Shown piece by piece: positions 1 to 64,000 of a DNA stretch of 64,000 nt. The first letter of the stretch is position 1, and every line of letters begins with the position of its first letter. The DNA is from Candidatus Aenigmatarchaeota archaeon (GTDB lineage: Archaea; Aenigmatarchaeota; Aenigmatarchaeia; CG10238-14; SCSR01), in NCBI GenBank assembly GCA_038998335.1, contig JAVZHQ010000001.1, forward strand, positions 140,455 to 204,454, written 5' to 3'. The notes under the pieces were generated by a model, which was not told the origin of the DNA, ran no database searches, and saw only the letters and a list, made by a program, of their open reading frames with translations. The position numbers and the translations under genes were made by a program.

Positions 1-536
1 CTACTTTTGAAGTAAGGGATTCGCATACTTTAAAAAATTGGATCGATGCCTTAGAAAATTCTTATTTGTTTTTTATTCTAGAAAGATATTCTCCCAAACT
101 AAAAGAGCAAATTATTGCACCAAAAAAAATTTATTGTGTGGATACAGGAATAGTTAATGCTGTTTCTTTCAGAACTTCTGAAAATTTCGGTAAACTGATG
201 GAGAATTTGGTTGGGGTTGAACTGGTTAGGAGAAAAAACTATTGGTATAAAAACTTGGAAATTTTCTACTGGAAAGACTATCAGCAGAATGAAGTTGATT
301 TTGTTTTAAAAGAGGGATTAAAAGTTAAACAATTAATTCAAGTTACCTATGCTTCTAGTAAAGATGAGGTTGAGAAGAGGGAAATTAAGTCTTTGGTTAA
401 AGCTTCCGATTTACTTAAATGTAAGGATTTGTTGGTAATAACCTGGGATTACGAAGGTCAACAAAAGATAAAAAACAAAAAAATTGTTTTCAAACCTTTG
501 TGGAAGTGGCTATTGATTGACTTTTTTTATTGTTAG
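1..536 (+). CDS. AAA+ ATPase with DUF4143 C-terminal domain (COG1373 family), 5'-truncated by window edge
   Basis: Frame open from position 3 (TFEVRDSHTLKNWIDALENSYLFF...); motifs PKKIYCVDTG, ENLV, EVDFV, LIQVTY, PLWKWLL typical of the family. Confidence 0.85.
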   Translation, partial: TFEVRDSHTLKNWIDALENSYLFFILERYSPKLKEQIIAPKKIYCVDTGIVNAVSFRTSENFGKLMENLVGVELVRRKNYWYKNLEIFYWKDYQQNEVDFVLKEGLKVKQLIQVTYASSKDEVEKREIKSLVKASDLLKCKDLLVITWDYEGQQKIKNKKIVFKPLWKWLLIDFFYC

Positions 537-546
537 ACGTCTAACA
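531..546. repeat. Palindromic dispersed repeat TGTTAGACGTCTAACA, copy 1
   Basis: Perfect 16-bp palindrome (18 bp with flanking T/A), preceded by T-tract; contains the ATPase stop codon. Confidence 0.9.
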
Positions 547-594
547 AAAGAAAATATTTGAGCAACCTTTAATTAATTGAAATTAAGGTAAAAC

Positions 595-1875
595 ATGCTT
601 GACATTAAATTGATAAGAGAGAAGCCAGAGTTTGTAAGGAAAAATTTGGAAAAGAGGCAAGACCCGGAAAAATTGAAAATGTTCGAAAGACTTTTAGAGC
701 TTGACAAGAAATTGCGCAGCCTCAAAACAGAAATGAACAAACTGAGAAACAGAAGGAACAAACTTACTTTAGAAATTTCAAGGTTGAAGAAAGAAAACAA
801 GGATACAAGCAAAATCTTAAACGAAGCTAAGAAAATCCACGATGAAATAAAAAGAATGGAAGAAGAGTCGAGCAGACTGGAAAAAGAAGTAAGGGATATT
901 TTGCTCAGGCTACCGAACATTTTGCACGATTCTGTACCTTTTGGTAAAGATGAAAACGATAACGTTGAAATAAGAAGAGTTGGTTCCCCACCAAAGTTTA
1001 ACTTTAAACCAAAAAATCATCTAGAAATTGCTTTAGAGTTGGGTTTGGTAGATCAAGAAAGGGCAGCAAAAGTTGCTGGGGCAGGCTTTTTCTACTTTAA
1101 AAAAGAATTGGTTTTGCTCGATCTAGCTATTCAAAAGTTTGCTCTAGATTTTATGATAAAAAAAGGCTATATTCCTGTAGAGCCTCCTTTCATGATAAAC
1201 AGAAAAGCTTACGAAGGAATGATAGACCCAAGCGACTTTGAAATGGTAACTTACAAAATAGAGAATGAAGATTTATACTTGATAGCAACTTCTGAGCATC
1301 CTATAGGAGCAATGTTTATGAATGAAATTTTAAATAAAAAAGACTTGCCTTTGAAGTTTGTTGGAATAAGCCCATGTTTTAGAAAAGAAATAGGCACGCA
1401 TGGAAAATACACGAAAGGATTTTTCAGGATGCATCAGTTTAACAAGGTTGAGCAATTCATTTTTTGCTTGCCAGAAGATTCCTGGAATTTGCACGAAGAG
1501 CTGCAAAGAAATTGTGAGGAGCTCTATCAAGCTTTAGGTTTGCATTACCGTGTAGTAAACGTTTGCACAGGAGATATAGGAACAGTAGCGGCAAAAAAGT
1601 ACGATACAGAGGTTTGGATGGTTGACGGAAAGTTTAGGGAAATAGGCTCAAACTCTAATTGCACAGATTATCAAGCAAGAAGGCTTAACATTAGGTTTAG
1701 AGAAAAGGAAGGAGAAAAGCCAAAAGGTTTTGTCCATACTTTAAACTCTACTGCCTTAGCGACAAGCAGAACCATGCTAGCTATTCTTGAACACTTCCAG
1801 CAAGAAGACGGGAGCGTGAAAATCCCAAAAGTTTTGGTTCCTTACATGAACGGAATTGAGGTTTTGGGTGAATGA
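595..1875 (+). CDS. serS: Serine--tRNA ligase
   Basis: MLDIKLIRE N-terminus, coiled-coil arm, LIATSEHP, FRKE..G, RMHQFNKVEQF, SNCTDYQARRL, HTLNSTA motifs. Confidence 0.97.
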   Translation: MLDIKLIREKPEFVRKNLEKRQDPEKLKMFERLLELDKKLRSLKTEMNKLRNRRNKLTLEISRLKKENKDTSKILNEAKKIHDEIKRMEEESSRLEKEVRDILLRLPNILHDSVPFGKDENDNVEIRRVGSPPKFNFKPKNHLEIALELGLVDQERAAKVAGAGFFYFKKELVLLDLAIQKFALDFMIKKGYIPVEPPFMINRKAYEGMIDPSDFEMVTYKIENEDLYLIATSEHPIGAMFMNEILNKKDLPLKFVGISPCFRKEIGTHGKYTKGFFRMHQFNKVEQFIFCLPEDSWNLHEELQRNCEELYQALGLHYRVVNVCTGDIGTVAAKKYDTEVWMVDGKFREIGSNSNCTDYQARRLNIRFREKEGEKPKGFVHTLNSTALATSRTMLAILEHFQQEDGSVKIPKVLVPYMNGIEVLGE

Positions 1876-1886
1876 GTTTTTTATAC

Positions 1887-1901
1887 GTTAGACGTCTAAC
1901 A
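1887..1901. repeat. Palindromic dispersed repeat, copy 2 (GTTAGACGTCTAACA)
   Basis: Same core just after serS stop, T-tract upstream. Confidence 0.9.
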
Positions 1902-1904
1902 ATT

Positions 1905-2032
1905 TTAAAGCTTCCTCCTTGCTTAAATGCAAAGATTTGCTAGTAATAACCTGGGATTATGAAGATCAATTAAAAATAGAAAACAAAAAAATTGTTTTCA
2001 AACCTTTGTGGAAGTGGTTGCTAGAAGTTTAG
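1905..2032 (+). pseudogene. 3'-terminal fragment of a DUF4143 ATPase paralog
   Basis: Translates KASSLLKCKDLLVITWDYEDQLKIENKKIVFKPLWKWLLEV*; near-identical to 397-515, no start codon. Confidence 0.85.
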
Positions 2033-2092
2033 TTTTTTTAAAAATGGTTTATTCTTCCAAAAAAGTTACAGGATGGTAGCAATTTTTTTCTA

Positions 2093-2108
2093 TGTTAGAC
2101 GTCTAACA
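2093..2108. repeat. Palindromic dispersed repeat, copy 3
   Basis: TGTTAGACGTCTAACA exact. Confidence 0.9.
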
Positions 2109-2120
2109 TTAACAACCTTT

Positions 2121-2711
2121 TCATTTTCTCAAACTTTCTATCAATTCTTTCATCTTTAGGCTAGAGCGACTAAACCTTAGAATGAGCATGGAAAAAAGAG
2201 CTAAAAAAACAGAAAGCTCCCTTATTCTCAAGACTCCAGAAATTCTTTTCCAGCTTGGTCTGTCAAACTCGCTTAAAGGAATTAGCTTTTCCGTATCCTT
2301 TCCAAAAGTTGGATCTACAACTTTCCATTCATTGTTTAAGTAAACTTCAGCAGCTATATGTCCAACTTTTTTTGGAAAATCCTTTACCTTAGCGTTAAGC
2401 TCGCATCTAAGTATTAAAAGATACCTTGCAGGAATTCCAACAGCTCTGCAAAGAGCTATGAAGAGATTAGCTTTATCTGCACATACTCCATGCATAGGGT
2501 TTCTTTTTAGCGTTTCCTTAGCACCAACTATCTCTTCTACTTTCCAAGCAACATTATCCCTTACCCAATAAAAAAATGCTCTAGCAGCTTCTTCAGGAGT
2601 TTTTTTATCTTTTGCTAAAGCTTGGGCTAGCTCTTTTATTTCTGGCAGGTTAGATTCGCACAAAAAAGTTGGTTCGCAATATTTTTCATAACCTTTTGGA
2701 GGTTCAAACAT
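2121..2711 (-). CDS. Transglutaminase-like (Cys-His-Asp) protein
   Basis: GVCADKANLFIALCRAVGIPARY, GHIAAEVY, VDPT; ATG at 2711 preferred over TTG at 2753. Confidence 0.85.
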   Translation of the reverse strand: MFEPPKGYEKYCEPTFLCESNLPEIKELAQALAKDKKTPEEAARAFFYWVRDNVAWKVEEIVGAKETLKRNPMHGVCADKANLFIALCRAVGIPARYLLILRCELNAKVKDFPKKVGHIAAEVYLNNEWKVVDPTFGKDTEKLIPLSEFDRPSWKRISGVLRIRELSVFLALFSMLILRFSRSSLKMKELIESLRK

Positions 2712-2739
2712 ATAATTAATTTGTTTGTTAAAAGATAAA

Positions 2740-2753
2740 TTGGAATATTCCAA
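2740..2753. promoter_or_regulatory. Candidate operator TTGGAATATTCCAA
   Basis: Perfect 14-bp palindrome ~30 bp upstream of transglutaminase ATG; same core at 5793-5804. Confidence 0.6.
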
Positions 2754-2760
2754 AAGTTTT

Positions 2761-3474
2761 TTAAATTTTTTCGCTAGTTGTTAGCAAGGTACTATGAGAA
2801 TAATAAGTTGTTTTTGTGTTAAGGATCTTGAAGTTGTTTTCCTCAAGAAGTTTCTCTACATAAGTTTTAGAATAAGGGGTAAGGTTGACTTTTAATTTCA
2901 TGGGAATGTTCATCAAGCCAACAACTACGCAGAAAGGAAGGGATAAAATCGTTTGTTTTGGTTTTTCTTTTAAGGAATACTTAAAGCCGCTTTTTCCCTT
3001 AGAGTATTCTACTTCACTTGTGTAGACTAAGCTTAGCCTTCCTCCCTTTCTTAAAATTCTCCTCGCTTCTCTTACAAAATTTTGTAAAGAGCTTGGGCTT
3101 AAGTAGTTTATAAAGTTAACAGCAGCGATTCCGTCAAAGTAGTTATCATTAAAAGGAAGCTTTTCTTCAAAATAGTACTTGTAAAGCTTGACGTTAGCGT
3201 TTGAATTTTTAATTTTTTTTGAGGCAATTTTAAGCGCTTGCTCTGAAGCATCTATACCCCAAACCTCAATTTCCTTAGAATTTTTAACTAGATATTGAAT
3301 CAAATTTCCTGTTCCACAACCAACGTCAAGAAATTTCTTTCCTTTACTAAAGTTTAAGCTTTCAGCAGTATCTCTTATCATTTTTTTGTATGGAGCAAAG
3401 TTGTTTAGGGAGTCGTAAAAAAATGGATAGATTTCCCAGAGCAAATCAGTTAAGCTAGCTGGCATAGAGCTCAC
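2761..3474 (-). CDS. Class I SAM-dependent methyltransferase
   Basis: FLDVGCGTG motif I, LPFNDNYFD, RILRKGG. Confidence 0.9.
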   Translation of the reverse strand: MSSMPASLTDLLWEIYPFFYDSLNNFAPYKKMIRDTAESLNFSKGKKFLDVGCGTGNLIQYLVKNSKEIEVWGIDASEQALKIASKKIKNSNANVKLYKYYFEEKLPFNDNYFDGIAAVNFINYLSPSSLQNFVREARRILRKGGRLSLVYTSEVEYSKGKSGFKYSLKEKPKQTILSLPFCVVVGLMNIPMKLKVNLTPYSKTYVEKLLEENNFKILNTKTTYYSHSTLLTTSEKI

Positions 3475-4906
3475 TTTCGAGTTCTTTTGAGGGCGAGAGG
3501 ATAAGATTGTGTGGCTTAAATTGGAGACTAGGAAAAACGATTTCTCTTAGCTTACCCTCGTCTATTTTTTTGAATCTAAGGAGGCTGTATCGTAAAGGGC
3601 AAACAGTATATCTTATCTTTTTACACATTTCTTCATAATTTCTCTCTTCCATACTACTTGGAATTAATATCAGCAGCTCTTCTTTTGTTTGTGGCTTGCA
3701 AATCGCAAAATTATAACCCGCATAAGATGTTAAGATTTCTTTTAGAATGTCAACAGAAACAGGATACTCTTTTATTTTTACGTAACCACTCTCGTGCTTC
3801 CTTCTTATGTCAATAGAAAGGGACGGAAAGGGAAGTGTTATTTTTTGATTGTTTAGGGTGATTGTGGTGGAATAGCTTACAAGCCTTGTAACATCACCTG
3901 GTGCATAATCAATTAGACATGTTCCCTCGAAGGGAGAGGTTATTTTGATTTCGCCTTCTTCGCCTTCGCTAACATTTTCACCTTTTTCGTCAACAACTCT
4001 GATATGGCACAGGTTTCCCATCACCATCAAGCTATCGCTAGCTTCCCAGTTTCTATCTACACTTGAAATAATTCCATAAGCTACACAGCCTAAGGGCATA
4101 CATTCCTGGGCACCATAGGCGTCTATAACTATTTTAGCTCCTATTTCATGTCCCAAGTCTATAACCTCTTTGCTTGGTTTAAAGCCTCCGGTACCTATGA
4201 ACATCAAGTTCTTATACCTAAGTTTGTTCTCGACCATAAAAGTACCTATATCCCTTAAAATTGATGGTGTAATCAAAACCCCGTTTGCATCATTTTCTAT
4301 AGAATCTAAAACATAATCACAAAGTTGTTCATGACTTAAAGGTTCCCCATAAGGTAATACTCTCAAAGGAATTTTTTGCGAGACTCGCATAAGAGAGGCG
4401 AAAGGATACGTCCCGGAGCCACCATAAATGTACATTCGAGAAAAAATAGCTACACTTGGCGTAGAAATGTTTGCAAAAAATCTCCTAAGACCACGGAGAT
4501 AAAGTTCTTTTATCACAGTATTAACATCTTTTTGTGTATAGGCTATTTTCTTTCTTTTAAATTTCTTTATTGTTTCAAGAAAACTTTCCCCGCTTCTTAA
4601 TCTTTCTACTAAGCTATAACCTGAAGACACTTGTACCCACGTCCTTTTATTTTGAGGTACAAGGCTTAAATGGGATGAAAAGTCATTTCCCATAAGGTCT
4701 GTACCTTCGACCCAGTTTACCTTATACTTCTGAAGGAAGTTATCAAGCTTTTCTATCGAGTTAATTCTTCTTACCTCGGAAAATTCAATCGAGTTTTCCC
4801 TTAACTTTTCTCTATAAAATGGTATCGAAAGCATAGCATCCCTAACTTTTTTAGCTATGCTATTCTGCTTTATTTTAACATAAAAGGGCGCTATTTTCTC
4901 TATCAT
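3455..4906 (-). CDS. Phenylacetate-CoA ligase/F390 synthetase-like adenylate-forming enzyme
   Basis: IPFYREKL N-terminus, VSSG loop, DAYGAQEC, GEEGEIKIT, LIDYAPGD motifs of PaaK-like ANL enzymes. Confidence 0.75.
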   Translation of the reverse strand: MIEKIAPFYVKIKQNSIAKKVRDAMLSIPFYREKLRENSIEFSEVRRINSIEKLDNFLQKYKVNWVEGTDLMGNDFSSHLSLVPQNKRTWVQVSSGYSLVERLRSGESFLETIKKFKRKKIAYTQKDVNTVIKELYLRGLRRFFANISTPSVAIFSRMYIYGGSGTYPFASLMRVSQKIPLRVLPYGEPLSHEQLCDYVLDSIENDANGVLITPSILRDIGTFMVENKLRYKNLMFIGTGGFKPSKEVIDLGHEIGAKIVIDAYGAQECMPLGCVAYGIISSVDRNWEASDSLMVMGNLCHIRVVDEKGENVSEGEEGEIKITSPFEGTCLIDYAPGDVTRLVSYSTTITLNNQKITLPFPSLSIDIRRKHESGYVKIKEYPVSVDILKEILTSYAGYNFAICKPQTKEELLILIPSSMEERNYEEMCKKIRYTVCPLRYSLLRFKKIDEGKLREIVFPSLQFKPHNLILSPSKELESELYAS

Positions 4907-4910
4907 AGTA

Positions 4911-5447
4911 TCACTTTTTTACCTCTATTTGAAACGTACAATATGGAGCACCTTTAGTGTAGCAGGAAAGCTCTTGTATTTTAGGTGTAGAATGGTATAA
5001 TATTTTTAGAGGAGCAAGTAAATTTGCTTCTACTATTTTACATACTTTTGAATTTTTTCCCCATTTTTGTTTAGCATATTCTACAAGCGGAGAATTTTCG
5101 ACTTTAACTGTATAGACTATTTTTTCTTTATTTTCTTTTTTGTTGACCAAAGTAAATTTCCCCAACCCGTAAAAGTCTGCAAATGGTAAAAGCTTCTCTA
5201 TGTTTAGGGAGGATGGTGATAAACCAAATGCTTTCGTTGCGTTTTCGATTGCAATTTCTGTGGCTTCCATTAAAATTTTAAAGGCTTTTTTTTCTCCAAG
5301 TTCTTCAAATATTTTCTGATGAAGATACGCAAATCCACAACTTTCTACTAAAGTCACATTGTATCTTCCCAAAATCGTAACCCTTCCTTCTTCAGCAGAA
5401 AAAGCCCTTCCAAGCAAAAGTTTTTTCAAAATAACAGCTATTCCCAT
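4911..5447 (-). CDS. V4R (small-molecule-binding) domain protein
   Basis: FYGLGKF, C...E..C..KGAPYC.F C-terminal V4R signature. Confidence 0.8.
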   Translation of the reverse strand: MGIAVILKKLLLGRAFSAEEGRVTILGRYNVTLVESCGFAYLHQKIFEELGEKKAFKILMEATEIAIENATKAFGLSPSSLNIEKLLPFADFYGLGKFTLVNKKENKEKIVYTVKVENSPLVEYAKQKWGKNSKVCKIVEANLLAPLKILYHSTPKIQELSCYTKGAPYCTFQIEVKK

Positions 5448-5456
5448 TCTCTCACC

Positions 5457-5753
5457 TCACAACCCTTTTAATAATTCGTGCACAACCCTAAGCTTTTCAA
5501 TCTCAGTAGGCCATGCTATGTAAGTGTTTCCAACTTTTTTCATGTCTATTAACCCCATTTCCTTAAGCTTGCGAAAATGGTAAAGGTACTTTGCAGAAAG
5601 CGTTTTCTCTTTTCCTTTATCTCCTAAAATCTCAGCAACTTCTAGCGGATTTGTAGGCCATCTAGAATGAATAATTTCAAAGACTTTTGCTGTAAGTTGA
5701 GAGACTTTTTTTACTCTTACGCTTTCAAGCATTTCTTCAAAGGTTTTTTCCAT
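5457..5753 (-). CDS. Winged-helix transcriptional regulator
   Basis: PLEVAEILG...YHFRKLKEMGLI...KVGN wHTH pattern. Confidence 0.75.
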   Translation of the reverse strand: MEKTFEEMLESVRVKKVSQLTAKVFEIIHSRWPTNPLEVAEILGDKGKEKTLSAKYLYHFRKLKEMGLIDMKKVGNTYIAWPTEIEKLRVVHELLKGL

Positions 5754-5760
5754 AATTTAA

Positions 5761-5804
5761 GAATATTCCATAAAGTATTTATAAGTTATGTATGGAATAT
5801 TCCA
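5761..5804. promoter_or_regulatory. Promoter with TATA box flanked by inverted operator sites
   Basis: GAATATTCCATA-N18-TATGGAATATTC perfect 12-bp inverted repeat enclosing TTATAAATA (minus strand) ~25-30 nt upstream of the HTH ATG. Confidence 0.65.
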
Positions 5805-5838
5805 AAAAAATCTATGAAATGTTTGTTGGCTGCTTTTC

Positions 5839-5854
5839 TGTTAGACGTCTAACA
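5839..5854. repeat. Palindromic dispersed repeat, copy 4
   Basis: TGTTAGACGTCTAACA exact. Confidence 0.9.
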
Positions 5855-5971
5855 ATTTTTTTCCTTTTACAACAAAATTACAACTTCTTTAAAATATTTT
5901 TCTTTTAAAAAATTTCTTAATCTTCACCATGCTTTTTTTTAAATTTCTATCCTAATGATAGAAAAATTTAA

Positions 5972-5986
5972 GTTAGATGTTTAACA
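5972..5986. repeat. Degenerate copy of palindromic repeat (GTTAGATGTTTAACA)
   Basis: 2 mismatches to consensus. Confidence 0.6.
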
Positions 5987-6219
5987 TATTTCTAAAACCC
6001 GTAATTTTAAATATTTTCAAATCGAGTTTAAATATTATGTGTTATAAAGATTTCCCAAATGAGTGCAAGAAATGTAGGCATTTATTTGAAGAATATAAAA
6101 TAGCTCAGAGTTATTTTATAATTCCGATAAAATTTTATCGTTCGTCCGAATGTACCAAATATGCTCTTAAGACTCATGAAATAATTTCTGCTCTACCTCT
6201 TTTAGAAATTAATTTTAAA

Positions 6220-7155
6220 TTAATTTCTACATTTGTTAATCGAGTATTTCGAGCTTAACATTTCATTGTCAGTCATAACCTTTCCTGAAGATTTTATGTT
6301 TATTTTTGAGTACTCGGGTATAATAAATAACAATTTATGAATATTTTCATTGTAGAATTTTAAATTTGTTATCATCCTTTTCTTTATCCTTTTCTTTATC
6401 TCTTTTTTGCTTAATAAAAGCGGATCAAACTTTTTTGATCCAGCAACAAAACCTGCACCAAAAGAATAGCCACGAACTATCGGGAAAACATTACTAACGG
6501 TTGCGTATATAGAACTAAAAGTATGAGAATTATAGAAAGGTGATGTGGCTTGTGTAACAAATATCCCATTTTTCTCCAATTTTCTTTTAACAATCTCGTA
6601 AAATTCTTTAGTGTATAGTCCAGCAGAAATTCCACACGGCGAAGGGTCTGTAGCATCGATAATTATACAATCAAATTTATCCGATTCTTCGATGAGATAG
6701 TTTCTTCCATCATTGAATATAACTTCTACTTTACTATTGTAAAAAGATCCTTGATGAATTTCTTTTAAATATTTTTTGGCCACATCGACAACATCTTTAC
6801 TTATTTCAACCATTTTTATTTTCTTAACAATATTATGTTTAAGTACTTCACGGATAGTTCCACCTTCACCCCCACCAATTACTAGTACTTTTGATGGGCG
6901 CGGATGTGTTATCATTATAGGATGTACGAGGGTTTCATGGTAAATCCATTCATCGTTTAAAGAAGATTGTATTTGATTATTTAAAACAAAACAGATGCCT
7001 CTGTCATATGTCTCTACAATTTCAATTTTATGATACTTTGTTTTTTTTCTATAAATTACTTTTTTTATTCTATAAATGGTTGCCATCGTAGGTGTAATAC
7101 AATCTAAAAGTATTTGTCCACTAAAATTATTTTCAGTTAGTTTATTCTTTTTCAT
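6220..7155 (-). CDS. speE: Polyamine aminopropyltransferase (spermidine synthase family), divergent
   Basis: IYHETLVHP, VLVIGGGEGG, VEI, DGR, IIIDATDP motifs. Confidence 0.85.
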   Translation of the reverse strand: MKKNKLTENNFSGQILLDCITPTMATIYRIKKVIYRKKTKYHKIEIVETYDRGICFVLNNQIQSSLNDEWIYHETLVHPIMITHPRPSKVLVIGGGEGGTIREVLKHNIVKKIKMVEISKDVVDVAKKYLKEIHQGSFYNSKVEVIFNDGRNYLIEESDKFDCIIIDATDPSPCGISAGLYTKEFYEIVKRKLEKNGIFVTQATSPFYNSHTFSSIYATVSNVFPIVRGYSFGAGFVAGSKKFDPLLLSKKEIKKRIKKRMITNLKFYNENIHKLLFIIPEYSKINIKSSGKVMTDNEMLSSKYSINKCRN

Positions 7156-7193
7156 AATTTAATTTAAATAATTAAATTACTTAAAATAGTTCA

Positions 7194-7532
7194 ATGAAAA
7201 TTAAAGAACTTTTGATAGATGCTTATAACTGTTCTGGAAACTTAAACAATAGTAGACTATTGTTATCTATTTTAATCAAATCCGCAAAAAAAGTTGGTGC
7301 TAAGGTTGTAAACTGGTTGGTTCATAATTATAAACCTTTTGGAGTTAGTGTTGTAGTTTTGTTAGCAGAGAGTCATGTATCAGTATACACATGGCCAGAA
7401 TATAAGTATGCAGCGATTGAAATATTCCTTTGTAACGAGAAAATGAATCCGGAGCTCGTTTGGAAAAATATTAAAAAATATATTCGGCCCAAAAAATATT
7501 TTATCAAAAAAGTTTATAGAAGTGTTAAATAA
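7194..7532 (+). CDS. speD: Pyruvoyl-dependent S-adenosylmethionine decarboxylase proenzyme family
   Basis: GVSVVVLLAESHVSVYTWPE with ES self-cleavage site; 112 aa. Confidence 0.85.
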   Translation: MKIKELLIDAYNCSGNLNNSRLLLSILIKSAKKVGAKVVNWLVHNYKPFGVSVVVLLAESHVSVYTWPEYKYAAIEIFLCNEKMNPELVWKNIKKYIRPKKYFIKKVYRSVK

Positions 7533-7540
7533 TGCTACTT

Positions 7541-8317
7541 TTACTCTTTTTCACTTAGAATTTTTCCGATAAATTTCTTCCAATTCCCAATACTTTTAAC
7601 ATCTTCAAGATGAACTTGAAATAATTTAACATACGGATTTCTTGTCTTTTTTGGTAAAGGAATGTTTAGTACGCGAAAGGTTATTATATCTGTTATGGCT
7701 TCGTTTATTTTTGATTCATCTTTCCTGTATTTTTTAGGAATTTGTTTGATTATTCTATTCATTAAATTTAAGTGCACGAGTTCATGCGTTATAGCAAGTT
7801 TTAATAATTTATTATCGTTGGTTCTTCCAATAGCAATTCCATTAGGAGGTACAGGTTCAGCACCAAATTTATACTCGAAAGAAAGTGCTTCTATCAAATA
7901 AATTTTAATTTCTCTTGGGAATGGTAAATTAGTAAAAGTTTCTATTTTATTTAAAGTATCGAGGACAAAATTTTTATCTATTTTTTTTGAAAAATTTTTA
8001 AGTTTTGGTTCAATCTCTTTTTTCCATAAGGGTTTATAAAGCCTACTACTCTTAAGTAAAATTCTCTCTACTCTTTTTTCAAATTCACTCATACATTTTT
8101 TAAGACGTTTCTTTTTACCTATTGCTTTTTTAAAATACCAAGAAATATTTTGAGGGTCAAATTCCCATCCAAACTCTTTACTTAGTTTTTCAAAGTTTGA
8201 GAATTCTGTGGCATATTTTTGATTGAATCTTTGAGGAACGCTTCCGCTAAGCTTCTCAAGATGATAAAAAAGATTTAATTTAAAGTTGATTTCGACGCTA
8301 AGCTTGGTAGATTTCAT
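7541..8317 (-). CDS. Putative zinc metallopeptidase (gluzincin-like HExxH...E)
   Basis: ITHELVH followed ~20 aa later by NEAITD. Confidence 0.65.
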   Translation of the reverse strand: MKSTKLSVEINFKLNLFYHLEKLSGSVPQRFNQKYATEFSNFEKLSKEFGWEFDPQNISWYFKKAIGKKKRLKKCMSEFEKRVERILLKSSRLYKPLWKKEIEPKLKNFSKKIDKNFVLDTLNKIETFTNLPFPREIKIYLIEALSFEYKFGAEPVPPNGIAIGRTNDNKLLKLAITHELVHLNLMNRIIKQIPKKYRKDESKINEAITDIITFRVLNIPLPKKTRNPYVKLFQVHLEDVKSIGNWKKFIGKILSEKE

Positions 8318-8347
8318 AAATTATTTTAAATTTTTTAAAATTAATAA

Positions 8348-9298
8348 ATGAATATGCAAAAGAGTGATTTAAAAAAATTCGAGAAAGAAATTTATTTTAA
8401 CATAAACTACAGAAGTACCTGTAATAATAACTGTCTATTTTGTGATGCTGACGAAGGTTATGAACTAATAACTTCTCAAAAAATTTTTGAAATTCTAGAG
8501 AAAGAAAGAGTAGGGCCTAAAGATAGAGTAGTATATTGTGGAGGTGAGCCAACAACTCACCCAGAAATAATAGATATAGTTCAAGGTACATGTAAAAAGT
8601 ATTCGTCAAATTTATATTTCTTGACAAATGGAAGAAAACTTTCGGATTTGGAATTTTCGAAGAAGCTTTTAAAAAAAATAAAAGGTGGTTGTGTTTCCGT
8701 CCCTATTTATGGTTACACATCAAGTATGCACGATTATTTAACTCAATCAAATGGAAGTTTTAAGGAAACTATTAAAGGGGTAACTAATTTATTTAAGTTA
8801 AGAGACGATTATGGGTTTGATTTTGAGATAGAACTTAAAGTATTAATTTGTAAACCTACCTATAAGTATATCTCTAAGATTGTTAAATTCATACAAAAAA
8901 AATTTCCCCAACCTGACTATTTAGTAATAAGTTCTTTGGACATTTCAAATCGTGTTTTGGAAAATCTTGATAAAGTATTTGTAAGATTAAGTGAAGCATC
9001 TCCTTATCTTCGAGAAGCCATAGATATGATCGATGATAAAGAAAACTTAGTTCTATATTTTATACCATTATGCATCCTAAAAGATGAAAAATATTTTCCA
9101 ATAGCTAATAGTTTACGTGGAATCCTTTGTAAAGCTCCTACAAAGTATTATGATCCGCGTAATCTCAACGGAATAGTAGGATATACGGAGAAATCAAAAA
9201 GCCCTAACTGTAAACTTTGTAAATATGATAATTTTTGTGATGGTCTATGGAAAAGATATACAAATTTAGTTGGTTTTGGGGAGCTGGTACCTTTTTAA
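8348..9298 (+). CDS. Radical SAM protein, HxsC-like
   Basis: CNNNCLFC, GGEPT, LTNGR, HDYLTQSNGSFKETIKG, C-terminal PLC...CKLC.YDNFCDGLW..Y Cys cluster. Confidence 0.85.
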   Translation: MNMQKSDLKKFEKEIYFNINYRSTCNNNCLFCDADEGYELITSQKIFEILEKERVGPKDRVVYCGGEPTTHPEIIDIVQGTCKKYSSNLYFLTNGRKLSDLEFSKKLLKKIKGGCVSVPIYGYTSSMHDYLTQSNGSFKETIKGVTNLFKLRDDYGFDFEIELKVLICKPTYKYISKIVKFIQKKFPQPDYLVISSLDISNRVLENLDKVFVRLSEASPYLREAIDMIDDKENLVLYFIPLCILKDEKYFPIANSLRGILCKAPTKYYDPRNLNGIVGYTEKSKSPNCKLCKYDNFCDGLWKRYTNLVGFGELVPF

Positions 9299-9322
9299 TT
9301 AGTACCAATTTAGCTTAATAAA

Positions 9323-10096
9323 CTAGCGTTTTTTTCCTATAGTTAATATATCCATCCCAAGATTAATGAAAGGTTGTGTTTTTGCGAGAGATTCTTCTAA
9401 ATTCAGATAATAATAAAGGTTGTCTATCAATTCTTTGGAATTTTCTAGAAAAAAGAAAAAAGGAATAAATGATATTCCTTCCATAGAAATTAAATAGAAA
9501 TACTTTTTTATCAGAGAACTCAGTTCATTTGTATCGTAGAGCCGAACTTCTAACTTTTTATCTCCTATGTAATGTGGATAAATTTTTGAGTTATTTTTAA
9601 GAGCTTCCAAATGTTTTTTATTCTGAAGTCTTATGTACGAGTATTTGGAATAGAAAGTAGATAAAAAAATACCATCCTTTCTTATAACTCTTTTGATTTC
9701 TTTAAGCACGGGTTCTATCCTTTTAACATAGTTTAGAGACCCGTAAATACTCACTATACAATCAAACTCCTCATCTTTGAAATAATGCAATTTTGTTGCA
9801 GAAAGAACTTTGTAACTAACTTTGTTTTCAACCTCCTTGGGCAAATTTTCTACAGCCTTCGTAATCATTTTTGTTGAAACATCTATTCCAGTAACGGTGC
9901 AATTCCTCTTTTGAGCAAGATATATGCTAGGGAAACCAGTCCCACAACCGATGTCGAGAACTTTAGAATTTTTGGGAATATATTTGTCTAATATACGTTT
10001 AACTCTTTCTCTATAGAAGATTTGATAAGGTCTTTCCATCAAGTTGTCGTAGTGAGGTGCAAATGAATTATAAGCTTTTTTTACTCTTTCCATCAT
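9323..10096 (-). CDS. Class I SAM-dependent methyltransferase
   Basis: AYNSFAPHYD, VLDIGCGTG, GIDVS, SLNY. Confidence 0.9.
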   Translation of the reverse strand: MMERVKKAYNSFAPHYDNLMERPYQIFYRERVKRILDKYIPKNSKVLDIGCGTGFPSIYLAQKRNCTVTGIDVSTKMITKAVENLPKEVENKVSYKVLSATKLHYFKDEEFDCIVSIYGSLNYVKRIEPVLKEIKRVIRKDGIFLSTFYSKYSYIRLQNKKHLEALKNNSKIYPHYIGDKKLEVRLYDTNELSSLIKKYFYLISMEGISFIPFFFFLENSKELIDNLYYYLNLEESLAKTQPFINLGMDILTIGKKR

Positions 10097-10119
10097 TCCA
10101 TATTTTTAAGGCTAATAAA

Positions 10120-11445
10120 TTAAAATGTAATTTCTTTAGTCCAAGGATCTTTATAGTTGTTGATAATGAAATTTAATAAGAATTTGTAGTATCCTTTTAT
10201 AAATTTACAGAAAGGAGAAGGTTTAAAAGTATCATTATAAAAATGCAAGCATTCACCAGGACAACCACCGTTACAAAAAAATTGCCATGGACAGCTTGTA
10301 CATTCTTTTATCGTACTTGCAGCTCTTAATGGAAATTTAATAAAATTTTTATAAGCTTCCTGAAAAGAATTCAATTCAGTTACATTACCAAGTTTAAATG
10401 TAGGTATTTGAAGTCGGGTGCAAGGATATAAATTCCCATTTATATCAACAAAATACATTCTTAACCCTGCAGCGCACCCTCTCGATAAACATATATTTTT
10501 ATCATACATCCTTGTTAAGTTGTCGAAGTACTCGTCTAAAAGTTTTGACTTACAGCCTTTTCTTTTAAGTTTGTATGCTTCTAGAAAAATCCTCTTTTTA
10601 ATAGTAAGAAATTCTTCAGGAGAAATAAGTAATGAAGCATTTTGTTTCGCCCTCCCCATTAAAATTATGTAATTGAACCTAGAGGCAGAAATGTTAAGAT
10701 CAAGCCATAAATGACGTAAAATACCTTCTGGCTCCTTCATATTAAACTTGTGGAAAGTAGTAATAGAAGATATCCAATTGAAACCAGCATTTCTTAAATT
10801 TTCAATAGCTTTAATTACATTATCGTAGCTTCCTCTACCGTTCTCGTAAATTCTCGCTGAGTTATGTTCAAATTCACGACCATCAATACTTATACCAACT
10901 TTTATATCATACTCTTTAAGTTTTTTTGCAATCTTAGGTGTCAAAATTGTCCCATTTGTTTCGATATTAACTTTTAACTCCGCAAGATCTTTTTTTAACT
11001 CTCTAATTTTATTTATTAACCACTCAATTTTTTTCCATTCTAATAAAGGTTCACCTCCAGAAGGTTGAATTCCTATTCGCTTATTAGGTAATTTTGCAAT
11101 TAACTCAGCAATTCTCTCGAGAGTTTCTTTTTTCATACTTTTTCCCTTTCCAGCATCGGCATAACAGTATTTACACCTTAATGTACATTTCTTAGTAAGT
11201 TCGATCTCTATAAGTGTTGGGTTAAAGTCATATCTCTTTACAGAAACTGGCCGAAGTTGTCCGTCTAACTTTATTATACCTCTCCAAAAAAATTTTCGAA
11301 TAAGATTTTCATTCCATTCATTATTTGTAAACTTCCTATAAATATCATTAGAAATATGTACCCAACCTCCTGTTAGATGAGAAAATATCACATAACCATT
11401 TTTAGTTTTCCATGAAGAATAAGGGAGTACTTCTACTTTTACCAT
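10120..11445 (-). CDS. Radical SAM/SPASM peptide maturase (HxsB/anSME-like)
   Basis: CTLRCKYC, GGEPLL, ETNGT, SIDG; SPASM C..C(AAG)...YPC...C..C...C.GGC...C...C; N-terminal RRE-like extension. Confidence 0.92.
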   Translation of the reverse strand: MVKVEVLPYSSWKTKNGYVIFSHLTGGWVHISNDIYRKFTNNEWNENLIRKFFWRGIIKLDGQLRPVSVKRYDFNPTLIEIELTKKCTLRCKYCYADAGKGKSMKKETLERIAELIAKLPNKRIGIQPSGGEPLLEWKKIEWLINKIRELKKDLAELKVNIETNGTILTPKIAKKLKEYDIKVGISIDGREFEHNSARIYENGRGSYDNVIKAIENLRNAGFNWISSITTFHKFNMKEPEGILRHLWLDLNISASRFNYIILMGRAKQNASLLISPEEFLTIKKRIFLEAYKLKRKGCKSKLLDEYFDNLTRMYDKNICLSRGCAAGLRMYFVDINGNLYPCTRLQIPTFKLGNVTELNSFQEAYKNFIKFPLRAASTIKECTSCPWQFFCNGGCPGECLHFYNDTFKPSPFCKFIKGYYKFLLNFIINNYKDPWTKEITF

Positions 11446-11735
11446 ACTATTCCCATCTCTATAAGCTCGTCTAAAATTTTACTAGCATTATTTTTAAAGT
11501 AAGGTTTAAGTATATTAAGGATTTGGTATTTTTTCAATTTTCCCTTTTCTAATTTTTGGAATAATTTTTCCAAACAAGGTGAGTATTCTACTTCAAAAAC
11601 TCGTGATGCGTGATCGTCTAACAAAAATATTTTTGATTCTTTAATAATAACCCTAACCGCGGGTGATAATTTAAATGTAGATAAATTTTTACCTGTAATT
11701 ATTTCTACATGAGAAAAGGGCCTTTCTATTATCAT
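11439..11735 (-). CDS. Putative RiPP recognition element (PqqD-like wHTH)
   Basis: 98 aa, three beta strands then helices ending ILDELIEMGIV; overlaps rSAM start. Confidence 0.65.
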   Translation of the reverse strand: MIIERPFSHVEIITGKNLSTFKLSPAVRVIIKESKIFLLDDHASRVFEVEYSPCLEKLFQKLEKGKLKKYQILNILKPYFKNNASKILDELIEMGIVW

Positions 11736-11753
11736 AAATTATCATATAAAGAT

Positions 11754-11918
11754 TTAGGTAGTTGTAGACCAGTTAAGCCAGTAGGCTTTTATAGGAACAT
11801 CAGAAGGCTGAAGATCCTCGTAGCTTATTTCTTTGCAATAGGTGAAGGGCACACTTCTAAACTCATTCTGCAAGGACAACTTTTTATCTTTTATTGAGAT
11901 TTTATACGCTTCTTCCAT
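11754..11918 (-). CDS. Putative RiPP precursor peptide (54 aa), not in ORF track
   Basis: Hand translation: MEEAYKISIKDKKLSLQNEFRSVPFTYCKEISYEDLQPSDVPIKAYWLNWSTTT*; TATA-like TTATAAATA ~25-30 nt upstream; first gene of RRE-rSAM operon. Confidence 0.75.
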   Translation of the reverse strand: MEEAYKISIKDKKLSLQNEFRSVPFTYCKEISYEDLQPSDVPIKAYWLNWSTTT

Positions 11919-12003
11919 AAATTATAAAAATTACTTAAAATATTTATAAGTTACGGATATAAAGGTGCCTTTAAATTTGTAATCTCAACTTAGAAAATAC
12001 TTG

Positions 12004-12375
12004 TTATAAAATTACAACGTTTGGTAAATCCTTAAAATGCAAGTCTCCTGTGACTATCTTTAAACCAAAAACCAAGCTGGAAGCCAAAATAAAAGAATCT
12101 AGCATACCCCAATTTTTGACTACTTTTTTCCTGTAAAAATTTATTTTTCCAGCTGAAACGCTTGTAGCTTCGTCTAAAGTTAAAATGGTTGAAAGTTCCT
12201 TTATCTTTTTAACAAATTTTTCTGGAGTTTCACCACATCTCAAACAACATTCAGCTATTTCAGCAAGCGAAACAATACTAGTAAAACACCTTTTTTCCTC
12301 TAGAATTTTCTTTACTTTTTTTCCTTTTTCACTTCCGTTAAAAAACTCAACCCAAGCATGAGTATCCAAAAGCAT
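12004..12375 (-). CDS. vapC: VapC PIN-domain toxin
   Basis: MLLDTHAW, SLAE, LDSFILAS, IVTGDLHF. Confidence 0.9.
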   Translation of the reverse strand: MLLDTHAWVEFFNGSEKGKKVKKILEEKRCFTSIVSLAEIAECCLRCGETPEKFVKKIKELSTILTLDEATSVSAGKINFYRKKVVKNWGMLDSFILASSLVFGLKIVTGDLHFKDLPNVVIL

Positions 12376-12378
12376 AAA

Positions 12379-12582
12379 TCATCCTTTATGTTCTCTTTCA
12401 AACTTCAACTTTCCTTTAGCAATTCCGAAGGCTTTTTCAACAGCTTTTTTGTCTGGTTTTAACAAGGCTATCTCCACCTCTTCCCCCTCTTTAACATTTT
12501 GCTCTACAGCTATTTTCTTAGGTATTAAAACTCCTAAAGAAGTTCCAACTACTCTTATTTTTGTTTTGAACACTTCTGGCAT
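12379..12582 (-). CDS. vapB: AbrB/MazE-type antitoxin
   Basis: KIRVVGTSLGVLIPK...EGEEVEI, directly upstream of PIN toxin. Confidence 0.85.
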   Translation of the reverse strand: MPEVFKTKIRVVGTSLGVLIPKKIAVEQNVKEGEEVEIALLKPDKKAVEKAFGIAKGKLKFEREHKG

Positions 12583-12730
12583 CTATTATAATTTATTATA
12601 ATTTCTATTTAAACTTTTCTTACCACTAAAAGTAGCAGTTTTGAATTTTTACCTACAGAAAACTTTAAAAATTAAGGAGAATATTTAATTTTACCAAGTT
12701 GATGACTTTTTTTGAGATTTTGGTGTTAGT

Positions 12731-13693
12731 ATGAGCGAACTGATAAGCCTAGAAAAGGAAGCGAAAGTTTGCTCCGAGCTACTCAAAAAAATAAGGGATT
12801 TGGGGGCAAGGGTTCCGACTAATCATGATGCTTACGTTTCTACAGTGGAAGAATTTAAAAGAGTACTCTCGCAACTTTACGAAACGACAAGATTATGCTC
12901 AGATATTCCAGAAGAATGGAAGGAAAAAAGAAGCGAAAGAATAAAAGGAGCTATGAGGTTTAGCGAAAAGATAGTTTCAGAAGAAGACATAACTCAGTGG
13001 ACTTTTCACTTATCACCTCTTAGGGCTCAAACTTTAAACTTATGCATGGCTCCGATTTACATGAGCAGGATTTACAAAACAAACGCTTGGCTAAGGAATT
13101 TTAGGATAAGAGGAATTCAAAGAGAGCTTTTAATCGATTCCTTAAGCTACGCTTCAAGTTATGAAAAAAGAAAGATTCTTGAAATTGAAGAAAGAGCAAG
13201 GAAAGGAGAAGAAGTAAACCCAAGAATAATGATATCAAAGGCAAAGTACGATACAAGCCCCTTTGGCCAAGGAAAAATCGTTTATTCCTTTTCTCAGTTC
13301 ATCGAGCCCTCGATTATTTTACTTAACCAGCCTTTAAACAAAATAGAAGAAATAAAGAAAAGGATAAATTCCCTAGCTCTTATGCCAGACGTAAAATCCT
13401 TGCTCTTAAACAACATAAGAAAGTACAGAATAGAGGAAGTCTACCCAGGGCCTTACATTTTAACTTTAATAGAAAGCAGAAAAGAAGAAATGACTCAAGT
13501 CTTAAGAGAGTACATTTCAAGAATTCCTGCTGCAAGAAAAAGGTTGTGCAACCCAGTTTTCATCTGGCAATTTTTCTTCGACGCAATCTTCTACGATAAA
13601 AAAATGCAAGTTTTAGACTGTTACTTAATCCCATTAGGTTATAAAAAAGAAGAAACAAAAGTTGAGCAAGAAAAGCTTCCTTATGTTTCTTAA
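12731..13693 (+). CDS. Hypothetical protein
   Basis: 320-aa ORF, no recognised motif. Confidence 0.7.
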   Translation: MSELISLEKEAKVCSELLKKIRDLGARVPTNHDAYVSTVEEFKRVLSQLYETTRLCSDIPEEWKEKRSERIKGAMRFSEKIVSEEDITQWTFHLSPLRAQTLNLCMAPIYMSRIYKTNAWLRNFRIRGIQRELLIDSLSYASSYEKRKILEIEERARKGEEVNPRIMISKAKYDTSPFGQGKIVYSFSQFIEPSIILLNQPLNKIEEIKKRINSLALMPDVKSLLLNNIRKYRIEEVYPGPYILTLIESRKEEMTQVLREYISRIPAARKRLCNPVFIWQFFFDAIFYDKKMQVLDCYLIPLGYKKEETKVEQEKLPYVS

Positions 13694-14337
13694 TCTTTTA
13701 TCTCAAAGTCATACTCAGGGTATTCTTCTTCTTCCTCTATCCCGTTAATTATTTCCTTTAACTCATAATGCTTTATCGGTACACGACCCCAAGGAGCTAT
13801 GTTTCTCAATTTTTCTATTTTTTCAGGAGGTAAGGCTTCTAATGGATTTTTAGATGGAATTGGGTATAAAGTTATTTCTGCTCCATAAACAACTGGCTCT
13901 CCTTTTTCAACAGCATAGTGCAATAGCAAACATCTTTTTTTGGCACTAGCTATTTGCGGGTCAGTCAAATCATCTTCCAAATTTCTTAAAATCTTTCTCA
14001 GAACTTCTGGGCTAGTCCTTTCAAGATATTCTAAAGAGTCTGTCGGCACATCTATTCTGTTTTCTCTGCAATAACTCAAAATTCTTGCAAGCAGAATATC
14101 TCTTTCCTCGCAAGCATTTTCTATTTCTTTTATCTTTTCTCCTAAACCATTTTTTTCGCAAGTTAATACTATAGTTTCTCTTTCATCGTAAGGATAAGAT
14201 GTGTAAAGTTTGTACTCTTCTACTTTTTTTACTTTTCCGTCTACTAAAACCTCTTTTTCTTCTGACTTGATTGCATATACTTCTTTTTTATACAGCCTTT
14301 TTATCAGCTTTCCCAAGATTCTTATCTGCTCTATCAT
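13690..14337 (-). CDS. Hypothetical protein
   Basis: ORF; ATG at 14337 (MIEQIRILG) more plausible start. Confidence 0.7.
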   Translation of the reverse strand: MIEQIRILGKLIKRLYKKEVYAIKSEEKEVLVDGKVKKVEEYKLYTSYPYDERETIVLTCEKNGLGEKIKEIENACEERDILLARILSYCRENRIDVPTDSLEYLERTSPEVLRKILRNLEDDLTDPQIASAKKRCLLLHYAVEKGEPVVYGAEITLYPIPSKNPLEALPPEKIEKLRNIAPWGRVPIKHYELKEIINGIEEEEEYPEYDFEIKD

Positions 14338-14483
14338 ACTAAATAAAATTAAGTGAAATAAGCTTAAAAACTTTTGTTTTTTAAACAAAAACACATGCAA
14401 ACACTTAAAAAATTTTTATAACTACCTAAAAGTTAGAACTAACTTTACTTAACTTAAATAAATTCAGAGATTAATTATATAGT

Positions 14484-15185
14484 ATGGGTTTTAAAAGCAA
14501 AAAAGGTCAATTCTTTCCTTATACAGACTCAGCTCCAAGAAAAACTTTCCCAATTTTAACAATTCTTTTAATAATTCTAAACGTTTCGATTTTTATCTGG
14601 AGCCTAACTTCAGAAGAAGTTCCTTATGTTATTGAAGGCAAGCGTGTATTAATTCCAGAAGTTTACATAAGGTATGGTTTTATTCCAGCAAAATTTTCCT
14701 TTTTCTCTTTTTCATCGATAGCAACGATTTTCACTTCTATGTTTTTGCATGGCGGCATAGACCACATTTTTGGAAACATGTGGTACCTTTGGATTTTTGG
14801 TGATAACGTTGAGGATAAGCTAGGAAAAATAAAGTTTCTTTTGCTCTACTTTCTCTCAGGAATAGGAGCAACTTTCCTTCACTACATAACAAACTTAAAC
14901 TCAGAAATTCCTGCAATAGGAGCTTCCGGAGCAATTTCAGGAATTCTAGGCTCTTACTTGCTTCTTTTCCCAAGAGAAACGATTTTAACAAGGTTTGGCT
15001 ATATGTTTGTAAGAATCCCAGCTTTCATAGTCATAGGCTTTTGGTTTTTTATTCAGTTTCTCTTTGGTACTATAAGCTTTCTTGGAGGAATAGGAAGCGG
15101 AATCGCTTTTTTTGCCCATGTTGGTGGTTTTATCTTCGGCTTTCTTTTCACTTTAATTCTCAAAAATTCTCAGAGTGAATTTTGA
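14484..15185 (+). CDS. Rhomboid intramembrane serine protease
   Basis: SMFLHGG..HIFGNM, GASGAISG, AHVGGF. Confidence 0.95.
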   Translation: MGFKSKKGQFFPYTDSAPRKTFPILTILLIILNVSIFIWSLTSEEVPYVIEGKRVLIPEVYIRYGFIPAKFSFFSFSSIATIFTSMFLHGGIDHIFGNMWYLWIFGDNVEDKLGKIKFLLLYFLSGIGATFLHYITNLNSEIPAIGASGAISGILGSYLLLFPRETILTRFGYMFVRIPAFIVIGFWFFIQFLFGTISFLGGIGSGIAFFAHVGGFIFGFLFTLILKNSQSEF

Positions 15186-15679
15186 TAAACTACTCTATGA
15201 AAACCCTTTGCCTTTTCTATTAAACCAAAATAAGGTTTTATATCGTCTGGAAAAACCCATGTCCTTTCTTTTTCAGGAACTCCTGTAGGGTCAACAACAA
15301 ATTTTTTTCCTTCAAAAGAAAGCATCAGCAAGAAGAAATGCCTATCATCATAATTTTTCAAGACAATTTCATAAAAATAATTTTTTGCACAAGACTCTTT
15401 CAAAGTTTGTTTTGCTAACTCAATAACTTTCGGAATGTATCTACATAAGCCAGGCCTCCAAGCATAGCCAGTTTTTTTACACAATTTTTCAAGAAAATCT
15501 TTTACCGCTTTTCTCTCCTCTTTTTTTAATCCACTCTTTTCAAAATACTTTGAAAATTTATCAAAACTTTCGCTTCTTGATTTTTCAATCATTTCTTCTA
15601 CCAACTTGCTATCATAAAGAGATGGTTTAAAAACCTCTTCGCTAAATATTTCAATCAATTCTTCTAGCTTACTTTTCAT
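15170..15679 (-). CDS. Hypothetical protein with transglutaminase/papain-like triad
   Basis: GLCR ... RHFFL ... VVDPT order of Cys-His-Asp. Confidence 0.55.
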   Translation of the reverse strand: MKSKLEELIEIFSEEVFKPSLYDSKLVEEMIEKSRSESFDKFSKYFEKSGLKKEERKAVKDFLEKLCKKTGYAWRPGLCRYIPKVIELAKQTLKESCAKNYFYEIVLKNYDDRHFFLLMLSFEGKKFVVDPTGVPEKERTWVFPDDIKPYFGLIEKAKGFHRVVYQNSL

Positions 15680-15680
15680 A

Positions 15681-16511
15681 CTAAAACTTATAACCCAAAC
15701 TTTCAAATACTTTTTTCATCTTTAAGCTGTCTTGCTCCAATACGGGCGATTCAGAAATTATGGTAACGTTTAGCTTTCTTTTCAAAATCTCTTTTGCTAA
15801 AGGCTCAAAAGGTGGTGAATTATCCATAGGAACATGCTCTTTCTCGTTACCAAAACCTGTTGCTTTTACAGGAGTGAACTTTATGCCAGAAAAATGCATG
15901 TGCAAGTGCTTAAGTTTTAGTTCTTCTATTTCATCAAAAATTCTCTTGTAATCTATTTTTCCGCAATTTCTCGCAAATATATGAGCAGGATCTAAAGCTA
16001 AAGTGAAACCTTTAACTCTTTTGCTCAACTTAATCAATTCTTCCAAAGTTCCAAACTGACTTACTTTTCCTGTAGTTTCTCCTGCAAGCAAAACTTTTTT
16101 TATTCCTTTTTCTTTTGCTTTTTCCAAAATATCTTTAACTTCTCTTTCTACTATTTCAAAAGCCTTTTCCTTTTCTAAACCAGAATAATAAGCTAGGTGA
16201 GCAACCACAACCTCAGCTTTAAGCCTTTCAGCCCTATCCATGGAATCAAGAATAAATTTTTTGCTCGCTTCTACAGTTTGTTTTTTTGCTGAGCAAAGGT
16301 TTAGAAAATAAGGAGCATGAACAGAAAGCTTTATTCCTAAACTTTCTGCTAATTTTCCAGCTTCTTCTGCAGCCTTCTCGCTCAAATAAACGTTTCTAAC
16401 AAACTCAATTTCCATAGCGTTAAGCTTAAGCTCAGAAACAGTTCTAATTCCTCCTAGTGTGCTTCTATCTTTCGCTACTGTAGGAATTCCAGCAGGTCCA
16501 AGCCAAATCAT
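15681..16511 (-). CDS. nfo: Endonuclease IV (AP endonuclease 2)
   Basis: GPAGIP, SVHAPY.LNL, ETTGK..QFG, DPAH..AR, HMHFSGI, ISESP. Confidence 0.9.
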   Translation of the reverse strand: MIWLGPAGIPTVAKDRSTLGGIRTVSELKLNAMEIEFVRNVYLSEKAAEEAGKLAESLGIKLSVHAPYFLNLCSAKKQTVEASKKFILDSMDRAERLKAEVVVAHLAYYSGLEKEKAFEIVEREVKDILEKAKEKGIKKVLLAGETTGKVSQFGTLEELIKLSKRVKGFTLALDPAHIFARNCGKIDYKRIFDEIEELKLKHLHMHFSGIKFTPVKATGFGNEKEHVPMDNSPPFEPLAKEILKRKLNVTIISESPVLEQDSLKMKKVFESLGYKF

Positions 16512-16549
16512 ACTAATTTATTTTCAAGTTTTAAAAGAATTAATTTTTG

Positions 16550-16714
16550 CTAAATTGGAAAAACAATCCTGAGAATTATTTCCATAAGAATTATAGCAAT
16601 AACTATGTAAACAACATGCTCTGGCTTAATCTTTATAACTTCCTTTTCCTCTTCACTATATCTCAACAACCCTCCTGCTCCCATGGGCATGTAAAGTTTT
16701 TCTCTTCTTGCCAT
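16550..16714 (-). CDS. secG: Preprotein translocase subunit Sec61beta
   Basis: MPMGAGGLLRYSEE...IKPEHVV followed by TM helix. Confidence 0.85.
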   Translation of the reverse strand: MARREKLYMPMGAGGLLRYSEEEKEVIKIKPEHVVYIVIAIILMEIILRIVFPI

Positions 16715-16721
16715 AGCACCA

Positions 16722-16832
16722 CTAGTTTGGATAATAGTAAAGGTTTTCTTCTTCAATAAAATTTTGTATGAACTCTTCAGAAATTTTCATGAATTTTATA
16801 AACTCAAGCTCGTTCAACTTTTTTCTTTTCAT
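16722..16832 (-). CDS. Possible 36-aa small protein
   Basis: MKRKKLNELEFIKFMKISEEFIQNFIEEENLYYYPN*, fills the gap between HAD gene and sec61beta on the same strand. Confidence 0.35.
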   Translation of the reverse strand: MKRKKLNELEFIKFMKISEEFIQNFIEEENLYYYPN

Positions 16833-16833
16833 A

Positions 16834-17490
16834 CTAAAAAATTAAGCGTTGGAAATATATATAAAGATGTTGAGGCGAAGTTATAACACCAAAGTACGGG
16901 TTTGCTGCTCTTAATCTTGCTATAACTCTTAAATCACGTTCACAACAAAAACCCAAGGTTAACATGCCAGCCCTTTTTCCAGCGATAATATCTTCCTTGC
17001 TGTTTCCCACGTAAAGACATTTTTTTGTTTCTAAATTTAAATCTCTTGCCAAGCAAATCAAAGCATCAGGCTCAGGTTTTGGTCTTAAGTTTCTTTCCTC
17101 TATTTCATCCCAAGTTATCATTCCGTCTATATACTCTACAATTTTATTCTTTCTGGCTATTTCTTCAACAACACTTCTTGGAGAATGGGTTACTATACCT
17201 TGAATTTTTCCATGCTTTTTATTGTACTTCAGAACTTTTTTCACTTCTGGTATGACTTTTATTTTATCAGTTTTATTTTTGTAAGCTTCTTCTGCTTTTT
17301 CTGGCTCTATTTTTTGCCTTCTCAAAAATTTTTTCCAGTCGTAGTGTAAGCGTTGCAACATTCTGTAACTTAAGCTAGGTTTTATTCCCATTTCTTTACA
17401 AATCTCGTAATAAGTTTCTCTTATAAACTTATCTGATTTAACTATGGTTCCGTCAAAATCGTAAAGTATTCCCGTTATCAAAAGACTCAT
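16834..17490 (-). CDS. HAD-family hydrolase (phosphoglycolate phosphatase-like)
   Basis: YDFDGTI, IVT, KPEP, YVGNSKEDI.AG. Confidence 0.9.
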   Translation of the reverse strand: MSLLITGILYDFDGTIVKSDKFIRETYYEICKEMGIKPSLSYRMLQRLHYDWKKFLRRQKIEPEKAEEAYKNKTDKIKVIPEVKKVLKYNKKHGKIQGIVTHSPRSVVEEIARKNKIVEYIDGMITWDEIEERNLRPKPEPDALICLARDLNLETKKCLYVGNSKEDIIAGKRAGMLTLGFCCERDLRVIARLRAANPYFGVITSPQHLYIYFQRLIF

Positions 17491-17579
17491 TAAAATGAGT
17501 AGGAAAAATGAGTTTAAAAAGGTTTTTTTAAGGAATTTAAAAATTTTAAGCTTTCTTCCTTTTAAAATTGAAAAAAGGA

Positions 17580-17839
17580 AGGCGTGCTAGCCATAGCCCC
17601 TCTTATGTTTTGGTAGCATTTGTCTAAGCGTTTCAAACTTGCATCCCAGGCCTACCAGACCGTTTCATCCTTTTAGCCTCAACTCAGCTTTCGCATCATG
17701 GTTAGCGAAGCTAAAAGGTCTCGTTTCTGATTCTGGTAGAGGCTTCTCAGCCTGCTGCTTAAGCAGCACCTTAAGGGATGGAGGGAACTTCCTCAGCTTT
17801 GCTTTGATGCAAAGCCGAAGCTACCTGGCTAGCTCGCCT
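17580..17839 (-). ncRNA. rnpB: Archaeal RNase P RNA
   Basis: GC-rich island; terminal P1 pairing AGGCGAGCTAGCCA/TGGCTAGCACGCCT; CR-I GAGGAAGTTCC and CR-V-like AACATAAGAGGGGCTA. Confidence 0.85.
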
Positions 17840-17917
17840 ATATTTTTATTACCCCAACAACTTATAAATTTTTCTTTTAGTTTTAAAAATAAGAGAAAGG
17901 AAAAAGAAATTAATATT

Positions 17918-18631
17918 ATGGCAGAAAGAGTTTCCTCAGGAATTAAAGGTTTAGACGAGCTTATAGGTGGAGGCTTTATTCGCTCTTCTTCTATAATGGT
18001 TAGTGGAAAAACAGGAAGTGGAAAAACTCTTTTTTCAGTTCAGTTTTTGTACGATGGCTTGCTTAAAAACGAGCCTGCAGTTTATGTAACTTTTGAGGAA
18101 AGAGTAGAAGATATAAAAAAGGATATAGAAGAAACTTTCGGCTGGGATTTGGAACCTTTTGAAAAAAAGAACAAGCTTCTATGGCTTCCTTTAAGAATAA
18201 AAAGGGTTTGGCATCCTGTTGAGAAAAAAGAAGTTCTTTCCATGGGGTTTTACCAGATAGTTCAAAAAATTCTTGAGGCTGTTGATAAGATAAAAGCAAA
18301 AAGGCTTGTTATAGATTCGATTTCAGCAATAGAGATGATGTTTAAAGATAAGTACATGATACGCTCAGAAGTTGTTTCGCTGGTAGATGCTTTAAAAGAA
18401 AAAGGCGTTACAACAATTTTCATCTCAGAAGTTCCAGAATCTGAAATGGGAGTTAGTAGATTACAATTTCTAGAGTTTGTTGTCGACACAATAATCAAGC
18501 TTGATTTTGTTTACATAGCAAAAGAATATCAAAGAACTTTAACTGTGAGAAAAATGAGAAGAAGTAAGCATTCAACTTTGATTCACCCTTTTGTTATAAA
18601 AGAAAATGGAATAGAAGTTTTAAGAGTTTAA
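17918..18631 (+). CDS. KaiC-like RecA-superfamily ATPase
   Basis: SSGIKGLDELIGGG, GKTGSGKT, VTFEE, RLVIDS, RKMRRS; true start 17918. Confidence 0.9.
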   Translation: MAERVSSGIKGLDELIGGGFIRSSSIMVSGKTGSGKTLFSVQFLYDGLLKNEPAVYVTFEERVEDIKKDIEETFGWDLEPFEKKNKLLWLPLRIKRVWHPVEKKEVLSMGFYQIVQKILEAVDKIKAKRLVIDSISAIEMMFKDKYMIRSEVVSLVDALKEKGVTTIFISEVPESEMGVSRLQFLEFVVDTIIKLDFVYIAKEYQRTLTVRKMRRSKHSTLIHPFVIKENGIEVLRV

Positions 18632-19218
18632 GCTTTAGCGAAATCTTCAACTTTAAAGTTAAACTCAGCGTCTGACTTTATCTCTTTTCTTTCTTTCAAT
18701 ATTTCTCTCGCTAAAAGCCAAAGAATAGTTGCTAAGGCTTTCTTTCCTTTGTTGTTAGCAGGAACAATTAAATCAATATTTTTTGTTTCGTTTATCGTAT
18801 CGCAAAGGGCAACTACAGGAATTCTTGCTTTTACTGCTTCCTTCAAAGCCTGATAATCTATTAAAGGATCAAAAATGAAAACAACTTCTGCCTCATAGTA
18901 TTCTTTGTAAGAAGGGTTTGTTAGAGTTCCTGGCATAAACCTTCCAAGAATAACTTTTGCTCCTATAACCTCAGCAAATCTTTTTATTCCTTCTTGAACA
19001 GAAGACTTTCTGCTTACTATTAGAATTTTTTTATGTCTTGCTAAGAATTTTGCAGCAACCCTTATTCTCTCATCAATTTTTTTCAAGTTTAAAATACAAA
19101 GTCCATCTTCCCTTACTTTGTAGATAAACTCCTTCATATCCTTAGTTTTTTGCTTCATTCCTATGTGAATTCCAGATGCCAAATACTGCTGCCTAGGAAT
19201 TAATAGTTTGCTTACCAT
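18628..19218 (-). CDS. rps2: 30S ribosomal protein uS2
   Basis: YLASGIHIG, GRFMPGTLTNP, PANNKG. Confidence 0.97.
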   Translation of the reverse strand: MVSKLLIPRQQYLASGIHIGMKQKTKDMKEFIYKVREDGLCILNLKKIDERIRVAAKFLARHKKILIVSRKSSVQEGIKRFAEVIGAKVILGRFMPGTLTNPSYKEYYEAEVVFIFDPLIDYQALKEAVKARIPVVALCDTINETKNIDLIVPANNKGKKALATILWLLAREILKERKEIKSDAEFNFKVEDFAKA

Positions 19219-19222
19219 TCTC

Positions 19223-20017
19223 TTAACCTATGTAGCTAAGCTTTTCTTCTTTTCCTGGTTTTTCCACAGATTTAAGCAATTGTCCTAAAGCTCTTTTTTG
19301 CACGTCTTCAACTTTTTTTATAAAATCTTCCATCTCTTTTACTTTTTTCTCTATTTTACTTGTGTCTATCTTAACGTTAAGTATTTTTACCACAACTTTA
19401 AGCAAGGCTTCTGCACTTTTTTGGTCTGGTATTATAGGAAAGCCTACAGTTTCACCAAGCAGACAAACTCCTTTCATCCCTCTTACTTTTCCTAAACCTA
19501 TTATCAAACCAGAAGCTCCAACTATTGTCCCAACTCTACTTCCTGCCTCAAAATCTATCCCATACTTTTGATATTTTTTGATCATTTCTTCATCGCTTAC
19601 TGCTCCTACAACCTTTGGTTTTTCTACCATTTCTCCTATACTTAAGCCTGCTAAGGTTATTATCTCCTTTACCCCAAACTTTTCCACATAATCTAAAATA
19701 GTGTTAACTATTTCATAATGTCCTTCTGGGTCAACACTTTGGCTATCTCCTATTAAAATTATCAAGTCTCTCTGGTTTCTTTCCTTAGCTTTCCAGTAGT
19801 AAAATTCATTTTTAAGAACATGTACTGCAGAGCTTTGATGTAGCAAAACAAAAGGCATAAAATGTGAAGAATAAAGTTCTGCAAACTTTTTTGCTTTAAG
19901 CTCTTCTACTAAGTAGCCTGCAGCGATTCTTCCAACATTACCTACTCCTGGCAAACCTTCTATGAATAAAGGATCTTTCAGCTTTGGCTTTTCAAGTTCT
20001 TTTATCCAAGTCGTCAT
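19223..20017 (-). CDS. PAC2-family proteasome assembly chaperone
   Basis: IEGLPGVGNVG, IVGASGL, CLLGET, C-terminal YIG. Confidence 0.9.
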   Translation of the reverse strand: MTTWIKELEKPKLKDPLFIEGLPGVGNVGRIAAGYLVEELKAKKFAELYSSHFMPFVLLHQSSAVHVLKNEFYYWKAKERNQRDLIILIGDSQSVDPEGHYEIVNTILDYVEKFGVKEIITLAGLSIGEMVEKPKVVGAVSDEEMIKKYQKYGIDFEAGSRVGTIVGASGLIIGLGKVRGMKGVCLLGETVGFPIIPDQKSAEALLKVVVKILNVKIDTSKIEKKVKEMEDFIKKVEDVQKRALGQLLKSVEKPGKEEKLSYIG

Positions 20018-20051
20018 AATATCATATTTTCTTTTAGCAAATATATTTAAA

Positions 20052-20201
20052 TCATTTCTCTTTTAACCTTCTTCTGTACTTTCCATACTTATCCGTAGGC
20101 GAATAAGGCGGTGGTAAAGGTAGTACAGTTTTTTTGTTACACTTTGGGCAATTCTCCTTAAAAGTATAAATTTTGCAGGAATTACACCTTCTCATTTTCA
20201 T
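20052..20201 (-). CDS. nop10: H/ACA RNP protein Nop10 (49 aa, not in ORF track)
   Basis: MKMRRCNSCKIYTFKENCPKC...PPPYSPTDKYGKYRRRLK; conserved position between aIF2alpha and PAC2. Confidence 0.9.
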   Translation of the reverse strand: MKMRRCNSCKIYTFKENCPKCNKKTVLPLPPPYSPTDKYGKYRRRLKEK

Positions 20202-20968
20202 TTTATTAACCTGTAACTTCCTTCTCCCTTTGCTTCCTTGATTTCTTTTAAAGTTTTTTCTAAGTTTTCAATAAGTTTTTTCTCCATAGCCTTGGGGTTT
20301 TTCCCTTCTATTTCAACTCTGTAACGAGGAGCACTTATGTACTTAACTTTTATTCCATTTTTTTCCAAATTCAAAAGGATCTCTTTAATTTTTTTAATTC
20401 CTTCACTGTCATAACTTTTTAACTCTAGCTCAGCTTTTATCTTAACTTCCTTTTCCTTAAAACTTTTTTCTAGAGCTTCAAGCAAAGCTTTTGCCCATTT
20501 TTCTGGTATACCTTTTTTGACAAGAATTTCGGGTGATTTCCTTGCCTCTTCAAAAGCAGCATAAAGCTCGCCGAACTTTTCTTGGAGCAAAAACCCAACT
20601 TCTTCATAAGCTTGATCTAAGGTTTTACCAAATTCCTTAGCAACTTGTTCTAAAATTTTTTCTGCTCTCTGCTCTTTTTTATAAGCATTCATCTTTTCCT
20701 TCTTTTCTTCTTCGCTAACTCTTTTCAAGCTTAGGTTTACAAATTTTTTCTGGTAATCTATTTTCACAACTTTTGCAACATATTGCTTATTAACTTTAAC
20801 AAACTCTCTAATGTCATGAACCCATTTTCCACTAACTTCAGAAACATGAATCATCCCTTCAGCTTCAGGGTATTCTTCAAGCTTACACCAAGCAGCATAA
20901 GGTGAAATCCTTTGAACAGTACATAAAACAAGTTCTCCCCATTCAGGCAAACCTTTTCTTCTTGGCAA
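20198..20968 (-). CDS. eif2a: Translation initiation factor 2 alpha subunit
   Basis: LPEWGELV, S1 domain, IHVSEVS, LSLKRV, SAPRY; TTG start with GGTGA RBS. Confidence 0.95.
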   Translation of the reverse strand: MPRRKGLPEWGELVLCTVQRISPYAAWCKLEEYPEAEGMIHVSEVSGKWVHDIREFVKVNKQYVAKVVKIDYQKKFVNLSLKRVSEEEKKEKMNAYKKEQRAEKILEQVAKEFGKTLDQAYEEVGFLLQEKFGELYAAFEEARKSPEILVKKGIPEKWAKALLEALEKSFKEKEVKIKAELELKSYDSEGIKKIKEILLNLEKNGIKVKYISAPRYRVEIEGKNPKAMEKKLIENLEKTLKEIKEAKGEGSYRLIK

Positions 20969-21026
20969 TTTTTCACCTCTCTAATAAATTAGTAAATAAA
21001 TAATTTAACTTTCAGCATGCTTTTTT

Positions 21027-21042
21027 TGTTAGACGTTTAACA
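21027..21042. repeat. Palindromic dispersed repeat, distant copy (TGTTAGACGTTTAACA)
   Basis: 1 mismatch to consensus, T-tract upstream; between aIF2alpha start and tRNA-Leu 3' end. Confidence 0.75.
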
Positions 21043-21084
21043 TTAAAAATCTCAACACTGTCTCTAAATAAGAATGCAGGGTAG

Positions 21085-21170
21085 TGCAGGGGCTGGGATT
21101 TGAACCCAGGAAGGCACTAAGCCACAGGGTTCTAAGCCCTGCGCCTTTGACCAGACTTGGCTACCCCTGC
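21085..21170 (-). tRNA. tRNA-Leu(TAG)
   Basis: Cloverleaf, anticodon arm CAGGG-CTTAGAA-CCCTG, long variable arm, GGTTCAAATCC. Confidence 0.95.
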
Positions 21171-21226
21171 CTAATTTAAAATTCAAATCAAAATTAATAA
21201 ATTGTTTTATTCTTTAAAATAATTTT

Positions 21227-22030
21227 ATGAAAAAAAGTTCAACTCTTCCTAAAAAAATTGATGTTGTCATGCTAACAAAAAACAGTGAAGAAATACTAGA
21301 GAAATGCCTTGATTCACTTTACAAGAACGTTCCAGTTAAAAGGTTAATAATTGTCGACGGTTTTTCGCAGGATAGAACAATAGATATATTGGAAAATTAC
21401 AACAAAGAGTATTCCAATATTAAAATAATCCAAGATTCTGGAACAAGAGCAACAGCAAGACAAAAAGGAATAAAGGCAGTTAAAACCAAATGGTTCATGT
21501 TTTTAGATAGCGATATAATTCTTTGCAAGGATTGGTTCAAAAAAGCTTCTAATTATATTAAAGAAAATGTTGGCATGATTTGGGGAGTTAATATAGATGT
21601 AGTTCCTGGTTTAAAGAGCGAGTTATTTTTTAGAGCTTTCAAGAAATTTTCGGTAGGATACTTTAAAATCCGAGGCGGACTTCATGATACCCTTCTCCTT
21701 TTAGATGCTGTTAAAGATATAAAAATACCATCTTCTCTTCATTGTTATGAGGATTATTATATAATGCAATTTGTTATTAACAAAGGCTATACTGTTGCAA
21801 TTCCTGATGGTCTATACTGCTTTCATCTTAGACCTACGATTGACTGGGAATTGAGAGAAGGTTTAAAGTTAGCCTTTGAGGAAATAAAGTATGGGTTGTT
21901 TAAGTGTCACAGGTTTAAGTGTGTTTTTTACTATCCCTTTCTTCTCTTTTATTGGGTTTTACAAAAAATTAAAAGAAGAAAATCTTCTTCAAAAGGATTT
22001 TCCCTTAGCTATATGAACGCCAAACCCTAG
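21227..22030 (+). CDS. Glycosyltransferase family 2
   Basis: IIVDGFSQDRT, FLDSD, EDY. Confidence 0.9.
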   Translation: MKKSSTLPKKIDVVMLTKNSEEILEKCLDSLYKNVPVKRLIIVDGFSQDRTIDILENYNKEYSNIKIIQDSGTRATARQKGIKAVKTKWFMFLDSDIILCKDWFKKASNYIKENVGMIWGVNIDVVPGLKSELFFRAFKKFSVGYFKIRGGLHDTLLLLDAVKDIKIPSSLHCYEDYYIMQFVINKGYTVAIPDGLYCFHLRPTIDWELREGLKLAFEEIKYGLFKCHRFKCVFYYPFLLFYWVLQKIKRRKSSSKGFSLSYMNAKP

Positions 22031-22573
22031 AGCCCATATTAAAATAGGATAAGCTATCATTCTCTCCATCCCACCTTTTCCCAAACCAAGATCAGCTCCT
22101 AAACCAAAAAGAATTAAAGAAAGAAGAGAGATTATACCGAGAAATAAAAATAGAATAGAAAAAAACGATTTATGGATTTTGTAAGAGAAAACAGAAGCTA
22201 AGGCTCCAAAGAAAAAAGTAATGAAAGAAAAAATAACGTGCAATAAGCCAAAGTCTTCAGTAAAAATTCCAACTCCCATAGCTCCAATTCCCGCTAAAAC
22301 TAAGCAAAACAGAAAATCTTTTGGTTCTTTTTCAATCAAAAGAAAATAAGCAGAAATTAAAGTTAACAAACCAAGAAGAAAAACGGAAAAGTTAAAAATG
22401 AAAGCAGAAGGACCAACACCTAAATCACTGATATAATTGGAAGAAACGCTATAGTTAGGATATAAAGCTTCTGCAATCTTGAGAGCTAGAATGAATTGCG
22501 CGCTTGCTACAAAAATTAAAAAGCCAGCTATCTTTCTTTTGTTTTTCTTCATTAAATAGAATTTCATTTTCAT
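21989..22573 (-). CDS. DUF998-like membrane protein
   Basis: YPNYS..NYISDLG, GVGIF, GGMERM. Confidence 0.8.
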   Translation of the reverse strand: MKMKFYLMKKNKRKIAGFLIFVASAQFILALKIAEALYPNYSVSSNYISDLGVGPSAFIFNFSVFLLGLLTLISAYFLLIEKEPKDFLFCLVLAGIGAMGVGIFTEDFGLLHVIFSFITFFFGALASVFSYKIHKSFFSILFLFLGIISLLSLILFGLGADLGLGKGGMERMIAYPILIWALGFGVHIAKGKSF

Positions 22574-22582
22574 TATTTAAAA

Positions 22583-22657
22583 TGCCCCCGCCGGGATTTG
22601 AACCCGGGTCTCCGGCTCGAGAGGCCAGTATCCTTGACCGGGCTAGACTACAGGGGC
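22583..22657 (-). tRNA. tRNA-Glu(CTC)
   Basis: Anticodon arm CTGGC-CTCTCGA-GCCGG. Confidence 0.95.
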
Positions 22658-22759
22658 CTTATCTATAATTTAAAAATTTTTTAAATTTTTAAGTTCGCCC
22701 CCTTTTATAATTTAACTCAACCACATTAATTTCTTTATCTGTAATTTATTTATGAGAGT

Positions 22760-23614
22760 ATGGTTGAGCTGAAGAAAAAAGTTTTCAAAACAATTTCAAA
22801 ATACAAGCTAATCGAGAACGAAGACAAAATTTTTGTTGCTTTAAGTGGAGGAAAAGACAGTGCTACTGTTTGTTTTCTGCTTTCTGAATACATAAGGGAA
22901 AATAAAATAGATTGTGAGGTAAACGCTTTTCATCTAATTCTTGGCGATTTCATACCAAAAACTGTTCTTAACACAGTGAAAAAACAGGCAACTATATGCG
23001 AGGTTAAACTTAAGGTTTATGATGTTAAAAATTTTGGGATAGATTTCAAAAAATTAACAAACTTAGAAAGACCAATTTGTAGCTTTTGCGGAATAGTTAA
23101 AAGATATCTTATGAACAAAATTCCAAGAGAGGAAGGAGCAACAAAGCTTTGTACAGGCCATAATGCAGACGATTTCTTGGTTTTCTTCTTTAAAAATATG
23201 CTAAGCAAAAACATTTTTTGGATTTCAAAGTTTTTACCTAAGCTTGAAGGCAAGAATAAGCAATTAACGAGAATAAGACCTTTATTCTTTGTTAGCCAAG
23301 AAGAAACAAAAGATTTTTGCAAGAAAGAAGGAATCCCTTTTGTTGAAGAGGATGTTTGTCCTTATATAATCCTTAAACAAAAAATGGACAGAAAAAGAGA
23401 AAAATGGTACAAGCTTATTAAAGAAATTTCAAGGTGGCAACCAAACTTTAGAGAAAACTTTTTAGAAAGCGTAATTTCAGTTGCGCAAATTTTAAAAAAT
23501 AACTTTCCTGTTGAGTTAAAAGAGTGTGAAATCTGCAAAGAACCAACAAGCATGAGAATATGTAGCTTTTGCAGGTTGAAAGAAAGAATAAAAAGTGGGC
23601 TCGGAGGGATTTGA
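22760..23614 (+). CDS. TtcA/Ncs6-family tRNA thiolation ATP pyrophosphatase
   Basis: PP-loop SGGKDS, CSFC, TGHNADD, RPL, C-terminal CxxC-CxxC. Confidence 0.88.
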   Translation: MVELKKKVFKTISKYKLIENEDKIFVALSGGKDSATVCFLLSEYIRENKIDCEVNAFHLILGDFIPKTVLNTVKKQATICEVKLKVYDVKNFGIDFKKLTNLERPICSFCGIVKRYLMNKIPREEGATKLCTGHNADDFLVFFFKNMLSKNIFWISKFLPKLEGKNKQLTRIRPLFFVSQEETKDFCKKEGIPFVEEDVCPYIILKQKMDRKREKWYKLIKEISRWQPNFRENFLESVISVAQILKNNFPVELKECEICKEPTSMRICSFCRLKERIKSGLGGI

Positions 23615-23679
23615 ACCCTCACTACTGCGTTTCCTCAAAACCGAAGCGCAGTCGGCTATCCAGGTTACCGGACGAGCCC
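23596..23679 (-). tRNA. tRNA-Arg(TCG) with 10-nt intron (23631-23640)
   Basis: Anticodon arm CTGCG-CTTCGG-[TTTTGAGGAA]-A-CGCAG; acceptor GGGCTCG/CGAGCCC. Confidence 0.88.
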
Positions 23680-23714
23680 TTAATTATCAATTTATTTTTG
23701 TGATTAAAGAAAAT

Positions 23715-25019
23715 TTAAGGATAAATTCTGTTTATTAACCTTGGAAAAGGAATAGCATCTCTTATATGCTTAAGCTTGCAAACCCACATTATAAACCTTT
23801 CTATTCCTAAGCCAAAACCTGCATGTGGTACTGAGCCGTATCTTCTTAGATCTATGTACCACTCGTAGGCTTTTGGGTCAAGTTTTTCTTCTTTTATCCT
23901 TTGGATCAATTCTTCTAAATCATGAATTCTTTGACCACCTCCAATAATTTCTCCATAACCTTCTGGAGCAAGCATGTCTGCACTTAAAGTAACTTCAGGC
24001 CTTTTCGGATCAGGTTTATGGTAAAAAGCTTTAACTCCTTTTGGAAAATGAGTTAAGAAGAAAGGAACGTCAAACTTGCTAGCTAACCTTTTTTCTAGAA
24101 TCCATGTTATATCATCACCCCACTTAATTTTAACTCCATCCTTTTGAAGAATTTCTATAGCTTGATCATAAGTTATTCTTGGGAAAGGTGGTTTGATCTT
24201 AAGTAAGTCTTGAGGGTCTCTTCCAAGTTTCTTTAGCTCTTCAGGCATTTCCTTTGCAAGAGTATGACAAATATGAGTTATAAATTCTTCTTGCATCTTC
24301 ATAGTTTGCTCTAAGTCACAAAATGGCTCTTCAACTTCAAGATGCCAAAATTCTGTTAAATGTCTTCTTGTCCTTGACTTTTCAGCTCTGAACGAAGGAG
24401 CTATAGTGAAAATTTTTCCTAGGGTTGAAATAGCAGCTTCAGCATAAAGTTGCCAACTTTGAGTTAGGTAAGCTTTTTTCCCAAAATAATTTACCTCGAA
24501 CATCGTTGCTCCTCCTTCGCAAGCAGCTCCTGTTAGGCTTGGTGAATGAAATTCCTTATAACCATGAGAAAGAAGCCATTCTCTGGCTATTTGTAAAACT
24601 TTCGACCTTATCTTAAGAATTGTTTGCATTTTTTCGCTTCTTAACCACAAGTGCCTATAATCAAGTAAAAATTCTGGTCCATGATACTTTTTTGCAATGG
24701 GAAACCCTTCTAAAGATTTGTGAATAACTTTAATTTTTTCCGCAGTAATTTCATAACCTCCAGGTGCTCTTGGCTCCTTTTTAGAAATTCCTTCTATTTC
24801 AACTACTGATTCCAAAGTTATTTTTTCCAACTCTTCAAAAGTTTTATCGTCAAACTTTTCTTTTTTGATAGTGCATTGAATAAATCCAGAACCATCTCTT
24901 ATTATGTAAAAAATAATTCCTCCAGAGCTTCTTTTACCATAAACCCAGCCTCTAATCAAAACTTTCCCTTCTCTTCCTTTTTTCAACACTTCTTCTATTT
25001 CTGTAAGCATTTCCATCAC
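23715..25019 (-). CDS. asnS: Asparagine--tRNA ligase
   Basis: RHLWLRS, YLTQSWQLY, FRAEKSRTRRHLTEF, GEIIGGGQR, PHAGFGLGIER. Confidence 0.93.
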   Translation of the reverse strand: MMEMLTEIEEVLKKGREGKVLIRGWVYGKRSSGGIIFYIIRDGSGFIQCTIKKEKFDDKTFEELEKITLESVVEIEGISKKEPRAPGGYEITAEKIKVIHKSLEGFPIAKKYHGPEFLLDYRHLWLRSEKMQTILKIRSKVLQIAREWLLSHGYKEFHSPSLTGAACEGGATMFEVNYFGKKAYLTQSWQLYAEAAISTLGKIFTIAPSFRAEKSRTRRHLTEFWHLEVEEPFCDLEQTMKMQEEFITHICHTLAKEMPEELKKLGRDPQDLLKIKPPFPRITYDQAIEILQKDGVKIKWGDDITWILEKRLASKFDVPFFLTHFPKGVKAFYHKPDPKRPEVTLSADMLAPEGYGEIIGGGQRIHDLEELIQRIKEEKLDPKAYEWYIDLRRYGSVPHAGFGLGIERFIMWVCKLKHIRDAIPFPRLINRIYP

Positions 25020-25051
25020 TTTATTTTTTTAATGTTATAGTTAAATTTTTA

Positions 25052-25123
25052 CGCCCTGGGGGAGATTTGAACTCCCGACCTCCTGGTTAACAGCCAGTTG
25101 CTCTACCTCTGAGCTACCAGGGC
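25052..25123 (-). tRNA. tRNA-Asn(GTT)
   Basis: Loop CTGTTAA, acceptor GCCCTGG/CCAGGGC. Confidence 0.95.
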
Positions 25124-26022
25124 CTTCTTATCTCACCTCCTGGAATTATTGGCATTAAGCTTGCTTCATAAACACACTTTAATCCGCAAACATACCTTGT
25201 TAACCTTTCTAGACCAATACCAAATCCAGAGGTAGGTTTTAAACTTTTAATACTTTTCAAGTACCATTTACACTTAGCTATTTCTGTTCCTTTAATTTTT
25301 TCAACAATCTTCTTTTCTTCATATTCCCTTTCGCTTCCTGAACATGCTTCACCAAACCCAGAATCATAGATTAAATCAAAATCCAAAAGTTTTTCACCGT
25401 CAATTTTTTCATAAAACCCTCTTGAACCTTTAGGATAATGAGTTATGAAAAAAGGTTGAATAAACTTTTTAGATAACTCTTTTTCTACTTCCCAAGGTAT
25501 CTCTTTGCCAGAAGAAACATGAAGACCCATTTTTCTAGCTATTTCTAAAGCTTCTCCGTAGCTTATTCTTTTAAATGGAATTCTTGGCACTCTAAGCTTT
25601 CTGCCTAAGATCTTTAACTCTTTCTTGCATTTCTTTTTCACTTTTTTACAAACAAACTGTATTAACCTTTCTAAAACTCTCATCGCATCTTCTTGCTTAC
25701 CTAAAACTTCAACTTCTACTTGCCAAAATTGCGCTAAATGTCTTTTTGTTTTCTTACATTCTTCTGGCTCTTTTCTAAAACAAGGACAAAAAGAAAATAT
25801 TTTTCCAAAATGTTTTGCTAATAAAGGTTTATGGACTGTTAAAGCGCTCATTAGTTTGTATTTTTTTCCATAAGCTTCTACCTCAAAAAATTTCGCACCT
25901 CTTATTCCTGGGTCAGTTATCGAATCTAAAAGAGGAGGAAGTATTTCTAAAAACCCTTCTCGATAAAGAAACTCTCTTATCGCTTTCATAACTTCTTCTT
26001 GTACCTTAAGCACAGCTTTCAT
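25114..26022 (-). CDS. Archaeal asparagine synthetase (AsnRS-like, lacking anticodon domain)
   Basis: Class II catalytic core only: ITDPG, CFRKE...RHL.QF, GEACSGSERE, GFGIGLERL. Confidence 0.85.
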   Translation of the reverse strand: MKAVLKVQEEVMKAIREFLYREGFLEILPPLLDSITDPGIRGAKFFEVEAYGKKYKLMSALTVHKPLLAKHFGKIFSFCPCFRKEPEECKKTKRHLAQFWQVEVEVLGKQEDAMRVLERLIQFVCKKVKKKCKKELKILGRKLRVPRIPFKRISYGEALEIARKMGLHVSSGKEIPWEVEKELSKKFIQPFFITHYPKGSRGFYEKIDGEKLLDFDLIYDSGFGEACSGSEREYEEKKIVEKIKGTEIAKCKWYLKSIKSLKPTSGFGIGLERLTRYVCGLKCVYEASLMPIIPGGEIRRPW

Positions 26023-26050
26023 TTTTTTTGAGTAAATTCCGCATCTCTTC

Positions 26051-26203
26051 TCACCTTTCCAAACTTGCGGGAATTATACTAGCAACAACTCTAGAGCCAA
26101 ACTTTATCTTTAACTTTTTTCTTATAGGAGCAGGAACTAAAATCCTTCCGCGATCGTCAAGAGTAGCAACAAAACTAAAGAAATCTTCATCTTCTTGCTT
26201 CAA
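26051..26203 (-). CDS. Small AbrB/MraZ-fold DNA-binding protein (50 aa, not in ORF track)
   Basis: TTG start; MKQEDEDFFSFVATLDDRGRILVPAPIRKKLKIKFGSRVVASIIPASLER. Confidence 0.7.
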   Translation of the reverse strand: MKQEDEDFFSFVATLDDRGRILVPAPIRKKLKIKFGSRVVASIIPASLER

Positions 26204-26388
26204 AGTTTTGACGACCGCCCAATGTTTTCACCTTTTTAATTTTTTCTCATCAAAAATATTTAAATTTATGTGGGAAATTTTTCAAGAAAAGTTTTTTGTT
26301 TAACATAAAAGTTTAACAAAAGTAGTTACAAAAAAATATAGAAAATTCTACAATAATCAATTTAAATAAGCTAGAATAAAAGAATTTT

Positions 26389-26462
26389 ACGGGTTAATTA
26401 AACGGGTTAAAACTTACGGATTAAATTGCGGGTTTTGTACGGGTTTGAATTAGATACGGGTT
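26389..26462 (+). repeat. Array of six ACGGGTT-like direct repeats upstream of ftsZ
   Basis: Copies start at 26389, 26402, 26416, 26428, 26439, 26456 in otherwise very AT-rich DNA. Confidence 0.85.
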
Positions 26463-26558
26463 AGACTTTACCTAATTCTAAGATAAAATATTTGAAAACC
26501 TTTATAAATGGTTTTCGATGAAACAAAATATATTTTGTTGAAGATGGGAGGATTGAAA

Positions 26559-27707
26559 ATGGAAAGTATTGTTCAAAGCGCTTTGAAGAGAACATTCGGA
26601 GAGGACTCTCCAACAACAAGATTTAAATTAGAATCAACTTCTGGAGCTACGTTTTCCAGCGTTGATTATTATAAACTAGCAGAGCAGGAATTTGGATTTT
26701 CAGTTAAAAAAGCAAAGATTGTTGTAGTAGGATGTGGAGGAGCAGGTCAAAATGCTGTGACAAGATTAACAGAAATGGGAATAGAAGGAGCAACAACTGT
26801 TTCTTTAAACTCAGACGCAAAACACTTAGCAGTAGGAAAAGCTGACAAGAAAATTTTGATAGGAAAAGAATTAACAAAAGGTTTAGGTTGTGGTGGTTAT
26901 CCAGAAATTGGAAGAAAGTGTGCAGAAGAATCAAGAAACGAAATTAAAGAAGCTTTGGAAGGAGCTGACTTAGTTTTTGCCATAGCAGGATTAGGAAAAG
27001 GAACAGGCACAGGTAGCATACCAGTAGTTTGCGAGATTGCTAAAAGTATGGGAGCAATCGTAATAGCAGTAGTTACCATGCCTTTCAAGCTTGAGGGAGC
27101 AAGGATTTCAAAAGCAGAACAAGGTTTAGCTGCTCTTAGGCAAGTTACAGATACTGTTATAGTAATAGAAAACGATAAACTTTTGAAGTATGCTGGTAAC
27201 TTATCCATACAACAAGCATTTGCAGTAGCTGATGAGCTAATAGCAAGCATGGTTAAAGGAATAACTGAAACTATTACTCTACCAAGCTTGGTGAACTTAG
27301 ATTATGCAGACGTTAAAGCAGTAATGCACACAGGAGGAGTTGCTGCAATAGGTGTTGGTGAAAGTAACAGCTCAGACAGAGCAAGAGACGCTATAACAAA
27401 AGCTTTGCTCAATCCTTTGTTAGAGGTTGATTACACAGGAGCAACAGGAGCTTTGATTCACATAACAGGTGGGCCAGACCTTAAGCTAGAAGAAGTAAAC
27501 ATGATAGGAGAAACTGTTTCTCAACACTTAGACCCAAGCGCCCAAGTCTTCTGGGGAGCTAGAATTTTGCCAGAGTTTGAAGGAAAAGTTCAGGTAATTG
27601 CAATAATAACAGGAGTTAAGTCGCCCTACATCTTAGGTCCAGTAACTTATGAGAGGCCTGTAGTTAAGGAAATCAGCGAGACCTTGGGAATTGATATAAT
27701 TAGATAA
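26559..27707 (+). CDS. ftsZ: Cell division protein FtsZ
   Basis: VGCGGAG.N, GLGKGTGTG, PF..EG.R, NLDYADV; GGGAGG RBS before ATG 26559. Confidence 0.95.
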   Translation: MESIVQSALKRTFGEDSPTTRFKLESTSGATFSSVDYYKLAEQEFGFSVKKAKIVVVGCGGAGQNAVTRLTEMGIEGATTVSLNSDAKHLAVGKADKKILIGKELTKGLGCGGYPEIGRKCAEESRNEIKEALEGADLVFAIAGLGKGTGTGSIPVVCEIAKSMGAIVIAVVTMPFKLEGARISKAEQGLAALRQVTDTVIVIENDKLLKYAGNLSIQQAFAVADELIASMVKGITETITLPSLVNLDYADVKAVMHTGGVAAIGVGESNSSDRARDAITKALLNPLLEVDYTGATGALIHITGGPDLKLEEVNMIGETVSQHLDPSAQVFWGARILPEFEGKVQVIAIITGVKSPYILGPVTYERPVVKEISETLGIDIIR

Positions 27708-27728
27708 AATGCACCTTTTTGGTGCATT
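27708..27728 (+). terminator. Hairpin after ftsZ
   Basis: AATGCACC-TTTTT-GGTGCATT 8-bp stem. Confidence 0.5.
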
Positions 27729-27744
27729 AAAAAGGGGCGATGGT

Positions 27745-27816
27745 ATGGACGAGGATATACCAGACCCATTAGAAGATGCCGACTGGGATGAGGAAGAGGA
27801 AGAAGAGTTTTGGTGA
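27745..27816 (+). CDS. Possible acidic micropeptide (23 aa)
   Basis: MDEDIPDPLEDADWDEEEEEEFW*, GGGGCGA RBS-like element upstream, T-rich tract downstream. Confidence 0.45.
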   Translation: MDEDIPDPLEDADWDEEEEEEFW

Positions 27817-27843
27817 TTCTTTCTTTTTCTTCTTTTTATTTTT

Positions 27844-28110
27844 TCAAACCCACTTGATTAAACCAGACTTCTGTAATTTCTCTAAAATTCCAAGAACAGC
27901 AGCTTTTACTATATCTCTATTTCCATTAACAGAAAAAACATCAACTATTTGCTCTATATCAGATTTTCCATCGCATTGAATCCAAACAAGAAAGGCTATA
28001 GGGTCAAGAGTATAGGTTTCATTCGTGTCTTTATCAAGAAGAAGATAAACATCCCCAGCTTTACTCCAGATTAACTCTTTTGTTCTTTGTGGTTTCTTTC
28101 CTTCGTTCAT
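27844..28110 (-). CDS. PqqD-family protein
   Basis: YTLDPIAFLVWIQCDGK...IV...LEKLQKSGLI. Confidence 0.8.
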   Translation of the reverse strand: MNEGKKPQRTKELIWSKAGDVYLLLDKDTNETYTLDPIAFLVWIQCDGKSDIEQIVDVFSVNGNRDIVKAAVLGILEKLQKSGLIKWV

Positions 28111-28403
28111 ACTGCTCCAGTTTCAGCCATTTCTCCTTCTTCGCTGACTTCTGGTGTTTGAATATGCTTGATGATTACTATATCGCCAACTGCTTGAACC
28201 ATGTTATAAGGCACTACAAGACCTTTCTTACTTCCTACTAACTTTCCTAGGAATGACTCTTTCGCTGCTTCTATCACTAAAGCTCTAACTTTGAACCTTG
28301 AAAGGTCAAGCTCAACGTCTGAAACCTTTCCACAATAGAAACCTTTCCCAGTGAAAACATCTTTTCCAAACATCTCTTGAATATCTTTAACTGTTATAGG
28401 CAT
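28107..28403 (-). CDS. PRC-barrel protein (CdpB-like)
   Basis: GKDVFTGKG.YCGKVSDV, VPYNMVQAVGDIVII. Confidence 0.88.
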   Translation of the reverse strand: MPITVKDIQEMFGKDVFTGKGFYCGKVSDVELDLSRFKVRALVIEAAKESFLGKLVGSKKGLVVPYNMVQAVGDIVIIKHIQTPEVSEEGEMAETGAV

Positions 28404-28516
28404 TTTTACTCCTCCTTATAAAATTTGTATTTAAAATAATATAAGGATTCTTATTTTTAAAAAGCTTAAACAAATTTAAAGCTCTAAATAAAAAATTAAA
28501 TTGGTTACGTAGCTAG

Positions 28517-28602
28517 GCCCGGGTCGCACAACCTGGTAGTGCACTAGCCTGCTAAGCTAGGGAGCCTTTTGGCTCTTGCGGGTTCAAATCCCGCCCCGGG
28601 CG
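28517..28602 (+). tRNA. tRNA-Ser(GCT)
   Basis: CTAGC-CTGCTAA-GCTAG, long variable arm. Confidence 0.95.
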
Positions 28603-28641
28603 TTACAACTTTATAATTTTTCTAATCAATAAAAATTTTAA

Positions 28642-29466
28642 ATGATAGATTATCATCTTCACACAGATTATACCCAAGACGCGAAAGGTAAAGTTGAAGA
28701 TTACTGTAAAGTTGCTAAAGAAAGAAATCTTAAGGAAATTGCTTTTGCCAATCATTTCAACATAATTAAACTTAACTTGCCTGGAGAAAGCATACTTCCT
28801 CAGCAAATACCAGAACATTTTCAAAATATAGAAAAAGCAAGGAAAGAGTTTGGACTTAAAATAAAATTTGGTCTAGAAGTTGATTATTGGAGTTCTGAAC
28901 ATGGAAGAATAGAAAAAGTTTTGAAAGAACATGAGTTTGATTTTCTTTTAGGTTCTGTTCATTATGTTGGGAATATTTTAATAGCTGGAAAGCTTGAAGA
29001 CTCTATTGGTTTTTTTAAGAACAAGAGCTTACAAGAAGCTTATAGGATATACTTCGATAGGGTTATCGAAACTGTAGAAAGCAATCTTTTTGATGTTTTA
29101 GCTCATCCCGATTACATAAGAAAAAATGCAAAAAAATTTTTTGGTAAAGAATTGCCTTTTGAAAAATACAGAAAGCTTGTAGAAAAAGTAATAGAAGCTC
29201 TACTTACTAACGATACAGGAATTGAAATTAATACTTCTGGATTTTTTCACGGAATTAACGATTTCTTTCCAAGTTATGAATTTCTTAAACTTTGTTTAGA
29301 GTCTGGTGTGAAAGTTGTGACAGTAGGCTCAGATGCCCATTTGCCAGAAAGGGTTGGTGATAGGATAAAAGAAGCTTTGGAAAGGTTGAAAGAAATTGGG
29401 TTTAGAAAAATTTATTATTATGATAAAAGGAAGAAGAAAGGAATGCTGATAAAAAATCTTGTTTAA
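28642..29466 (+). CDS. PHP-family histidinol-phosphatase-like hydrolase
   Basis: DYHLHT, GLEVD, GSVH, LAHPD, EINTSG, GSDAH. Confidence 0.9.
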   Translation: MIDYHLHTDYTQDAKGKVEDYCKVAKERNLKEIAFANHFNIIKLNLPGESILPQQIPEHFQNIEKARKEFGLKIKFGLEVDYWSSEHGRIEKVLKEHEFDFLLGSVHYVGNILIAGKLEDSIGFFKNKSLQEAYRIYFDRVIETVESNLFDVLAHPDYIRKNAKKFFGKELPFEKYRKLVEKVIEALLTNDTGIEINTSGFFHGINDFFPSYEFLKLCLESGVKVVTVGSDAHLPERVGDRIKEALERLKEIGFRKIYYYDKRKKKGMLIKNLV

Positions 29467-29524
29467 ATTTGTTATAGAAATTTTTTTAAAGAATTAGTAA
29501 TTAATGAATAATTAATAGATATAT

Positions 29525-29595
29525 GGGCCCGTAGTCTAACGGTAGGACGTCGCCCTGACGCGGCGAAGAAAGGAGTTCAATTCTCCTCGGGCCCA
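29525..29595 (+). tRNA. tRNA-Val(GAC)
   Basis: TCGCC-CTGACGC-GGCGA anticodon arm. Confidence 0.93.
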
Positions 29596-29604
29596 TGTGA
29601 AAAA

Positions 29605-29955
29605 ATGGATTTAAAGGAAATAGCAAAGTTCCAAAGAGAATTTGATAAAAAGCATGGGTGGGATTGGTCCAAATCTTCAAAAGAAGAAAAAATTAAACAT
29701 TTGCAATATGCTACAATAGCTTTAGCAGGCGAAGTTGGAGAATTTGCAAATACTGTTAAAAAAATTTTGAGAGAGTTCAATTTCTCAAGAGAAATTCCGA
29801 AAGGAGAATATGAAAAATTAAAAGAAGAGATAATAGATGTTTTTGTCTACTTCATTAAAATTGCAGACCAACTTTTAGAGTTAGATGTGGAAAAAGAATA
29901 CTTGAAAAAAATGGAAAAAAATGAGAAAAGATTCGCAAAGTTTAAAAGTAAATGA
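29605..29955 (+). CDS. MazG-like nucleotide pyrophosphohydrolase
   Basis: GEVGEFAN..KK, EEIIDVF. Confidence 0.85.
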   Translation: MDLKEIAKFQREFDKKHGWDWSKSSKEEKIKHLQYATIALAGEVGEFANTVKKILREFNFSREIPKGEYEKLKEEIIDVFVYFIKIADQLLELDVEKEYLKKMEKNEKRFAKFKSK

Positions 29956-29983
29956 ATTTTTAAGCTTAAAACAAAATATAATT

Positions 29984-30418
29984 ATGGGAATTAATTTAGC
30001 AGTGGATGCGATAGTTGAAAAAGGGAACAAAATTCTTTTGATAACAAGGGCTTCAGAGCCTTTTGAAGGGATGCTTGCTCTTCCTGGCGGATTTGTTGAA
30101 GAAGGAGAAAAAGTTGAACAAGCTTTGATAAGAGAGGTTGAGGAAGAAACTTCTATTGTGATTAAGCCGAAAGAGATTTTGGGAGTTTATTCAGACCCAG
30201 AAAGAGATCCTAGAGGACATACAGTTTCAATAGTTTTTGTTGCTGAAGTTGCTGGTGGTGAGCTAGAAGCTGGAGGAGACGCCGAAGATGCAGATTGGTA
30301 CGAGCTCAAAAAAATAAACTTGAAAAAGCTTGCTTTCGATCATGCACGAATCCTTAAAGATTATAGCAAATGGCTAAAGAAGAAAAGAACTTTTTGGTCA
30401 AGCCTTGAGGTTAAGTAA
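29984..30418 (+). CDS. NUDIX hydrolase (ADP-ribose pyrophosphatase-like)
   Basis: PGG..E.GE....A.REV.EET Nudix box, RDPRGH, LAFDH. Confidence 0.93.
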   Translation: MGINLAVDAIVEKGNKILLITRASEPFEGMLALPGGFVEEGEKVEQALIREVEEETSIVIKPKEILGVYSDPERDPRGHTVSIVFVAEVAGGELEAGGDAEDADWYELKKINLKKLAFDHARILKDYSKWLKKKRTFWSSLEVK

Positions 30419-31042
30419 TTTCTCAATTTTTTCCGCTATAATTTCTGTGCATTTTTCCGCTACCTCTAAAGGTTCGCTATCCGCTTTAACATATTCAACG
30501 TTAAACTTTTTAACTAAATCTTCTGGAAGGTTATAGTAAACTTCTGCTTGTTTTTCAAGATAGTTTGCTTCTTCAAAAAAGTCAAACAACCTTTTACTTA
30601 AGTATTTTCTATTTTTAAGTTCTTCAACTGGAACTTTAAGGATTAAAGTTAGAATAGGCATGTTTTTATCAAACTTATTTATTTCGTCTAGCCAGGAAAA
30701 GTCGACTTTCCCTAGAATTCCTTGGTAAATGTAAGTAGTGAGTAAAGATCTTTCCTGAATAACAAGAAATTTTTCTTTTAATTCTTCCAGAGGCTTTATC
30801 GAATTCAAATAATGAAACAAATGGTCTGCTGCATAAACCAAAGCAAAAACTTCTTGAGCAGGAGTCTCTTTCATACTTCTTAAAATATCTGTAAACGCTC
30901 CGGTAACAAAACTTGTTGGCAGTTCGGTTCTTTTTATCTTAAGGTGTTTATACTTTTTTCTTAGCAGTTCCGTTACTATGTTTGCTATCGTTGTCTTTCC
31001 ACAAAAGTCTGGGCCGTCTATACTTACAACAAAAACTGCCAT
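30398..31042 (-). CDS. tmk: Thymidylate kinase
   Basis: DGPDFCGKTT, ERS...YQG. Confidence 0.85.
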   Translation of the reverse strand: MAVFVVSIDGPDFCGKTTIANIVTELLRKKYKHLKIKRTELPTSFVTGAFTDILRSMKETPAQEVFALVYAADHLFHYLNSIKPLEELKEKFLVIQERSLLTTYIYQGILGKVDFSWLDEINKFDKNMPILTLILKVPVEELKNRKYLSKRLFDFFEEANYLEKQAEVYYNLPEDLVKKFNVEYVKADSEPLEVAEKCTEIIAEKIEKLLNLKA

Positions 31043-31073
31043 AATTTCTTTAAAGCTTACAATAAATAAATTT

Positions 31074-31478
31074 TTATTCTTTTATCTCGTTTTCTATCAC
31101 ACTGAGCCTTAGAATTATGTAAACTATTAAAGTTGCTATACTAGCTAGTAAATAATAACCTACACCTACAGCTATTCCTATCGAAGCAACAACCCATAAA
31201 GAGGCTGCTGTGGTTAGGCCAATAACTTTTTCTTTGAACTGAAAGATTGTGCCACCACCAATAAACCCTATTCCAACTATGATGTAAGCTGCCATTCTTG
31301 AAGTGTCAGCGTTTGGAAATGCTGTTAAAGACATTATTGTTAAAAGGGTTGAACCTAAACAAATTAACATATGAGTTCTTAAACCTGCAGGTTTTGCCCT
31401 TATTTGTCTTTCATAGCCAATCAAACTACCAAGAAAAACAGAAAGAAGCAGTTTAAGTACCATTTCAACTTCTTCCAT
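31074..31478 (-). CDS. MgtC/SapB family membrane protein
   Basis: IGYERQ...PAGLRTH, GIGFIGGG, GLTTAASLW. Confidence 0.92.
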   Translation of the reverse strand: MEEVEMVLKLLLSVFLGSLIGYERQIRAKPAGLRTHMLICLGSTLLTIMSLTAFPNADTSRMAAYIIVGIGFIGGGTIFQFKEKVIGLTTAASLWVVASIGIAVGVGYYLLASIATLIVYIILRLSVIENEIKE

Positions 31479-31509
31479 AATTTAATTTAATAAAACTGAA
31501 TATTTATCT

Positions 31510-34308
31510 TTAAACACTCCAGTATCTTCTAGTTTTTAAGTAGTTTCTTTCTGCTTCAAGTATGCTTTTGAAAAGCTCCTCTTCATTCTTATGAAACTTT
31601 GACAAGATCTTTATAGTAGTATCTGGGCCTATGCCTTTACCTGCTAAACAATAAGCTGCTTTTTTTCCATAAGTTAAAAATAAGTCTGCACTCTTTCTTA
31701 TCCTTTCAAACTTCTTTTTTTCTTCTTCTGTTAATCCTAAGTTCCTTAACCTTTTCTTCGCTATTTTTAATGCTTGCTGATCATTAGGTTTAGTAATTCC
31801 CAGCAAGCGAGCATCACATCTTTTGCATTTCAAATTTTCTGGCAAATCTTTTAAAACAAAAGTTTGGTTCCATTCGCAACAATTCAAACAGATGAATTTA
31901 AGCTTTGTAGCCAAAAGTCTTTGTTTGAAAAGTTTAAAAATTTCTGGTTCAGGTCTTGAAGGACCAAGAACTTCTAAGTATTTGTGCCTAAGCCCAACTT
32001 TTCCTAAAAAAGACAAGCCTGGCTTAAAAACAACTTTTATTTCTCCATTTTGAATCTTTTTAAGCACTTCCTTACTTCTTTCTATGTCAAGCTTTTCCAC
32101 TTCCAATTCCTTCAAAGTTTCCTTGAAAATTGGCGTACCAATATAACTTTCAATTATTCTTTTTATAGTTGTTTTCCCATAATCTGCATCTTTTGCTATA
32201 GAGCCGAATCTTTTTGCAACATGCACAAACTTCCATTCAAACAACTCGCTTTTACTCGAGCTTATTTCTAGGTAATTTCTTAAAAGTTCTGGGTTTGTGT
32301 TAAAAAGTATCTCTTTGATTAATTCAAGATTTTTATTCTGAAGCTGAAGAATTATTCTATAGGCATCAGTTTTTAAACCTACTGAACCAATTCTTGGAGT
32401 TAAAAGTGCAGAAATGAATCTACCAAGAGTTTCGTTTACTAAAGAACCAAAACAAGAATGAATAATTATTGTGTTTTCATAATCCTCAACAACGATAGTT
32501 TTGTCATCAGGAATTACACCATAACTTAACTGTTTTTTTATAGTCTCAATCATCTTCCTTGCACAATTTTTTTCTATCGGATAAAGTTCTAGCAATTTTT
32601 TTGTTGTTTCTTCTTCGTCTTCTTCAAGCAAGCTAGCAATTAAGCTTCTTAATCTTCCAACCTCTTGAGAAACTTCAAAAGGAACAGGTATTAATTCTCC
32701 TTCCCATGCTGGTATAGCAGCCTCTATATCAAGAGTTGGTTCAACTATTATCTTATCTTCCTTTACATCCAAAACTCTCCAGGCCTCACCCTTAACTATA
32801 AAGCTACTTCCTATTCCAGCATGTAAAGCAACAAACTCCTCGTCTAAAACCCCAACAAAACTATTATCTAAAGAATTAAAAATTTTGAATTGCTTAACGT
32901 CAGGAATTGTTGAAAGTTGGTTAAAATAATACTCAAAACCCCTTCTTCTCTTTTTTATTTCTTTATCCAGGAATATTAGGCCTAGTTGCTGAAGTTGTTT
33001 ACAAACTTCTAAAAATTCTGTATAACTTAAATTTCTGTAAGGATAAGCTCTTTTAACTATTTCATAGGCCTTTTCAACGCTTATTCTCCAAAAATCATGA
33101 GTGAGGCCAACTATCTGATGAGCTAAAACATCATAGGAATTTTCATGAAATCTCAATTCTTCCAACTCTTCTTTCAAAGCTTTTCTTGCTATTACTGCAG
33201 ACTCAAAAATATCATCTTCGTCAGTTGAAATTATTATACCTTTAGCCACTCTTTCAACTTCATGCCCACTTCTTCCAACTCTTTGAATTAATTGTGTTAC
33301 TTGCCTAGGACTCATATACTGAAGAACTAAATCCACGCTACCTACATCTATTCCAAGTTGTAAAGAACTTGTTGAAACTATTGATTTTATTTTTTCCTGT
33401 TTAAATTCTTTCTCAGTTTTGATTCTAATCTCTTTACTTAAGCTTGAGTGATGCACACCAACAGGAAAGTTTTTATCTATGGCTTTTATTCTTGATGCTA
33501 AAATTTCAGCAAACTCTCTTGTGTTAGTAAATGTTAAAACTGAACGAGATCTTTTAATCATTTCCATTATAAACCTAAGCCTTGCAGCAGTTTCTGGAGA
33601 AGCGAATATTTTTTCGCTTATTTTCTTATCTATACGCTCAGGTCTAGGATGAAACACTTTTATTTTCATTCCTTTTGGAAAAGTTGCTTTTATTATTTCT
33701 ATTGGCCTGTTAGGTGATATGAACTTTGCAACTTTTTCTGGTGAACCTACGGTTGCACTTAATCCTATAACCTGAAACTCTTTACAAATTTCTCTCAATC
33801 TTTCTAGGGCTAAACTCAATTGCGTTCCTCTTTTTGAGTCAACTATTTCATGCACTTCATCTATTACTACCCATTTCACGTTGCTCAAATGTTCCCTTAT
33901 CTTCTTTCCAGGCAAAATTGCTTGTAAAGTTTCTGGGGTTGTGATAAGTAAAGAAGGAGGGAACTCTACTTGCAACTTTCTTTCGTAAGCGCTTGTATCT
34001 CCATGTCTCACAGAAGCTTCTATTCCAATTTCATTACACCACCATAAAAGCCTTTCCAGAAGGTCTCGGTTAAGGGCTTTAAGAGGAGTAATGTAAAGAA
34101 TACTTATAGGCTTAGGCTTTTGTTCTATAAGAAAATGAAATAAAGGAAGCATACAACTTTCAGTTTTTCCTGTGCCTGTTGGAGCAATAACTAAAACATT
34201 CTTTCCTTCTAAAATAGGTGGAATTGCAAGTTTTTGCGGTAAAGTTGGTTGTTTAAACCTTTTTTCTATAATTTTTCTTAGTTGAGGGTTAAGTAGCTCA
34301 AATACCAT
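31510..34308 (-). CDS. Lhr-like SF2 helicase
   Basis: APTGTGKT, DEVH, SAT, QRVGRSGH, C-terminal Zn finger. Confidence 0.93.
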   Translation of the reverse strand: MVFELLNPQLRKIIEKRFKQPTLPQKLAIPPILEGKNVLVIAPTGTGKTESCMLPLFHFLIEQKPKPISILYITPLKALNRDLLERLLWWCNEIGIEASVRHGDTSAYERKLQVEFPPSLLITTPETLQAILPGKKIREHLSNVKWVVIDEVHEIVDSKRGTQLSLALERLREICKEFQVIGLSATVGSPEKVAKFISPNRPIEIIKATFPKGMKIKVFHPRPERIDKKISEKIFASPETAARLRFIMEMIKRSRSVLTFTNTREFAEILASRIKAIDKNFPVGVHHSSLSKEIRIKTEKEFKQEKIKSIVSTSSLQLGIDVGSVDLVLQYMSPRQVTQLIQRVGRSGHEVERVAKGIIISTDEDDIFESAVIARKALKEELEELRFHENSYDVLAHQIVGLTHDFWRISVEKAYEIVKRAYPYRNLSYTEFLEVCKQLQQLGLIFLDKEIKKRRRGFEYYFNQLSTIPDVKQFKIFNSLDNSFVGVLDEEFVALHAGIGSSFIVKGEAWRVLDVKEDKIIVEPTLDIEAAIPAWEGELIPVPFEVSQEVGRLRSLIASLLEEDEEETTKKLLELYPIEKNCARKMIETIKKQLSYGVIPDDKTIVVEDYENTIIIHSCFGSLVNETLGRFISALLTPRIGSVGLKTDAYRIILQLQNKNLELIKEILFNTNPELLRNYLEISSSKSELFEWKFVHVAKRFGSIAKDADYGKTTIKRIIESYIGTPIFKETLKELEVEKLDIERSKEVLKKIQNGEIKVVFKPGLSFLGKVGLRHKYLEVLGPSRPEPEIFKLFKQRLLATKLKFICLNCCEWNQTFVLKDLPENLKCKRCDARLLGITKPNDQQALKIAKKRLRNLGLTEEEKKKFERIRKSADLFLTYGKKAAYCLAGKGIGPDTTIKILSKFHKNEEELFKSILEAERNYLKTRRYWSV

Positions 34309-34435
34309 AATTACCCACTGAACAATTCTGGAGAATATAATATAAATTTACTTTGTATAAAAAACAATAAAATAAACCTTGTTCTTAAACTTTTTTATCG
34401 AAAGGCTTAAAAACCTTTAAATCCAAATTCAAGGA

Positions 34436-34726
34436 ATGCTTTATTTTAAAAAAAGTCTTGAAAAAGATGGAAAAGAAAGGCATAGAGGAGAATTTGAAAT
34501 AATAGCAGATATTCTATCTCTTACTTCAAAACCAATAAACAAAACACAAATAATGTACAAAGCCAACTTAAGCTTTTTACAGCTTGAACGTTACCTTAAA
34601 AAAGTTTTGAGTTGTGGCTTAGTTGAGCAGAAAAATTCACCCATAACCTATAAAATAACAGAAAAAGGAAAAAAGTTTCTTGAGATTTATTCTCAAATTA
34701 TGCAAATTTTATATTCTGAACAATAA
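34436..34726 (+). CDS. Winged-helix regulator (HTH_45-like)
   Basis: EIIADIL, KTQIMYKANLS, YKITEKG. Confidence 0.85.
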   Translation: MLYFKKSLEKDGKERHRGEFEIIADILSLTSKPINKTQIMYKANLSFLQLERYLKKVLSCGLVEQKNSPITYKITEKGKKFLEIYSQIMQILYSEQ

Positions 34727-34734
34727 TTATTCTT

Positions 34735-35352
34735 GTGAGTAATGTTGAAAGGATAGTAAAAATACTGAATGAAAAGTATAAAGTTAAGCCTTGGAAAGAA
34801 AAACCTTTTAAGCTTCTTATCGGTACAATTCTTTCCCAAAGAACTAGAGACGAGAAAACTTCTCAAGCCTGGAAAAGGCTTTTTTCTAAAGCAAATACTC
34901 CAGAAAAAATTTTGAATTTGAGCGAAAAAGAAATTCAAAGCTTAATTAAAGATGTAGGTTTTTATAGACAAAAAGCAAAAAGAATCAAAAAAATTTCTCA
35001 AATAATCTTGCAAGAATATAAGGGTAAAGTTCCTTCTTCTAGAGAAGAGCTAATTAAGCTTCCTGGAGTTGGACCAAAAACTGCTGATGTTGTTCTTTCC
35101 TATTCTTTTGGTAAGCCTGTAATTGCTGTCGATACACATGTAGCTACAATCTCAAAAAGATTAGGGTGGACAAAAAACAACGAACCAGAAAAAATTAGAG
35201 AAGATTTGCATAAAATTGTTCCAAAAAAGTATAGATTAATAATAAATATTCTTTTTGTCGAGTTTGGTAAAGACATTTGCAAGGCAAAACCAAAATGTTA
35301 TGCTTGTCCAATTATAAAGTTTTGTAAATTTACTAGAAAAATTACAACTTAA
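34735..35352 (+). CDS. nth: Endonuclease III
   Basis: ILSQRT, LPGVGPKTA, VDTHV, C..KPKC..CP...C. Confidence 0.95.
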   Translation: MSNVERIVKILNEKYKVKPWKEKPFKLLIGTILSQRTRDEKTSQAWKRLFSKANTPEKILNLSEKEIQSLIKDVGFYRQKAKRIKKISQIILQEYKGKVPSSREELIKLPGVGPKTADVVLSYSFGKPVIAVDTHVATISKRLGWTKNNEPEKIREDLHKIVPKKYRLIINILFVEFGKDICKAKPKCYACPIIKFCKFTRKITT

Positions 35353-35396
35353 AGTGGTAAAAAAATTTTATCCATAGTTTTTTTCAGAAAATAATT

Positions 35397-35801
35397 ATGA
35401 AAAAAGCAATCTTAGTTTTGGTTTTTGTTCTCTTGGTGCCAGTGGCCTATTCCCTTAAAGTAAGCATAAAAGAGGGTGAAGTAGCAGAAATAGGAAGCAA
35501 TGAGTTTTTAGTTTCTTTTGGAATGATAAGAGGAAGTATAAACTTTAAACTTGGAGAGTACAAATGGTCTACAAGAGAAATATGGTTAGTCCCAGAAGGA
35601 ACTTTACCAAGCTATTTTAAATCAACAGGTAATTACTTAGAAATTCCAGAGAACATTACTTTTAGCACTTGTAAAACTTCTGTGTATTACAATGAAACTT
35701 TAGGCTATGCATTCAAGATACTTCCTTCCCAAATACAAGAAAACGGAAGCTTCTGCGGCTTAGCTTATGCTGGAAGCTACGATATTATAGCAAAGTTCTA
35801 G
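35397..35801 (+). CDS. Secreted hypothetical protein
   Basis: N-terminal signal peptide. Confidence 0.7.
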   Translation: MKKAILVLVFVLLVPVAYSLKVSIKEGEVAEIGSNEFLVSFGMIRGSINFKLGEYKWSTREIWLVPEGTLPSYFKSTGNYLEIPENITFSTCKTSVYYNETLGYAFKILPSQIQENGSFCGLAYAGSYDIIAKF

Positions 35802-35808
35802 TGGTAAC

Positions 35809-35988
35809 ATGAAACTCTTGCTCGTAATTTTGTTTGTTTTTCTTTTTTTACTAATACTACACTTTTTTTCTTCTCACACTGCCCTTTTCCCAAAAATTTC
35901 TCCAAACCAAAGAGAAAATTTTTATTTTATTGGAAAAGTTAAGATAGAAGAAGGAAAAATAGCAAGTGTAAATGTTTCAGTTTATTAA
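35809..35988 (+). CDS. Small membrane-anchored protein (59 aa, not in ORF track)
   Basis: MKLLLVILFVFLFLLILHFF...GKVKIEEGKIASVNVSVY*. Confidence 0.5.
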   Translation: MKLLLVILFVFLFLLILHFFSSHTALFPKISPNQRENFYFIGKVKIEEGKIASVNVSVY

Positions 35989-36356
35989 ATACTTCTTAGT
36001 ACATTCACCACTTCCTTTACGCTCTTTTCCATCTTTATCAAAGCCATCCCTAAGTTAGCATCTTTTTCTAACAAGCATGCTAAGATCATTTCACTATCAA
36101 CAGGGAAACAAACGTAATAACCGTTAGAAGCTTTTACTATAGTGTGAGTAAAGCTTCCCATTCCAAGTTCTTTTGTTGATATAAAAGAGCTTTTAGTTAT
36201 TGCTGCAGCCAAAGCAGCCAGAAGCTTAGCGTTAAGCTCAGAGGGAAGGTAAGATGCTATTAATAAACCATCGTTCTTAGCCAGTATGGCTCCTTTTACT
36301 CCCTCTATTCTTTTCATATCTTTCAATATCTTCTCTAATTCAGTTTTAAGCTCCAT
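35985..36356 (-). CDS. Roadblock/LC7 domain protein
   Basis: GVKGAILAKNDGLLIAS, ANLG. Confidence 0.9.
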   Translation of the reverse strand: MELKTELEKILKDMKRIEGVKGAILAKNDGLLIASYLPSELNAKLLAALAAAITKSSFISTKELGMGSFTHTIVKASNGYYVCFPVDSEMILACLLEKDANLGMALIKMEKSVKEVVNVLRSI

Positions 36357-36788
36357 TTAATCACTTTTCGTTATTTCATAAAGATTTTTAAAAAAGTAAC
36401 TCAAAGAAAGAAGTACTAAGTAAGTTGAAAAAAGTATTCCTAAACCTCCTATTAAATTTACGATACTATCTTGTTGGTATTCTCTTAAGAGCGATAGAGA
36501 CCAAGTAATTCCAAATATAAAAGTGGTTACGAACATTATTTTAAACCATTCTCTGACTTTTGGGTGAATGAAAATTAGAGTAGCTACATATTGCTCGTTT
36601 TTCTCAAAATTTTCTAAAAATTTTTTACAATAATAGGCTGCTATAGTTGAAGGGACTACGATTACAAAAAAGGCCGTGTAACTTGATATTAAAAGTAAAT
36701 TATAGTAAGCTCTAACAACAACAATAATAACAGTAGCAAGTAATAATAAAATAAAGATGAATACTATGCTATCTAGTTTTTTACTCAT
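36357..36788 (-). CDS. Membrane protein (4 TM)
   Basis: Hydrophobic segments. Confidence 0.7.
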   Translation of the reverse strand: MSKKLDSIVFIFILLLLATVIIVVVRAYYNLLLISSYTAFFVIVVPSTIAAYYCKKFLENFEKNEQYVATLIFIHPKVREWFKIMFVTTFIFGITWSLSLLREYQQDSIVNLIGGLGILFSTYLVLLSLSYFFKNLYEITKSD

Positions 36789-37242
36789 AAGTTAAAATCC
36801 TCCTCCTCCATCTGTAGAAAATAACAACAGTAGTAAGAGCCAAGAAAATAGAGGAAAAAATATAAGAATTATAGAGTATAGAAAAAATCAACTCATACTT
36901 TATAAACAATTCTGGAAAGTTATGGTGTACAGCTAATTCTACTAAATAGGCCAGCCAGCCTACAAAAACTACTCTTAACGCAGTATGGAAAAACTTAATT
37001 TCCTCTTTTAATTTTTTCGGTGCTAACATAAAGTTTACCGTAGAAATTTCCTTTGTTCTTAAAAAAGTCTTATACAAGCTAACTGAAACTATGGAATTTG
37101 CAAAACCAAGAATTAAAAAAACTGAATCTGTGTAAACAAAAGTTAGAAGTGGAGTTGTTTTATAAGTAAGCTGAAAAATTATTTCTCCAATAACGGTAAT
37201 TATTATAGTTAAAAAAATTACTGAATAGAATGCTTTTTCCAT
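36781..37242 (-). CDS. Membrane protein (4 TM)
   Basis: Hydrophobic segments, similar architecture to neighbour. Confidence 0.7.
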   Translation of the reverse strand: MEKAFYSVIFLTIIITVIGEIIFQLTYKTTPLLTFVYTDSVFLILGFANSIVSVSLYKTFLRTKEISTVNFMLAPKKLKEEIKFFHTALRVVFVGWLAYLVELAVHHNFPELFIKYELIFSILYNSYIFSSIFLALTTVVIFYRWRRRILTYE

Positions 37243-37269
37243 AAATAATTTTTGGTTTTTAAATTAAAA

Positions 37270-38103
37270 TTAACTTTTGAAGAGAATTTCTTTCGCTTTT
37301 TCTATAAGTATTCTTAGTTTTTTCTTCTGGACTTTTGTTCTTTTACACAGTTCTTCCAGGTTCTCTTCGAGGAGTTGCTTAAGCAAGACAATTCCTATAC
37401 TAGTAAGCTTTTCCCTACTTTTTTCGTCCAGATCTTTTAAAATAGTTATAGGATAAAGCTTTTTTTCCTCTATAAGCCTTTCCAGACCTTTTTCTTCTGG
37501 ATAATTCCATCCTATAAAACCAATCCCCTTACACGAAGCATACTTTTTTGCATGCTCGGAAAATTTGGTATTGCAAACTATTAGAATTTTGTCAAAATCC
37601 AAAGAATTTTTTCCTATTTTTCTTCCTTCTTTTATGTCTTCAAGTATAGCCTGAGCCTCAAGAAAAACGTCTTTACCAGTATAGGCATGATGATTGAAGT
37701 GATGCTTGATTTCAACCAAAAACGTTTGATTATCTTTTTTTGCTATAGCATCAATCTCATGATCAACACAATAACCTTCAACTATTTGGTTTGGAGTAAC
37801 CTCATAACCATATTCTTTTAAAAGAAGCTGAATAAACCTCTCAAAGTCAGGTTTTGGGCTAAGCAAAGAAATAGCTTCTCTCAAGTCTATTTGATGCTTT
37901 ATTTCTGGTTTAAATTTTTGTAAGAACTTGAAAATCATCCTAAGAATTTTTCTTGTTTCTACTCCATCATAAATTCTTTTCTCAATTTCTCTAGCTATTA
38001 GTTCTGCTTGTTCTTGTGAAATTCCCATTCTTAAACAAGTTCTTATAACTTTTTCCTTTTTGAATTCTTCTTTTCTTCCGTCAGCTTTTGTTACAAAAAC
38101 CAT
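37270..38103 (-). CDS. ATP-cone + Mrr-type restriction endonuclease domain protein
   Basis: VTKADGRKEEF (ATP cone); FE...HEID.IA...VEIK PD-(D/E)xK. Confidence 0.85.
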   Translation of the reverse strand: MVFVTKADGRKEEFKKEKVIRTCLRMGISQEQAELIAREIEKRIYDGVETRKILRMIFKFLQKFKPEIKHQIDLREAISLLSPKPDFERFIQLLLKEYGYEVTPNQIVEGYCVDHEIDAIAKKDNQTFLVEIKHHFNHHAYTGKDVFLEAQAILEDIKEGRKIGKNSLDFDKILIVCNTKFSEHAKKYASCKGIGFIGWNYPEEKGLERLIEEKKLYPITILKDLDEKSREKLTSIGIVLLKQLLEENLEELCKRTKVQKKKLRILIEKAKEILFKS

Positions 38104-38134
38104 CAAATTAATTTTAAGCTTTCAACTAATAAAT

Positions 38135-38272
38135 ATGCCAAAAAAGGTTTTGAGATGTGCTATATGCAGAAGTAAAGACTTAAACTACTTACCTTGGCTA
38201 GGACAAGTTTATGAGTGTAGGAATTGTGGTTACAGAGGACCTTTATTCATAGAAAAAAAGAAAAAATCATAA
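38135..38272 (+). CDS. Small zinc-ribbon protein
   Basis: CAIC...YECRNCGY.G. Confidence 0.65.
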   Translation: MPKKVLRCAICRSKDLNYLPWLGQVYECRNCGYRGPLFIEKKKKS

Positions 38273-40156
38273 AACCAATTTACCCTTTCCGTAAGGTATA
38301 TGCCTTTTTATTTCTTCTAATTCTATTTTTTCAACTAAATTTTTAATTTCAAAAGGAACTTTTAACAGCAATTCCCTTTTTATTTCTCTTGCTAACTCTT
38401 CTGAGCTAACATCTCCTGGACAAATCGTAACTATATAAGGAGTTTGTTTTTTTATTGCTGTTACTGGTCCAGCTATGATTTTTATACCATCTTCAATTTT
38501 TAGCCCAATCGAAACTCTAAGCAAAACCTTCTTAAGCCATTCTCTTTTCCCTTTAATCTTAAAACTTCCTAAAGGCAAGGCTTCCTTCACAACTTGCTCA
38601 GGCTTTACATAAAAAACATCTATGGTACCCAAACCTAAAAGCCAAGCTTTAGAGTAGCTGGCAGCAAACTCTGCTGCTTCCATTATAGTTTCCATAGGTA
38701 TTTCTTTCTTTTTTTCATTTCTTATTAGAACAAAAGGTGCTCCACGAATGTCTGCATGAAGTATCAAATCCTTTTCTCTTGAGTATTTTTTTACTATTTC
38801 CTCGTTGGTTTTAGCATCTTTACCAGCTATAATTAAGAAATTGTCACTACTTATAAACCATCTAAACCTTTCATACCATTCTTTTTTCTCTTCTTTTCCT
38901 TTTACTTTCTCTTCACTTTTAATTTTTTCGGCAGCTTTTTTCAATTTCTCAATCTTTTCTTTAACTTTTTTCGCTTTACTAAAGTAAAAGTTTGCGTTTT
39001 CTTCTAAACTTTTCCTAAAATCTACTTCTATTTCATTTCCGTCGATTAAAAAAGTTAGAGAAGCTTTGGCTTGATTTATTTCTTTAAGAATTTTTTCTTT
39101 GTCCAAAGCTTTAACTTTTGCTTTAATTTCTTCCCAACTAAGCTTTTTTTCTCTCATTTCAACAATTTTTTTCAGAAAAAAGTCAAGCGCTTGGTATTTT
39201 TCGTAGAGGATTTTCCCAATTTTTCTGTATTTTTCGTAATTTTTTTCGAGTTTTTCAAGTTGAGCCATTTGTTTTTCATAAATTTTTTCAATTTTTTCTT
39301 CACTTTTTTTTAGTTCCTTGATTTTTTCCTCAATTTTTCCGAATTCTAAGAGAGATTCAAAGTAACTTTCAACAGCTTGATTAAAACTTTCAAGATAAAT
39401 TTTTTCTTTTTCTTTGAATTTTTCTGTCTCGAAAGGGAAAAACTCAACGATTTTTTTATTTTCTAGAATAACGTGCGGTTTAATCTCAACATTTTTAAGC
39501 TCCTCAAAAAACCTAAAGAGTTTATCGATTTCGTTTTGATCCAATTCTGAGCAGATTTTTTCTTTTTTTATTCCTAATCTTTCACAAATTTCTTCTGCGT
39601 ACTTCCTTGACAAACCAAAATCTAAAGCTAAAACCTTAACTATTTCATTCTTTTTTTCTTTCAAAGTCTTTTGAAAGTCAAAAAAGCTTTTATCGAAAGG
39701 ATTTATACAAGAAGGAGGATACCTGTACAAAGCTTTTGGCAATATTTTTCTATCTTTCCACTCTCTTTTTTCGAAAGCAGTTATTATCAAGCCAGAAGAA
39801 TTTACTAAAATTAAGTTCCCATTCCTGAAAATTTCAAAAATTAGCCTTAAGCCGTTAATTTCCAGCTCGACAATTCTGTCAAAACCAACTTGAAAAACGT
39901 TCCCTATAGTTTTTCCCAACAAATATTTTCTAAGTTGCATGCAAAAACTAGTTGCTTTTTCGAATTTTTCCTTTTTTTTGGTTAAATAAATTGTTTTATC
40001 AAGCAAGACTTTAAGAAAAAACCTTTCTTTTTTGTAGATTTCGAATAAAAAGGTTTTGTTCTCTTGTTTAATCCCTTGAATTTTCCCTCCTTCTAAGGCT
40101 TCTTTAAGCTCTTTTACCAAAAATCTCAAATCCAAGCTTGTTATTTCTTCGCTCAT
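38267..40156 (-). CDS. Rqc2/NFACT (ribosome quality control) protein
   Basis: FDRIV, EIFRNGN, WYERFRWF.SS, GKDA..NE, HAD..GAP. Confidence 0.9.
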   Translation of the reverse strand: MSEEITSLDLRFLVKELKEALEGGKIQGIKQENKTFLFEIYKKERFFLKVLLDKTIYLTKKKEKFEKATSFCMQLRKYLLGKTIGNVFQVGFDRIVELEINGLRLIFEIFRNGNLILVNSSGLIITAFEKREWKDRKILPKALYRYPPSCINPFDKSFFDFQKTLKEKKNEIVKVLALDFGLSRKYAEEICERLGIKKEKICSELDQNEIDKLFRFFEELKNVEIKPHVILENKKIVEFFPFETEKFKEKEKIYLESFNQAVESYFESLLEFGKIEEKIKELKKSEEKIEKIYEKQMAQLEKLEKNYEKYRKIGKILYEKYQALDFFLKKIVEMREKKLSWEEIKAKVKALDKEKILKEINQAKASLTFLIDGNEIEVDFRKSLEENANFYFSKAKKVKEKIEKLKKAAEKIKSEEKVKGKEEKKEWYERFRWFISSDNFLIIAGKDAKTNEEIVKKYSREKDLILHADIRGAPFVLIRNEKKKEIPMETIMEAAEFAASYSKAWLLGLGTIDVFYVKPEQVVKEALPLGSFKIKGKREWLKKVLLRVSIGLKIEDGIKIIAGPVTAIKKQTPYIVTICPGDVSSEELAREIKRELLLKVPFEIKNLVEKIELEEIKRHIPYGKGKLVL

Positions 40157-40245
40157 TTCAATCAAAATAAATTTTAAGAAGAGATAAAGTTAAAGCTTTA
40201 ACTCAAGCAAAATTTTTAAATAATTCTTTTTTTCTAAAAAAAGAT

Positions 40246-40737
40246 ATGAGCAAATACAAAAGACCAAGCTGGGATGATTATTTTCTGGAGATTGCGAAAG
40301 TTGTTGGTACAAGAGCAACATGCGATAGAGGAAGAAACGGGGCAGTTATAGTAAAGGATAAAAGAATTTTGACTACAGGCTACGTAGGAGCACCTTCTGG
40401 TTTACCACATTGCGACGATGTTGGACATTTATTAACTGAAACTGTAGATCCAGTAACAGGGAAAAAGAAAAAACATTGTATAAGAACTACTCATGCTGAA
40501 CAAAATGCAATAGTTCAAGCTGCTTTGCATGGCGTTTCCACGAAAGATGCAACTCTGTACGTGAAATTTGTACCTTGCTTTACTTGCGCAAAGATGATAA
40601 TAAATGCAGGAATTAAAAGAGTGGTAGCAGAAAAAGACTATCACGACTCAGCTTTGACAAAAAAATTCTTTAAAGAAGCAGGAGTTAAGCTTGAAATAAA
40701 GAAAAAAGAAGTGGAAAAGTATCCAGACCAAGAATAA
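40246..40737 (+). CDS. dCMP deaminase
   Basis: RPSWDDYF, RATC, HAEQNAI, PCFTC. Confidence 0.93.
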   Translation: MSKYKRPSWDDYFLEIAKVVGTRATCDRGRNGAVIVKDKRILTTGYVGAPSGLPHCDDVGHLLTETVDPVTGKKKKHCIRTTHAEQNAIVQAALHGVSTKDATLYVKFVPCFTCAKMIINAGIKRVVAEKDYHDSALTKKFFKEAGVKLEIKKKEVEKYPDQE

Positions 40738-40741
40738 TTTT

Positions 40742-41248
40742 TCATATTTTCTTTTCTCCCAGAACTTTTTCTTCTAGAATCTTTTTTAATTCCTCTGTAC
40801 TTTTTCCAAAATATCTTTCAAATTCAGGCGTAGTCGTGATAGTTTTTGTTCTCCCAGCCTTTTCTGTTTTAATTAAACCTTTTTTTTCCAAAGCTTCTAC
40901 ATAACCATAAGCCTTGTTTCCTTGGTACTTTACTATTAAAGACTGTTTTATAGGCTGCTTCACAGCAACTATTGCTAAGGTTCTCATCATCCCATTACTT
41001 AAATCAGCAAAAGGAGCAAGCTTAGCTACTTTTTCCCTATACTCTTTTTTAACTCTTAACTCAAAGCCTTCTGGTGTTTCAACCAACTCTACGCCTCTAT
41101 CTTCTTTACTTAACTCTTTTTTCAACTCCTCTAAAAGCTTTTTAACTTCTTCTTCTGAGCCTATTCCAACTACTTTTGAAAGTTTTTCCAGGCTTAAAGG
41201 TCTGTCAGAAACGAATAGCGCAGCTTCAAGTAAAGCTTTTAGGTTCAT
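40742..41248 (-). CDS. scpB: SMC-Scp complex subunit ScpB
   Basis: LEAALF, TLAIVA..QPI, GR....TT..F..YFG. Confidence 0.92.
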   Translation of the reverse strand: MNLKALLEAALFVSDRPLSLEKLSKVVGIGSEEEVKKLLEELKKELSKEDRGVELVETPEGFELRVKKEYREKVAKLAPFADLSNGMMRTLAIVAVKQPIKQSLIVKYQGNKAYGYVEALEKKGLIKTEKAGRTKTITTTPEFERYFGKSTEELKKILEEKVLGEKKI

Positions 41249-41700
41249 TTTCTCTTAAATATTTAATTTTTTTTGAAAAATTTAAGCATAGAAATCAAAA
41301 TTTTAATTATGATGGAACTAACAAAACTAAGAGTTTACAAATTCTTGGTAATTTTCTACGAGAAGTTACATTCGATTGAGAAAATTTTCTTTGGAAGCGA
41401 ATATTTTTATAAAAAAGCAGAAAAAATTTGTTGCAAAGCTGAAAAAATAATCAAAAATTACAAAAGTTTGAAAAGATTTGAGTAAAGTTGTAGCCTAACT
41501 ACTCTTTTTAAATAGTTAGAGAATTTATTATTAATCAATTAATATAAAAATTTAATAATACTTTTTTCTTTTTTTAGATAATTAATTTATGTTTAAAATA
41601 AATTCAATAAGTAAAAAATTAAATGAAATTTTCTTTGCGTTTAAAACTTTTACAGCTATTCAAATTTTTTTTCAAAAAAATTGAAAAAATAAGAAAAAAA

Positions 41701-41986
41701 TTACTTGGTTTTTGCTATTTTGTGCCTATTATGAAAACTACTAGCAAAATAACAATCCAATTAACTAGCTGTCTTATAAATCTCCTATTAAAAACTTAGA
41801 TTTTCCTACCTCTATGACTAATTCTGGGTTTAAAAAAATCAAGATAAGGACTGTATATGGGAGTTATTATGTCTGTTACTAGTGCTTGAACTAGTTGGGC
41901 TGTTGCAATACTAAGACAAAAGCTAAAGCTACTGCTATCACGTTCTGTTTTTTCATAAAATCCATGAATTCTTTAAGAAAACTCAT
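41701..41986 (-). pseudogene. mscL: Large-conductance mechanosensitive channel pseudogene
   Basis: MSFLKEFMDFMKKQNVIAVALAFVL / IATAQLVQALVTDIITPI / FLIGD / IRQLVNWIVILLVVFII pieces in different frames. Confidence 0.8.
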
Positions 41987-42047
41987 TTGTTCAGCTGAAC
42001 TTATATAATGAACTTTAAGCTTAATTAACTTACTAACTTAAGCTTAC

Positions 42048-42734
42048 TCATGATTTTTTGGTTATGAAAATATCCTTAAAAAAATCTTCTTGCTCAGTAA
42101 CTACTTTTTCGTTTTGCTCTAAATGAAGCAAGGGAACAAAATGGTCTATTATTTGGTCTCTGTTCCAATCTTCAACTATTTGACTAAACTTTATTTTATT
42201 AGCTTTTAACTTTTGCATAAGCTCATCAATTTCATTCATCACATGATTAATCTTTTTTGTTATGTCTTCCTCGCTTATTTGGGCCTGAATTCTAGCTCTC
42301 CACATAACTCTTCTTTGGATTTTTCTTTCTCTTACTGCCAAAGCCTTTCTTAAGGCATTGATAAGCTCTTCTAAGGTTACTTGTCTTTTTGGAATTCTTT
42401 TCATAGGCAAGCCTAGTTGAACTAAGTTTGGGTCTATACCTAAGTCAACAAAAGGCTGTGCCTTGGCAACTTCTTCTACAGTCTCTTCTTCTTCGAACAA
42501 AGACAAATAATCTGCCTTAAGTCTAAGGAGAACTGCTGCTACAAAAACAATTTTTGCGGGAATTCTAAAATCAAGCTCCTGAATTTTTTGAATATATCTT
42601 AAAAAACTATCAGCCAACTTAACCAAATCTATATCCCATGGGTTAAGGTTTTCTATACTTACTATATGATAAATTACTTCTTCCCAGCTTTCTTTCTTAA
42701 GAATTAAATCTAAGATATTTTCTTCTTGATTCAT
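42048..42734 (-). CDS. scpA: Kleisin ScpA
   Basis: NPWDIDL, LLRLKA, VTLEELI.AL, F..LLHL...Q..FF.DI. Confidence 0.92.
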   Translation of the reverse strand: MNQEENILDLILKKESWEEVIYHIVSIENLNPWDIDLVKLADSFLRYIQKIQELDFRIPAKIVFVAAVLLRLKADYLSLFEEEETVEEVAKAQPFVDLGIDPNLVQLGLPMKRIPKRQVTLEELINALRKALAVRERKIQRRVMWRARIQAQISEEDITKKINHVMNEIDELMQKLKANKIKFSQIVEDWNRDQIIDHFVPLLHLEQNEKVVTEQEDFFKDIFITKKS

Positions 42735-45214
42735 CCTGGCATCTCCAAACCTAATATTTTTGACTCACCTCTATCCATGGTTACACCATAAACCCTATCC
42801 CCATACTTGATAGTTTCATCGTTATGAGTTATAACGATAAACTGAGCTTCTTTTGAAAGAGATTTTATCAATTCAGCAACTTTTCTTGAGTTTTCTTTGT
42901 CCAAAGCAGCATCAACTTCATCTAAAATGTAAAATGGAGCAGGCCTATAGCTCTGAACAGCAAAGATAAAAGCTAAGGCAGTTAAAGCCTTTTCTCCTCC
43001 TGAAAGTGAATCTATGTTAAGTAAAGTCTTTCCTCCTGGGTTTGCTTGAATTATTAATCCTGACTCTAAATCTAAAGGATTCTCTAGCTCAAGGCTTGCG
43101 CTTCCGCCTGTCATCTTCTTGAATATTTGATTGAACTTTTCGCTCAACTCTTTCAAGCATTTGTTAAAGACTTCTCTTCTTTTCTCTTCTATTTTTTCGA
43201 TCATGTCTAGAACAGCTTTTTTCTCTTCTAATATTTTTTCATACTTTTTCTTGTACTCATCAAACTCAGCTTTAAACTTCTCGTATTGTTCTATAGCTTT
43301 AAAGTTTACTGCTCCCAAAGAGTTAAGCTCTTTAACAGTTTGTTCTATAGCTTCTTCTAAAGCCTTAATTCCTTTTTCTATTGGTTTAATTTCACCATAC
43401 TGCAAAGCTTCTACTTTTAAAGTTTCAAGCTCAGCTTCAATCTTCGCTTTCTGGATTTTTAGCTTGTTCAGCTTTGTTTGAATGTTAAGTCTTTTTTCAT
43501 AAGCTCTTTTTCTCTCGTTTCTAAGTTTATCAAGCTCAAACTCAGAATCTACCTTAATTTTCTCAAGGTCGATTATTTCCTTAGTCTCTTCTGCTTGGGA
43601 ATACTTCTTCAACTTTTCCTCAAGCTCTTTTATTTCATTTTTCAAAATTTCGTTTTCCTCTTGAAGCTTTTTCTTAAGCTTAAGATATTCTTCAACTTCT
43701 TCCTTAGCAGTTTCTACAGCTATTCTTGGATGTTTTCTTACAAGATAACCTCCTGTCATAGCTCCACTTCTTTCTATCAAATCTCCGTCTAAGGTGACCA
43801 TCCTAACCTTTCCAATTCCTATTGCTCTTGCAACCTCTAGATTTTCAACCAAAAGAGTGTCGCCAAAAACAAACTCTATAGCTGGTAAAATTTTTTGCTC
43901 GCACTTAATAACTTTTGCAACGCTTCCAAAAGCTCCTTTTATCCTGAAAGATTTTTCCTCAAGCTTTCTTGGTTTAATTTTGTTTAAAGGAATGAAAGTT
44001 GCCCTTCCTATCTTTTCTCTTTTAAGATAGTCTATGCAAAAACTTGCTATTTCATCATTCTCTACTATTATATCGTTAAGATGAGGACCTGCTGCAATCT
44101 CTACAGCAAGCTGATAATCTTGCGAAGTTTTTATCAAATTTTTCAAAGTTCCAAGAACTCCTTTTAAATTAAGGCTTAGTATTGCTTTCACGCTTGCTGG
44201 CACTTCTTCTTCTCTGACTTCAATAGTTTGTAACTTTTCTATTAGCCTATCTAACCTTTCTATTTCTTTCAAGTTTGAGTCAAGTTTATCCTTGTTGAAA
44301 AGGATTTTTGTTCTTAAGTAAGAAATTTCTTTCTCTACCTCAACTTTTTTTGAAATTTGAATGAGCTTGTCAGCAAGCTCTCTTATGCTTTTTTCTTTTT
44401 TCTCTAATTCTTCTTCTATCCTTTCAAGTTCTTCCTGAACTTTTTTATTCTCTTCTTCCTCTTTTGCTATTTCCTGATCTAAAGTTTTCTGCATTTCTTC
44501 AAAGTTTTTTATTTTTCTAAAAATCAAGGAAGCTTTAAGAGTTTGTAATTGCTTTTGCAAAGTTTGGTATCTTATCGCAGCGTTTCTCTCTTCTTCTAAT
44601 CTTTTAAAAATCTCATAGCGTTCAGTAATTATTATTTCTGCTTCCTTTAACTTTTGGTCTACTGCCTCTAATTCTCTTTGAGCTTTTTCTTTTTTATCAT
44701 TATATTCAGCTATACCAGAAATTTCATCTATTATAAACCTTCTTTCCACAGGGTTCATTTCTATTATGTTTGTAACATCACCTTGCAGTATTATGTTATG
44801 ACCATCAGGCCTAATTCTTGCTGAAGAAAGAACTTCTAGAATCTTTTCTCTTGTTGTAGTCCTTCCCTGAAGCTTGTAGATGGAAACTCCTTTTCTGTTA
44901 ACTTTTCTTGTTATGGAAATTTCTGGTTCATCGAAAGGAAATTCTTTGTTCGAATTATCAAGGTACAAAGTTACAGAAGCATACTGAGCAGGAGCTTTTC
45001 CATTACCACCATGAAAAATAAGCTCGTGAAGCCTTTCTGCTCTTAAACTTTTTGCTGAAATTCTTCCTAAAACGAAGCATACAGAATCTACTATGTTTGA
45101 TTTTCCGCTTCCGTTTGGGCCACAAATTATATTGAAACCTCTAAGTAAAGGTATTGAAATCTTCTTGTTGAAACTTTTAAAACCTTGTAAGGTTAGTCTT
45201 GTTATGCAAGTCAT
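42731..45214 (-). CDS. smc: Chromosome segregation protein SMC (short, 827 aa)
   Basis: GFKSF, GPNGSGKS, hinge GRATFIPL / VTLDGD..GAMTGG, LSGGE, LDEVDAALD. Confidence 0.95.
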   Translation of the reverse strand: MTCITRLTLQGFKSFNKKISIPLLRGFNIICGPNGSGKSNIVDSVCFVLGRISAKSLRAERLHELIFHGGNGKAPAQYASVTLYLDNSNKEFPFDEPEISITRKVNRKGVSIYKLQGRTTTREKILEVLSSARIRPDGHNIILQGDVTNIIEMNPVERRFIIDEISGIAEYNDKKEKAQRELEAVDQKLKEAEIIITERYEIFKRLEEERNAAIRYQTLQKQLQTLKASLIFRKIKNFEEMQKTLDQEIAKEEEENKKVQEELERIEEELEKKEKSIRELADKLIQISKKVEVEKEISYLRTKILFNKDKLDSNLKEIERLDRLIEKLQTIEVREEEVPASVKAILSLNLKGVLGTLKNLIKTSQDYQLAVEIAAGPHLNDIIVENDEIASFCIDYLKREKIGRATFIPLNKIKPRKLEEKSFRIKGAFGSVAKVIKCEQKILPAIEFVFGDTLLVENLEVARAIGIGKVRMVTLDGDLIERSGAMTGGYLVRKHPRIAVETAKEEVEEYLKLKKKLQEENEILKNEIKELEEKLKKYSQAEETKEIIDLEKIKVDSEFELDKLRNERKRAYEKRLNIQTKLNKLKIQKAKIEAELETLKVEALQYGEIKPIEKGIKALEEAIEQTVKELNSLGAVNFKAIEQYEKFKAEFDEYKKKYEKILEEKKAVLDMIEKIEEKRREVFNKCLKELSEKFNQIFKKMTGGSASLELENPLDLESGLIIQANPGGKTLLNIDSLSGGEKALTALAFIFAVQSYRPAPFYILDEVDAALDKENSRKVAELIKSLSKEAQFIVITHNDETIKYGDRVYGVTMDRGESKILGLEMPG

Positions 45215-45319
45215 TACTTTTCACTTTGTAAGTTAAATAACCTGATAACTCTCATATATTTATTGGAGTTTAAAACGCAAATATATTTCTGAGCAAAAAA
45301 ATAATTAAAATTGAGTAGT

Positions 45320-46171
45320 ATGAAAGAAAAGCTTTTATTTTTCGTCTTATTCTTTTTATTAACTTTTTTGGTAAGCATAAACGGTATTCCTTTTGTCGAA
45401 GTTCCAGCAACGCTTAACGAATCTTTGGTAGAGATTTCAGTTTTCAAAATAAACGAAAAAGTTATAATAAGAGTAAACGTTAGCGATACAGAAAATGATG
45501 TTCAATACGTTTGGTTAAACTTAACCGCTAGTAATGGAACATTGGTTTTGATAAATGAACTTATGACTAATACTTCTATAGCTTGTGGTGAAAATTGTTC
45601 TGTTTGGGAGAAAAATTATACTATAGCTGGAGGGGAGCCTGCTGGAACTTGGGTTATTAATGTTACGGCAAACGATACTTCTGGAAATACTGCTAGCAAT
45701 TCAACAACTTTTAACGTTAGCAAGTATATTGAGCTAACAATTTCTCAGGCTTTGATAGAAGGTATATCCTTTGGTTTGGTTAATCCTGGAACTGTAGGTA
45801 AACCTGCTTTGAACAACTCAGGTTTGCCTAACGGCGGAACGCAATATAACCTAACACTTGGTACTTCCTCAAACGTAAACGCTGATTTTTACCACAGAAT
45901 AAACGAAACTCATTCAAGTATATACATAAATGAATCTTCAAGTAGAACAAGTGAGCTTGAAGGGTTTTCTTCCAACACTACTTTATCAAGTGAATGGAAA
46001 ATTATGGGCAATTCTTCGGTAAATTGTAGTGCAATATTTCCAGGAAATAGTTGCTGGGTTAGGTATTTTATAGATGTAGAACAAGGTACTTCTTCTCAAT
46101 ATTTTGAAAGAAGGTATTGTTTTTGCGCTGTGTATGAAGGAGGAGACTATTCACTTTGTGGATATTGTTAA
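45320..46171 (+). CDS. Secreted/surface glycoprotein
   Basis: Signal peptide, many NxS/T sequons, Ig-like beta pattern, C-terminal Cys. Confidence 0.75.
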   Translation: MKEKLLFFVLFFLLTFLVSINGIPFVEVPATLNESLVEISVFKINEKVIIRVNVSDTENDVQYVWLNLTASNGTLVLINELMTNTSIACGENCSVWEKNYTIAGGEPAGTWVINVTANDTSGNTASNSTTFNVSKYIELTISQALIEGISFGLVNPGTVGKPALNNSGLPNGGTQYNLTLGTSSNVNADFYHRINETHSSIYINESSSRTSELEGFSSNTTLSSEWKIMGNSSVNCSAIFPGNSCWVRYFIDVEQGTSSQYFERRYCFCAVYEGGDYSLCGYC

Positions 46172-46215
46172 CATTAGTGATAATCCTTATAAGATAAAAA
46201 AACCAAATTTTATTC

Positions 46216-46812
46216 ATGGTAGTAGAAATAAAACTTAGGTACCTTGTACCAGTAGTTGCATTTTTAGTGTTAGCGTGTATAGTTAAATCACAAGAGAAAA
46301 TCACAGGTTCAACAGAAATATCAGCAAACGTAGGCCAATATCTTGCTCTAAATCTTTCCAGCGATCTTTCGGGAGGAATTTCTTTTTCTTCAGTAACCCC
46401 TGGAAGTCAAAATAATATGGCTACAGGCAATCAAGGACCCGATAATTGTACAAAGTATTGGGTTGGAGTAGATCCATCTTCTAATCTGAATGTAAATATG
46501 TGGCATAAAGCAAATCAAAGTATGAAATACGGAATTAATGAGATATCAATAGGAAACTTAACACACGAAGCAAACAAAACTAGTAACGGAGCAAATGTAG
46601 ATATGGATTTGTGGAGCGATGGCCGATATCCCCTATCGCTACAATACATGCCAATTGGTGGAACTCCTGAACCATGTCACGATCTTGCTCCTGGGGAAGC
46701 TTGCTTTATAGCTTTCTGGTTAGATGTTCCCGGCGGAGTGCCTAGTGGTAACTACAAGTCATACTATTGGTACTGTGCCAATGCAACTTCAGGGAGCACT
46801 TCATGTGAGTAA
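46216..46812 (+). CDS. Secreted protein, paralogous to C-terminal half of upstream gene
   Basis: Shared Y..L.LS..L..GISF..V.PG ... C.I.(F/Y).(L/I)DV..G ... Y.YCA pattern. Confidence 0.75.
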   Translation: MVVEIKLRYLVPVVAFLVLACIVKSQEKITGSTEISANVGQYLALNLSSDLSGGISFSSVTPGSQNNMATGNQGPDNCTKYWVGVDPSSNLNVNMWHKANQSMKYGINEISIGNLTHEANKTSNGANVDMDLWSDGRYPLSLQYMPIGGTPEPCHDLAPGEACFIAFWLDVPGGVPSGNYKSYYWYCANATSGSTSCE

Positions 46813-46821
46813 TGTTAGTAA

Positions 46822-47412
46822 CTAAGGAGTAATTTTAAGCTTTCTTTTTTTTACTAAAAAGAATAAGACTATTACTAAAACTATTAACATAATTGCTCCT
46901 AAAACTAAGGGGAAAGTGTTTAAAGGGTAGAAATTAACCCAAAAATCTATAGGTTCTACTGTTGTAGCAGCTCCAACCTGACAAACTGCTTTTATAGCTC
47001 CTCTGTATTCTACTTTTTCCGGGTAAAGTTCAAAGCTAGGCTTGAAAGTGAATTCAATAGGACCTTTAAACTTTAAGCAAACAAGTCTTGCTTGGTTTGA
47101 AGTTAAAGAGCAGTTAGAAGCTATACATTCCCTTCTTCCTTCAGGCTCCGAAGGACAATCCAGAATATTTTCAGTTAACTGAAAAGGCTCTTGAGGCTCT
47201 AAAAATCTACTTATTTCTTTGCTCCCTTCTACTCTACAACTTATTGGAGAAGAATAAGTTGAGAACACGCAAGCAGCATCACAAATTTCTATGGAATCTA
47301 AAGCTTTAAGCTCTACACTCCCTTTAACAACCATTAGCCCTGCTTTTGCTGGGTAACTAAGCAAAGAAAAAAGAGCTATTAATAATAGAACAGATTTTCT
47401 AATCTCTCTCAC
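46822..47412 (-). CDS. Secreted Cys-rich protein with C-terminal membrane anchor
   Basis: Signal peptide, 8 Cys, TM + basic tail. Confidence 0.7.
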   Translation of the reverse strand: MREIRKSVLLLIALFSLLSYPAKAGLMVVKGSVELKALDSIEICDAACVFSTYSSPISCRVEGSKEISRFLEPQEPFQLTENILDCPSEPEGRRECIASNCSLTSNQARLVCLKFKGPIEFTFKPSFELYPEKVEYRGAIKAVCQVGAATTVEPIDFWVNFYPLNTFPLVLGAIMLIVLVIVLFFLVKKRKLKITP

Positions 47413-47490
47413 TTTTTATAATTCGAATGAGTAGCTTATATGCGTTTTGGTTTTTTTAATTATTTTAACCTCAGAAGAGAAAATATAATT

Positions 47491-48885
47491 ATGAAAAAAA
47501 ACATTTTGGTTTTTTTGGCTCTATTTCTTATAGTACCGCCTTTGGTTTACGCTCAACTTTTCCATTCCGGCCAAACACCTATAAACGTTAAAGTTTTTGA
47601 ACCAAATGTTTGTGGTAATGGAGTTTGCGAAGCTGGAGAAGATTGTAGAAATTGTCCGCAAGATTGTGGTATTTGTCCAGCTCCACCAGGAGGCGGAGGA
47701 CCAGGAATTTTTATTCCTCCAAACATTTCAGTTTCGCCTTACAATTTTTCCCTAGTCCTTAAAAACCTCTCTTCTTTCATTCCAGTTTATGTTGAGATTC
47801 CGCCTGATAAAAATCTAAGCATAATTGCTCTAATAGTTGAAACGAAAAGCAACTTGAATGAGCTCAACCTTACCGTAGAAAGACTTTTTGAAAAACCAGC
47901 TTATGTTAATTCTTCTTCTGAAAACGATTATACTTACATTCAAATTATTTCAAGTTCTCAAGATATTTTCAGGCTAAAGTTTAAGTTTAAGGTTGAAAAG
48001 AGTTGGTTCAGAGAAAAAGGAATAACTAACGCTTCTATCATTTCTATGTTTAAATTTAAGGAAAGAAGTTGGGAAAGACTTTTTACGATGCTAATTCACG
48101 AAGATTCTAACTACTACTATTACTATTCAGAGTGTTGGGGTTTAAGTTTATTTTCAATAGGAACTTACAAAGAAGAGGAAGTAGCTATACCAATTCCTTC
48201 TTGTCCTCTTTGCCCTTCAGATACTGACTGGACTGCTTGCGTGAATAACGAGCAAAGTAGAATAAGGTACGTTTGCGGGAATGAAACTGGTTATGTTTGC
48301 TTGCCAATAGTTGAAAAGAGAAGTTGCGAAATAGAAAGAGCTTTGGATTTCACTTTCCTTTACTTAGGAGTAATAATTGCTCTAGCAATTGCTTTAGTGG
48401 GAATTTTTGTTAAGCAAAAAGTTGTTTTCAAACCAATAAAACTTCCAAAGCCAAAACCACCAAAGCCAAAGGAAGAAGAAGAGAAACCAAGAATCGTTAG
48501 ACCAGAAGAAGCTTTAAAGGAAAAAGTTGTGTTAGAAGAAAAACCAACCAAGCCTGAAGTTAAACCCGAAAAGGTTAAGTTGGAGGTTCCAAAAGTAGAA
48601 GTTAAGCCTGAAGTACCTAAGTTAGCTGTTCCAAAGAAAATAAAAGTAAGGAAAATCGAAGATATAGTTAAGAAGTTTAACGTTGGAGATTTGATAAGAG
48701 TTAAGGCTGATGTTGCACTTCATGCTATTGGAATTCCTCATGTTTACAAGTTAGAAGACGAAAGTGCGATAATTTACGGAACTTATGATAGGCTTATTGA
48801 TAGAGGAACTTATTGGGTTGAAGCTATAATTAAAGAAGAGGACGGAAGGAAGTATCTTGAGATTAAGGAGGTGAAGAATGTTTGA
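47491..48885 (+). CDS. Cell-surface protein, Cys-rich + PGF-pre-PGF-like domain, TM, cytoplasmic Pro/Lys/Glu linker and OB-like tail
   Basis: CGNGVCEAGEDCRNCPQDC, FKVEKSW...GLSLFSIG, TM helix. Confidence 0.75.
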   Translation: MKKNILVFLALFLIVPPLVYAQLFHSGQTPINVKVFEPNVCGNGVCEAGEDCRNCPQDCGICPAPPGGGGPGIFIPPNISVSPYNFSLVLKNLSSFIPVYVEIPPDKNLSIIALIVETKSNLNELNLTVERLFEKPAYVNSSSENDYTYIQIISSSQDIFRLKFKFKVEKSWFREKGITNASIISMFKFKERSWERLFTMLIHEDSNYYYYYSECWGLSLFSIGTYKEEEVAIPIPSCPLCPSDTDWTACVNNEQSRIRYVCGNETGYVCLPIVEKRSCEIERALDFTFLYLGVIIALAIALVGIFVKQKVVFKPIKLPKPKPPKPKEEEEKPRIVRPEEALKEKVVLEEKPTKPEVKPEKVKLEVPKVEVKPEVPKLAVPKKIKVRKIEDIVKKFNVGDLIRVKADVALHAIGIPHVYKLEDESAIIYGTYDRLIDRGTYWVEAIIKEEDGRKYLEIKEVKNV

Positions 48886-49315
48886 AATTCCAGCTCCTTC
48901 CTTAAAAAAGGAAGAAAAAGAAGAAAAGCCAGAAGTTAAAGAAGAAAAGAAAGTAGAAGTTAAAAAACCAGAGAAGAAAAAAGAAAAGAAGAAAAAAGTG
49001 GCTAAACCAAAAGTAGAAAAAATAAAAGGTATGGAAGTTTTTGTTAAGGAAATAAAAAAGCAAATAAAGGTTTTGAAAGAAACAGGAAAAAAACTAGAGA
49101 AAGAACTTTCTTCTGACATACTTAAAAACTTGAATCAAACACTAGAAGAGCTAAAAAAATTAAAGGACGAAAAAGCAAGGGTAGAGCAATCGATTAAAAT
49201 GCTAGAAGAGAAAAAGGCAACCTTACTTCAGAGAAAATCAGAAATTCAAAAACAAATGAATGTTATAAAGAAAAAGATAGAAAGTTTAGAAGAATCTTTC
49301 AAAAGTATTGGTTAG
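48878..49315 (+). CDS. Lys/Glu-rich coiled-coil protein
   Basis: Heptad-like composition; overlaps upstream gene, GGAGGTGA RBS. Confidence 0.7.
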   Translation: MFEIPAPSLKKEEKEEKPEVKEEKKVEVKKPEKKKEKKKKVAKPKVEKIKGMEVFVKEIKKQIKVLKETGKKLEKELSSDILKNLNQTLEELKKLKDEKARVEQSIKMLEEKKATLLQRKSEIQKQMNVIKKKIESLEESFKSIG

Positions 49316-49776
49316 TAGATTATTCCATTGTAATTAAGAAAATCGATCGTAGAAAAAATTAAACTCTCTAAGATTTTGGTAAGGGAAAAATCTTGGGAAG
49401 GAAGCTCGGTATCTAGCGAATATTTTTTCAAGAGGTCTTTCAGTGCTTTACCATCAATAAGTTTTATTCCATAGCTTTTTGCTAAAATCTTTGTTTGTTT
49501 AGAGTAGAAAGAGTTTGTTACCATATGGCCTTCTTTAATTTTTGTGTCTTGTAAAACTAGGTAAAAGTTTGCCAGATCTTTTTTACCAACTTCTAAATTT
49601 TCTCTCCATTTGCATTCTATTGCTATCTTTTTACTCAAAAAATTTTTGTAAGCGTATAAGTCAACCTCATGATAAGCTCCACTCATTCCTCTTAAAACTT
49701 TTCTTCTTTCGACTTTATATCCCATTTTCTTGTAAAGTTTTTCGACTAAAATTTCAAACTTCTCGCCTTTTTCCAT
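49312..49776 (-). CDS. Mrr-like restriction endonuclease domain protein
   Basis: KGEKFE...GY...G.SG..HEVD...AIECK...VTNS.Y...LIDG. Confidence 0.85.
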   Translation of the reverse strand: MEKGEKFEILVEKLYKKMGYKVERRKVLRGMSGAYHEVDLYAYKNFLSKKIAIECKWRENLEVGKKDLANFYLVLQDTKIKEGHMVTNSFYSKQTKILAKSYGIKLIDGKALKDLLKKYSLDTELPSQDFSLTKILESLIFSTIDFLNYNGIIY

Positions 49777-50155
49777 ACTTTCTACCCAACTCTTCCTTTA
49801 TAGTTTGAGTAACATCTAAAGCAATTTCTCTGTTATACTTCTCGAGAAAATTTTCAAGTTTATCTCTTGTTTCAAAACCAAGGAGAAATGTCAAGAGCGG
49901 AATGCCAAACTCTAAAATGCTTAAGTTTTTATCATTTTCTAAGCGTTTAATATTTTTTTCTATCCATTCTAAAAAGTTTTCTTTGTAGAAGTTTCTAATC
50001 TCGTTATCGCTTACTATTTTGTTCCTAAGCGATTTAAGTTTGTTAACTATTTCTTCTCTTTTTTCTGGGTTTTCTTGATAGTATCTAATTAGGTTATCGT
50101 TTAATCTTAACTTAATTAATTCTTCTTCATAACTTAGCTCTTTAAAGAAACTCAA
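49754..50155 (-). CDS. Hypothetical protein
   Basis: ORF in tight operon. Confidence 0.6.
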   Translation of the reverse strand: MSFFKELSYEEELIKLRLNDNLIRYYQENPEKREEIVNKLKSLRNKIVSDNEIRNFYKENFLEWIEKNIKRLENDKNLSILEFGIPLLTFLLGFETRDKLENFLEKYNREIALDVTQTIKEELGRKYGKRREV

Positions 50156-50165
50156 CTTTATCCCT

Positions 50166-50522
50166 TCATGTAGTCAAAAAATTTCTAACAACAAAATCTT
50201 TAACAACTTCTTCTACAGTTTTTTCCTTGCTGTACTTAGCTTCCAGATAACCTTCAAGAAATTGCGAAAAGAATTTTATGGCAACAGGCCATTCTACGTT
50301 TTTCATAGCTTTAAGATAATTATTGACTTCGCTATTCGGGAAGAAAAAATCAATAAAGCTATCTAAAGAAAAGTCAAAATTTTTCTTGAAATTTTCTGCC
50401 AGGTTATAGTTTACTTTGCCTTCTTCAAATTCTTTTATTGCTTTTGGTAAAATTTCCTTTATCCTAGAAAAAACATAAAGAGTTCTTTCTAGATCTTTCA
50501 AGTTTTCGTTCAATTTTATCAC
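50166..50522 (-). CDS. Hypothetical protein
   Basis: ORF in tight operon. Confidence 0.6.
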   Translation of the reverse strand: MIKLNENLKDLERTLYVFSRIKEILPKAIKEFEEGKVNYNLAENFKKNFDFSLDSFIDFFFPNSEVNNYLKAMKNVEWPVAIKFFSQFLEGYLEAKYSKEKTVEEVVKDFVVRNFLTT

Positions 50523-50824
50523 TCTTCCTTATATTTTTCAAGTTTCGAAATTCTTGAGCTAAGCTCTTGGTATTGGCTTAAAATCAAGTTTTCAAGTTTG
50601 TTTTCCAATTTTTGGATTTCTTTCGTGATTAAAGAATAGGTTGGTTCAGGGTTACCACTTAAACCTTCTCTTATAGCCTGTTTTATATTTTCTCTCATCA
50701 CTTCTCTGTTTTTTTGTAAGTAATCTGTAATTTTTCCCTCTAGCCACTTCCCTCCAAAGTAGCCTATAGGCAAAGCAATAACAAAAGCTCCTTCAGGAGT
50801 TTTTAACCAATCAACTATTCCCAT
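50519..50824 (-). CDS. Hypothetical protein, N-terminal hydrophobic helix + coiled coil
   Basis: GGAGGTGA RBS; AFVIALPIGYFGG. Confidence 0.65.
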   Translation of the reverse strand: MGIVDWLKTPEGAFVIALPIGYFGGKWLEGKITDYLQKNREVMRENIKQAIREGLSGNPEPTYSLITKEIQKLENKLENLILSQYQELSSRISKLEKYKEE

Positions 50825-51125
50825 ATTTCACCTCCTTTTTCTTCCAAATTTTTTTGCCAAGATAATCCAAACCATGTCTTGTGAGAATGGTTCCGCTTAT
50901 TCCCCCAATCAAGCCAAGTTGGGCAGCGTAGCTGTAAGCAGTTTGAAGAGAATTATAAAGGAGTTGCTGATAGTTTCCGTTAGCCAAACTTGGTAAAAGG
51001 TTTGGTATACTTTCTTTCAAAAAACCCAAACAAAAACCTGCCCAGTAAAGTACTCCAGAGCCAAGAAGTCCGCCCAATAAAGGTAAAGGTTTAAAGTAAC
51101 CTTTCAGAAATTTGACAACTTTCAT
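50811..51125 (-). CDS. Gly-rich membrane protein
   Basis: Two Gly-rich hydrophobic helices. Confidence 0.65.
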   Translation of the reverse strand: MKVVKFLKGYFKPLPLLGGLLGSGVLYWAGFCLGFLKESIPNLLPSLANGNYQQLLYNSLQTAYSYAAQLGLIGGISGTILTRHGLDYLGKKIWKKKEVKYGNS

Positions 51126-51202
51126 TTTCTCACAAGCAACTCTTGAAAGAAGAAATATGATATAATTATGGTACTATGATTTGGCAAAAAATCATAAAAT
51201 TT

Positions 51203-51244
51203 ACCACTTATGTAGTTTTTTCTTAAATTCACCACTCAAGTGGT
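51203..51244. promoter_or_regulatory. Candidate TrmB-family operator pair
   Basis: ACCACT-CA-AGTGGT perfect IR at 51231-51244; imperfect ACCACT-TA-TGTAGT at 51203-51216. Confidence 0.55.
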
Positions 51245-51287
51245 AAAATTCAAAAGATTTTTATACTCTCGAACTTTACTTTAATTT

Positions 51288-52076
51288 GTGGAGATAAGTA
51301 GCGAAGAACTTGTGAATTTACTTAAAAACTTTGGTATGAACGATTATGAAGCCAAAGTTTATTCCGCTTTAGTTTTTCTTGGTCCTTCTAAAGCAAGTGA
51401 AATAAGTAGAGAGTCAAAAGTTCCTCAATCAAAAATTTATGAAGTTCTTGACAGGCTAGCTGAAAGGCAATTGGTAGAAGTTTACAGTATAAGGCCGAAA
51501 GAATTTAAAGCAGTAAGTCCAGAAGTTTCGCTTAGAAATTTAATAGAAGAGAACGAAAGAAAAATAAAGGAAGCTAAAGAAAAAGTAGAAAAAATTTCTT
51601 TTATCCTTAAGCCAAGAATTGAGAGTCAAGTTTTGAATGGAATCTGGACTTCTCAAGGAAAAGGATGGAAAGATTTTATAGATAGGCTTTGTGATATGTT
51701 TGATAGAGCAAAAAGTTATGCTTATGTAGTAAGCAGAGATTTTTCTTGGACTTCTAACCTTGCTGAGGCTGTTGATTCTTGTATAAGAAGAGGAGTAAAA
51801 ATTAGAACTATTGCGATAGGAGGAATAAACGAGTCAAACTATAGAAGAGCAAAATGGTTTAACGATCATGGAGTAGAGATAAGAGTTTTTAAGACAAGTT
51901 TGCACCCAAGAATGATTGATATAGATGGCAGGGAAATTTTGCTAAGACTTGATACCGAAATGAAAAAAGAAAGTTTTAGGTTTACTTCGGTATGGTCTAG
52001 TGATGCTTCCTTGGTTAAAGTTTTTGATGTTTACCTCAAAAGTTTGTGGAAAAATGCAGAACCTTTCAAGTTTTAA
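51288..52076 (+). CDS. TrmB-family transcriptional regulator
   Basis: GMNDYEAKVY, ASEISRESKVPQSKIYEVL, PLD-like effector domain. Confidence 0.92.
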   Translation: MEISSEELVNLLKNFGMNDYEAKVYSALVFLGPSKASEISRESKVPQSKIYEVLDRLAERQLVEVYSIRPKEFKAVSPEVSLRNLIEENERKIKEAKEKVEKISFILKPRIESQVLNGIWTSQGKGWKDFIDRLCDMFDRAKSYAYVVSRDFSWTSNLAEAVDSCIRRGVKIRTIAIGGINESNYRRAKWFNDHGVEIRVFKTSLHPRMIDIDGREILLRLDTEMKKESFRFTSVWSSDASLVKVFDVYLKSLWKNAEPFKF

Positions 52077-53328
52077 TGAAAGGGAAAATTATAAAAAAAT
52101 CTTAAGCGAGCTTTATCTTGAGAAAAACTTATTTTTTGACCCAAGTTTAAGTTCTGTATTTTTTATTGAAAAGAGTTGGGGTGGAACTTTTTCAAACTCT
52201 TTAAAAGCGATAATGTTTGATGTCGATGATACGCTTAACCCAGAAGGTTCAAAAAATCTTTCAACGTTATGGTTGGAAGGCTTGCCCCTTCAAAGCAAAG
52301 AAATAAACGAATTAAAAGAGCTCATGGGTCAGATTGGTAAAGTTTCTTCTTTTTTAAACGTAAGTGAATTAGACATTAAAAAGCTAGTCAACAAATTCGG
52401 CAAAAGGTTAGCTGAGCTTAACTTAAAAAAAGAGGATTTAAACGAGGCTGCAAAAAATGCTGCAAAAGAATTTGAAACAGTTCCTTATTCTTTTGAAGGT
52501 TTGAATGAAATCAAAGGCTTAGGTTATTCTGTAGGACTTAACTCTGGAGCTTACTTAGAAGCTGTGAGATACTTAGCTGAGAGGTTGGGAATTTTAAAAG
52601 AAAATTGTTTCGGTTCTGTTTACAATTTTGACAAGAACAACAGGTTTACAGGAATAATTTTACCAAGACTTAACTTTAAGAAAGCCGAAGCTTTTGAAAA
52701 ATTTTTAAATTTTTATAGGTGCAAAAGTAAGTTTTCAATTTTTATGACAGATAATCCAAGAAGCGATTCAGCTCCTTCCTCAAAAGCTGGTCTTAGAATT
52801 TTTGTTTCTGATAAACCTGAAGTTTTCGATGAATTTTTTGTTTGTTTGCCTGAGGTTAGAAGAAAGGGAGAAAGTTATCATGGGTATGAAGGTATGAAGA
52901 TAGTTGCGTACTTCCTTAAAAGATGGGATTTATTGAATATAACTTATTTCTTAAGGACACCAGAAAATGAGAGAGAAATTATTAAACTTTGCTTAAGTTT
53001 AAGTGAAACAGAAGAAGAAATTCAAAAAGGGAAGAGTTTAGTTGGGAACAAATTAAAGTTTGTTAATTATGTAGAAAGCTTACTATCATTTCTTTCTCCT
53101 ATTTATTCAAGAAAGCTTTTTGGTTTAGATGAGTATATTGTTAAGCTTAAGCTCACAAGCGAAGAAGAAAAAATTAAAAGTTTAACTTCTTCTATCTATT
53201 TGAAGCTAAAAGAAAAAGTTCCTGAGTTGGACGAAAAGGAAGTAAGAAAGAAAAATTTTTTGGGCAAAATTGAAGAACTAACAAAAAGTAAAATAGAAGG
53301 TGAGTTTTACGGAAACCACAGTAAATAA
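52054..53328 (+). CDS. HAD-superfamily phosphatase with C-terminal extension
   Basis: FDVDDTL, LNSG, K, TDN..SD. Confidence 0.75.
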   Translation: MQNLSSFNERENYKKILSELYLEKNLFFDPSLSSVFFIEKSWGGTFSNSLKAIMFDVDDTLNPEGSKNLSTLWLEGLPLQSKEINELKELMGQIGKVSSFLNVSELDIKKLVNKFGKRLAELNLKKEDLNEAAKNAAKEFETVPYSFEGLNEIKGLGYSVGLNSGAYLEAVRYLAERLGILKENCFGSVYNFDKNNRFTGIILPRLNFKKAEAFEKFLNFYRCKSKFSIFMTDNPRSDSAPSSKAGLRIFVSDKPEVFDEFFVCLPEVRRKGESYHGYEGMKIVAYFLKRWDLLNITYFLRTPENEREIIKLCLSLSETEEEIQKGKSLVGNKLKFVNYVESLLSFLSPIYSRKLFGLDEYIVKLKLTSEEEKIKSLTSSIYLKLKEKVPELDEKEVRKKNFLGKIEELTKSKIEGEFYGNHSK

Positions 53329-54298
53329 AGTGAAGAATGATGTTTTCTCCTTTACCTCAGATATCCTCTCTCTTGAAAATAACTCAAAAGTAATTCTTGC
53401 TGATTTAAGTAATAGCGAGTTTGAAAATACTTTTGGCTACTTTGACGAGAAAGAGTTTAAAATTTTTGTAAATTCTTACGGTTTGGACGAGAGGAAATTA
53501 AAGCAGTATAGTGCATGCGTAATTTCTTTTTTTCAGCCTTATGCGTTCTACCTTGAGAATGTTGAAAACTTTTTAAGAGAAGATGAAAATTTAAAAGAAA
53601 CGAGAGAAGTTTTTACTGGGATAGGAAAGTGGGTTGAAAGGGCAACTTTAAATTACTTGGAAAATTTAGGCTATGCTTTTGATCATGAGATTAAATCAAG
53701 CTTCGAAGATTACAGAAACCTAGAAGGGTTTAAGGTTTGTCAAGAGCTTTGGGAAAATGTAAAGAAACTAACCATACAAACTTTTGGCATAAGTGGTAAA
53801 CCTCTTGAGCTTGAAAAAATTCATCAAAAAATTATAAGAGTTCTTATAAAGAATATAAGCAGAGAAAGTAACCCGAGCTTATTTTTAAGGAAGTTAAGTC
53901 AGAAATTTTTAGGTTATGACGAGATTCTTTCCCTTTACTTAGAGTCAGGAGAGTATGCTTTGGTAAAGCCAAAAGATGTAAGCGAAATTGAAGAATATTA
54001 CGAGAAATTAAAGTCAGCCTTAGCTTTTGACAGTAATTTTAGGGAGTACAAGTTAAGTTGGGAACCTCTAAACAAGCTTCTAAAAAATTTTGGGCTAAGG
54101 GATTTGTATGAAAAATCCTTAAAAATTTTTGAAAACTTTTCAGAAGCTCTTGGTGTAAATGAAAAGTTGAGTGAACTGGAAAAAGAGGAAGAAAAAAGTT
54201 TGGAAAATCACTTACGCGATTTGCTTACAGATATAGAATGTAGCTTAGGCTTTTTGAGAAAAGAAAAGCCAACTTTAATAGCTCTTCAAGATAAATAA
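53300..54298 (+). CDS. Hypothetical protein
   Basis: 332-aa acidic helical ORF overlapping HAD gene. Confidence 0.7.
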   Translation: MSFTETTVNKVKNDVFSFTSDILSLENNSKVILADLSNSEFENTFGYFDEKEFKIFVNSYGLDERKLKQYSACVISFFQPYAFYLENVENFLREDENLKETREVFTGIGKWVERATLNYLENLGYAFDHEIKSSFEDYRNLEGFKVCQELWENVKKLTIQTFGISGKPLELEKIHQKIIRVLIKNISRESNPSLFLRKLSQKFLGYDEILSLYLESGEYALVKPKDVSEIEEYYEKLKSALAFDSNFREYKLSWEPLNKLLKNFGLRDLYEKSLKIFENFSEALGVNEKLSELEKEEEKSLENHLRDLLTDIECSLGFLRKEKPTLIALQDK

Positions 54299-54303
54299 AT
54301 TTT

Positions 54304-54723
54304 ATGAAAGTCTTAGCTATAATACTTTTATTTTTTGTTTCGCTCTTTTTGCTAGCGTATTTTTTAAAGCCAGAAGAAAATTTAACCGAAAAATTTGAAA
54401 ACAAGTTAGAAATTTTTACTGATAAAGAAGCTTATACCCAAGGCGAAGAAATTAAAGTAAATGTTTCATTCTTTTCTTCCAAGGATTTGAAAGATGTGGA
54501 AATAAAAGTTTTTGGGATTAAAGGAAGGTATGGAGATTATATTTCTTCAAGCAAGGTTGTTAATTTGAGAAAAGGAGAAAATTTGTTCGATTTTTATTTT
54601 AGAGCACCTTATTGTAGCGCTTGTACAGGAATTGCTCCTGGAGAGCATGAAATAAACGTACAGCTTGTTTACAACAACACACTTTTGGCTTCTGTTTCGA
54701 AGAAAATAAGAATAGAAAGTTAA
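54304..54723 (+). CDS. Membrane-anchored Ig-like protein
   Basis: N-terminal TM, TDKEAY..GE, CxxC, PGEH. Confidence 0.7.
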   Translation: MKVLAIILLFFVSLFLLAYFLKPEENLTEKFENKLEIFTDKEAYTQGEEIKVNVSFFSSKDLKDVEIKVFGIKGRYGDYISSSKVVNLRKGENLFDFYFRAPYCSACTGIAPGEHEINVQLVYNNTLLASVSKKIRIES

Positions 54724-54733
54724 ACAAATAAAG

Positions 54734-55477
54734 TTATTTTTGTTTGCTAAACGCAACTCCACCTAGTAAAATCATGGTAAAAGAAAAAGTACAAATAACA
54801 ACTAAGCTTGTATAAAATGGAATAGAAGATAAACCGATTAAAATAAACCTTACAGCCTCTACTCCATAAGTTAAAGGGTTTAAATAAGAGATAATTTTAA
54901 GCCACTCAGGAGCTTCTTGTATAGGGAAAAAAGCACCACTTAAGAAAATTAACGGAAATATTATGAAATTCATTATCAACCCAAAACTTTCCATCGTTTC
55001 TATCAAAGAAGCTATTATTAAACCAACACTTACTAAGCCTAAGGAAATTACAGCCATTAGAGCTATGGTAATTAAGAATGAGTAGAAAGTAACATGAATT
55101 CCTAAGATAAATGATAGGCTTAGGATGATAACGCCTTGAATTAAAGCTACTGTACAACTTCCCAAAGCTTTTCCAGCAAATATGGAAGTTCTTGAAATAG
55201 GAGAAACGAGAATTTCCTTTAGAAAGCCAAATTCTCTATCCCATATAACAGAAATTCCTGAAGCTATCGAAACTCCAACTAAGGAAATTACAACTATACC
55301 AGGAAACAAAAAAGTTTGATAGTTTAACTCGCTTATCCTAACAAAAGAAAAGCCACCACCCAAAACAACCAAGAAAAGCAAAGGTTGAACTATAGAACTA
55401 ACAATTCTTGCTCTATCTCTCAAGTACCTTTTAATTTCTCTTAGCCATATTGTGTAAATTCCTTCAAGCTCGCTCAT
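54734..55477 (-). CDS. ABC-2 exporter permease
   Basis: DREFGFLKEILVSP, FLSGAFFP, NPLTYGVE. Confidence 0.93.
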   Translation of the reverse strand: MSELEGIYTIWLREIKRYLRDRARIVSSIVQPLLFLVVLGGGFSFVRISELNYQTFLFPGIVVISLVGVSIASGISVIWDREFGFLKEILVSPISRTSIFAGKALGSCTVALIQGVIILSLSFILGIHVTFYSFLITIALMAVISLGLVSVGLIIASLIETMESFGLIMNFIIFPLIFLSGAFFPIQEAPEWLKIISYLNPLTYGVEAVRFILIGLSSIPFYTSLVVICTFSFTMILLGGVAFSKQK

Positions 55478-56454
55478 ATCATTCTCGCTCTCCTTTTCAT
55501 CATTTCTTTGCTTTCTTCTGTTTCTTCTCTGATTTCTCTTCCTGTGTAATGGAGAAAAACGTCTCCAAGGCTAGGTTTCCTTATGCTTATAGACTCGACA
55601 AAAAATTTATTCTTCCTAGCAAATTCTAATAACTTTGGTGCAAACTTTTCAGCATTTTTAACGGTCATACTAATTTTCTTTTCTGTAACTTGAGCTTTCC
55701 TTATCGAATCTAACTTTTTAACTTTTTCCAAAAATTTTTCAGCATTTTTTATTTCTAAGGTTATGACATCTCCTTCCAAACTATTTTTCAAATTTTCAGG
55801 AGTATCTAAAACTTTTATTTCTCCGTAATCCATTATAGCTACTCTATCACACAAAGCATCAGCTTCTTCCATGTAATGGGTTGTTAATAAAATTGTAATG
55901 TTTTCTTTTTCAGCTAGTTTCTTTATGTATTCCCAAATGTGCTCTCTTGTTTGAGGGTCTAAACCTAAAGTAGGTTCGTCTAAAAAAAGAACTTTTGGGT
56001 AATGTATCAAACCCCTTGCTATTTCTAACCTTCTTTTCATTCCTCCAGAATAATTTCTAACAAGCTCGTTAGCTCTTTCATAAAGTCCAACTAATTTTAA
56101 AACTTCTTCTATTCTCTTCTCTCTTTCTTCTTTTGGCACGCTATACAAGCGAGCATGCATTTCTAAGTTTTCTTTTGCTGTTAATCTGTTATCTAGGCTA
56201 GGGTCTTGAAAAACTATACCTATAGATTTTCTAACATTCCTTTGCTCTTTAATTATATCAAAACCGTTAACTTTTGCTGTTCCTTTTGTTGGTTTCAATA
56301 GAGTACAAAGCATTGAAATAAAAGTTGTTTTTCCTGCTCCGTTCGGTCCAAGCAGTCCAAAAATTTCCCCTTCTTTAATTTTTAGACTTACGTTATTAAC
56401 AGCTTTAAGGCCGTTAAATTCTTTTGTCAGATTAAAAGTTTCTACAATCCACAT
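55474..56454 (-). CDS. ABC exporter ATPase (DrrA-like)
   Basis: GPNGAGKTT, YSGGM, LDEPT, TTHYMEEA. Confidence 0.95.
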   Translation of the reverse strand: MWIVETFNLTKEFNGLKAVNNVSLKIKEGEIFGLLGPNGAGKTTFISMLCTLLKPTKGTAKVNGFDIIKEQRNVRKSIGIVFQDPSLDNRLTAKENLEMHARLYSVPKEEREKRIEEVLKLVGLYERANELVRNYSGGMKRRLEIARGLIHYPKVLFLDEPTLGLDPQTREHIWEYIKKLAEKENITILLTTHYMEEADALCDRVAIMDYGEIKVLDTPENLKNSLEGDVITLEIKNAEKFLEKVKKLDSIRKAQVTEKKISMTVKNAEKFAPKLLEFARKNKFFVESISIRKPSLGDVFLHYTGREIREETEESKEMMKRRARMI

Positions 56455-56491
56455 ATTATCATTTTTTGGTTTTTTGTGTATAAAAAAAGAA

Positions 56492-56791
56492 CTAGGAAAT
56501 GTTTGGAAAAATAAGTGAGGCTATTTCCTTTGCTACACTATTTGGATTGCTATAGACCCTTCTAGCTTTAACTCTTTTAACAAAGTAGCCCATTTGAGTC
56601 AAAATTTTATGTTTCTTTTCATATTTTGGGCTATTCCTTTCTGAGTAATCTATTTCTATAATGAAATGGCCAAAGAGCAAAAAATCTACTGTATAATTTT
56701 CAATTTTTGCCTTCACTTTTATATTTTCCTCTCCAATGTATTGAGCCAGATAGTTGTGAAGCATCTGTCTGGCTAGGAGTATATGTTCCAT
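56492..56791 (-). CDS. DUF559/Vsr-like endonuclease domain protein (degenerate)
   Basis: YTVDF....IIEID......L..GY.V.R. Confidence 0.6.
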   Translation of the reverse strand: MEHILLARQMLHNYLAQYIGEENIKVKAKIENYTVDFLLFGHFIIEIDYSERNSPKYEKKHKILTQMGYFVKRVKARRVYSNPNSVAKEIASLIFPNIS

Positions 56792-56844
56792 AAAACAGAA
56801 ATTTAACACAAAAATATAAAAATTTTTTTTAATTATTTTCATTT

Positions 56845-57489
56845 ATGTCGTTAGTCGGAGAGCTCTTCGCAAAAGAGTTTGGTGAGAAAGAAGGAGTATG
56901 TTGGCAAAGAGTTATGCAAGTTTTAGCTTCCTATAACTGGAAAAATGGGAAATTTGATGTAAGACTTTATCTTAGTGGGCTTAAAGGTATGGAATTAAAA
57001 ATTCTGTCAGAATATTTAAAATTTCTTCCGAAACTTAGAGTAGTTTACAATAAACACAACTATAAAATTTACGATTTGGTTACTAATTCCTTAGATGCTT
57101 ATAAAAGAATGGAGAAGGAAAAAGAAAGAAAGAAGAAAATCTTACCGTTTATTATAAAACGTGCTAAAGAATTTTCAAAAGAATTAGTTCAAAACATTGG
57201 TTTACTCGAACCTATGATATTTCTTAGAGGGAGCGCTTCACCCAGATCCAAAAAAATATTCTGGTATTATGATAGCCCAGAGTTGATTTTTGTTTCGGAT
57301 GTGGATTTAGAAATAATAGTGCCAGAAGTTAACACCGAAATTATACATTACAGTAGAAATGAAGCATACAATTTCTCTGTAAAAAGTAAGATTCCCATAA
57401 ATGTATATTTTAAAAGGTTTTCTAATTTAGACGAAGGTTTGGTTAAATACGGTTATCCTTTAAGCTTACCTTACAAGTTTTATGGTTGA
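56845..57489 (+). CDS. Pol-beta-type nucleotidyltransferase domain protein
   Basis: FLRGS ... SDVDLEII. Confidence 0.6.
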   Translation: MSLVGELFAKEFGEKEGVCWQRVMQVLASYNWKNGKFDVRLYLSGLKGMELKILSEYLKFLPKLRVVYNKHNYKIYDLVTNSLDAYKRMEKEKERKKKILPFIIKRAKEFSKELVQNIGLLEPMIFLRGSASPRSKKIFWYYDSPELIFVSDVDLEIIVPEVNTEIIHYSRNEAYNFSVKSKIPINVYFKRFSNLDEGLVKYGYPLSLPYKFYG

Positions 57490-57490
57490 G

Positions 57491-57564
57491 TGGGCCTGCC
57501 GGGATTTGAACCCGGGACCTTCTGGTTAAGAGCCAGCTGCTCTACCATGCTGAGCTACAGGCCC
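57491..57564 (-). tRNA. tRNA-Lys(CTT)
   Basis: Loop CTCTTAA, acceptor GGGCCTG/CAGGCCC. Confidence 0.95.
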
Positions 57565-58229
57565 ATGCTTATTCTCTTAATTATTTTGTAAGCTTCGCTT
57601 AACTTTTTAACTGAAAAGTCTGGCTTAACTTTTTCTTTTAGCGGAACATATTTATGGCTATGTTCTAACCTTTTTATAAATATTGTTTTTATCCCAAGCC
57701 TTTTTCCTGTAAGTATTCCTCTGTCAAGCCTGTTATCGATTATTATAAAATTTTCTTTTGGTTCTTTCCATTTTTTAAGAATAAACTCAAAAAATTTTGT
57801 GTCGCTTTTTATGCATTTTGTATCATCTTGCGATACTATATCGTCAAAAAACTTTTCAAGCTCAAAATAACCTATCTTCATTTTTATTATAGGTTTTATA
57901 GCATCGGAAGCAAGAATAAGCTTATGTTCATCTTTCTTCAATTTAAGAAGAAATTTTTTCGAACCTTTTATAAGTTTTAAGTATTTTAAGTTTTTAAGAT
58001 GAGCTTCTTTCCAAGTTTTTCCAAGTTTTAACTCTCTAGAAAAAATCCTCCAATCATGCCACTCTTTGGTTCCTTCTAATTTTTCTGCAAACTTGAAAAA
58101 AATTTTCTTAGCTTCCTTTAAACTTACTTTATACTTTTTAGAAATTCTTTTGAAAAAATACTCCAAGACTTTTTCCTCAAAAATGAGATTATCGATTAAA
58201 ACACCGTCCAAATCAATTATAACTATCAT
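57555..58229 (-). CDS. HAD-family hydrolase
   Basis: DLDGVL, ASD, KSD, IDNR. Confidence 0.85.
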   Translation of the reverse strand: MIVIIDLDGVLIDNLIFEEKVLEYFFKRISKKYKVSLKEAKKIFFKFAEKLEGTKEWHDWRIFSRELKLGKTWKEAHLKNLKYLKLIKGSKKFLLKLKKDEHKLILASDAIKPIIKMKIGYFELEKFFDDIVSQDDTKCIKSDTKFFEFILKKWKEPKENFIIIDNRLDRGILTGKRLGIKTIFIKRLEHSHKYVPLKEKVKPDFSVKKLSEAYKIIKRISMGL

Positions 58230-58283
58230 ATACTCACTTTTAAAATTTAAAAACTATGAGAATTAATAAGTTATAGCGAGAAA

Positions 58284-58964
58284 ATGAGCGCATTATTAGA
58301 ATTACAGCATGTAACTAAAATTTATAAGTTAGATGAGGTTGAAGTAAAGGCTTTGGATGACATAAACTTAAAAATAGAAAAAAATGAGTTTTTGGCTGTT
58401 ACTGGTCCAAGTGGCTCTGGGAAATCAACTTTACTTCATATAATGGGTTGTTTGGACAGACCAACAAAAGGAAGAGTAATTCTTGAAGGAAAGGATGTTT
58501 CAAACTTAAGCGATGCAGAACTTGCAAGAATCAGAGGAATGAAAATAGGTTTTGTTTTTCAATTCTTTAACTTATATCCAACTTTAACCGCTTTAGAAAA
58601 CGTTGAGTTGCCTATGGTTATCACGGAAAAAGATAAAAATGAAAGAAGAAAAAGAGCTCTAGAATTATTGAAAGCTGTTGGGATGGAAAAAAGAGCTAAT
58701 CATTTGCCTTCTCAACTCTCAGGAGGAGAAAGGCAAAGAGTAGCTATAGCAAGAGCTTTGGCTAATAATCCTTCGATAATTCTTGCTGACGAGCCAACAG
58801 GAAACTTAGATTCAAAGACAGGGAAAGAAATAATAAATTTATTGGCTAACCTTCAAAAAGAGGAAGGAAAAACAGTAGTAATTGTTACTCATGAACCAAC
58901 AATTGCAAGATATGCTGAAAAAATTATTTATCTTAGTGATGGTAAAATAATAAGAGGAGGATAA
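58284..58964 (+). CDS. LolD/MacB-type ABC ATPase
   Basis: [27 protein letters not shown]. Confidence 0.95.
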
Positions 58965-58967
58965 AAG

Positions 58968-60209
58968 ATGAAAAAAATTTTTGCGTTAATCTTAATTTTT
59001 ATCTTTACTTTTCCAGTTTATCTTACAAAAGCTTTAGTTTCAGAACCAATAATTCAAGCAAGCGTTTCCGTTTTTCCTTCTTATATAGCTCCAGGAAACG
59101 AAGGTTATGTTCAGCTTGTTTTAAAAAATTCAGGAAGTGGTGTAGCTAGTGGAATTAAAATTTCACAAGTTTCTTTTGACAAAGCTATAATTCCTTCAGG
59201 AAGTTGGGCAGGCGAGCTTAATCCTTTAGGAATTGGTGATTCAGCAGTTTATTTTTTCAAGTTTAGAGTTTCTGAAAATGCATTGCCTGGCTTGTATACT
59301 ATAACTTTCTACATCGATTACAACACAGATTCTACGACAAAAACAATAAAACAAATTGCTATAGTAAACGTTCAGTCTACTTCTACCATAGAAATTGCTT
59401 CTATCGAGCCTTCTACTTTAAAAGCAGGAGAAAAAATTGAGATGAAATTCATTTTAGTAAACAAAGGAAACAACTCGATAAATAACATAATCTTTACTTG
59501 GAGCAGTCAAGGAAATGTTATTTTGCCCTTAGGTTCGGGAAACAGGATTTTTATCCCGAGGATAGAAGGAAACTCAAACTACGAAATTAAAACAGAGGTT
59601 TCTGTAAGTCCAAGTGTTACACCAGGGATTTATCCTTTAAACATTCTGCTCCAATACACAGATAAAACAGGAGTGAATCAAACAGTAAGTTTAGTAGCAG
59701 GAATTGAAGTAAGTGGTGAAACAGATTTTGACGTTAGTATAGAAGAATTCACTTCAACTTCTTTAACTTTAGCTGTAGCAAATACAGGAGCCTATACTGC
59801 TTATTCGGTTATAGTTAGAGTTCCTCCACAAGAAGGCTTAAGAGTAACAGGAAGCTCTACAAGCATGCTAGGCAATTTAAATGCAGGTGACTACACACTT
59901 GCAACTTTTCAAGTTTCTCTTCCAAATTTTACTGCTAATTTTAGTAGAAATTTTACAAGGAATATAACTCAACCAAAAGTTTTGGTTGAAATTTCTTACA
60001 CAGACGCTTTAGGAATAAGAAGGTCTGTTGAAAAAGAAGTAGAAATAAGTTTTTTTGGAGTTACTGGGACTGCAAGAGTTTTACTTACAAGAACTCAGCA
60101 AGGAATTTTAACTCCTGGAATTATTTATATTGCAGTTGGTGTTGTAGGAATAGTTTTGGTTGTAGCCATAGTTAAGTTGAGAAAAAGAATACAAAGGAAG
60201 AGGGAATGA
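58968..60209 (+). CDS. COG1361-like S-layer domain protein
   Basis: Signal peptide, repeated Ig-like PG..Y modules, C-terminal TM. Confidence 0.85.
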   Translation: MKKIFALILIFIFTFPVYLTKALVSEPIIQASVSVFPSYIAPGNEGYVQLVLKNSGSGVASGIKISQVSFDKAIIPSGSWAGELNPLGIGDSAVYFFKFRVSENALPGLYTITFYIDYNTDSTTKTIKQIAIVNVQSTSTIEIASIEPSTLKAGEKIEMKFILVNKGNNSINNIIFTWSSQGNVILPLGSGNRIFIPRIEGNSNYEIKTEVSVSPSVTPGIYPLNILLQYTDKTGVNQTVSLVAGIEVSGETDFDVSIEEFTSTSLTLAVANTGAYTAYSVIVRVPPQEGLRVTGSSTSMLGNLNAGDYTLATFQVSLPNFTANFSRNFTRNITQPKVLVEISYTDALGIRRSVEKEVEISFFGVTGTARVLLTRTQQGILTPGIIYIAVGVVGIVLVVAIVKLRKRIQRKRE

Positions 60210-61474
60210 AACTTAGCGATATAATAAAACTTTCGATAAGTAATCTTTCTCAAAGAGGGTTGAGAAGCTGGTTAACTGTTTTGGGAATAGTTATAGGTGT
60301 TGCTGCAGTTATTGCTATTCTTTCAATTGGAGCGGGAATGCAACAAACTATATCTTTTCAATTAAGTGGTTTGGGTGCTGACATAATCACCATTTCTCCT
60401 GGTTTTGCAAGAGCTTTTACTGTTGCTTTTCAGAGAGTTGGGCAACAACCAATAATAGAAAGAGCTCAAGTTTCAACATACTTTACAGAAAAAGATGTAC
60501 AAGCAATAAAGTCAGTAGAAGGAATAGTTGCTGTAAATAAAGTGATTTATGGAAGAGCTAACGTTACTTACTTAGCTCAAAGTGCTTCCATTTCAGTTTA
60601 TGGTGTTGAACCTTTAGCTTGGAAGGAAATATTGCCTGTTGAGATTGAAGAAGGAAGGTATTTAATGCCTGGAGATAGCGATGCTATAGTTGTTGGTAAT
60701 AGAGTGGCAAACCAAATGTTCAAAAAACCCTTAGGAATAAACACTCAACTAACAATAAACGGAAAGCCTTTTAAAATAGTTGGAATTCTAAAAGAATCAG
60801 GAGGAATAGCAGGAATAATAGGAATAGACAACTTAATCTTTATGCCATTGAGTTCAGCAAGATCTGTTTTAGGTTTTGAGGCAAACAAATACTCTTCACT
60901 TCAAGTTAAAGTTAGCGACCCTGCTTTGGTTGATTATGCTGTTAGTGAAATAGAAGAAAAATTGATGCTTTCTCGGCATGTGACAGAAGAAACAAAAGAT
61001 TTTACAATTACTTCAACAAAAACAATACAAGAGACAGTTTTAAACGTAATGAACACAATAAACTTGTTTCTTGCAGGGATAGCAGGAGTTTCTTTGTTGG
61101 TTGGAGCAATAGGAATAGCCAATACAATGTTCATGAGTGTTATGGAAAGAACAAGACAAATTGGAACTTTAAAAGCTATAGGAGCAACTAACTTTGAAGT
61201 TATGGAAATATTTTTGTTTGAATCTGCTTTTATTGGTTTGTTGGGTGGTTTGATAGGAATTTTTCTAGGTTTTATTGCTTCTGGGTTAATTTCTGAGTTG
61301 GGAATAAGGTTTTTAGCAGTAGGAGCGCGTGCTCAAGCAAGCTTAACAGTAATAACTCCTGAGCTAATTTTATTTGGTTTAGCTTTTTCAACTTTTATAG
61401 GAATCTTAGCTGGAATTCTGCCTGCAAGAAGAGCAGCTCACTTACAACCTGTAGAAGCTTTAAGGTACGAATGA
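60206..61474 (+). CDS. MacB/FtsX-type ABC permease
   Basis: RSWLTVLGIVIG, GIANTM..SV.ERT..IG..KAIGA, PA.RAA.L.PVEALRYE. Confidence 0.95.
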   Translation: MKLSDIIKLSISNLSQRGLRSWLTVLGIVIGVAAVIAILSIGAGMQQTISFQLSGLGADIITISPGFARAFTVAFQRVGQQPIIERAQVSTYFTEKDVQAIKSVEGIVAVNKVIYGRANVTYLAQSASISVYGVEPLAWKEILPVEIEEGRYLMPGDSDAIVVGNRVANQMFKKPLGINTQLTINGKPFKIVGILKESGGIAGIIGIDNLIFMPLSSARSVLGFEANKYSSLQVKVSDPALVDYAVSEIEEKLMLSRHVTEETKDFTITSTKTIQETVLNVMNTINLFLAGIAGVSLLVGAIGIANTMFMSVMERTRQIGTLKAIGATNFEVMEIFLFESAFIGLLGGLIGIFLGFIASGLISELGIRFLAVGARAQASLTVITPELILFGLAFSTFIGILAGILPARRAAHLQPVEALRYE

Positions 61475-61485
61475 TTAGCAAGAGA

Positions 61486-61559
61486 TGGGTCCGGAGGGAT
61501 TTGAACCCTCGACCAACGGGTTAAAAGCCCGCTGCTCTACCATGCTGAGCTACGGACCC
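61486..61559 (-). tRNA. tRNA-Lys(TTT)
   Basis: Loop CTTTTAA, acceptor GGGTCCG/CGGACCC. Confidence 0.95.
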
Positions 61560-61583
61560 ATATTAAAAATTTTTAATCAGAAA

Positions 61584-61769
61584 TTATTTTTTTCTTTCCC
61601 TTCTTAAGTTATGAGTTTGCCAAGCATATTTTCTTATTTTTGAGCTTTTTCCATAGCCACAAGCAGCACAAACTTTTGTTTTAACATTATAGCTATGCCT
61701 CCCACATCTTCTACATCTTACATGAACTATTTTTCTTCTTTTACCCATGGAGGGGGTTCCTTTTACCAT
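61584..61769 (-). CDS. rpl37e: 50S ribosomal protein L37e
   Basis: [11 protein letters not shown]...CRRCG..SY.....CAACGYG; true start 61769. Confidence 0.95.
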
Positions 61770-61830
61770 AAAAATCACTAGGCAACTCTTATTATTTATA
61801 TGGACTTTTCTTAATTTTAATATAGAAAGA

Positions 61831-64000
61831 ATGAGAATAAGAGTATTTAAATTTGTTTTTCCACTTATAATACTTTTTCTTGCAATTTCGATAGCAAAAG
61901 CTCTTGAGTATTCTTCCGCTTCTGTAAATTCTACCATAGCAGGGAAACCAGCAGAATTTAAAGTTAAATGGTACGATCCTTCAGGTTTATCTGGTTATAT
62001 TTTTTCTTTAGACAATTGTCAAGGTAGCTTTGTTAATGATAGTTTTGTTGTTCTTTCCCAAACAAAAACCTTTAACGTTTCTAGTTTAAGTGTAATTTTT
62101 GGTAATAACTTAACCTCAGACTTAAGTGCTTTAAACACACTAGGCGAAGGTTTAACTTATGACGTAGAAGAAAGCGAAACAAGTAAAGAAGAAAGACAAG
62201 AAATTTTAAAGGGGCCTTCTTATTACCTTATCACTTTAAACCCATGGACAAACCCTGAAAACGCTTTTTCTTCAGACAATTTATACGCTTACACTTCACA
62301 AAGTGGTAGTTTTCAGGATTATGGCTATAACCTTTCAATTCCTCAAGACGCAAAAATTATTTCTGTTTTTATTGGTTTCGAGGCTTATGCTTCTGGTAAT
62401 GAAAGGTTAGAAATTAGTATTTCTTATGACGGTGGAAATACTTATTTAGGATATACCTTTGATTTACCTTCACAAGACCAAAACCAAACTGTATGGGTAA
62501 ATTTCACTAACGCTACAGATTGGACTCCAGAAAAACTAAACGATACAAATTTCAGAGTAAGGATAAGAAGTGTAAAAGTAGGTGCTATGCAACCAATCTA
62601 TGTTGACTATCTTCCTATAAATATAACTTACTCTCTTCCACCAAAGTATCAGCTAGAAGTTTGGCATGACTCTTTACCAATAAGCTATGAAGGAATTTTA
62701 ACTTCTATTTCCATAATTTTAAACTTTACTTCCACAGAAACAAAATACTATGATTTTGAGGCTTATAATTGGGTTTCAAGTTCATGGGTTAAAGAAGGTT
62801 GTGATTCTGGTTTAGTGTTTGCAAATTCGTCAACGATTTGGTATTGTAATTTTTCTTCTAATGTTATGAACTTTATTTCTCCTTCAGGTGGGATAAGAGT
62901 AAGGTTAAAATCTGAAGAAAGCGAGGAAAAAGCTGTTTTAAAAGAAGATTATCTTAAATTCTCTATTAGTTTTGCTCCTACAGAATCTTGGAGCACTACC
63001 ACAAAAACCTTAAGCTCTACAGTAAGTTGTAAAGTTAGATGGTTAGTTTATGCAAACAATACTTTAAATGAATGGAGTAAAACTGAAATTTTCGAGTTTT
63101 TAACGGCTCAGGAAGCTTTTTGTGGAAATAACGTATGTGATTCAGGAGAAACTTGTTCTAATTGTTTGCAAGATTGTCCTTGTCCAGGCTCAACAGGATG
63201 TTGTGGAAATTCTTGCGGTTGTGAAGAAGGACAAGTTTGTGAGAATAATGTTTGTGTAGCTTCAGCTCCTCAACCTCCTCCACCAGCTTTACCACCTTCA
63301 ATTCCTGTATGTAACCCAAAAACTGATTTGAATTGTTGCATTCAAACCTATCCTCAAGGATGTTGCGATTGCCCAAGTTTTGGTTACGTTAACTGTAGCA
63401 TTTCACCTTTTAATCAAACTTTTGAGGATTGTAAAGAGTTGTGTATGAATTTATGCCCAGGAGGATGTTCTGTTTTCTCTAATTCTTCTTCATGTTTAAA
63501 CGCTGGTTGTTACTGGTGTAACGGAATTTGCCAGCAATTTGCTTGTGCAAGAGATTGTTCTGTTTTTCTTAGTCCCTCCTTATGTTTAAACGCTGGGTGT
63601 GAATGGTGCGATTCAGAATGCAAAGAGCTTTGCTTGCTTAACTGGAGTTTCGTCCTTCCTTTGAGGATAGAAACTTTTGTTGATTATGAAGTTGAAGTAA
63701 CAATAAAAATCAAAAACGAAGGAGAAAAAAGTTTTAACAACGTAAAAATTCAATTAGTAAACATCTCACCTGATTTTGAGTACAAAATCTTACCAGAGTT
63801 TTACCCAAAAATTTTACCAGGAGAAACAAAAAGTTTTGTTTTAAACATCAAACCTAAAAAAGTTGGAAGTTATATAATAATTATAAATGTAAGCTCAGAT
63901 GAGGCTTTTCACTTAGCTTATGTTGGCCTATCTTCTCAACAAGCTCCAGCTAAAAAGGAGCTTATAACTATGACTGCTTTGCTTTGGTTAGCAGTTGCTG
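61831..64000 (+). CDS. Large Cys-rich cell-surface protein (runs off window; not in ORF track)
   Basis: Open frame [24 protein letters not shown]... to window end; Cys-rich repeats, Ig-like domain, TM start [13 protein letters not shown]. Confidence 0.85.

Follow-up and report, generated by a model that had tools for sequence, protein, structure and literature searches.

The 16-mer palindrome TGTTAGACGTCTAACA and its flanks are read here as the double-stranded DNA site of a 69-aa protein with a Cas2 fold, placed at the borders of transcription units. We give this whole statement a probability of about 0.6. Taken alone, the assignment of the palindrome as the putative cognate site of the Cas2-like protein is held with high confidence. 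The reading rests on computed observations: association of the gene with the site, covariation of protein and palindrome, matching repertoires of paralogues and palindromes, the fold, constraint on the sites, and a fixed register to promoters. A site for a putative DNA-binding protein is the best-supported option, ahead of the cassette recombination proposed in an earlier, sequence-only reading of the same 64,000-nt stretch of DNA (the window).

Palindrome copies in the window

A motif scan of the window found the 14-mer GTTAGACGTCTAAC exactly at 532, 1887, 2094 and 5840 (14-mer starts), with one mismatch at 21028 and with two mismatches at 5972. The expected number of matches at ≤2 mismatches was 0.17, and none of 100 shuffles reached the observed six. 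The full 16-mer TGTTAGACGTCTAACA was present in three of the four exact copies, and the fourth, at 1887, has C in place of T on the 5' side. The copies and the surrounding features are listed below.

3..536, plus strand: 3' part of DUF4143/AAA_14 ATPase 'B' (full gene C1:139638-140990)
522..528, plus strand: oligo-T tract, right behind the ATPase stop and 3 bp ahead of copy 1
531..546: palindrome copy 1, TGTTAGACGTCTAACA, with a 5-bp overlap with the DUF4143 ATPase stop
595..1875, plus strand: serS (seryl-tRNA synthetase), with copies 1 and 2 on either side
1887..1900: palindrome copy 2, exact 14-mer and imperfect 16-mer; the serS stop is 11 bp before it
1901..2041, plus strand: what is left of a third DUF4143 ATPase gene (3' end), from the edge of copy 2 onward
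2093..2108: palindrome copy 3, in a convergent 3'-3' spacer, 13 bp past the minus-strand transglutaminase-like stop
2121..5753, minus strand: five-gene unit with copies 3 and 4 at its ends
5839..5854: palindrome copy 4, 86 bp upstream of the first gene (98 aa) of the minus-strand operon
5855..11997: segment of about 6.1 kb beginning at the edge of copy 4, absent from G002 at that junction
5972..5985: degenerate copy GTTAGATGTTTAAC, 2 mismatches, probably a decayed site
20198..20968, minus strand: eIF2-alpha-like gene, downstream of the 21027 variant
21027..21042: variant copy TGTTAGACGTTTAACA, 1 mismatch
21084..21170, minus strand: tRNA-Leu(UAG), 3' end toward the 21027 variant

Every copy lies between ORFs. 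The 14-mer edge of copy 1 is 49 bp from the serS ATG, on its upstream side, and the tract at 522..528 illustrates how T- and A-tracts symmetrically flank the element. Copy 2 directly adjoins the ATPase remnant, with no gene start nearby. The five-gene unit encodes transglutaminase-like, SAM methyltransferase, AMP-binding-like, V4R-like and 98-aa proteins; Pfam matches at the window units were to DUF4143 ATPase, transglutaminase-like, methyltransferase, AMP-binding and V4R (weak). The variant TGTTAGACGTTTAACA has the eIF2-alpha gene start 59 bp downstream and the tRNA-Leu 3' end 42 bp away, and was found again in G006 and G023.

Most of what the sequence-only reading had described here was borne out. 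Its four exact copies and two variants, placed by 16-mer coordinates, were right within 1 base. The T-tract before the copies was confirmed, and the other side has a matching A-tract in mirror image that the reading had not mentioned. The copies said to mark module boundaries lie between ORFs at transcription-unit borders, and Pfam agrees with the modules. The ATPase remnant behind serS matches the ATPase 3' end of a relative at 85% over 120 bp.

Distribution and constraint in the genome

A genome-wide motif scan of this hot-spring archaeon (G000, 1.0 Mb) found 19 exact palindrome copies, all intergenic; allowing one mismatch raised the count to 21, and allowing two gave 22 intergenic sites. 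One further match with up to two mismatches, inside an ORF on contig C8, was treated as chance and left out of the 22 sites. All 22 are in spacers although about 93% of the genome is covered by ORFs. The TGTTAGACGTCTAACA type, with 17 copies, was the only over-represented 16-mer palindrome in the genome; every other had at most two. Perfect 16-mers thus make up 17/22 sites, which is unusual for a regulon.

The consensus from 21 genomic copies was T-rich at -10..-5 and A-rich at +4..+10 relative to the 14-mer, and oligo-T precedes the palindrome read in either direction. With its oligo-T and oligo-A flanks the element measures about 34 bp; no conserved sequence was seen beyond that. Among orthologous sites in G003, G004 and G005 (11 pairs), the 14-mer was intact in 10 pairs, and the flanks were 66% identical. 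A G001 copy that had preceded a now-deleted gene is decayed.

A solo Cas2-like protein with palindromes around its gene

The sequence-only reading had supposed a factor acting in trans from beyond the window, and a candidate was found 113 kb past the window end. It is a stand-alone Cas2-like protein of 69 aa (C1:317854-318063), whose gene has two palindrome sites ahead of the ATG, at 5 and 40 bp, and one 41 bp past the stop. The AlphaFold2 model (pLDDT 95.9) has a β-α-β-β-α-β topology, and Foldseek ranks 1-29 were all Cas2. Pfam analysis of 62 family members gave weak matches to Cas2 in 15 and to PaaX_M in 18 (best E 1e-5); the G000 protein scored 20.7 bits against Pfam Cas2, under the 23.8 threshold. 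An aspartate closing strand 1 (D8), which we take to be the counterpart of the catalytic Asp of Cas2 nucleases, is nearly invariant in the family.

A search of the 130 bp upstream of 88 distinct homologues (30 genomes) found a perfect palindrome centred on CG for 47 of them, most often 1-22 bp before the start. The homologue palindromes fall into 21 types on one scaffold, TGnnAnAC|GTnTnnCA. The other 41 homologues had no perfect upstream palindrome; 8 of them had near-palindromes.

Covariation of proteins and palindromes

In statistics that take no account of the common descent of a gene and the DNA upstream of it, pairs of proteins from different genomes were 65% identical when they shared a palindrome versus 45% for the rest (0/2000 label shuffles reached this), and the strongest column-base covariation linked helix 1 residues 15-18 and 21 with palindrome positions 4 and 6. 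In 25 of 33 cases, the nearest homologue from a different genome had an identical palindrome.

The repertoires also matched. G000 has one intact family gene and one dispersed palindrome type, and G006 has two of each. The minor palindrome types of G003 were found only upstream of its extra paralogues. In G012, whose family protein is 63% identical, TGTTATACGTATAACA is dispersed six times. In G009, which has 16 paralogues, the scaffold was matched 45 times (control 5), by about 10 types that often form mixed arrays with a spacing of 20-21 bp. Scaffold palindromes were absent from five same-family genomes without the Cas2-like protein (matches 0, 0, 0, 1 (non-palindromic) and 0). The TGTCATACGTATGACA type has just two copies in G000, each immediately ahead of a decayed paralogue with a helix 1 like those that go with this type elsewhere, and no dispersed copies of the type were found in G000. 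The G000-type protein was not detected in G004 (4 sites; 80% complete) or G002 (1 site; 69% complete).

Position of the sites relative to gene starts and ends

Copies at 3' ends had been held against a transcription-factor site. Most of these copies also have the next gene or tRNA beginning 36-86 bp downstream (14 of the 22 sites). Start-facing distances were 36-51 bp in 11 of 19 cases, two tRNA genes among them. The start-facing flanks are A-rich at +5..+10, with TTT at +12..+14 and AA at +16/+17. In a genome-wide start-codon alignment, TATA-like hexamers peaked at -30..-26 and A at -34/-33. On this side, the palindrome abuts BRE/TATA in a fixed register.

On the stop-facing side, the oligo-T flank of the site is at the archaeal terminator position, and many copies lie 1-16 bp past stop codons with oligo-T in front. 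Eight of the 22 sites had no start within 90 bp (convergent spacers, 16S 3' end). The number of sites per spacer type was about as random placement among spacers predicts.

We infer binding and dimerisation. The Cas2-like protein most likely docks on the ~34 bp site as a dimer, and the helix 1 start of each subunit would read positions 3-6 of each half-site. At a start-facing site just upstream of BRE/TATA, the bound protein could help or hinder TFB/TBP recruitment, so regulation could run in either direction; the site 5 bp before the ATG of its own gene would give autorepression. At a stop-facing site, it may also serve as a boundary or roadblock, with a possible terminator or insulator effect.

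Site turnover among relatives

Roughly half of 24 sites examined in G002-G005 had no G000 counterpart, and most site neighbours in G006 had no G000 homologue. Target genes were not conserved among relatives; serS has no palindrome site in G012, G006 or the G004 fragment. Within the genus, sites were gained or lost as discrete 21-36 bp indels. One of about 36 bp, in G003 only among 5 genomes, carries the palindrome and both A/T flanks. With G003 as a possible outgroup, the indels could be gains or losses. Target duplications were not observed.

This turnover would suit a REP/RAYT-like system on a Cas2 fold, in which the ~34-bp unit is mobile or copied, the Cas2-like nuclease spreads or maintains it, and promoter or terminator effects are side effects or later co-option. 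We consider this unlikely. A gene between copies of its own repeat, with repeat and protein covarying as in REP/RAYT pairs, fits the REP-like elements suggested by the sequence-only reading, but hairpins are weak, with single-strand folds of -2.1 to -4.8 kcal/mol at 37 °C in a host from a hot spring. The mostly perfect copies, their placement independent of spacer type, the G003 indel, the near-invariance of D8, and the many family genes and palindromes ≤200 bp from contig ends in fragmented assemblies would favor mobility. However, the direction of the indels is ambiguous, and conserved sequence ends at ~34 bp without target duplications. The paralogues are only 35-50% identical to each other and therefore not recent copies. 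The fixed register of sites to BRE/TATA and to the protein's own ATG also argues against mobility, and the core conserved at orthologous sites fits a host function.

Another factor might bind the palindrome, the Cas2-like gene being merely its most heavily regulated target. A conserved operator inherited along with its gene would fit, but paralogues in one genome have different palindromes that match their helix-1 residues, scaffold palindromes are missing where the family is missing, and decayed paralogues coincide with the absence of their dispersed type. These observations make this explanation improbable.

Rearrangements near the palindromes

The sequence-only reading proposed an integron-like origin: the palindromes would be sites, or scars, at which a recombinase from outside the window shuffles gene cassettes by site-specific recombination. 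At window 5840, the edge of the palindrome is precisely where three genomes part; G000 loses its homology to G001 and G002 at that point, and G001 has other DNA beyond. Several G000/G001/G002 differences begin 1-19 bp from a palindrome edge, and truncated genes abut palindromes (the ATPase remnant; a 117-bp serS 5' fragment in G002). Four tyrosine recombinases are encoded in the genome, including a Xer-like one at a distance of 400 bp from a site; the single Y1_Tnp of the genome is on C9, a contig without a copy of the palindrome.

The rest of the evidence makes this origin very improbable. Breakpoints relative to G001 fell in 6/15 palindrome spacers versus 7/32 others (Fisher p = 0.29), so enrichment was not significant. 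No flank-palindrome-flank versus flank-palindrome-X-palindrome-flank junction with both outer flanks continuous was found. Events C and D, apparent "cassettes", are deletions in G001, as outgroups show; they do not run from site to site, and in C both sites are still present. Event A is explained by recombination of paralogous ATPase 3' ends, and one event sits at a tRNA 3' end instead of a palindrome. A 7-bp microhomology deletion could account for the ATPase remnant. A fully symmetric site would give a recombinase no directionality. The halves abut, their hairpins are weak, and an Rfam search found no attC-like or other structure at the palindromes. GTTAGAC does fit the integron core GTTRRRY literally, but the fit is coincidental because same-family palindromes in other genomes, such as TGTAATACGTATTACA, break the consensus.

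Least probable is a structural element (RNA hairpin terminator, DNA cruciform or parS-like segregation site): the copies just past stop codons behind oligo-T and what we take to be a loose resemblance of the 16-mer to the bacterial parS palindrome would suit it, but oligo-T precedes the palindrome in both directions instead of following it, stems are weak, a hairpin would not require exact sequence conservation across genera, and ParB_N was not found in the 90% complete G000 genome.

Comparison with known systems

Integron attC sites share with the present palindromes the literal GTTRRRY half-site and copies flanking single genes; attC structure, array organisation and a link to an integrase are absent here. 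As in REP/RAYT (TnpA-REP) systems, copies of a short palindromic repeat stand on both sides of one gene and are also scattered through intergenic DNA; the repeat sequence changes with the clade of the protein, and copy positions differ among relatives. In contrast, RAYT is a HUH/Y1 transposase and the protein here has a Cas2 fold; the repeat here, a perfect 16-mer without a loop, has little hairpin potential and stands in a fixed register to promoters.

PaaX-type repressors consist of a GntR-like winged helix, a central 'Cas2-like' domain (PF20803) and a C-terminal domain. The archaeal proteins (67-77 aa), some of which weakly match PaaX_M, are the Cas2-like domain alone, without the winged helix or C-terminal domain; no PaaX structure was among the Foldseek matches listed.

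Cas2 (3exc, 2ivy, 4es2, 8d3l chain E) has the same predicted fold (TM about 0.6-0.7), the same size and a conserved Asp at the end of strand 1, besides the weak Pfam matches. Cas2 is a dimer that lays duplex DNA across its helix 1-bearing face. Neither Cas1 nor a CRISPR array was found in the G000 genome. Unlike Cas2, the solo family is multi-copy, and its hypervariable helix 1 start covaries with private palindromes; we know of no sequence-specific site of this kind for Cas2.

Compared with known repressor operators and activator sites, the presumed reader differs in fold, most palindromes are perfect, about a third face no promoter, and targets are poorly conserved. The likeness lies in the arrangement. 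Dyad symmetry and a site over the regulator's own promoter are found in the autoregulated palindromic operators of small dimeric repressors, and the further palindromes directly upstream of BRE/TATA resemble archaeal activator sites just upstream of BRE.

Distribution of the palindrome

The 14-mer core of the palindrome, GTTAGACGTCTAAC, was exact at window positions 532, 1887, 2094 (2093 in the earlier numbering) and 5840. A copy with one mismatch lay at 21028 and one with two mismatches at 5972. The four exact copies and two variants reported from the sequence-only reading were confirmed: six matches were observed, against 0.17 in dinucleotide shuffles, and 0 of 100 shuffles reached six. That reading had also suggested a genome-wide motif scan. 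Across the genome (1,009,365 bp, nine contigs, 33% G+C), in which the window is C1:140455-204454, 19 copies were exact, 21 had at most one mismatch and 23 at most two. One 2-mismatch match, within an ORF on contig C8, is probably a chance match. The remaining 22 sites were all in spacers, and long ORFs cover about 93% of contig C1. Among perfect 16-mer palindromes, only the fuller form TGTTAGACGTCTAACA was over-represented, with 17 copies; none of the others occurred more than twice. One of these others, AGTTAAAGCTTTAACT, occurs once in the genome, in the spacer at window 40166-40245, which is orthologous to a site of the same-genus genome G003.

In 21 copies, a T-tract at −10 to −5 from the 14-mer was mirrored by an A-tract at +4 to +10, indicating a symmetric unit of about 34 bp. 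The T-tract before the copies had been noticed earlier; that description was correct but incomplete.

We searched 40 relatives. The exact 14-mer was found in all five same-genus genomes (16, 1, 11, 4 and 14 copies), in the sister-genus genome G006 (14 copies) and, as a single copy, in G011. The search found none in the other 33. Gene neighbours of the sites included TFB, eIF2-alpha-like, RpoD-like and ribosomal proteins and archaeal rRNAs. In the rRNA region (C1:407647-415875, outside the window), about 3.4 kb separates the 16S gene from the 23S gene; this interval holds opposite-strand protein-sized ORFs and a tRNA-Ala, and a palindrome lies 96 bp beyond the 16S 3' end. Nine hot-spring metagenome runs from three studies hold part of the stretch as contigs; the sequencing-run search found no RNA runs for it. 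A literature search returned nothing on the exact 14-mer.

Placement of the palindrome relative to genes

Counted from start codons genome-wide, TATA-like hexamers peaked at −30 to −26, with A at −34/−33, suggesting that the genes are largely leaderless. Read outward from the 14-mer, both flanks had A at +1, an A-tract at +5 to +10 and T at +12. Only start-facing flanks went on with TTT at +12 to +14 and AA at +16/+17, which is a TATA box in the genomic register. Start-facing distances were 36–51 bp in 11 of 19 cases, including a tRNA-Glu (51 bp) and an intron-containing tRNA (48 bp). The latter, a 120-nt gene at C1:785188-785307 (outside the window), was matched by Rfam and missed by ARAGORN. 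The minimum distance from site to start was 36 bp, except at the gene of the Cas2-like protein described below. Stop-facing distances were shorter than 20 bp in 11 of 25 cases, and the A-tract on those sides was the oligo-T of the incoming gene. In 11 orthologous site pairs from G003, G004 and G005 (same genus), the flanks were 66% identical and the 14-mer was intact in 10.

On the basis of the promoter register, the stop-side oligo-T and the constraint on the 14-mer, we read the 34-bp unit as a putative protein-bound border element. The unit would act as an operator beside BRE/TATA on one or both sides, and its oligo-T terminator would face incoming genes. In the window, candidate targets are the promoters of serS (49 bp), of a minus-strand five-gene unit (86 bp) and of eIF2-alpha (59 bp, variant site); the sites at 1887 and 2094 would form the terminator side. 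The sequence-only reading had considered a transcription-factor site unlikely, since copies occur at 3' ends. The site of a DNA-binding protein was the best-supported explanation here, and 14 of the 22 sites, most of the copies at 3' ends among them, are also 36–86 bp upstream of a following gene or tRNA.

A Cas2-like protein flanked by the palindrome

One gene had three sites around it:

C1:317854-318063 (outside the window): 69-aa ORF, Cas2-like protein; palindrome 40 bp upstream, 1-mismatch copy 5 bp upstream, third copy 41 bp past the stop

Its neighbours are TFB and a SUI1-like gene. The extra site at its own start would allow autorepression.

Among 118 genomes of the order, 58 carry between 1 and 16 homologues each. 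Public records name the source of these homologues as Candidatus Aenigmarchaeota/Aenigmatarchaeota and label them 'hypothetical protein' or, automatically, Cas2. Two genomes filed under other genera (G062:C45 and G095:C56, loci L043 and L045) carry the protein of the window's genome at 94–99% identity with identical flanking sites; these copies may represent transfer or mis-binned contigs.

Cas2 proteins have a ferredoxin-like beta-alpha-beta-beta-alpha-beta fold and about 70–100 aa. An AlphaFold2 model from a 62-sequence alignment (pLDDT 95.9) had this beta-alpha-beta-beta-alpha-beta order, and in a Foldseek search of the PDB with the model, ranks 1–29 were all Cas2. The fold is thus assigned from a predicted model rather than a solved structure. 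Sequence similarity was remote: 15 of 62 members matched Cas2 at E≤0.01, the protein of the window's genome scored 20.7 bits against the PF09827 cut-off of 23.8, and the family profile matched PDB Cas2 chains at E of about 0.4.

CRISPR Cas2 sits with cas1 by an array. No Cas_Cas1 match was found in the genome (90% complete), and a crude repeat scan found no CRISPR array, so a CRISPR link was rejected. The repeats flagged by the scan were within a single 3511-aa ORF (C1:123-10658, outside the window), whose 66–138 bp tandem repeats mimicked an array; it is probably a surface protein.

Pairing of palindrome and protein across genomes

We took 88 distinct homologues from 30 genomes. A perfect CG-centred palindrome was present within 130 bp upstream of 47 of them, mostly 1–22 bp from the start. 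These palindromes were of 21 types on one scaffold, TGnnAnAC|GTnTnnCA; TGTAACAC is the type of a paralogue that differs from the type of the window's genome. Near-palindromes preceded eight more homologues, including the closest relatives outside the genus, with GTTATACGTCTAAC-like sites. Proteins with the same palindrome in different genomes averaged 65% identity and the remaining pairs 45%; none of 2000 label shuffles reached this, in a test that ignores shared ancestry. For 25 of 33 proteins, the nearest homologue in another genome carried the same palindrome. The family varies most in the stretch that runs from the conserved 'PR' motif to the conserved 'NR' motif. Covariation, also computed without regard to shared ancestry, was strongest between residues 15–18 and 21 and palindrome positions 4 and 6. 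In the predicted model, these residues fall on helix 1 (residues 14–26).

Repertoires were also compared, a test that does not rely on a gene being linked to the DNA upstream of it. The window's genome pairs a single intact gene with a single dispersed type, and G006 pairs two genes with two dispersed types. In G003, minor types occurred solely upstream of extra paralogues. In G012, where the protein is 63% identical, TGTTATACGTATAACA is dispersed in six copies. G009 carries 16 paralogues; its scaffold matches number 45 (control 5), belong to about ten types and frequently form mixed-type arrays at 20–21 bp spacing in the spacers of ordinary genes. At its loci L132 and L134-L137 (e.g. G009:C10:9117-9188), arrays contain two or three types and the same pairs recur; TGATACACGTGTATCA stands beside TGTTATACGTATAACA at three places. 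In five same-family genomes where the protein was not found, scaffold matches numbered 0, 0, 0, 1 (not palindromic) and 0.

The window's genome also holds remnants of a second type:

C1:344300-344566 and C1:496145-496260 (outside the window): two Cas2-like paralogues that have decayed; one carries a frameshift, the other breaks off after about 27 codons

Its sole two copies of the TGTCATACGTATGACA type are directly upstream of these two paralogues, and no dispersed copy of that type was found in the genome. Helix 1 of the decayed paralogues matches the type that carries the TGTCATACGTATGACA palindrome in G103 and G009.

Alternative explanations

Several features suit a REP/RAYT-like element, a small copied unit with a Cas2-fold partner, and they keep this explanation alive. 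Eight of 22 sites had no start within 90 bp, about as in a random choice among spacer types. Most sites were perfect, unlike those of a typical regulon. Target genes were poorly conserved between relatives: no site was found at serS in G012, G006 or the G004 fragment, about half of 24 sites examined in G002–G005 had no counterpart in the window's genome, and most G006 site neighbours had no homologue there. In two spacers, the palindrome was present or absent as a discrete 21–36 bp block between conserved flanks. One block was present in G003 alone among five genomes, G003 being the most distant of the genus in these alignments. For that block, a search for a longer conserved element or source copy found nothing common beyond generic A/T flanks.

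RAYT is a Y1 HUH transposase-like gene flanked by REPs, which are stable imperfect hairpins recognised as ssDNA. Here the flanked gene has a Cas2 fold, and the palindrome is perfect and loopless with weak stems. The single Y1_Tnp match in the genome (C9:522-866) is on a contig without palindrome copies, so RAYT itself was rejected. Of the proposed REP-like nature, what stands is an analogy with a different protein fold: dispersed intergenic copies that covary with the gene they flank. An extended version has the unit as a self-spreading promoter-terminator mini-element that the solo Cas2-fold protein reads and also copies or breaks through retained nuclease activity, in a REP/RAYT-like partnership. 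The unit would seed transcription-unit borders at which genes are readily gained and lost, and the protein could be a DNA-binding ancestor of the type that was recruited as CRISPR Cas2. We consider this version improbable.

Recombination scars had been proposed for the sites, and of these only the one at window 5840 remains. Homology past its outer edge ended after 1 bp in G001 and after 2 bp in G002, and beyond the edge the three genomes carry unrelated DNA. The G002 DNA there starts with a 117-bp serS 5' fragment, 85% identical and including 31 bp of leader (L160, G002:C58, 1520-1635). The edge also bounds a segment:

window 5855-11997: segment of about 6.1 kb with the speE-like and neighbouring genes, which G002 lacks at this junction

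Its left edge is the 5840 palindrome, and from the same edge onward the G001 DNA differs. At the right edge as set by G002 (window 11998), no palindrome remnant was found. Because of the exact boundary at 5840, a local role of this site in rearrangement is kept open.

Integron-like cassette recombination was rejected, as structure, context and junctions were all against it. An attC site has imperfect inverted repeats (R''-L''...L'-R', about 57–141 bp) and acts as a single-strand hairpin with extrahelical bases; the halves of the palindrome abut in a perfect 16-mer. The ssDNA folds of four window sites were weak (−2.1 to −4.8 kcal/mol, z-scores 0.0 to −2.9), and Rfam had no match in window 400-6400 at E≤1. 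The halves had been likened to the integron core GTTRRRY and its inverse RYYYAAC. GTTAGAC does fit literally, in this genus only, whereas the sister types TGTAATAC, TGATACAC and TGTCATAC break the consensus. An integron has an intI integrase, an adjacent attI and a co-oriented cassette array; the palindrome-bracketed genes are on both strands and scattered over 660 kb. A recombinase search, also suggested earlier, found four Phage_integrase (tyrosine recombinase) matches. None adjoins the clustered copies or is placed like an integron integrase. The nearest recombinase, an Xer-like one, lies 400 bp from the C1:796444 site. G001 has a tyrosine-recombinase-like gene of 432 aa (L031, G001:C10, 2669-3967) that lies right after a tRNA-Glu and is 48% identical to C2:124966-126132 of the window's genome; it looks tRNA-integrated and is not at that place in the window's genome.

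Junctions were compared with G001, which at several spots has one palindrome where the window's genome has two flanking 1–3 genes. The extra ATPase gene of event A is accounted for by recombination of paralogous ATPase genes at their similar 3' ends, the G001 gene having the body of paralogue A and a B-like tail. In event C, both sites are still in G001, and the copy formerly before the missing Yip1-like gene is decayed. In events B and D, homology runs 16–19 bp beyond the first palindrome, and the second is not where it picks up again. The boundary of event E is at a tRNA 3' end, not at the site. G003 shares the state of the window's genome at event D and G004 at event C, indicating that both events are deletions in G001. 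Inspection of the junctions gave no sign of site-specific recombination. By eye, indels had seemed enriched, affecting 7 of about 13 palindrome spacers and 4 of about 55 others. A systematic count did not bear this out: in 69 kb of G001, breakpoints of more than 40 bp fell in 6 of 15 palindrome spacers vs 7 of 32 others (Fisher p=0.29; greedy chaining mishandled locus L009, and some events were counted in two spacers). The cassette-shuffling proposal, and with it the expected enrichment at synteny breakpoints, was not supported.

Three smaller leads were dropped. Inner inverted repeats flanking AcnX were a single case, and other bracketed genes lack them. Decay by central deletion, a hint of cutting at ACGT, was rejected as intact arms with an altered centre occurred 7 times vs 6 in a scrambled control. 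A functional link to DUF4143 ATPases was rejected because only two of the four in the window's genome have a site; in G006 and G009, the genes beside the sites have unrelated housekeeping or transport roles. A parS/ParB system was rejected, as the genome has no ParB_N (PF02195) match.

Implications and comparison with known regulators

Should the protein bind these sites, a lone Cas2-fold domain, without a helix-turn-helix, would be a sequence-specific DNA reader. Diversification in Aenigmatarchaeota would then have given a genome as many as 16 paralogous readers, every one with its own palindrome, and the archaeal transcription-factor repertoire would gain a new fold. The recognition code would be simple, with helix-1 residues 15–21 reading site positions 3, 4 and 6. 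Such readers would account for many small genes mislabelled 'Cas2' in tiny genomes and would have a bearing on the origin of duplex-DNA handling by Cas2 in CRISPR adaptation. In annotation, the sites may flag transcription-unit borders in this uncultured lineage. Judged by titles and abstract openings, literature searches returned nothing on stand-alone Cas2-fold proteins with private palindromes, and a search for PaaX with Cas2 was empty.

PaaX repressors combine an N-terminal winged-helix domain with PaaX_M and PaaX_C. Weak matches to PaaX_M, the 'Cas2-like' middle domain, were found in 18 of 62 members. PaaX repressors are multi-domain, whereas the archaeal proteins are single-domain and 67–77 aa long. 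Regulators with palindromic operators keep an operator in their own promoter, at a position conserved in the family, and have specificity residues that covary with operator bases. The Cas2-like family shares both features: 47 of its 88 sampled homologues have the upstream palindrome, and helix 1 covaries with positions 4 and 6.
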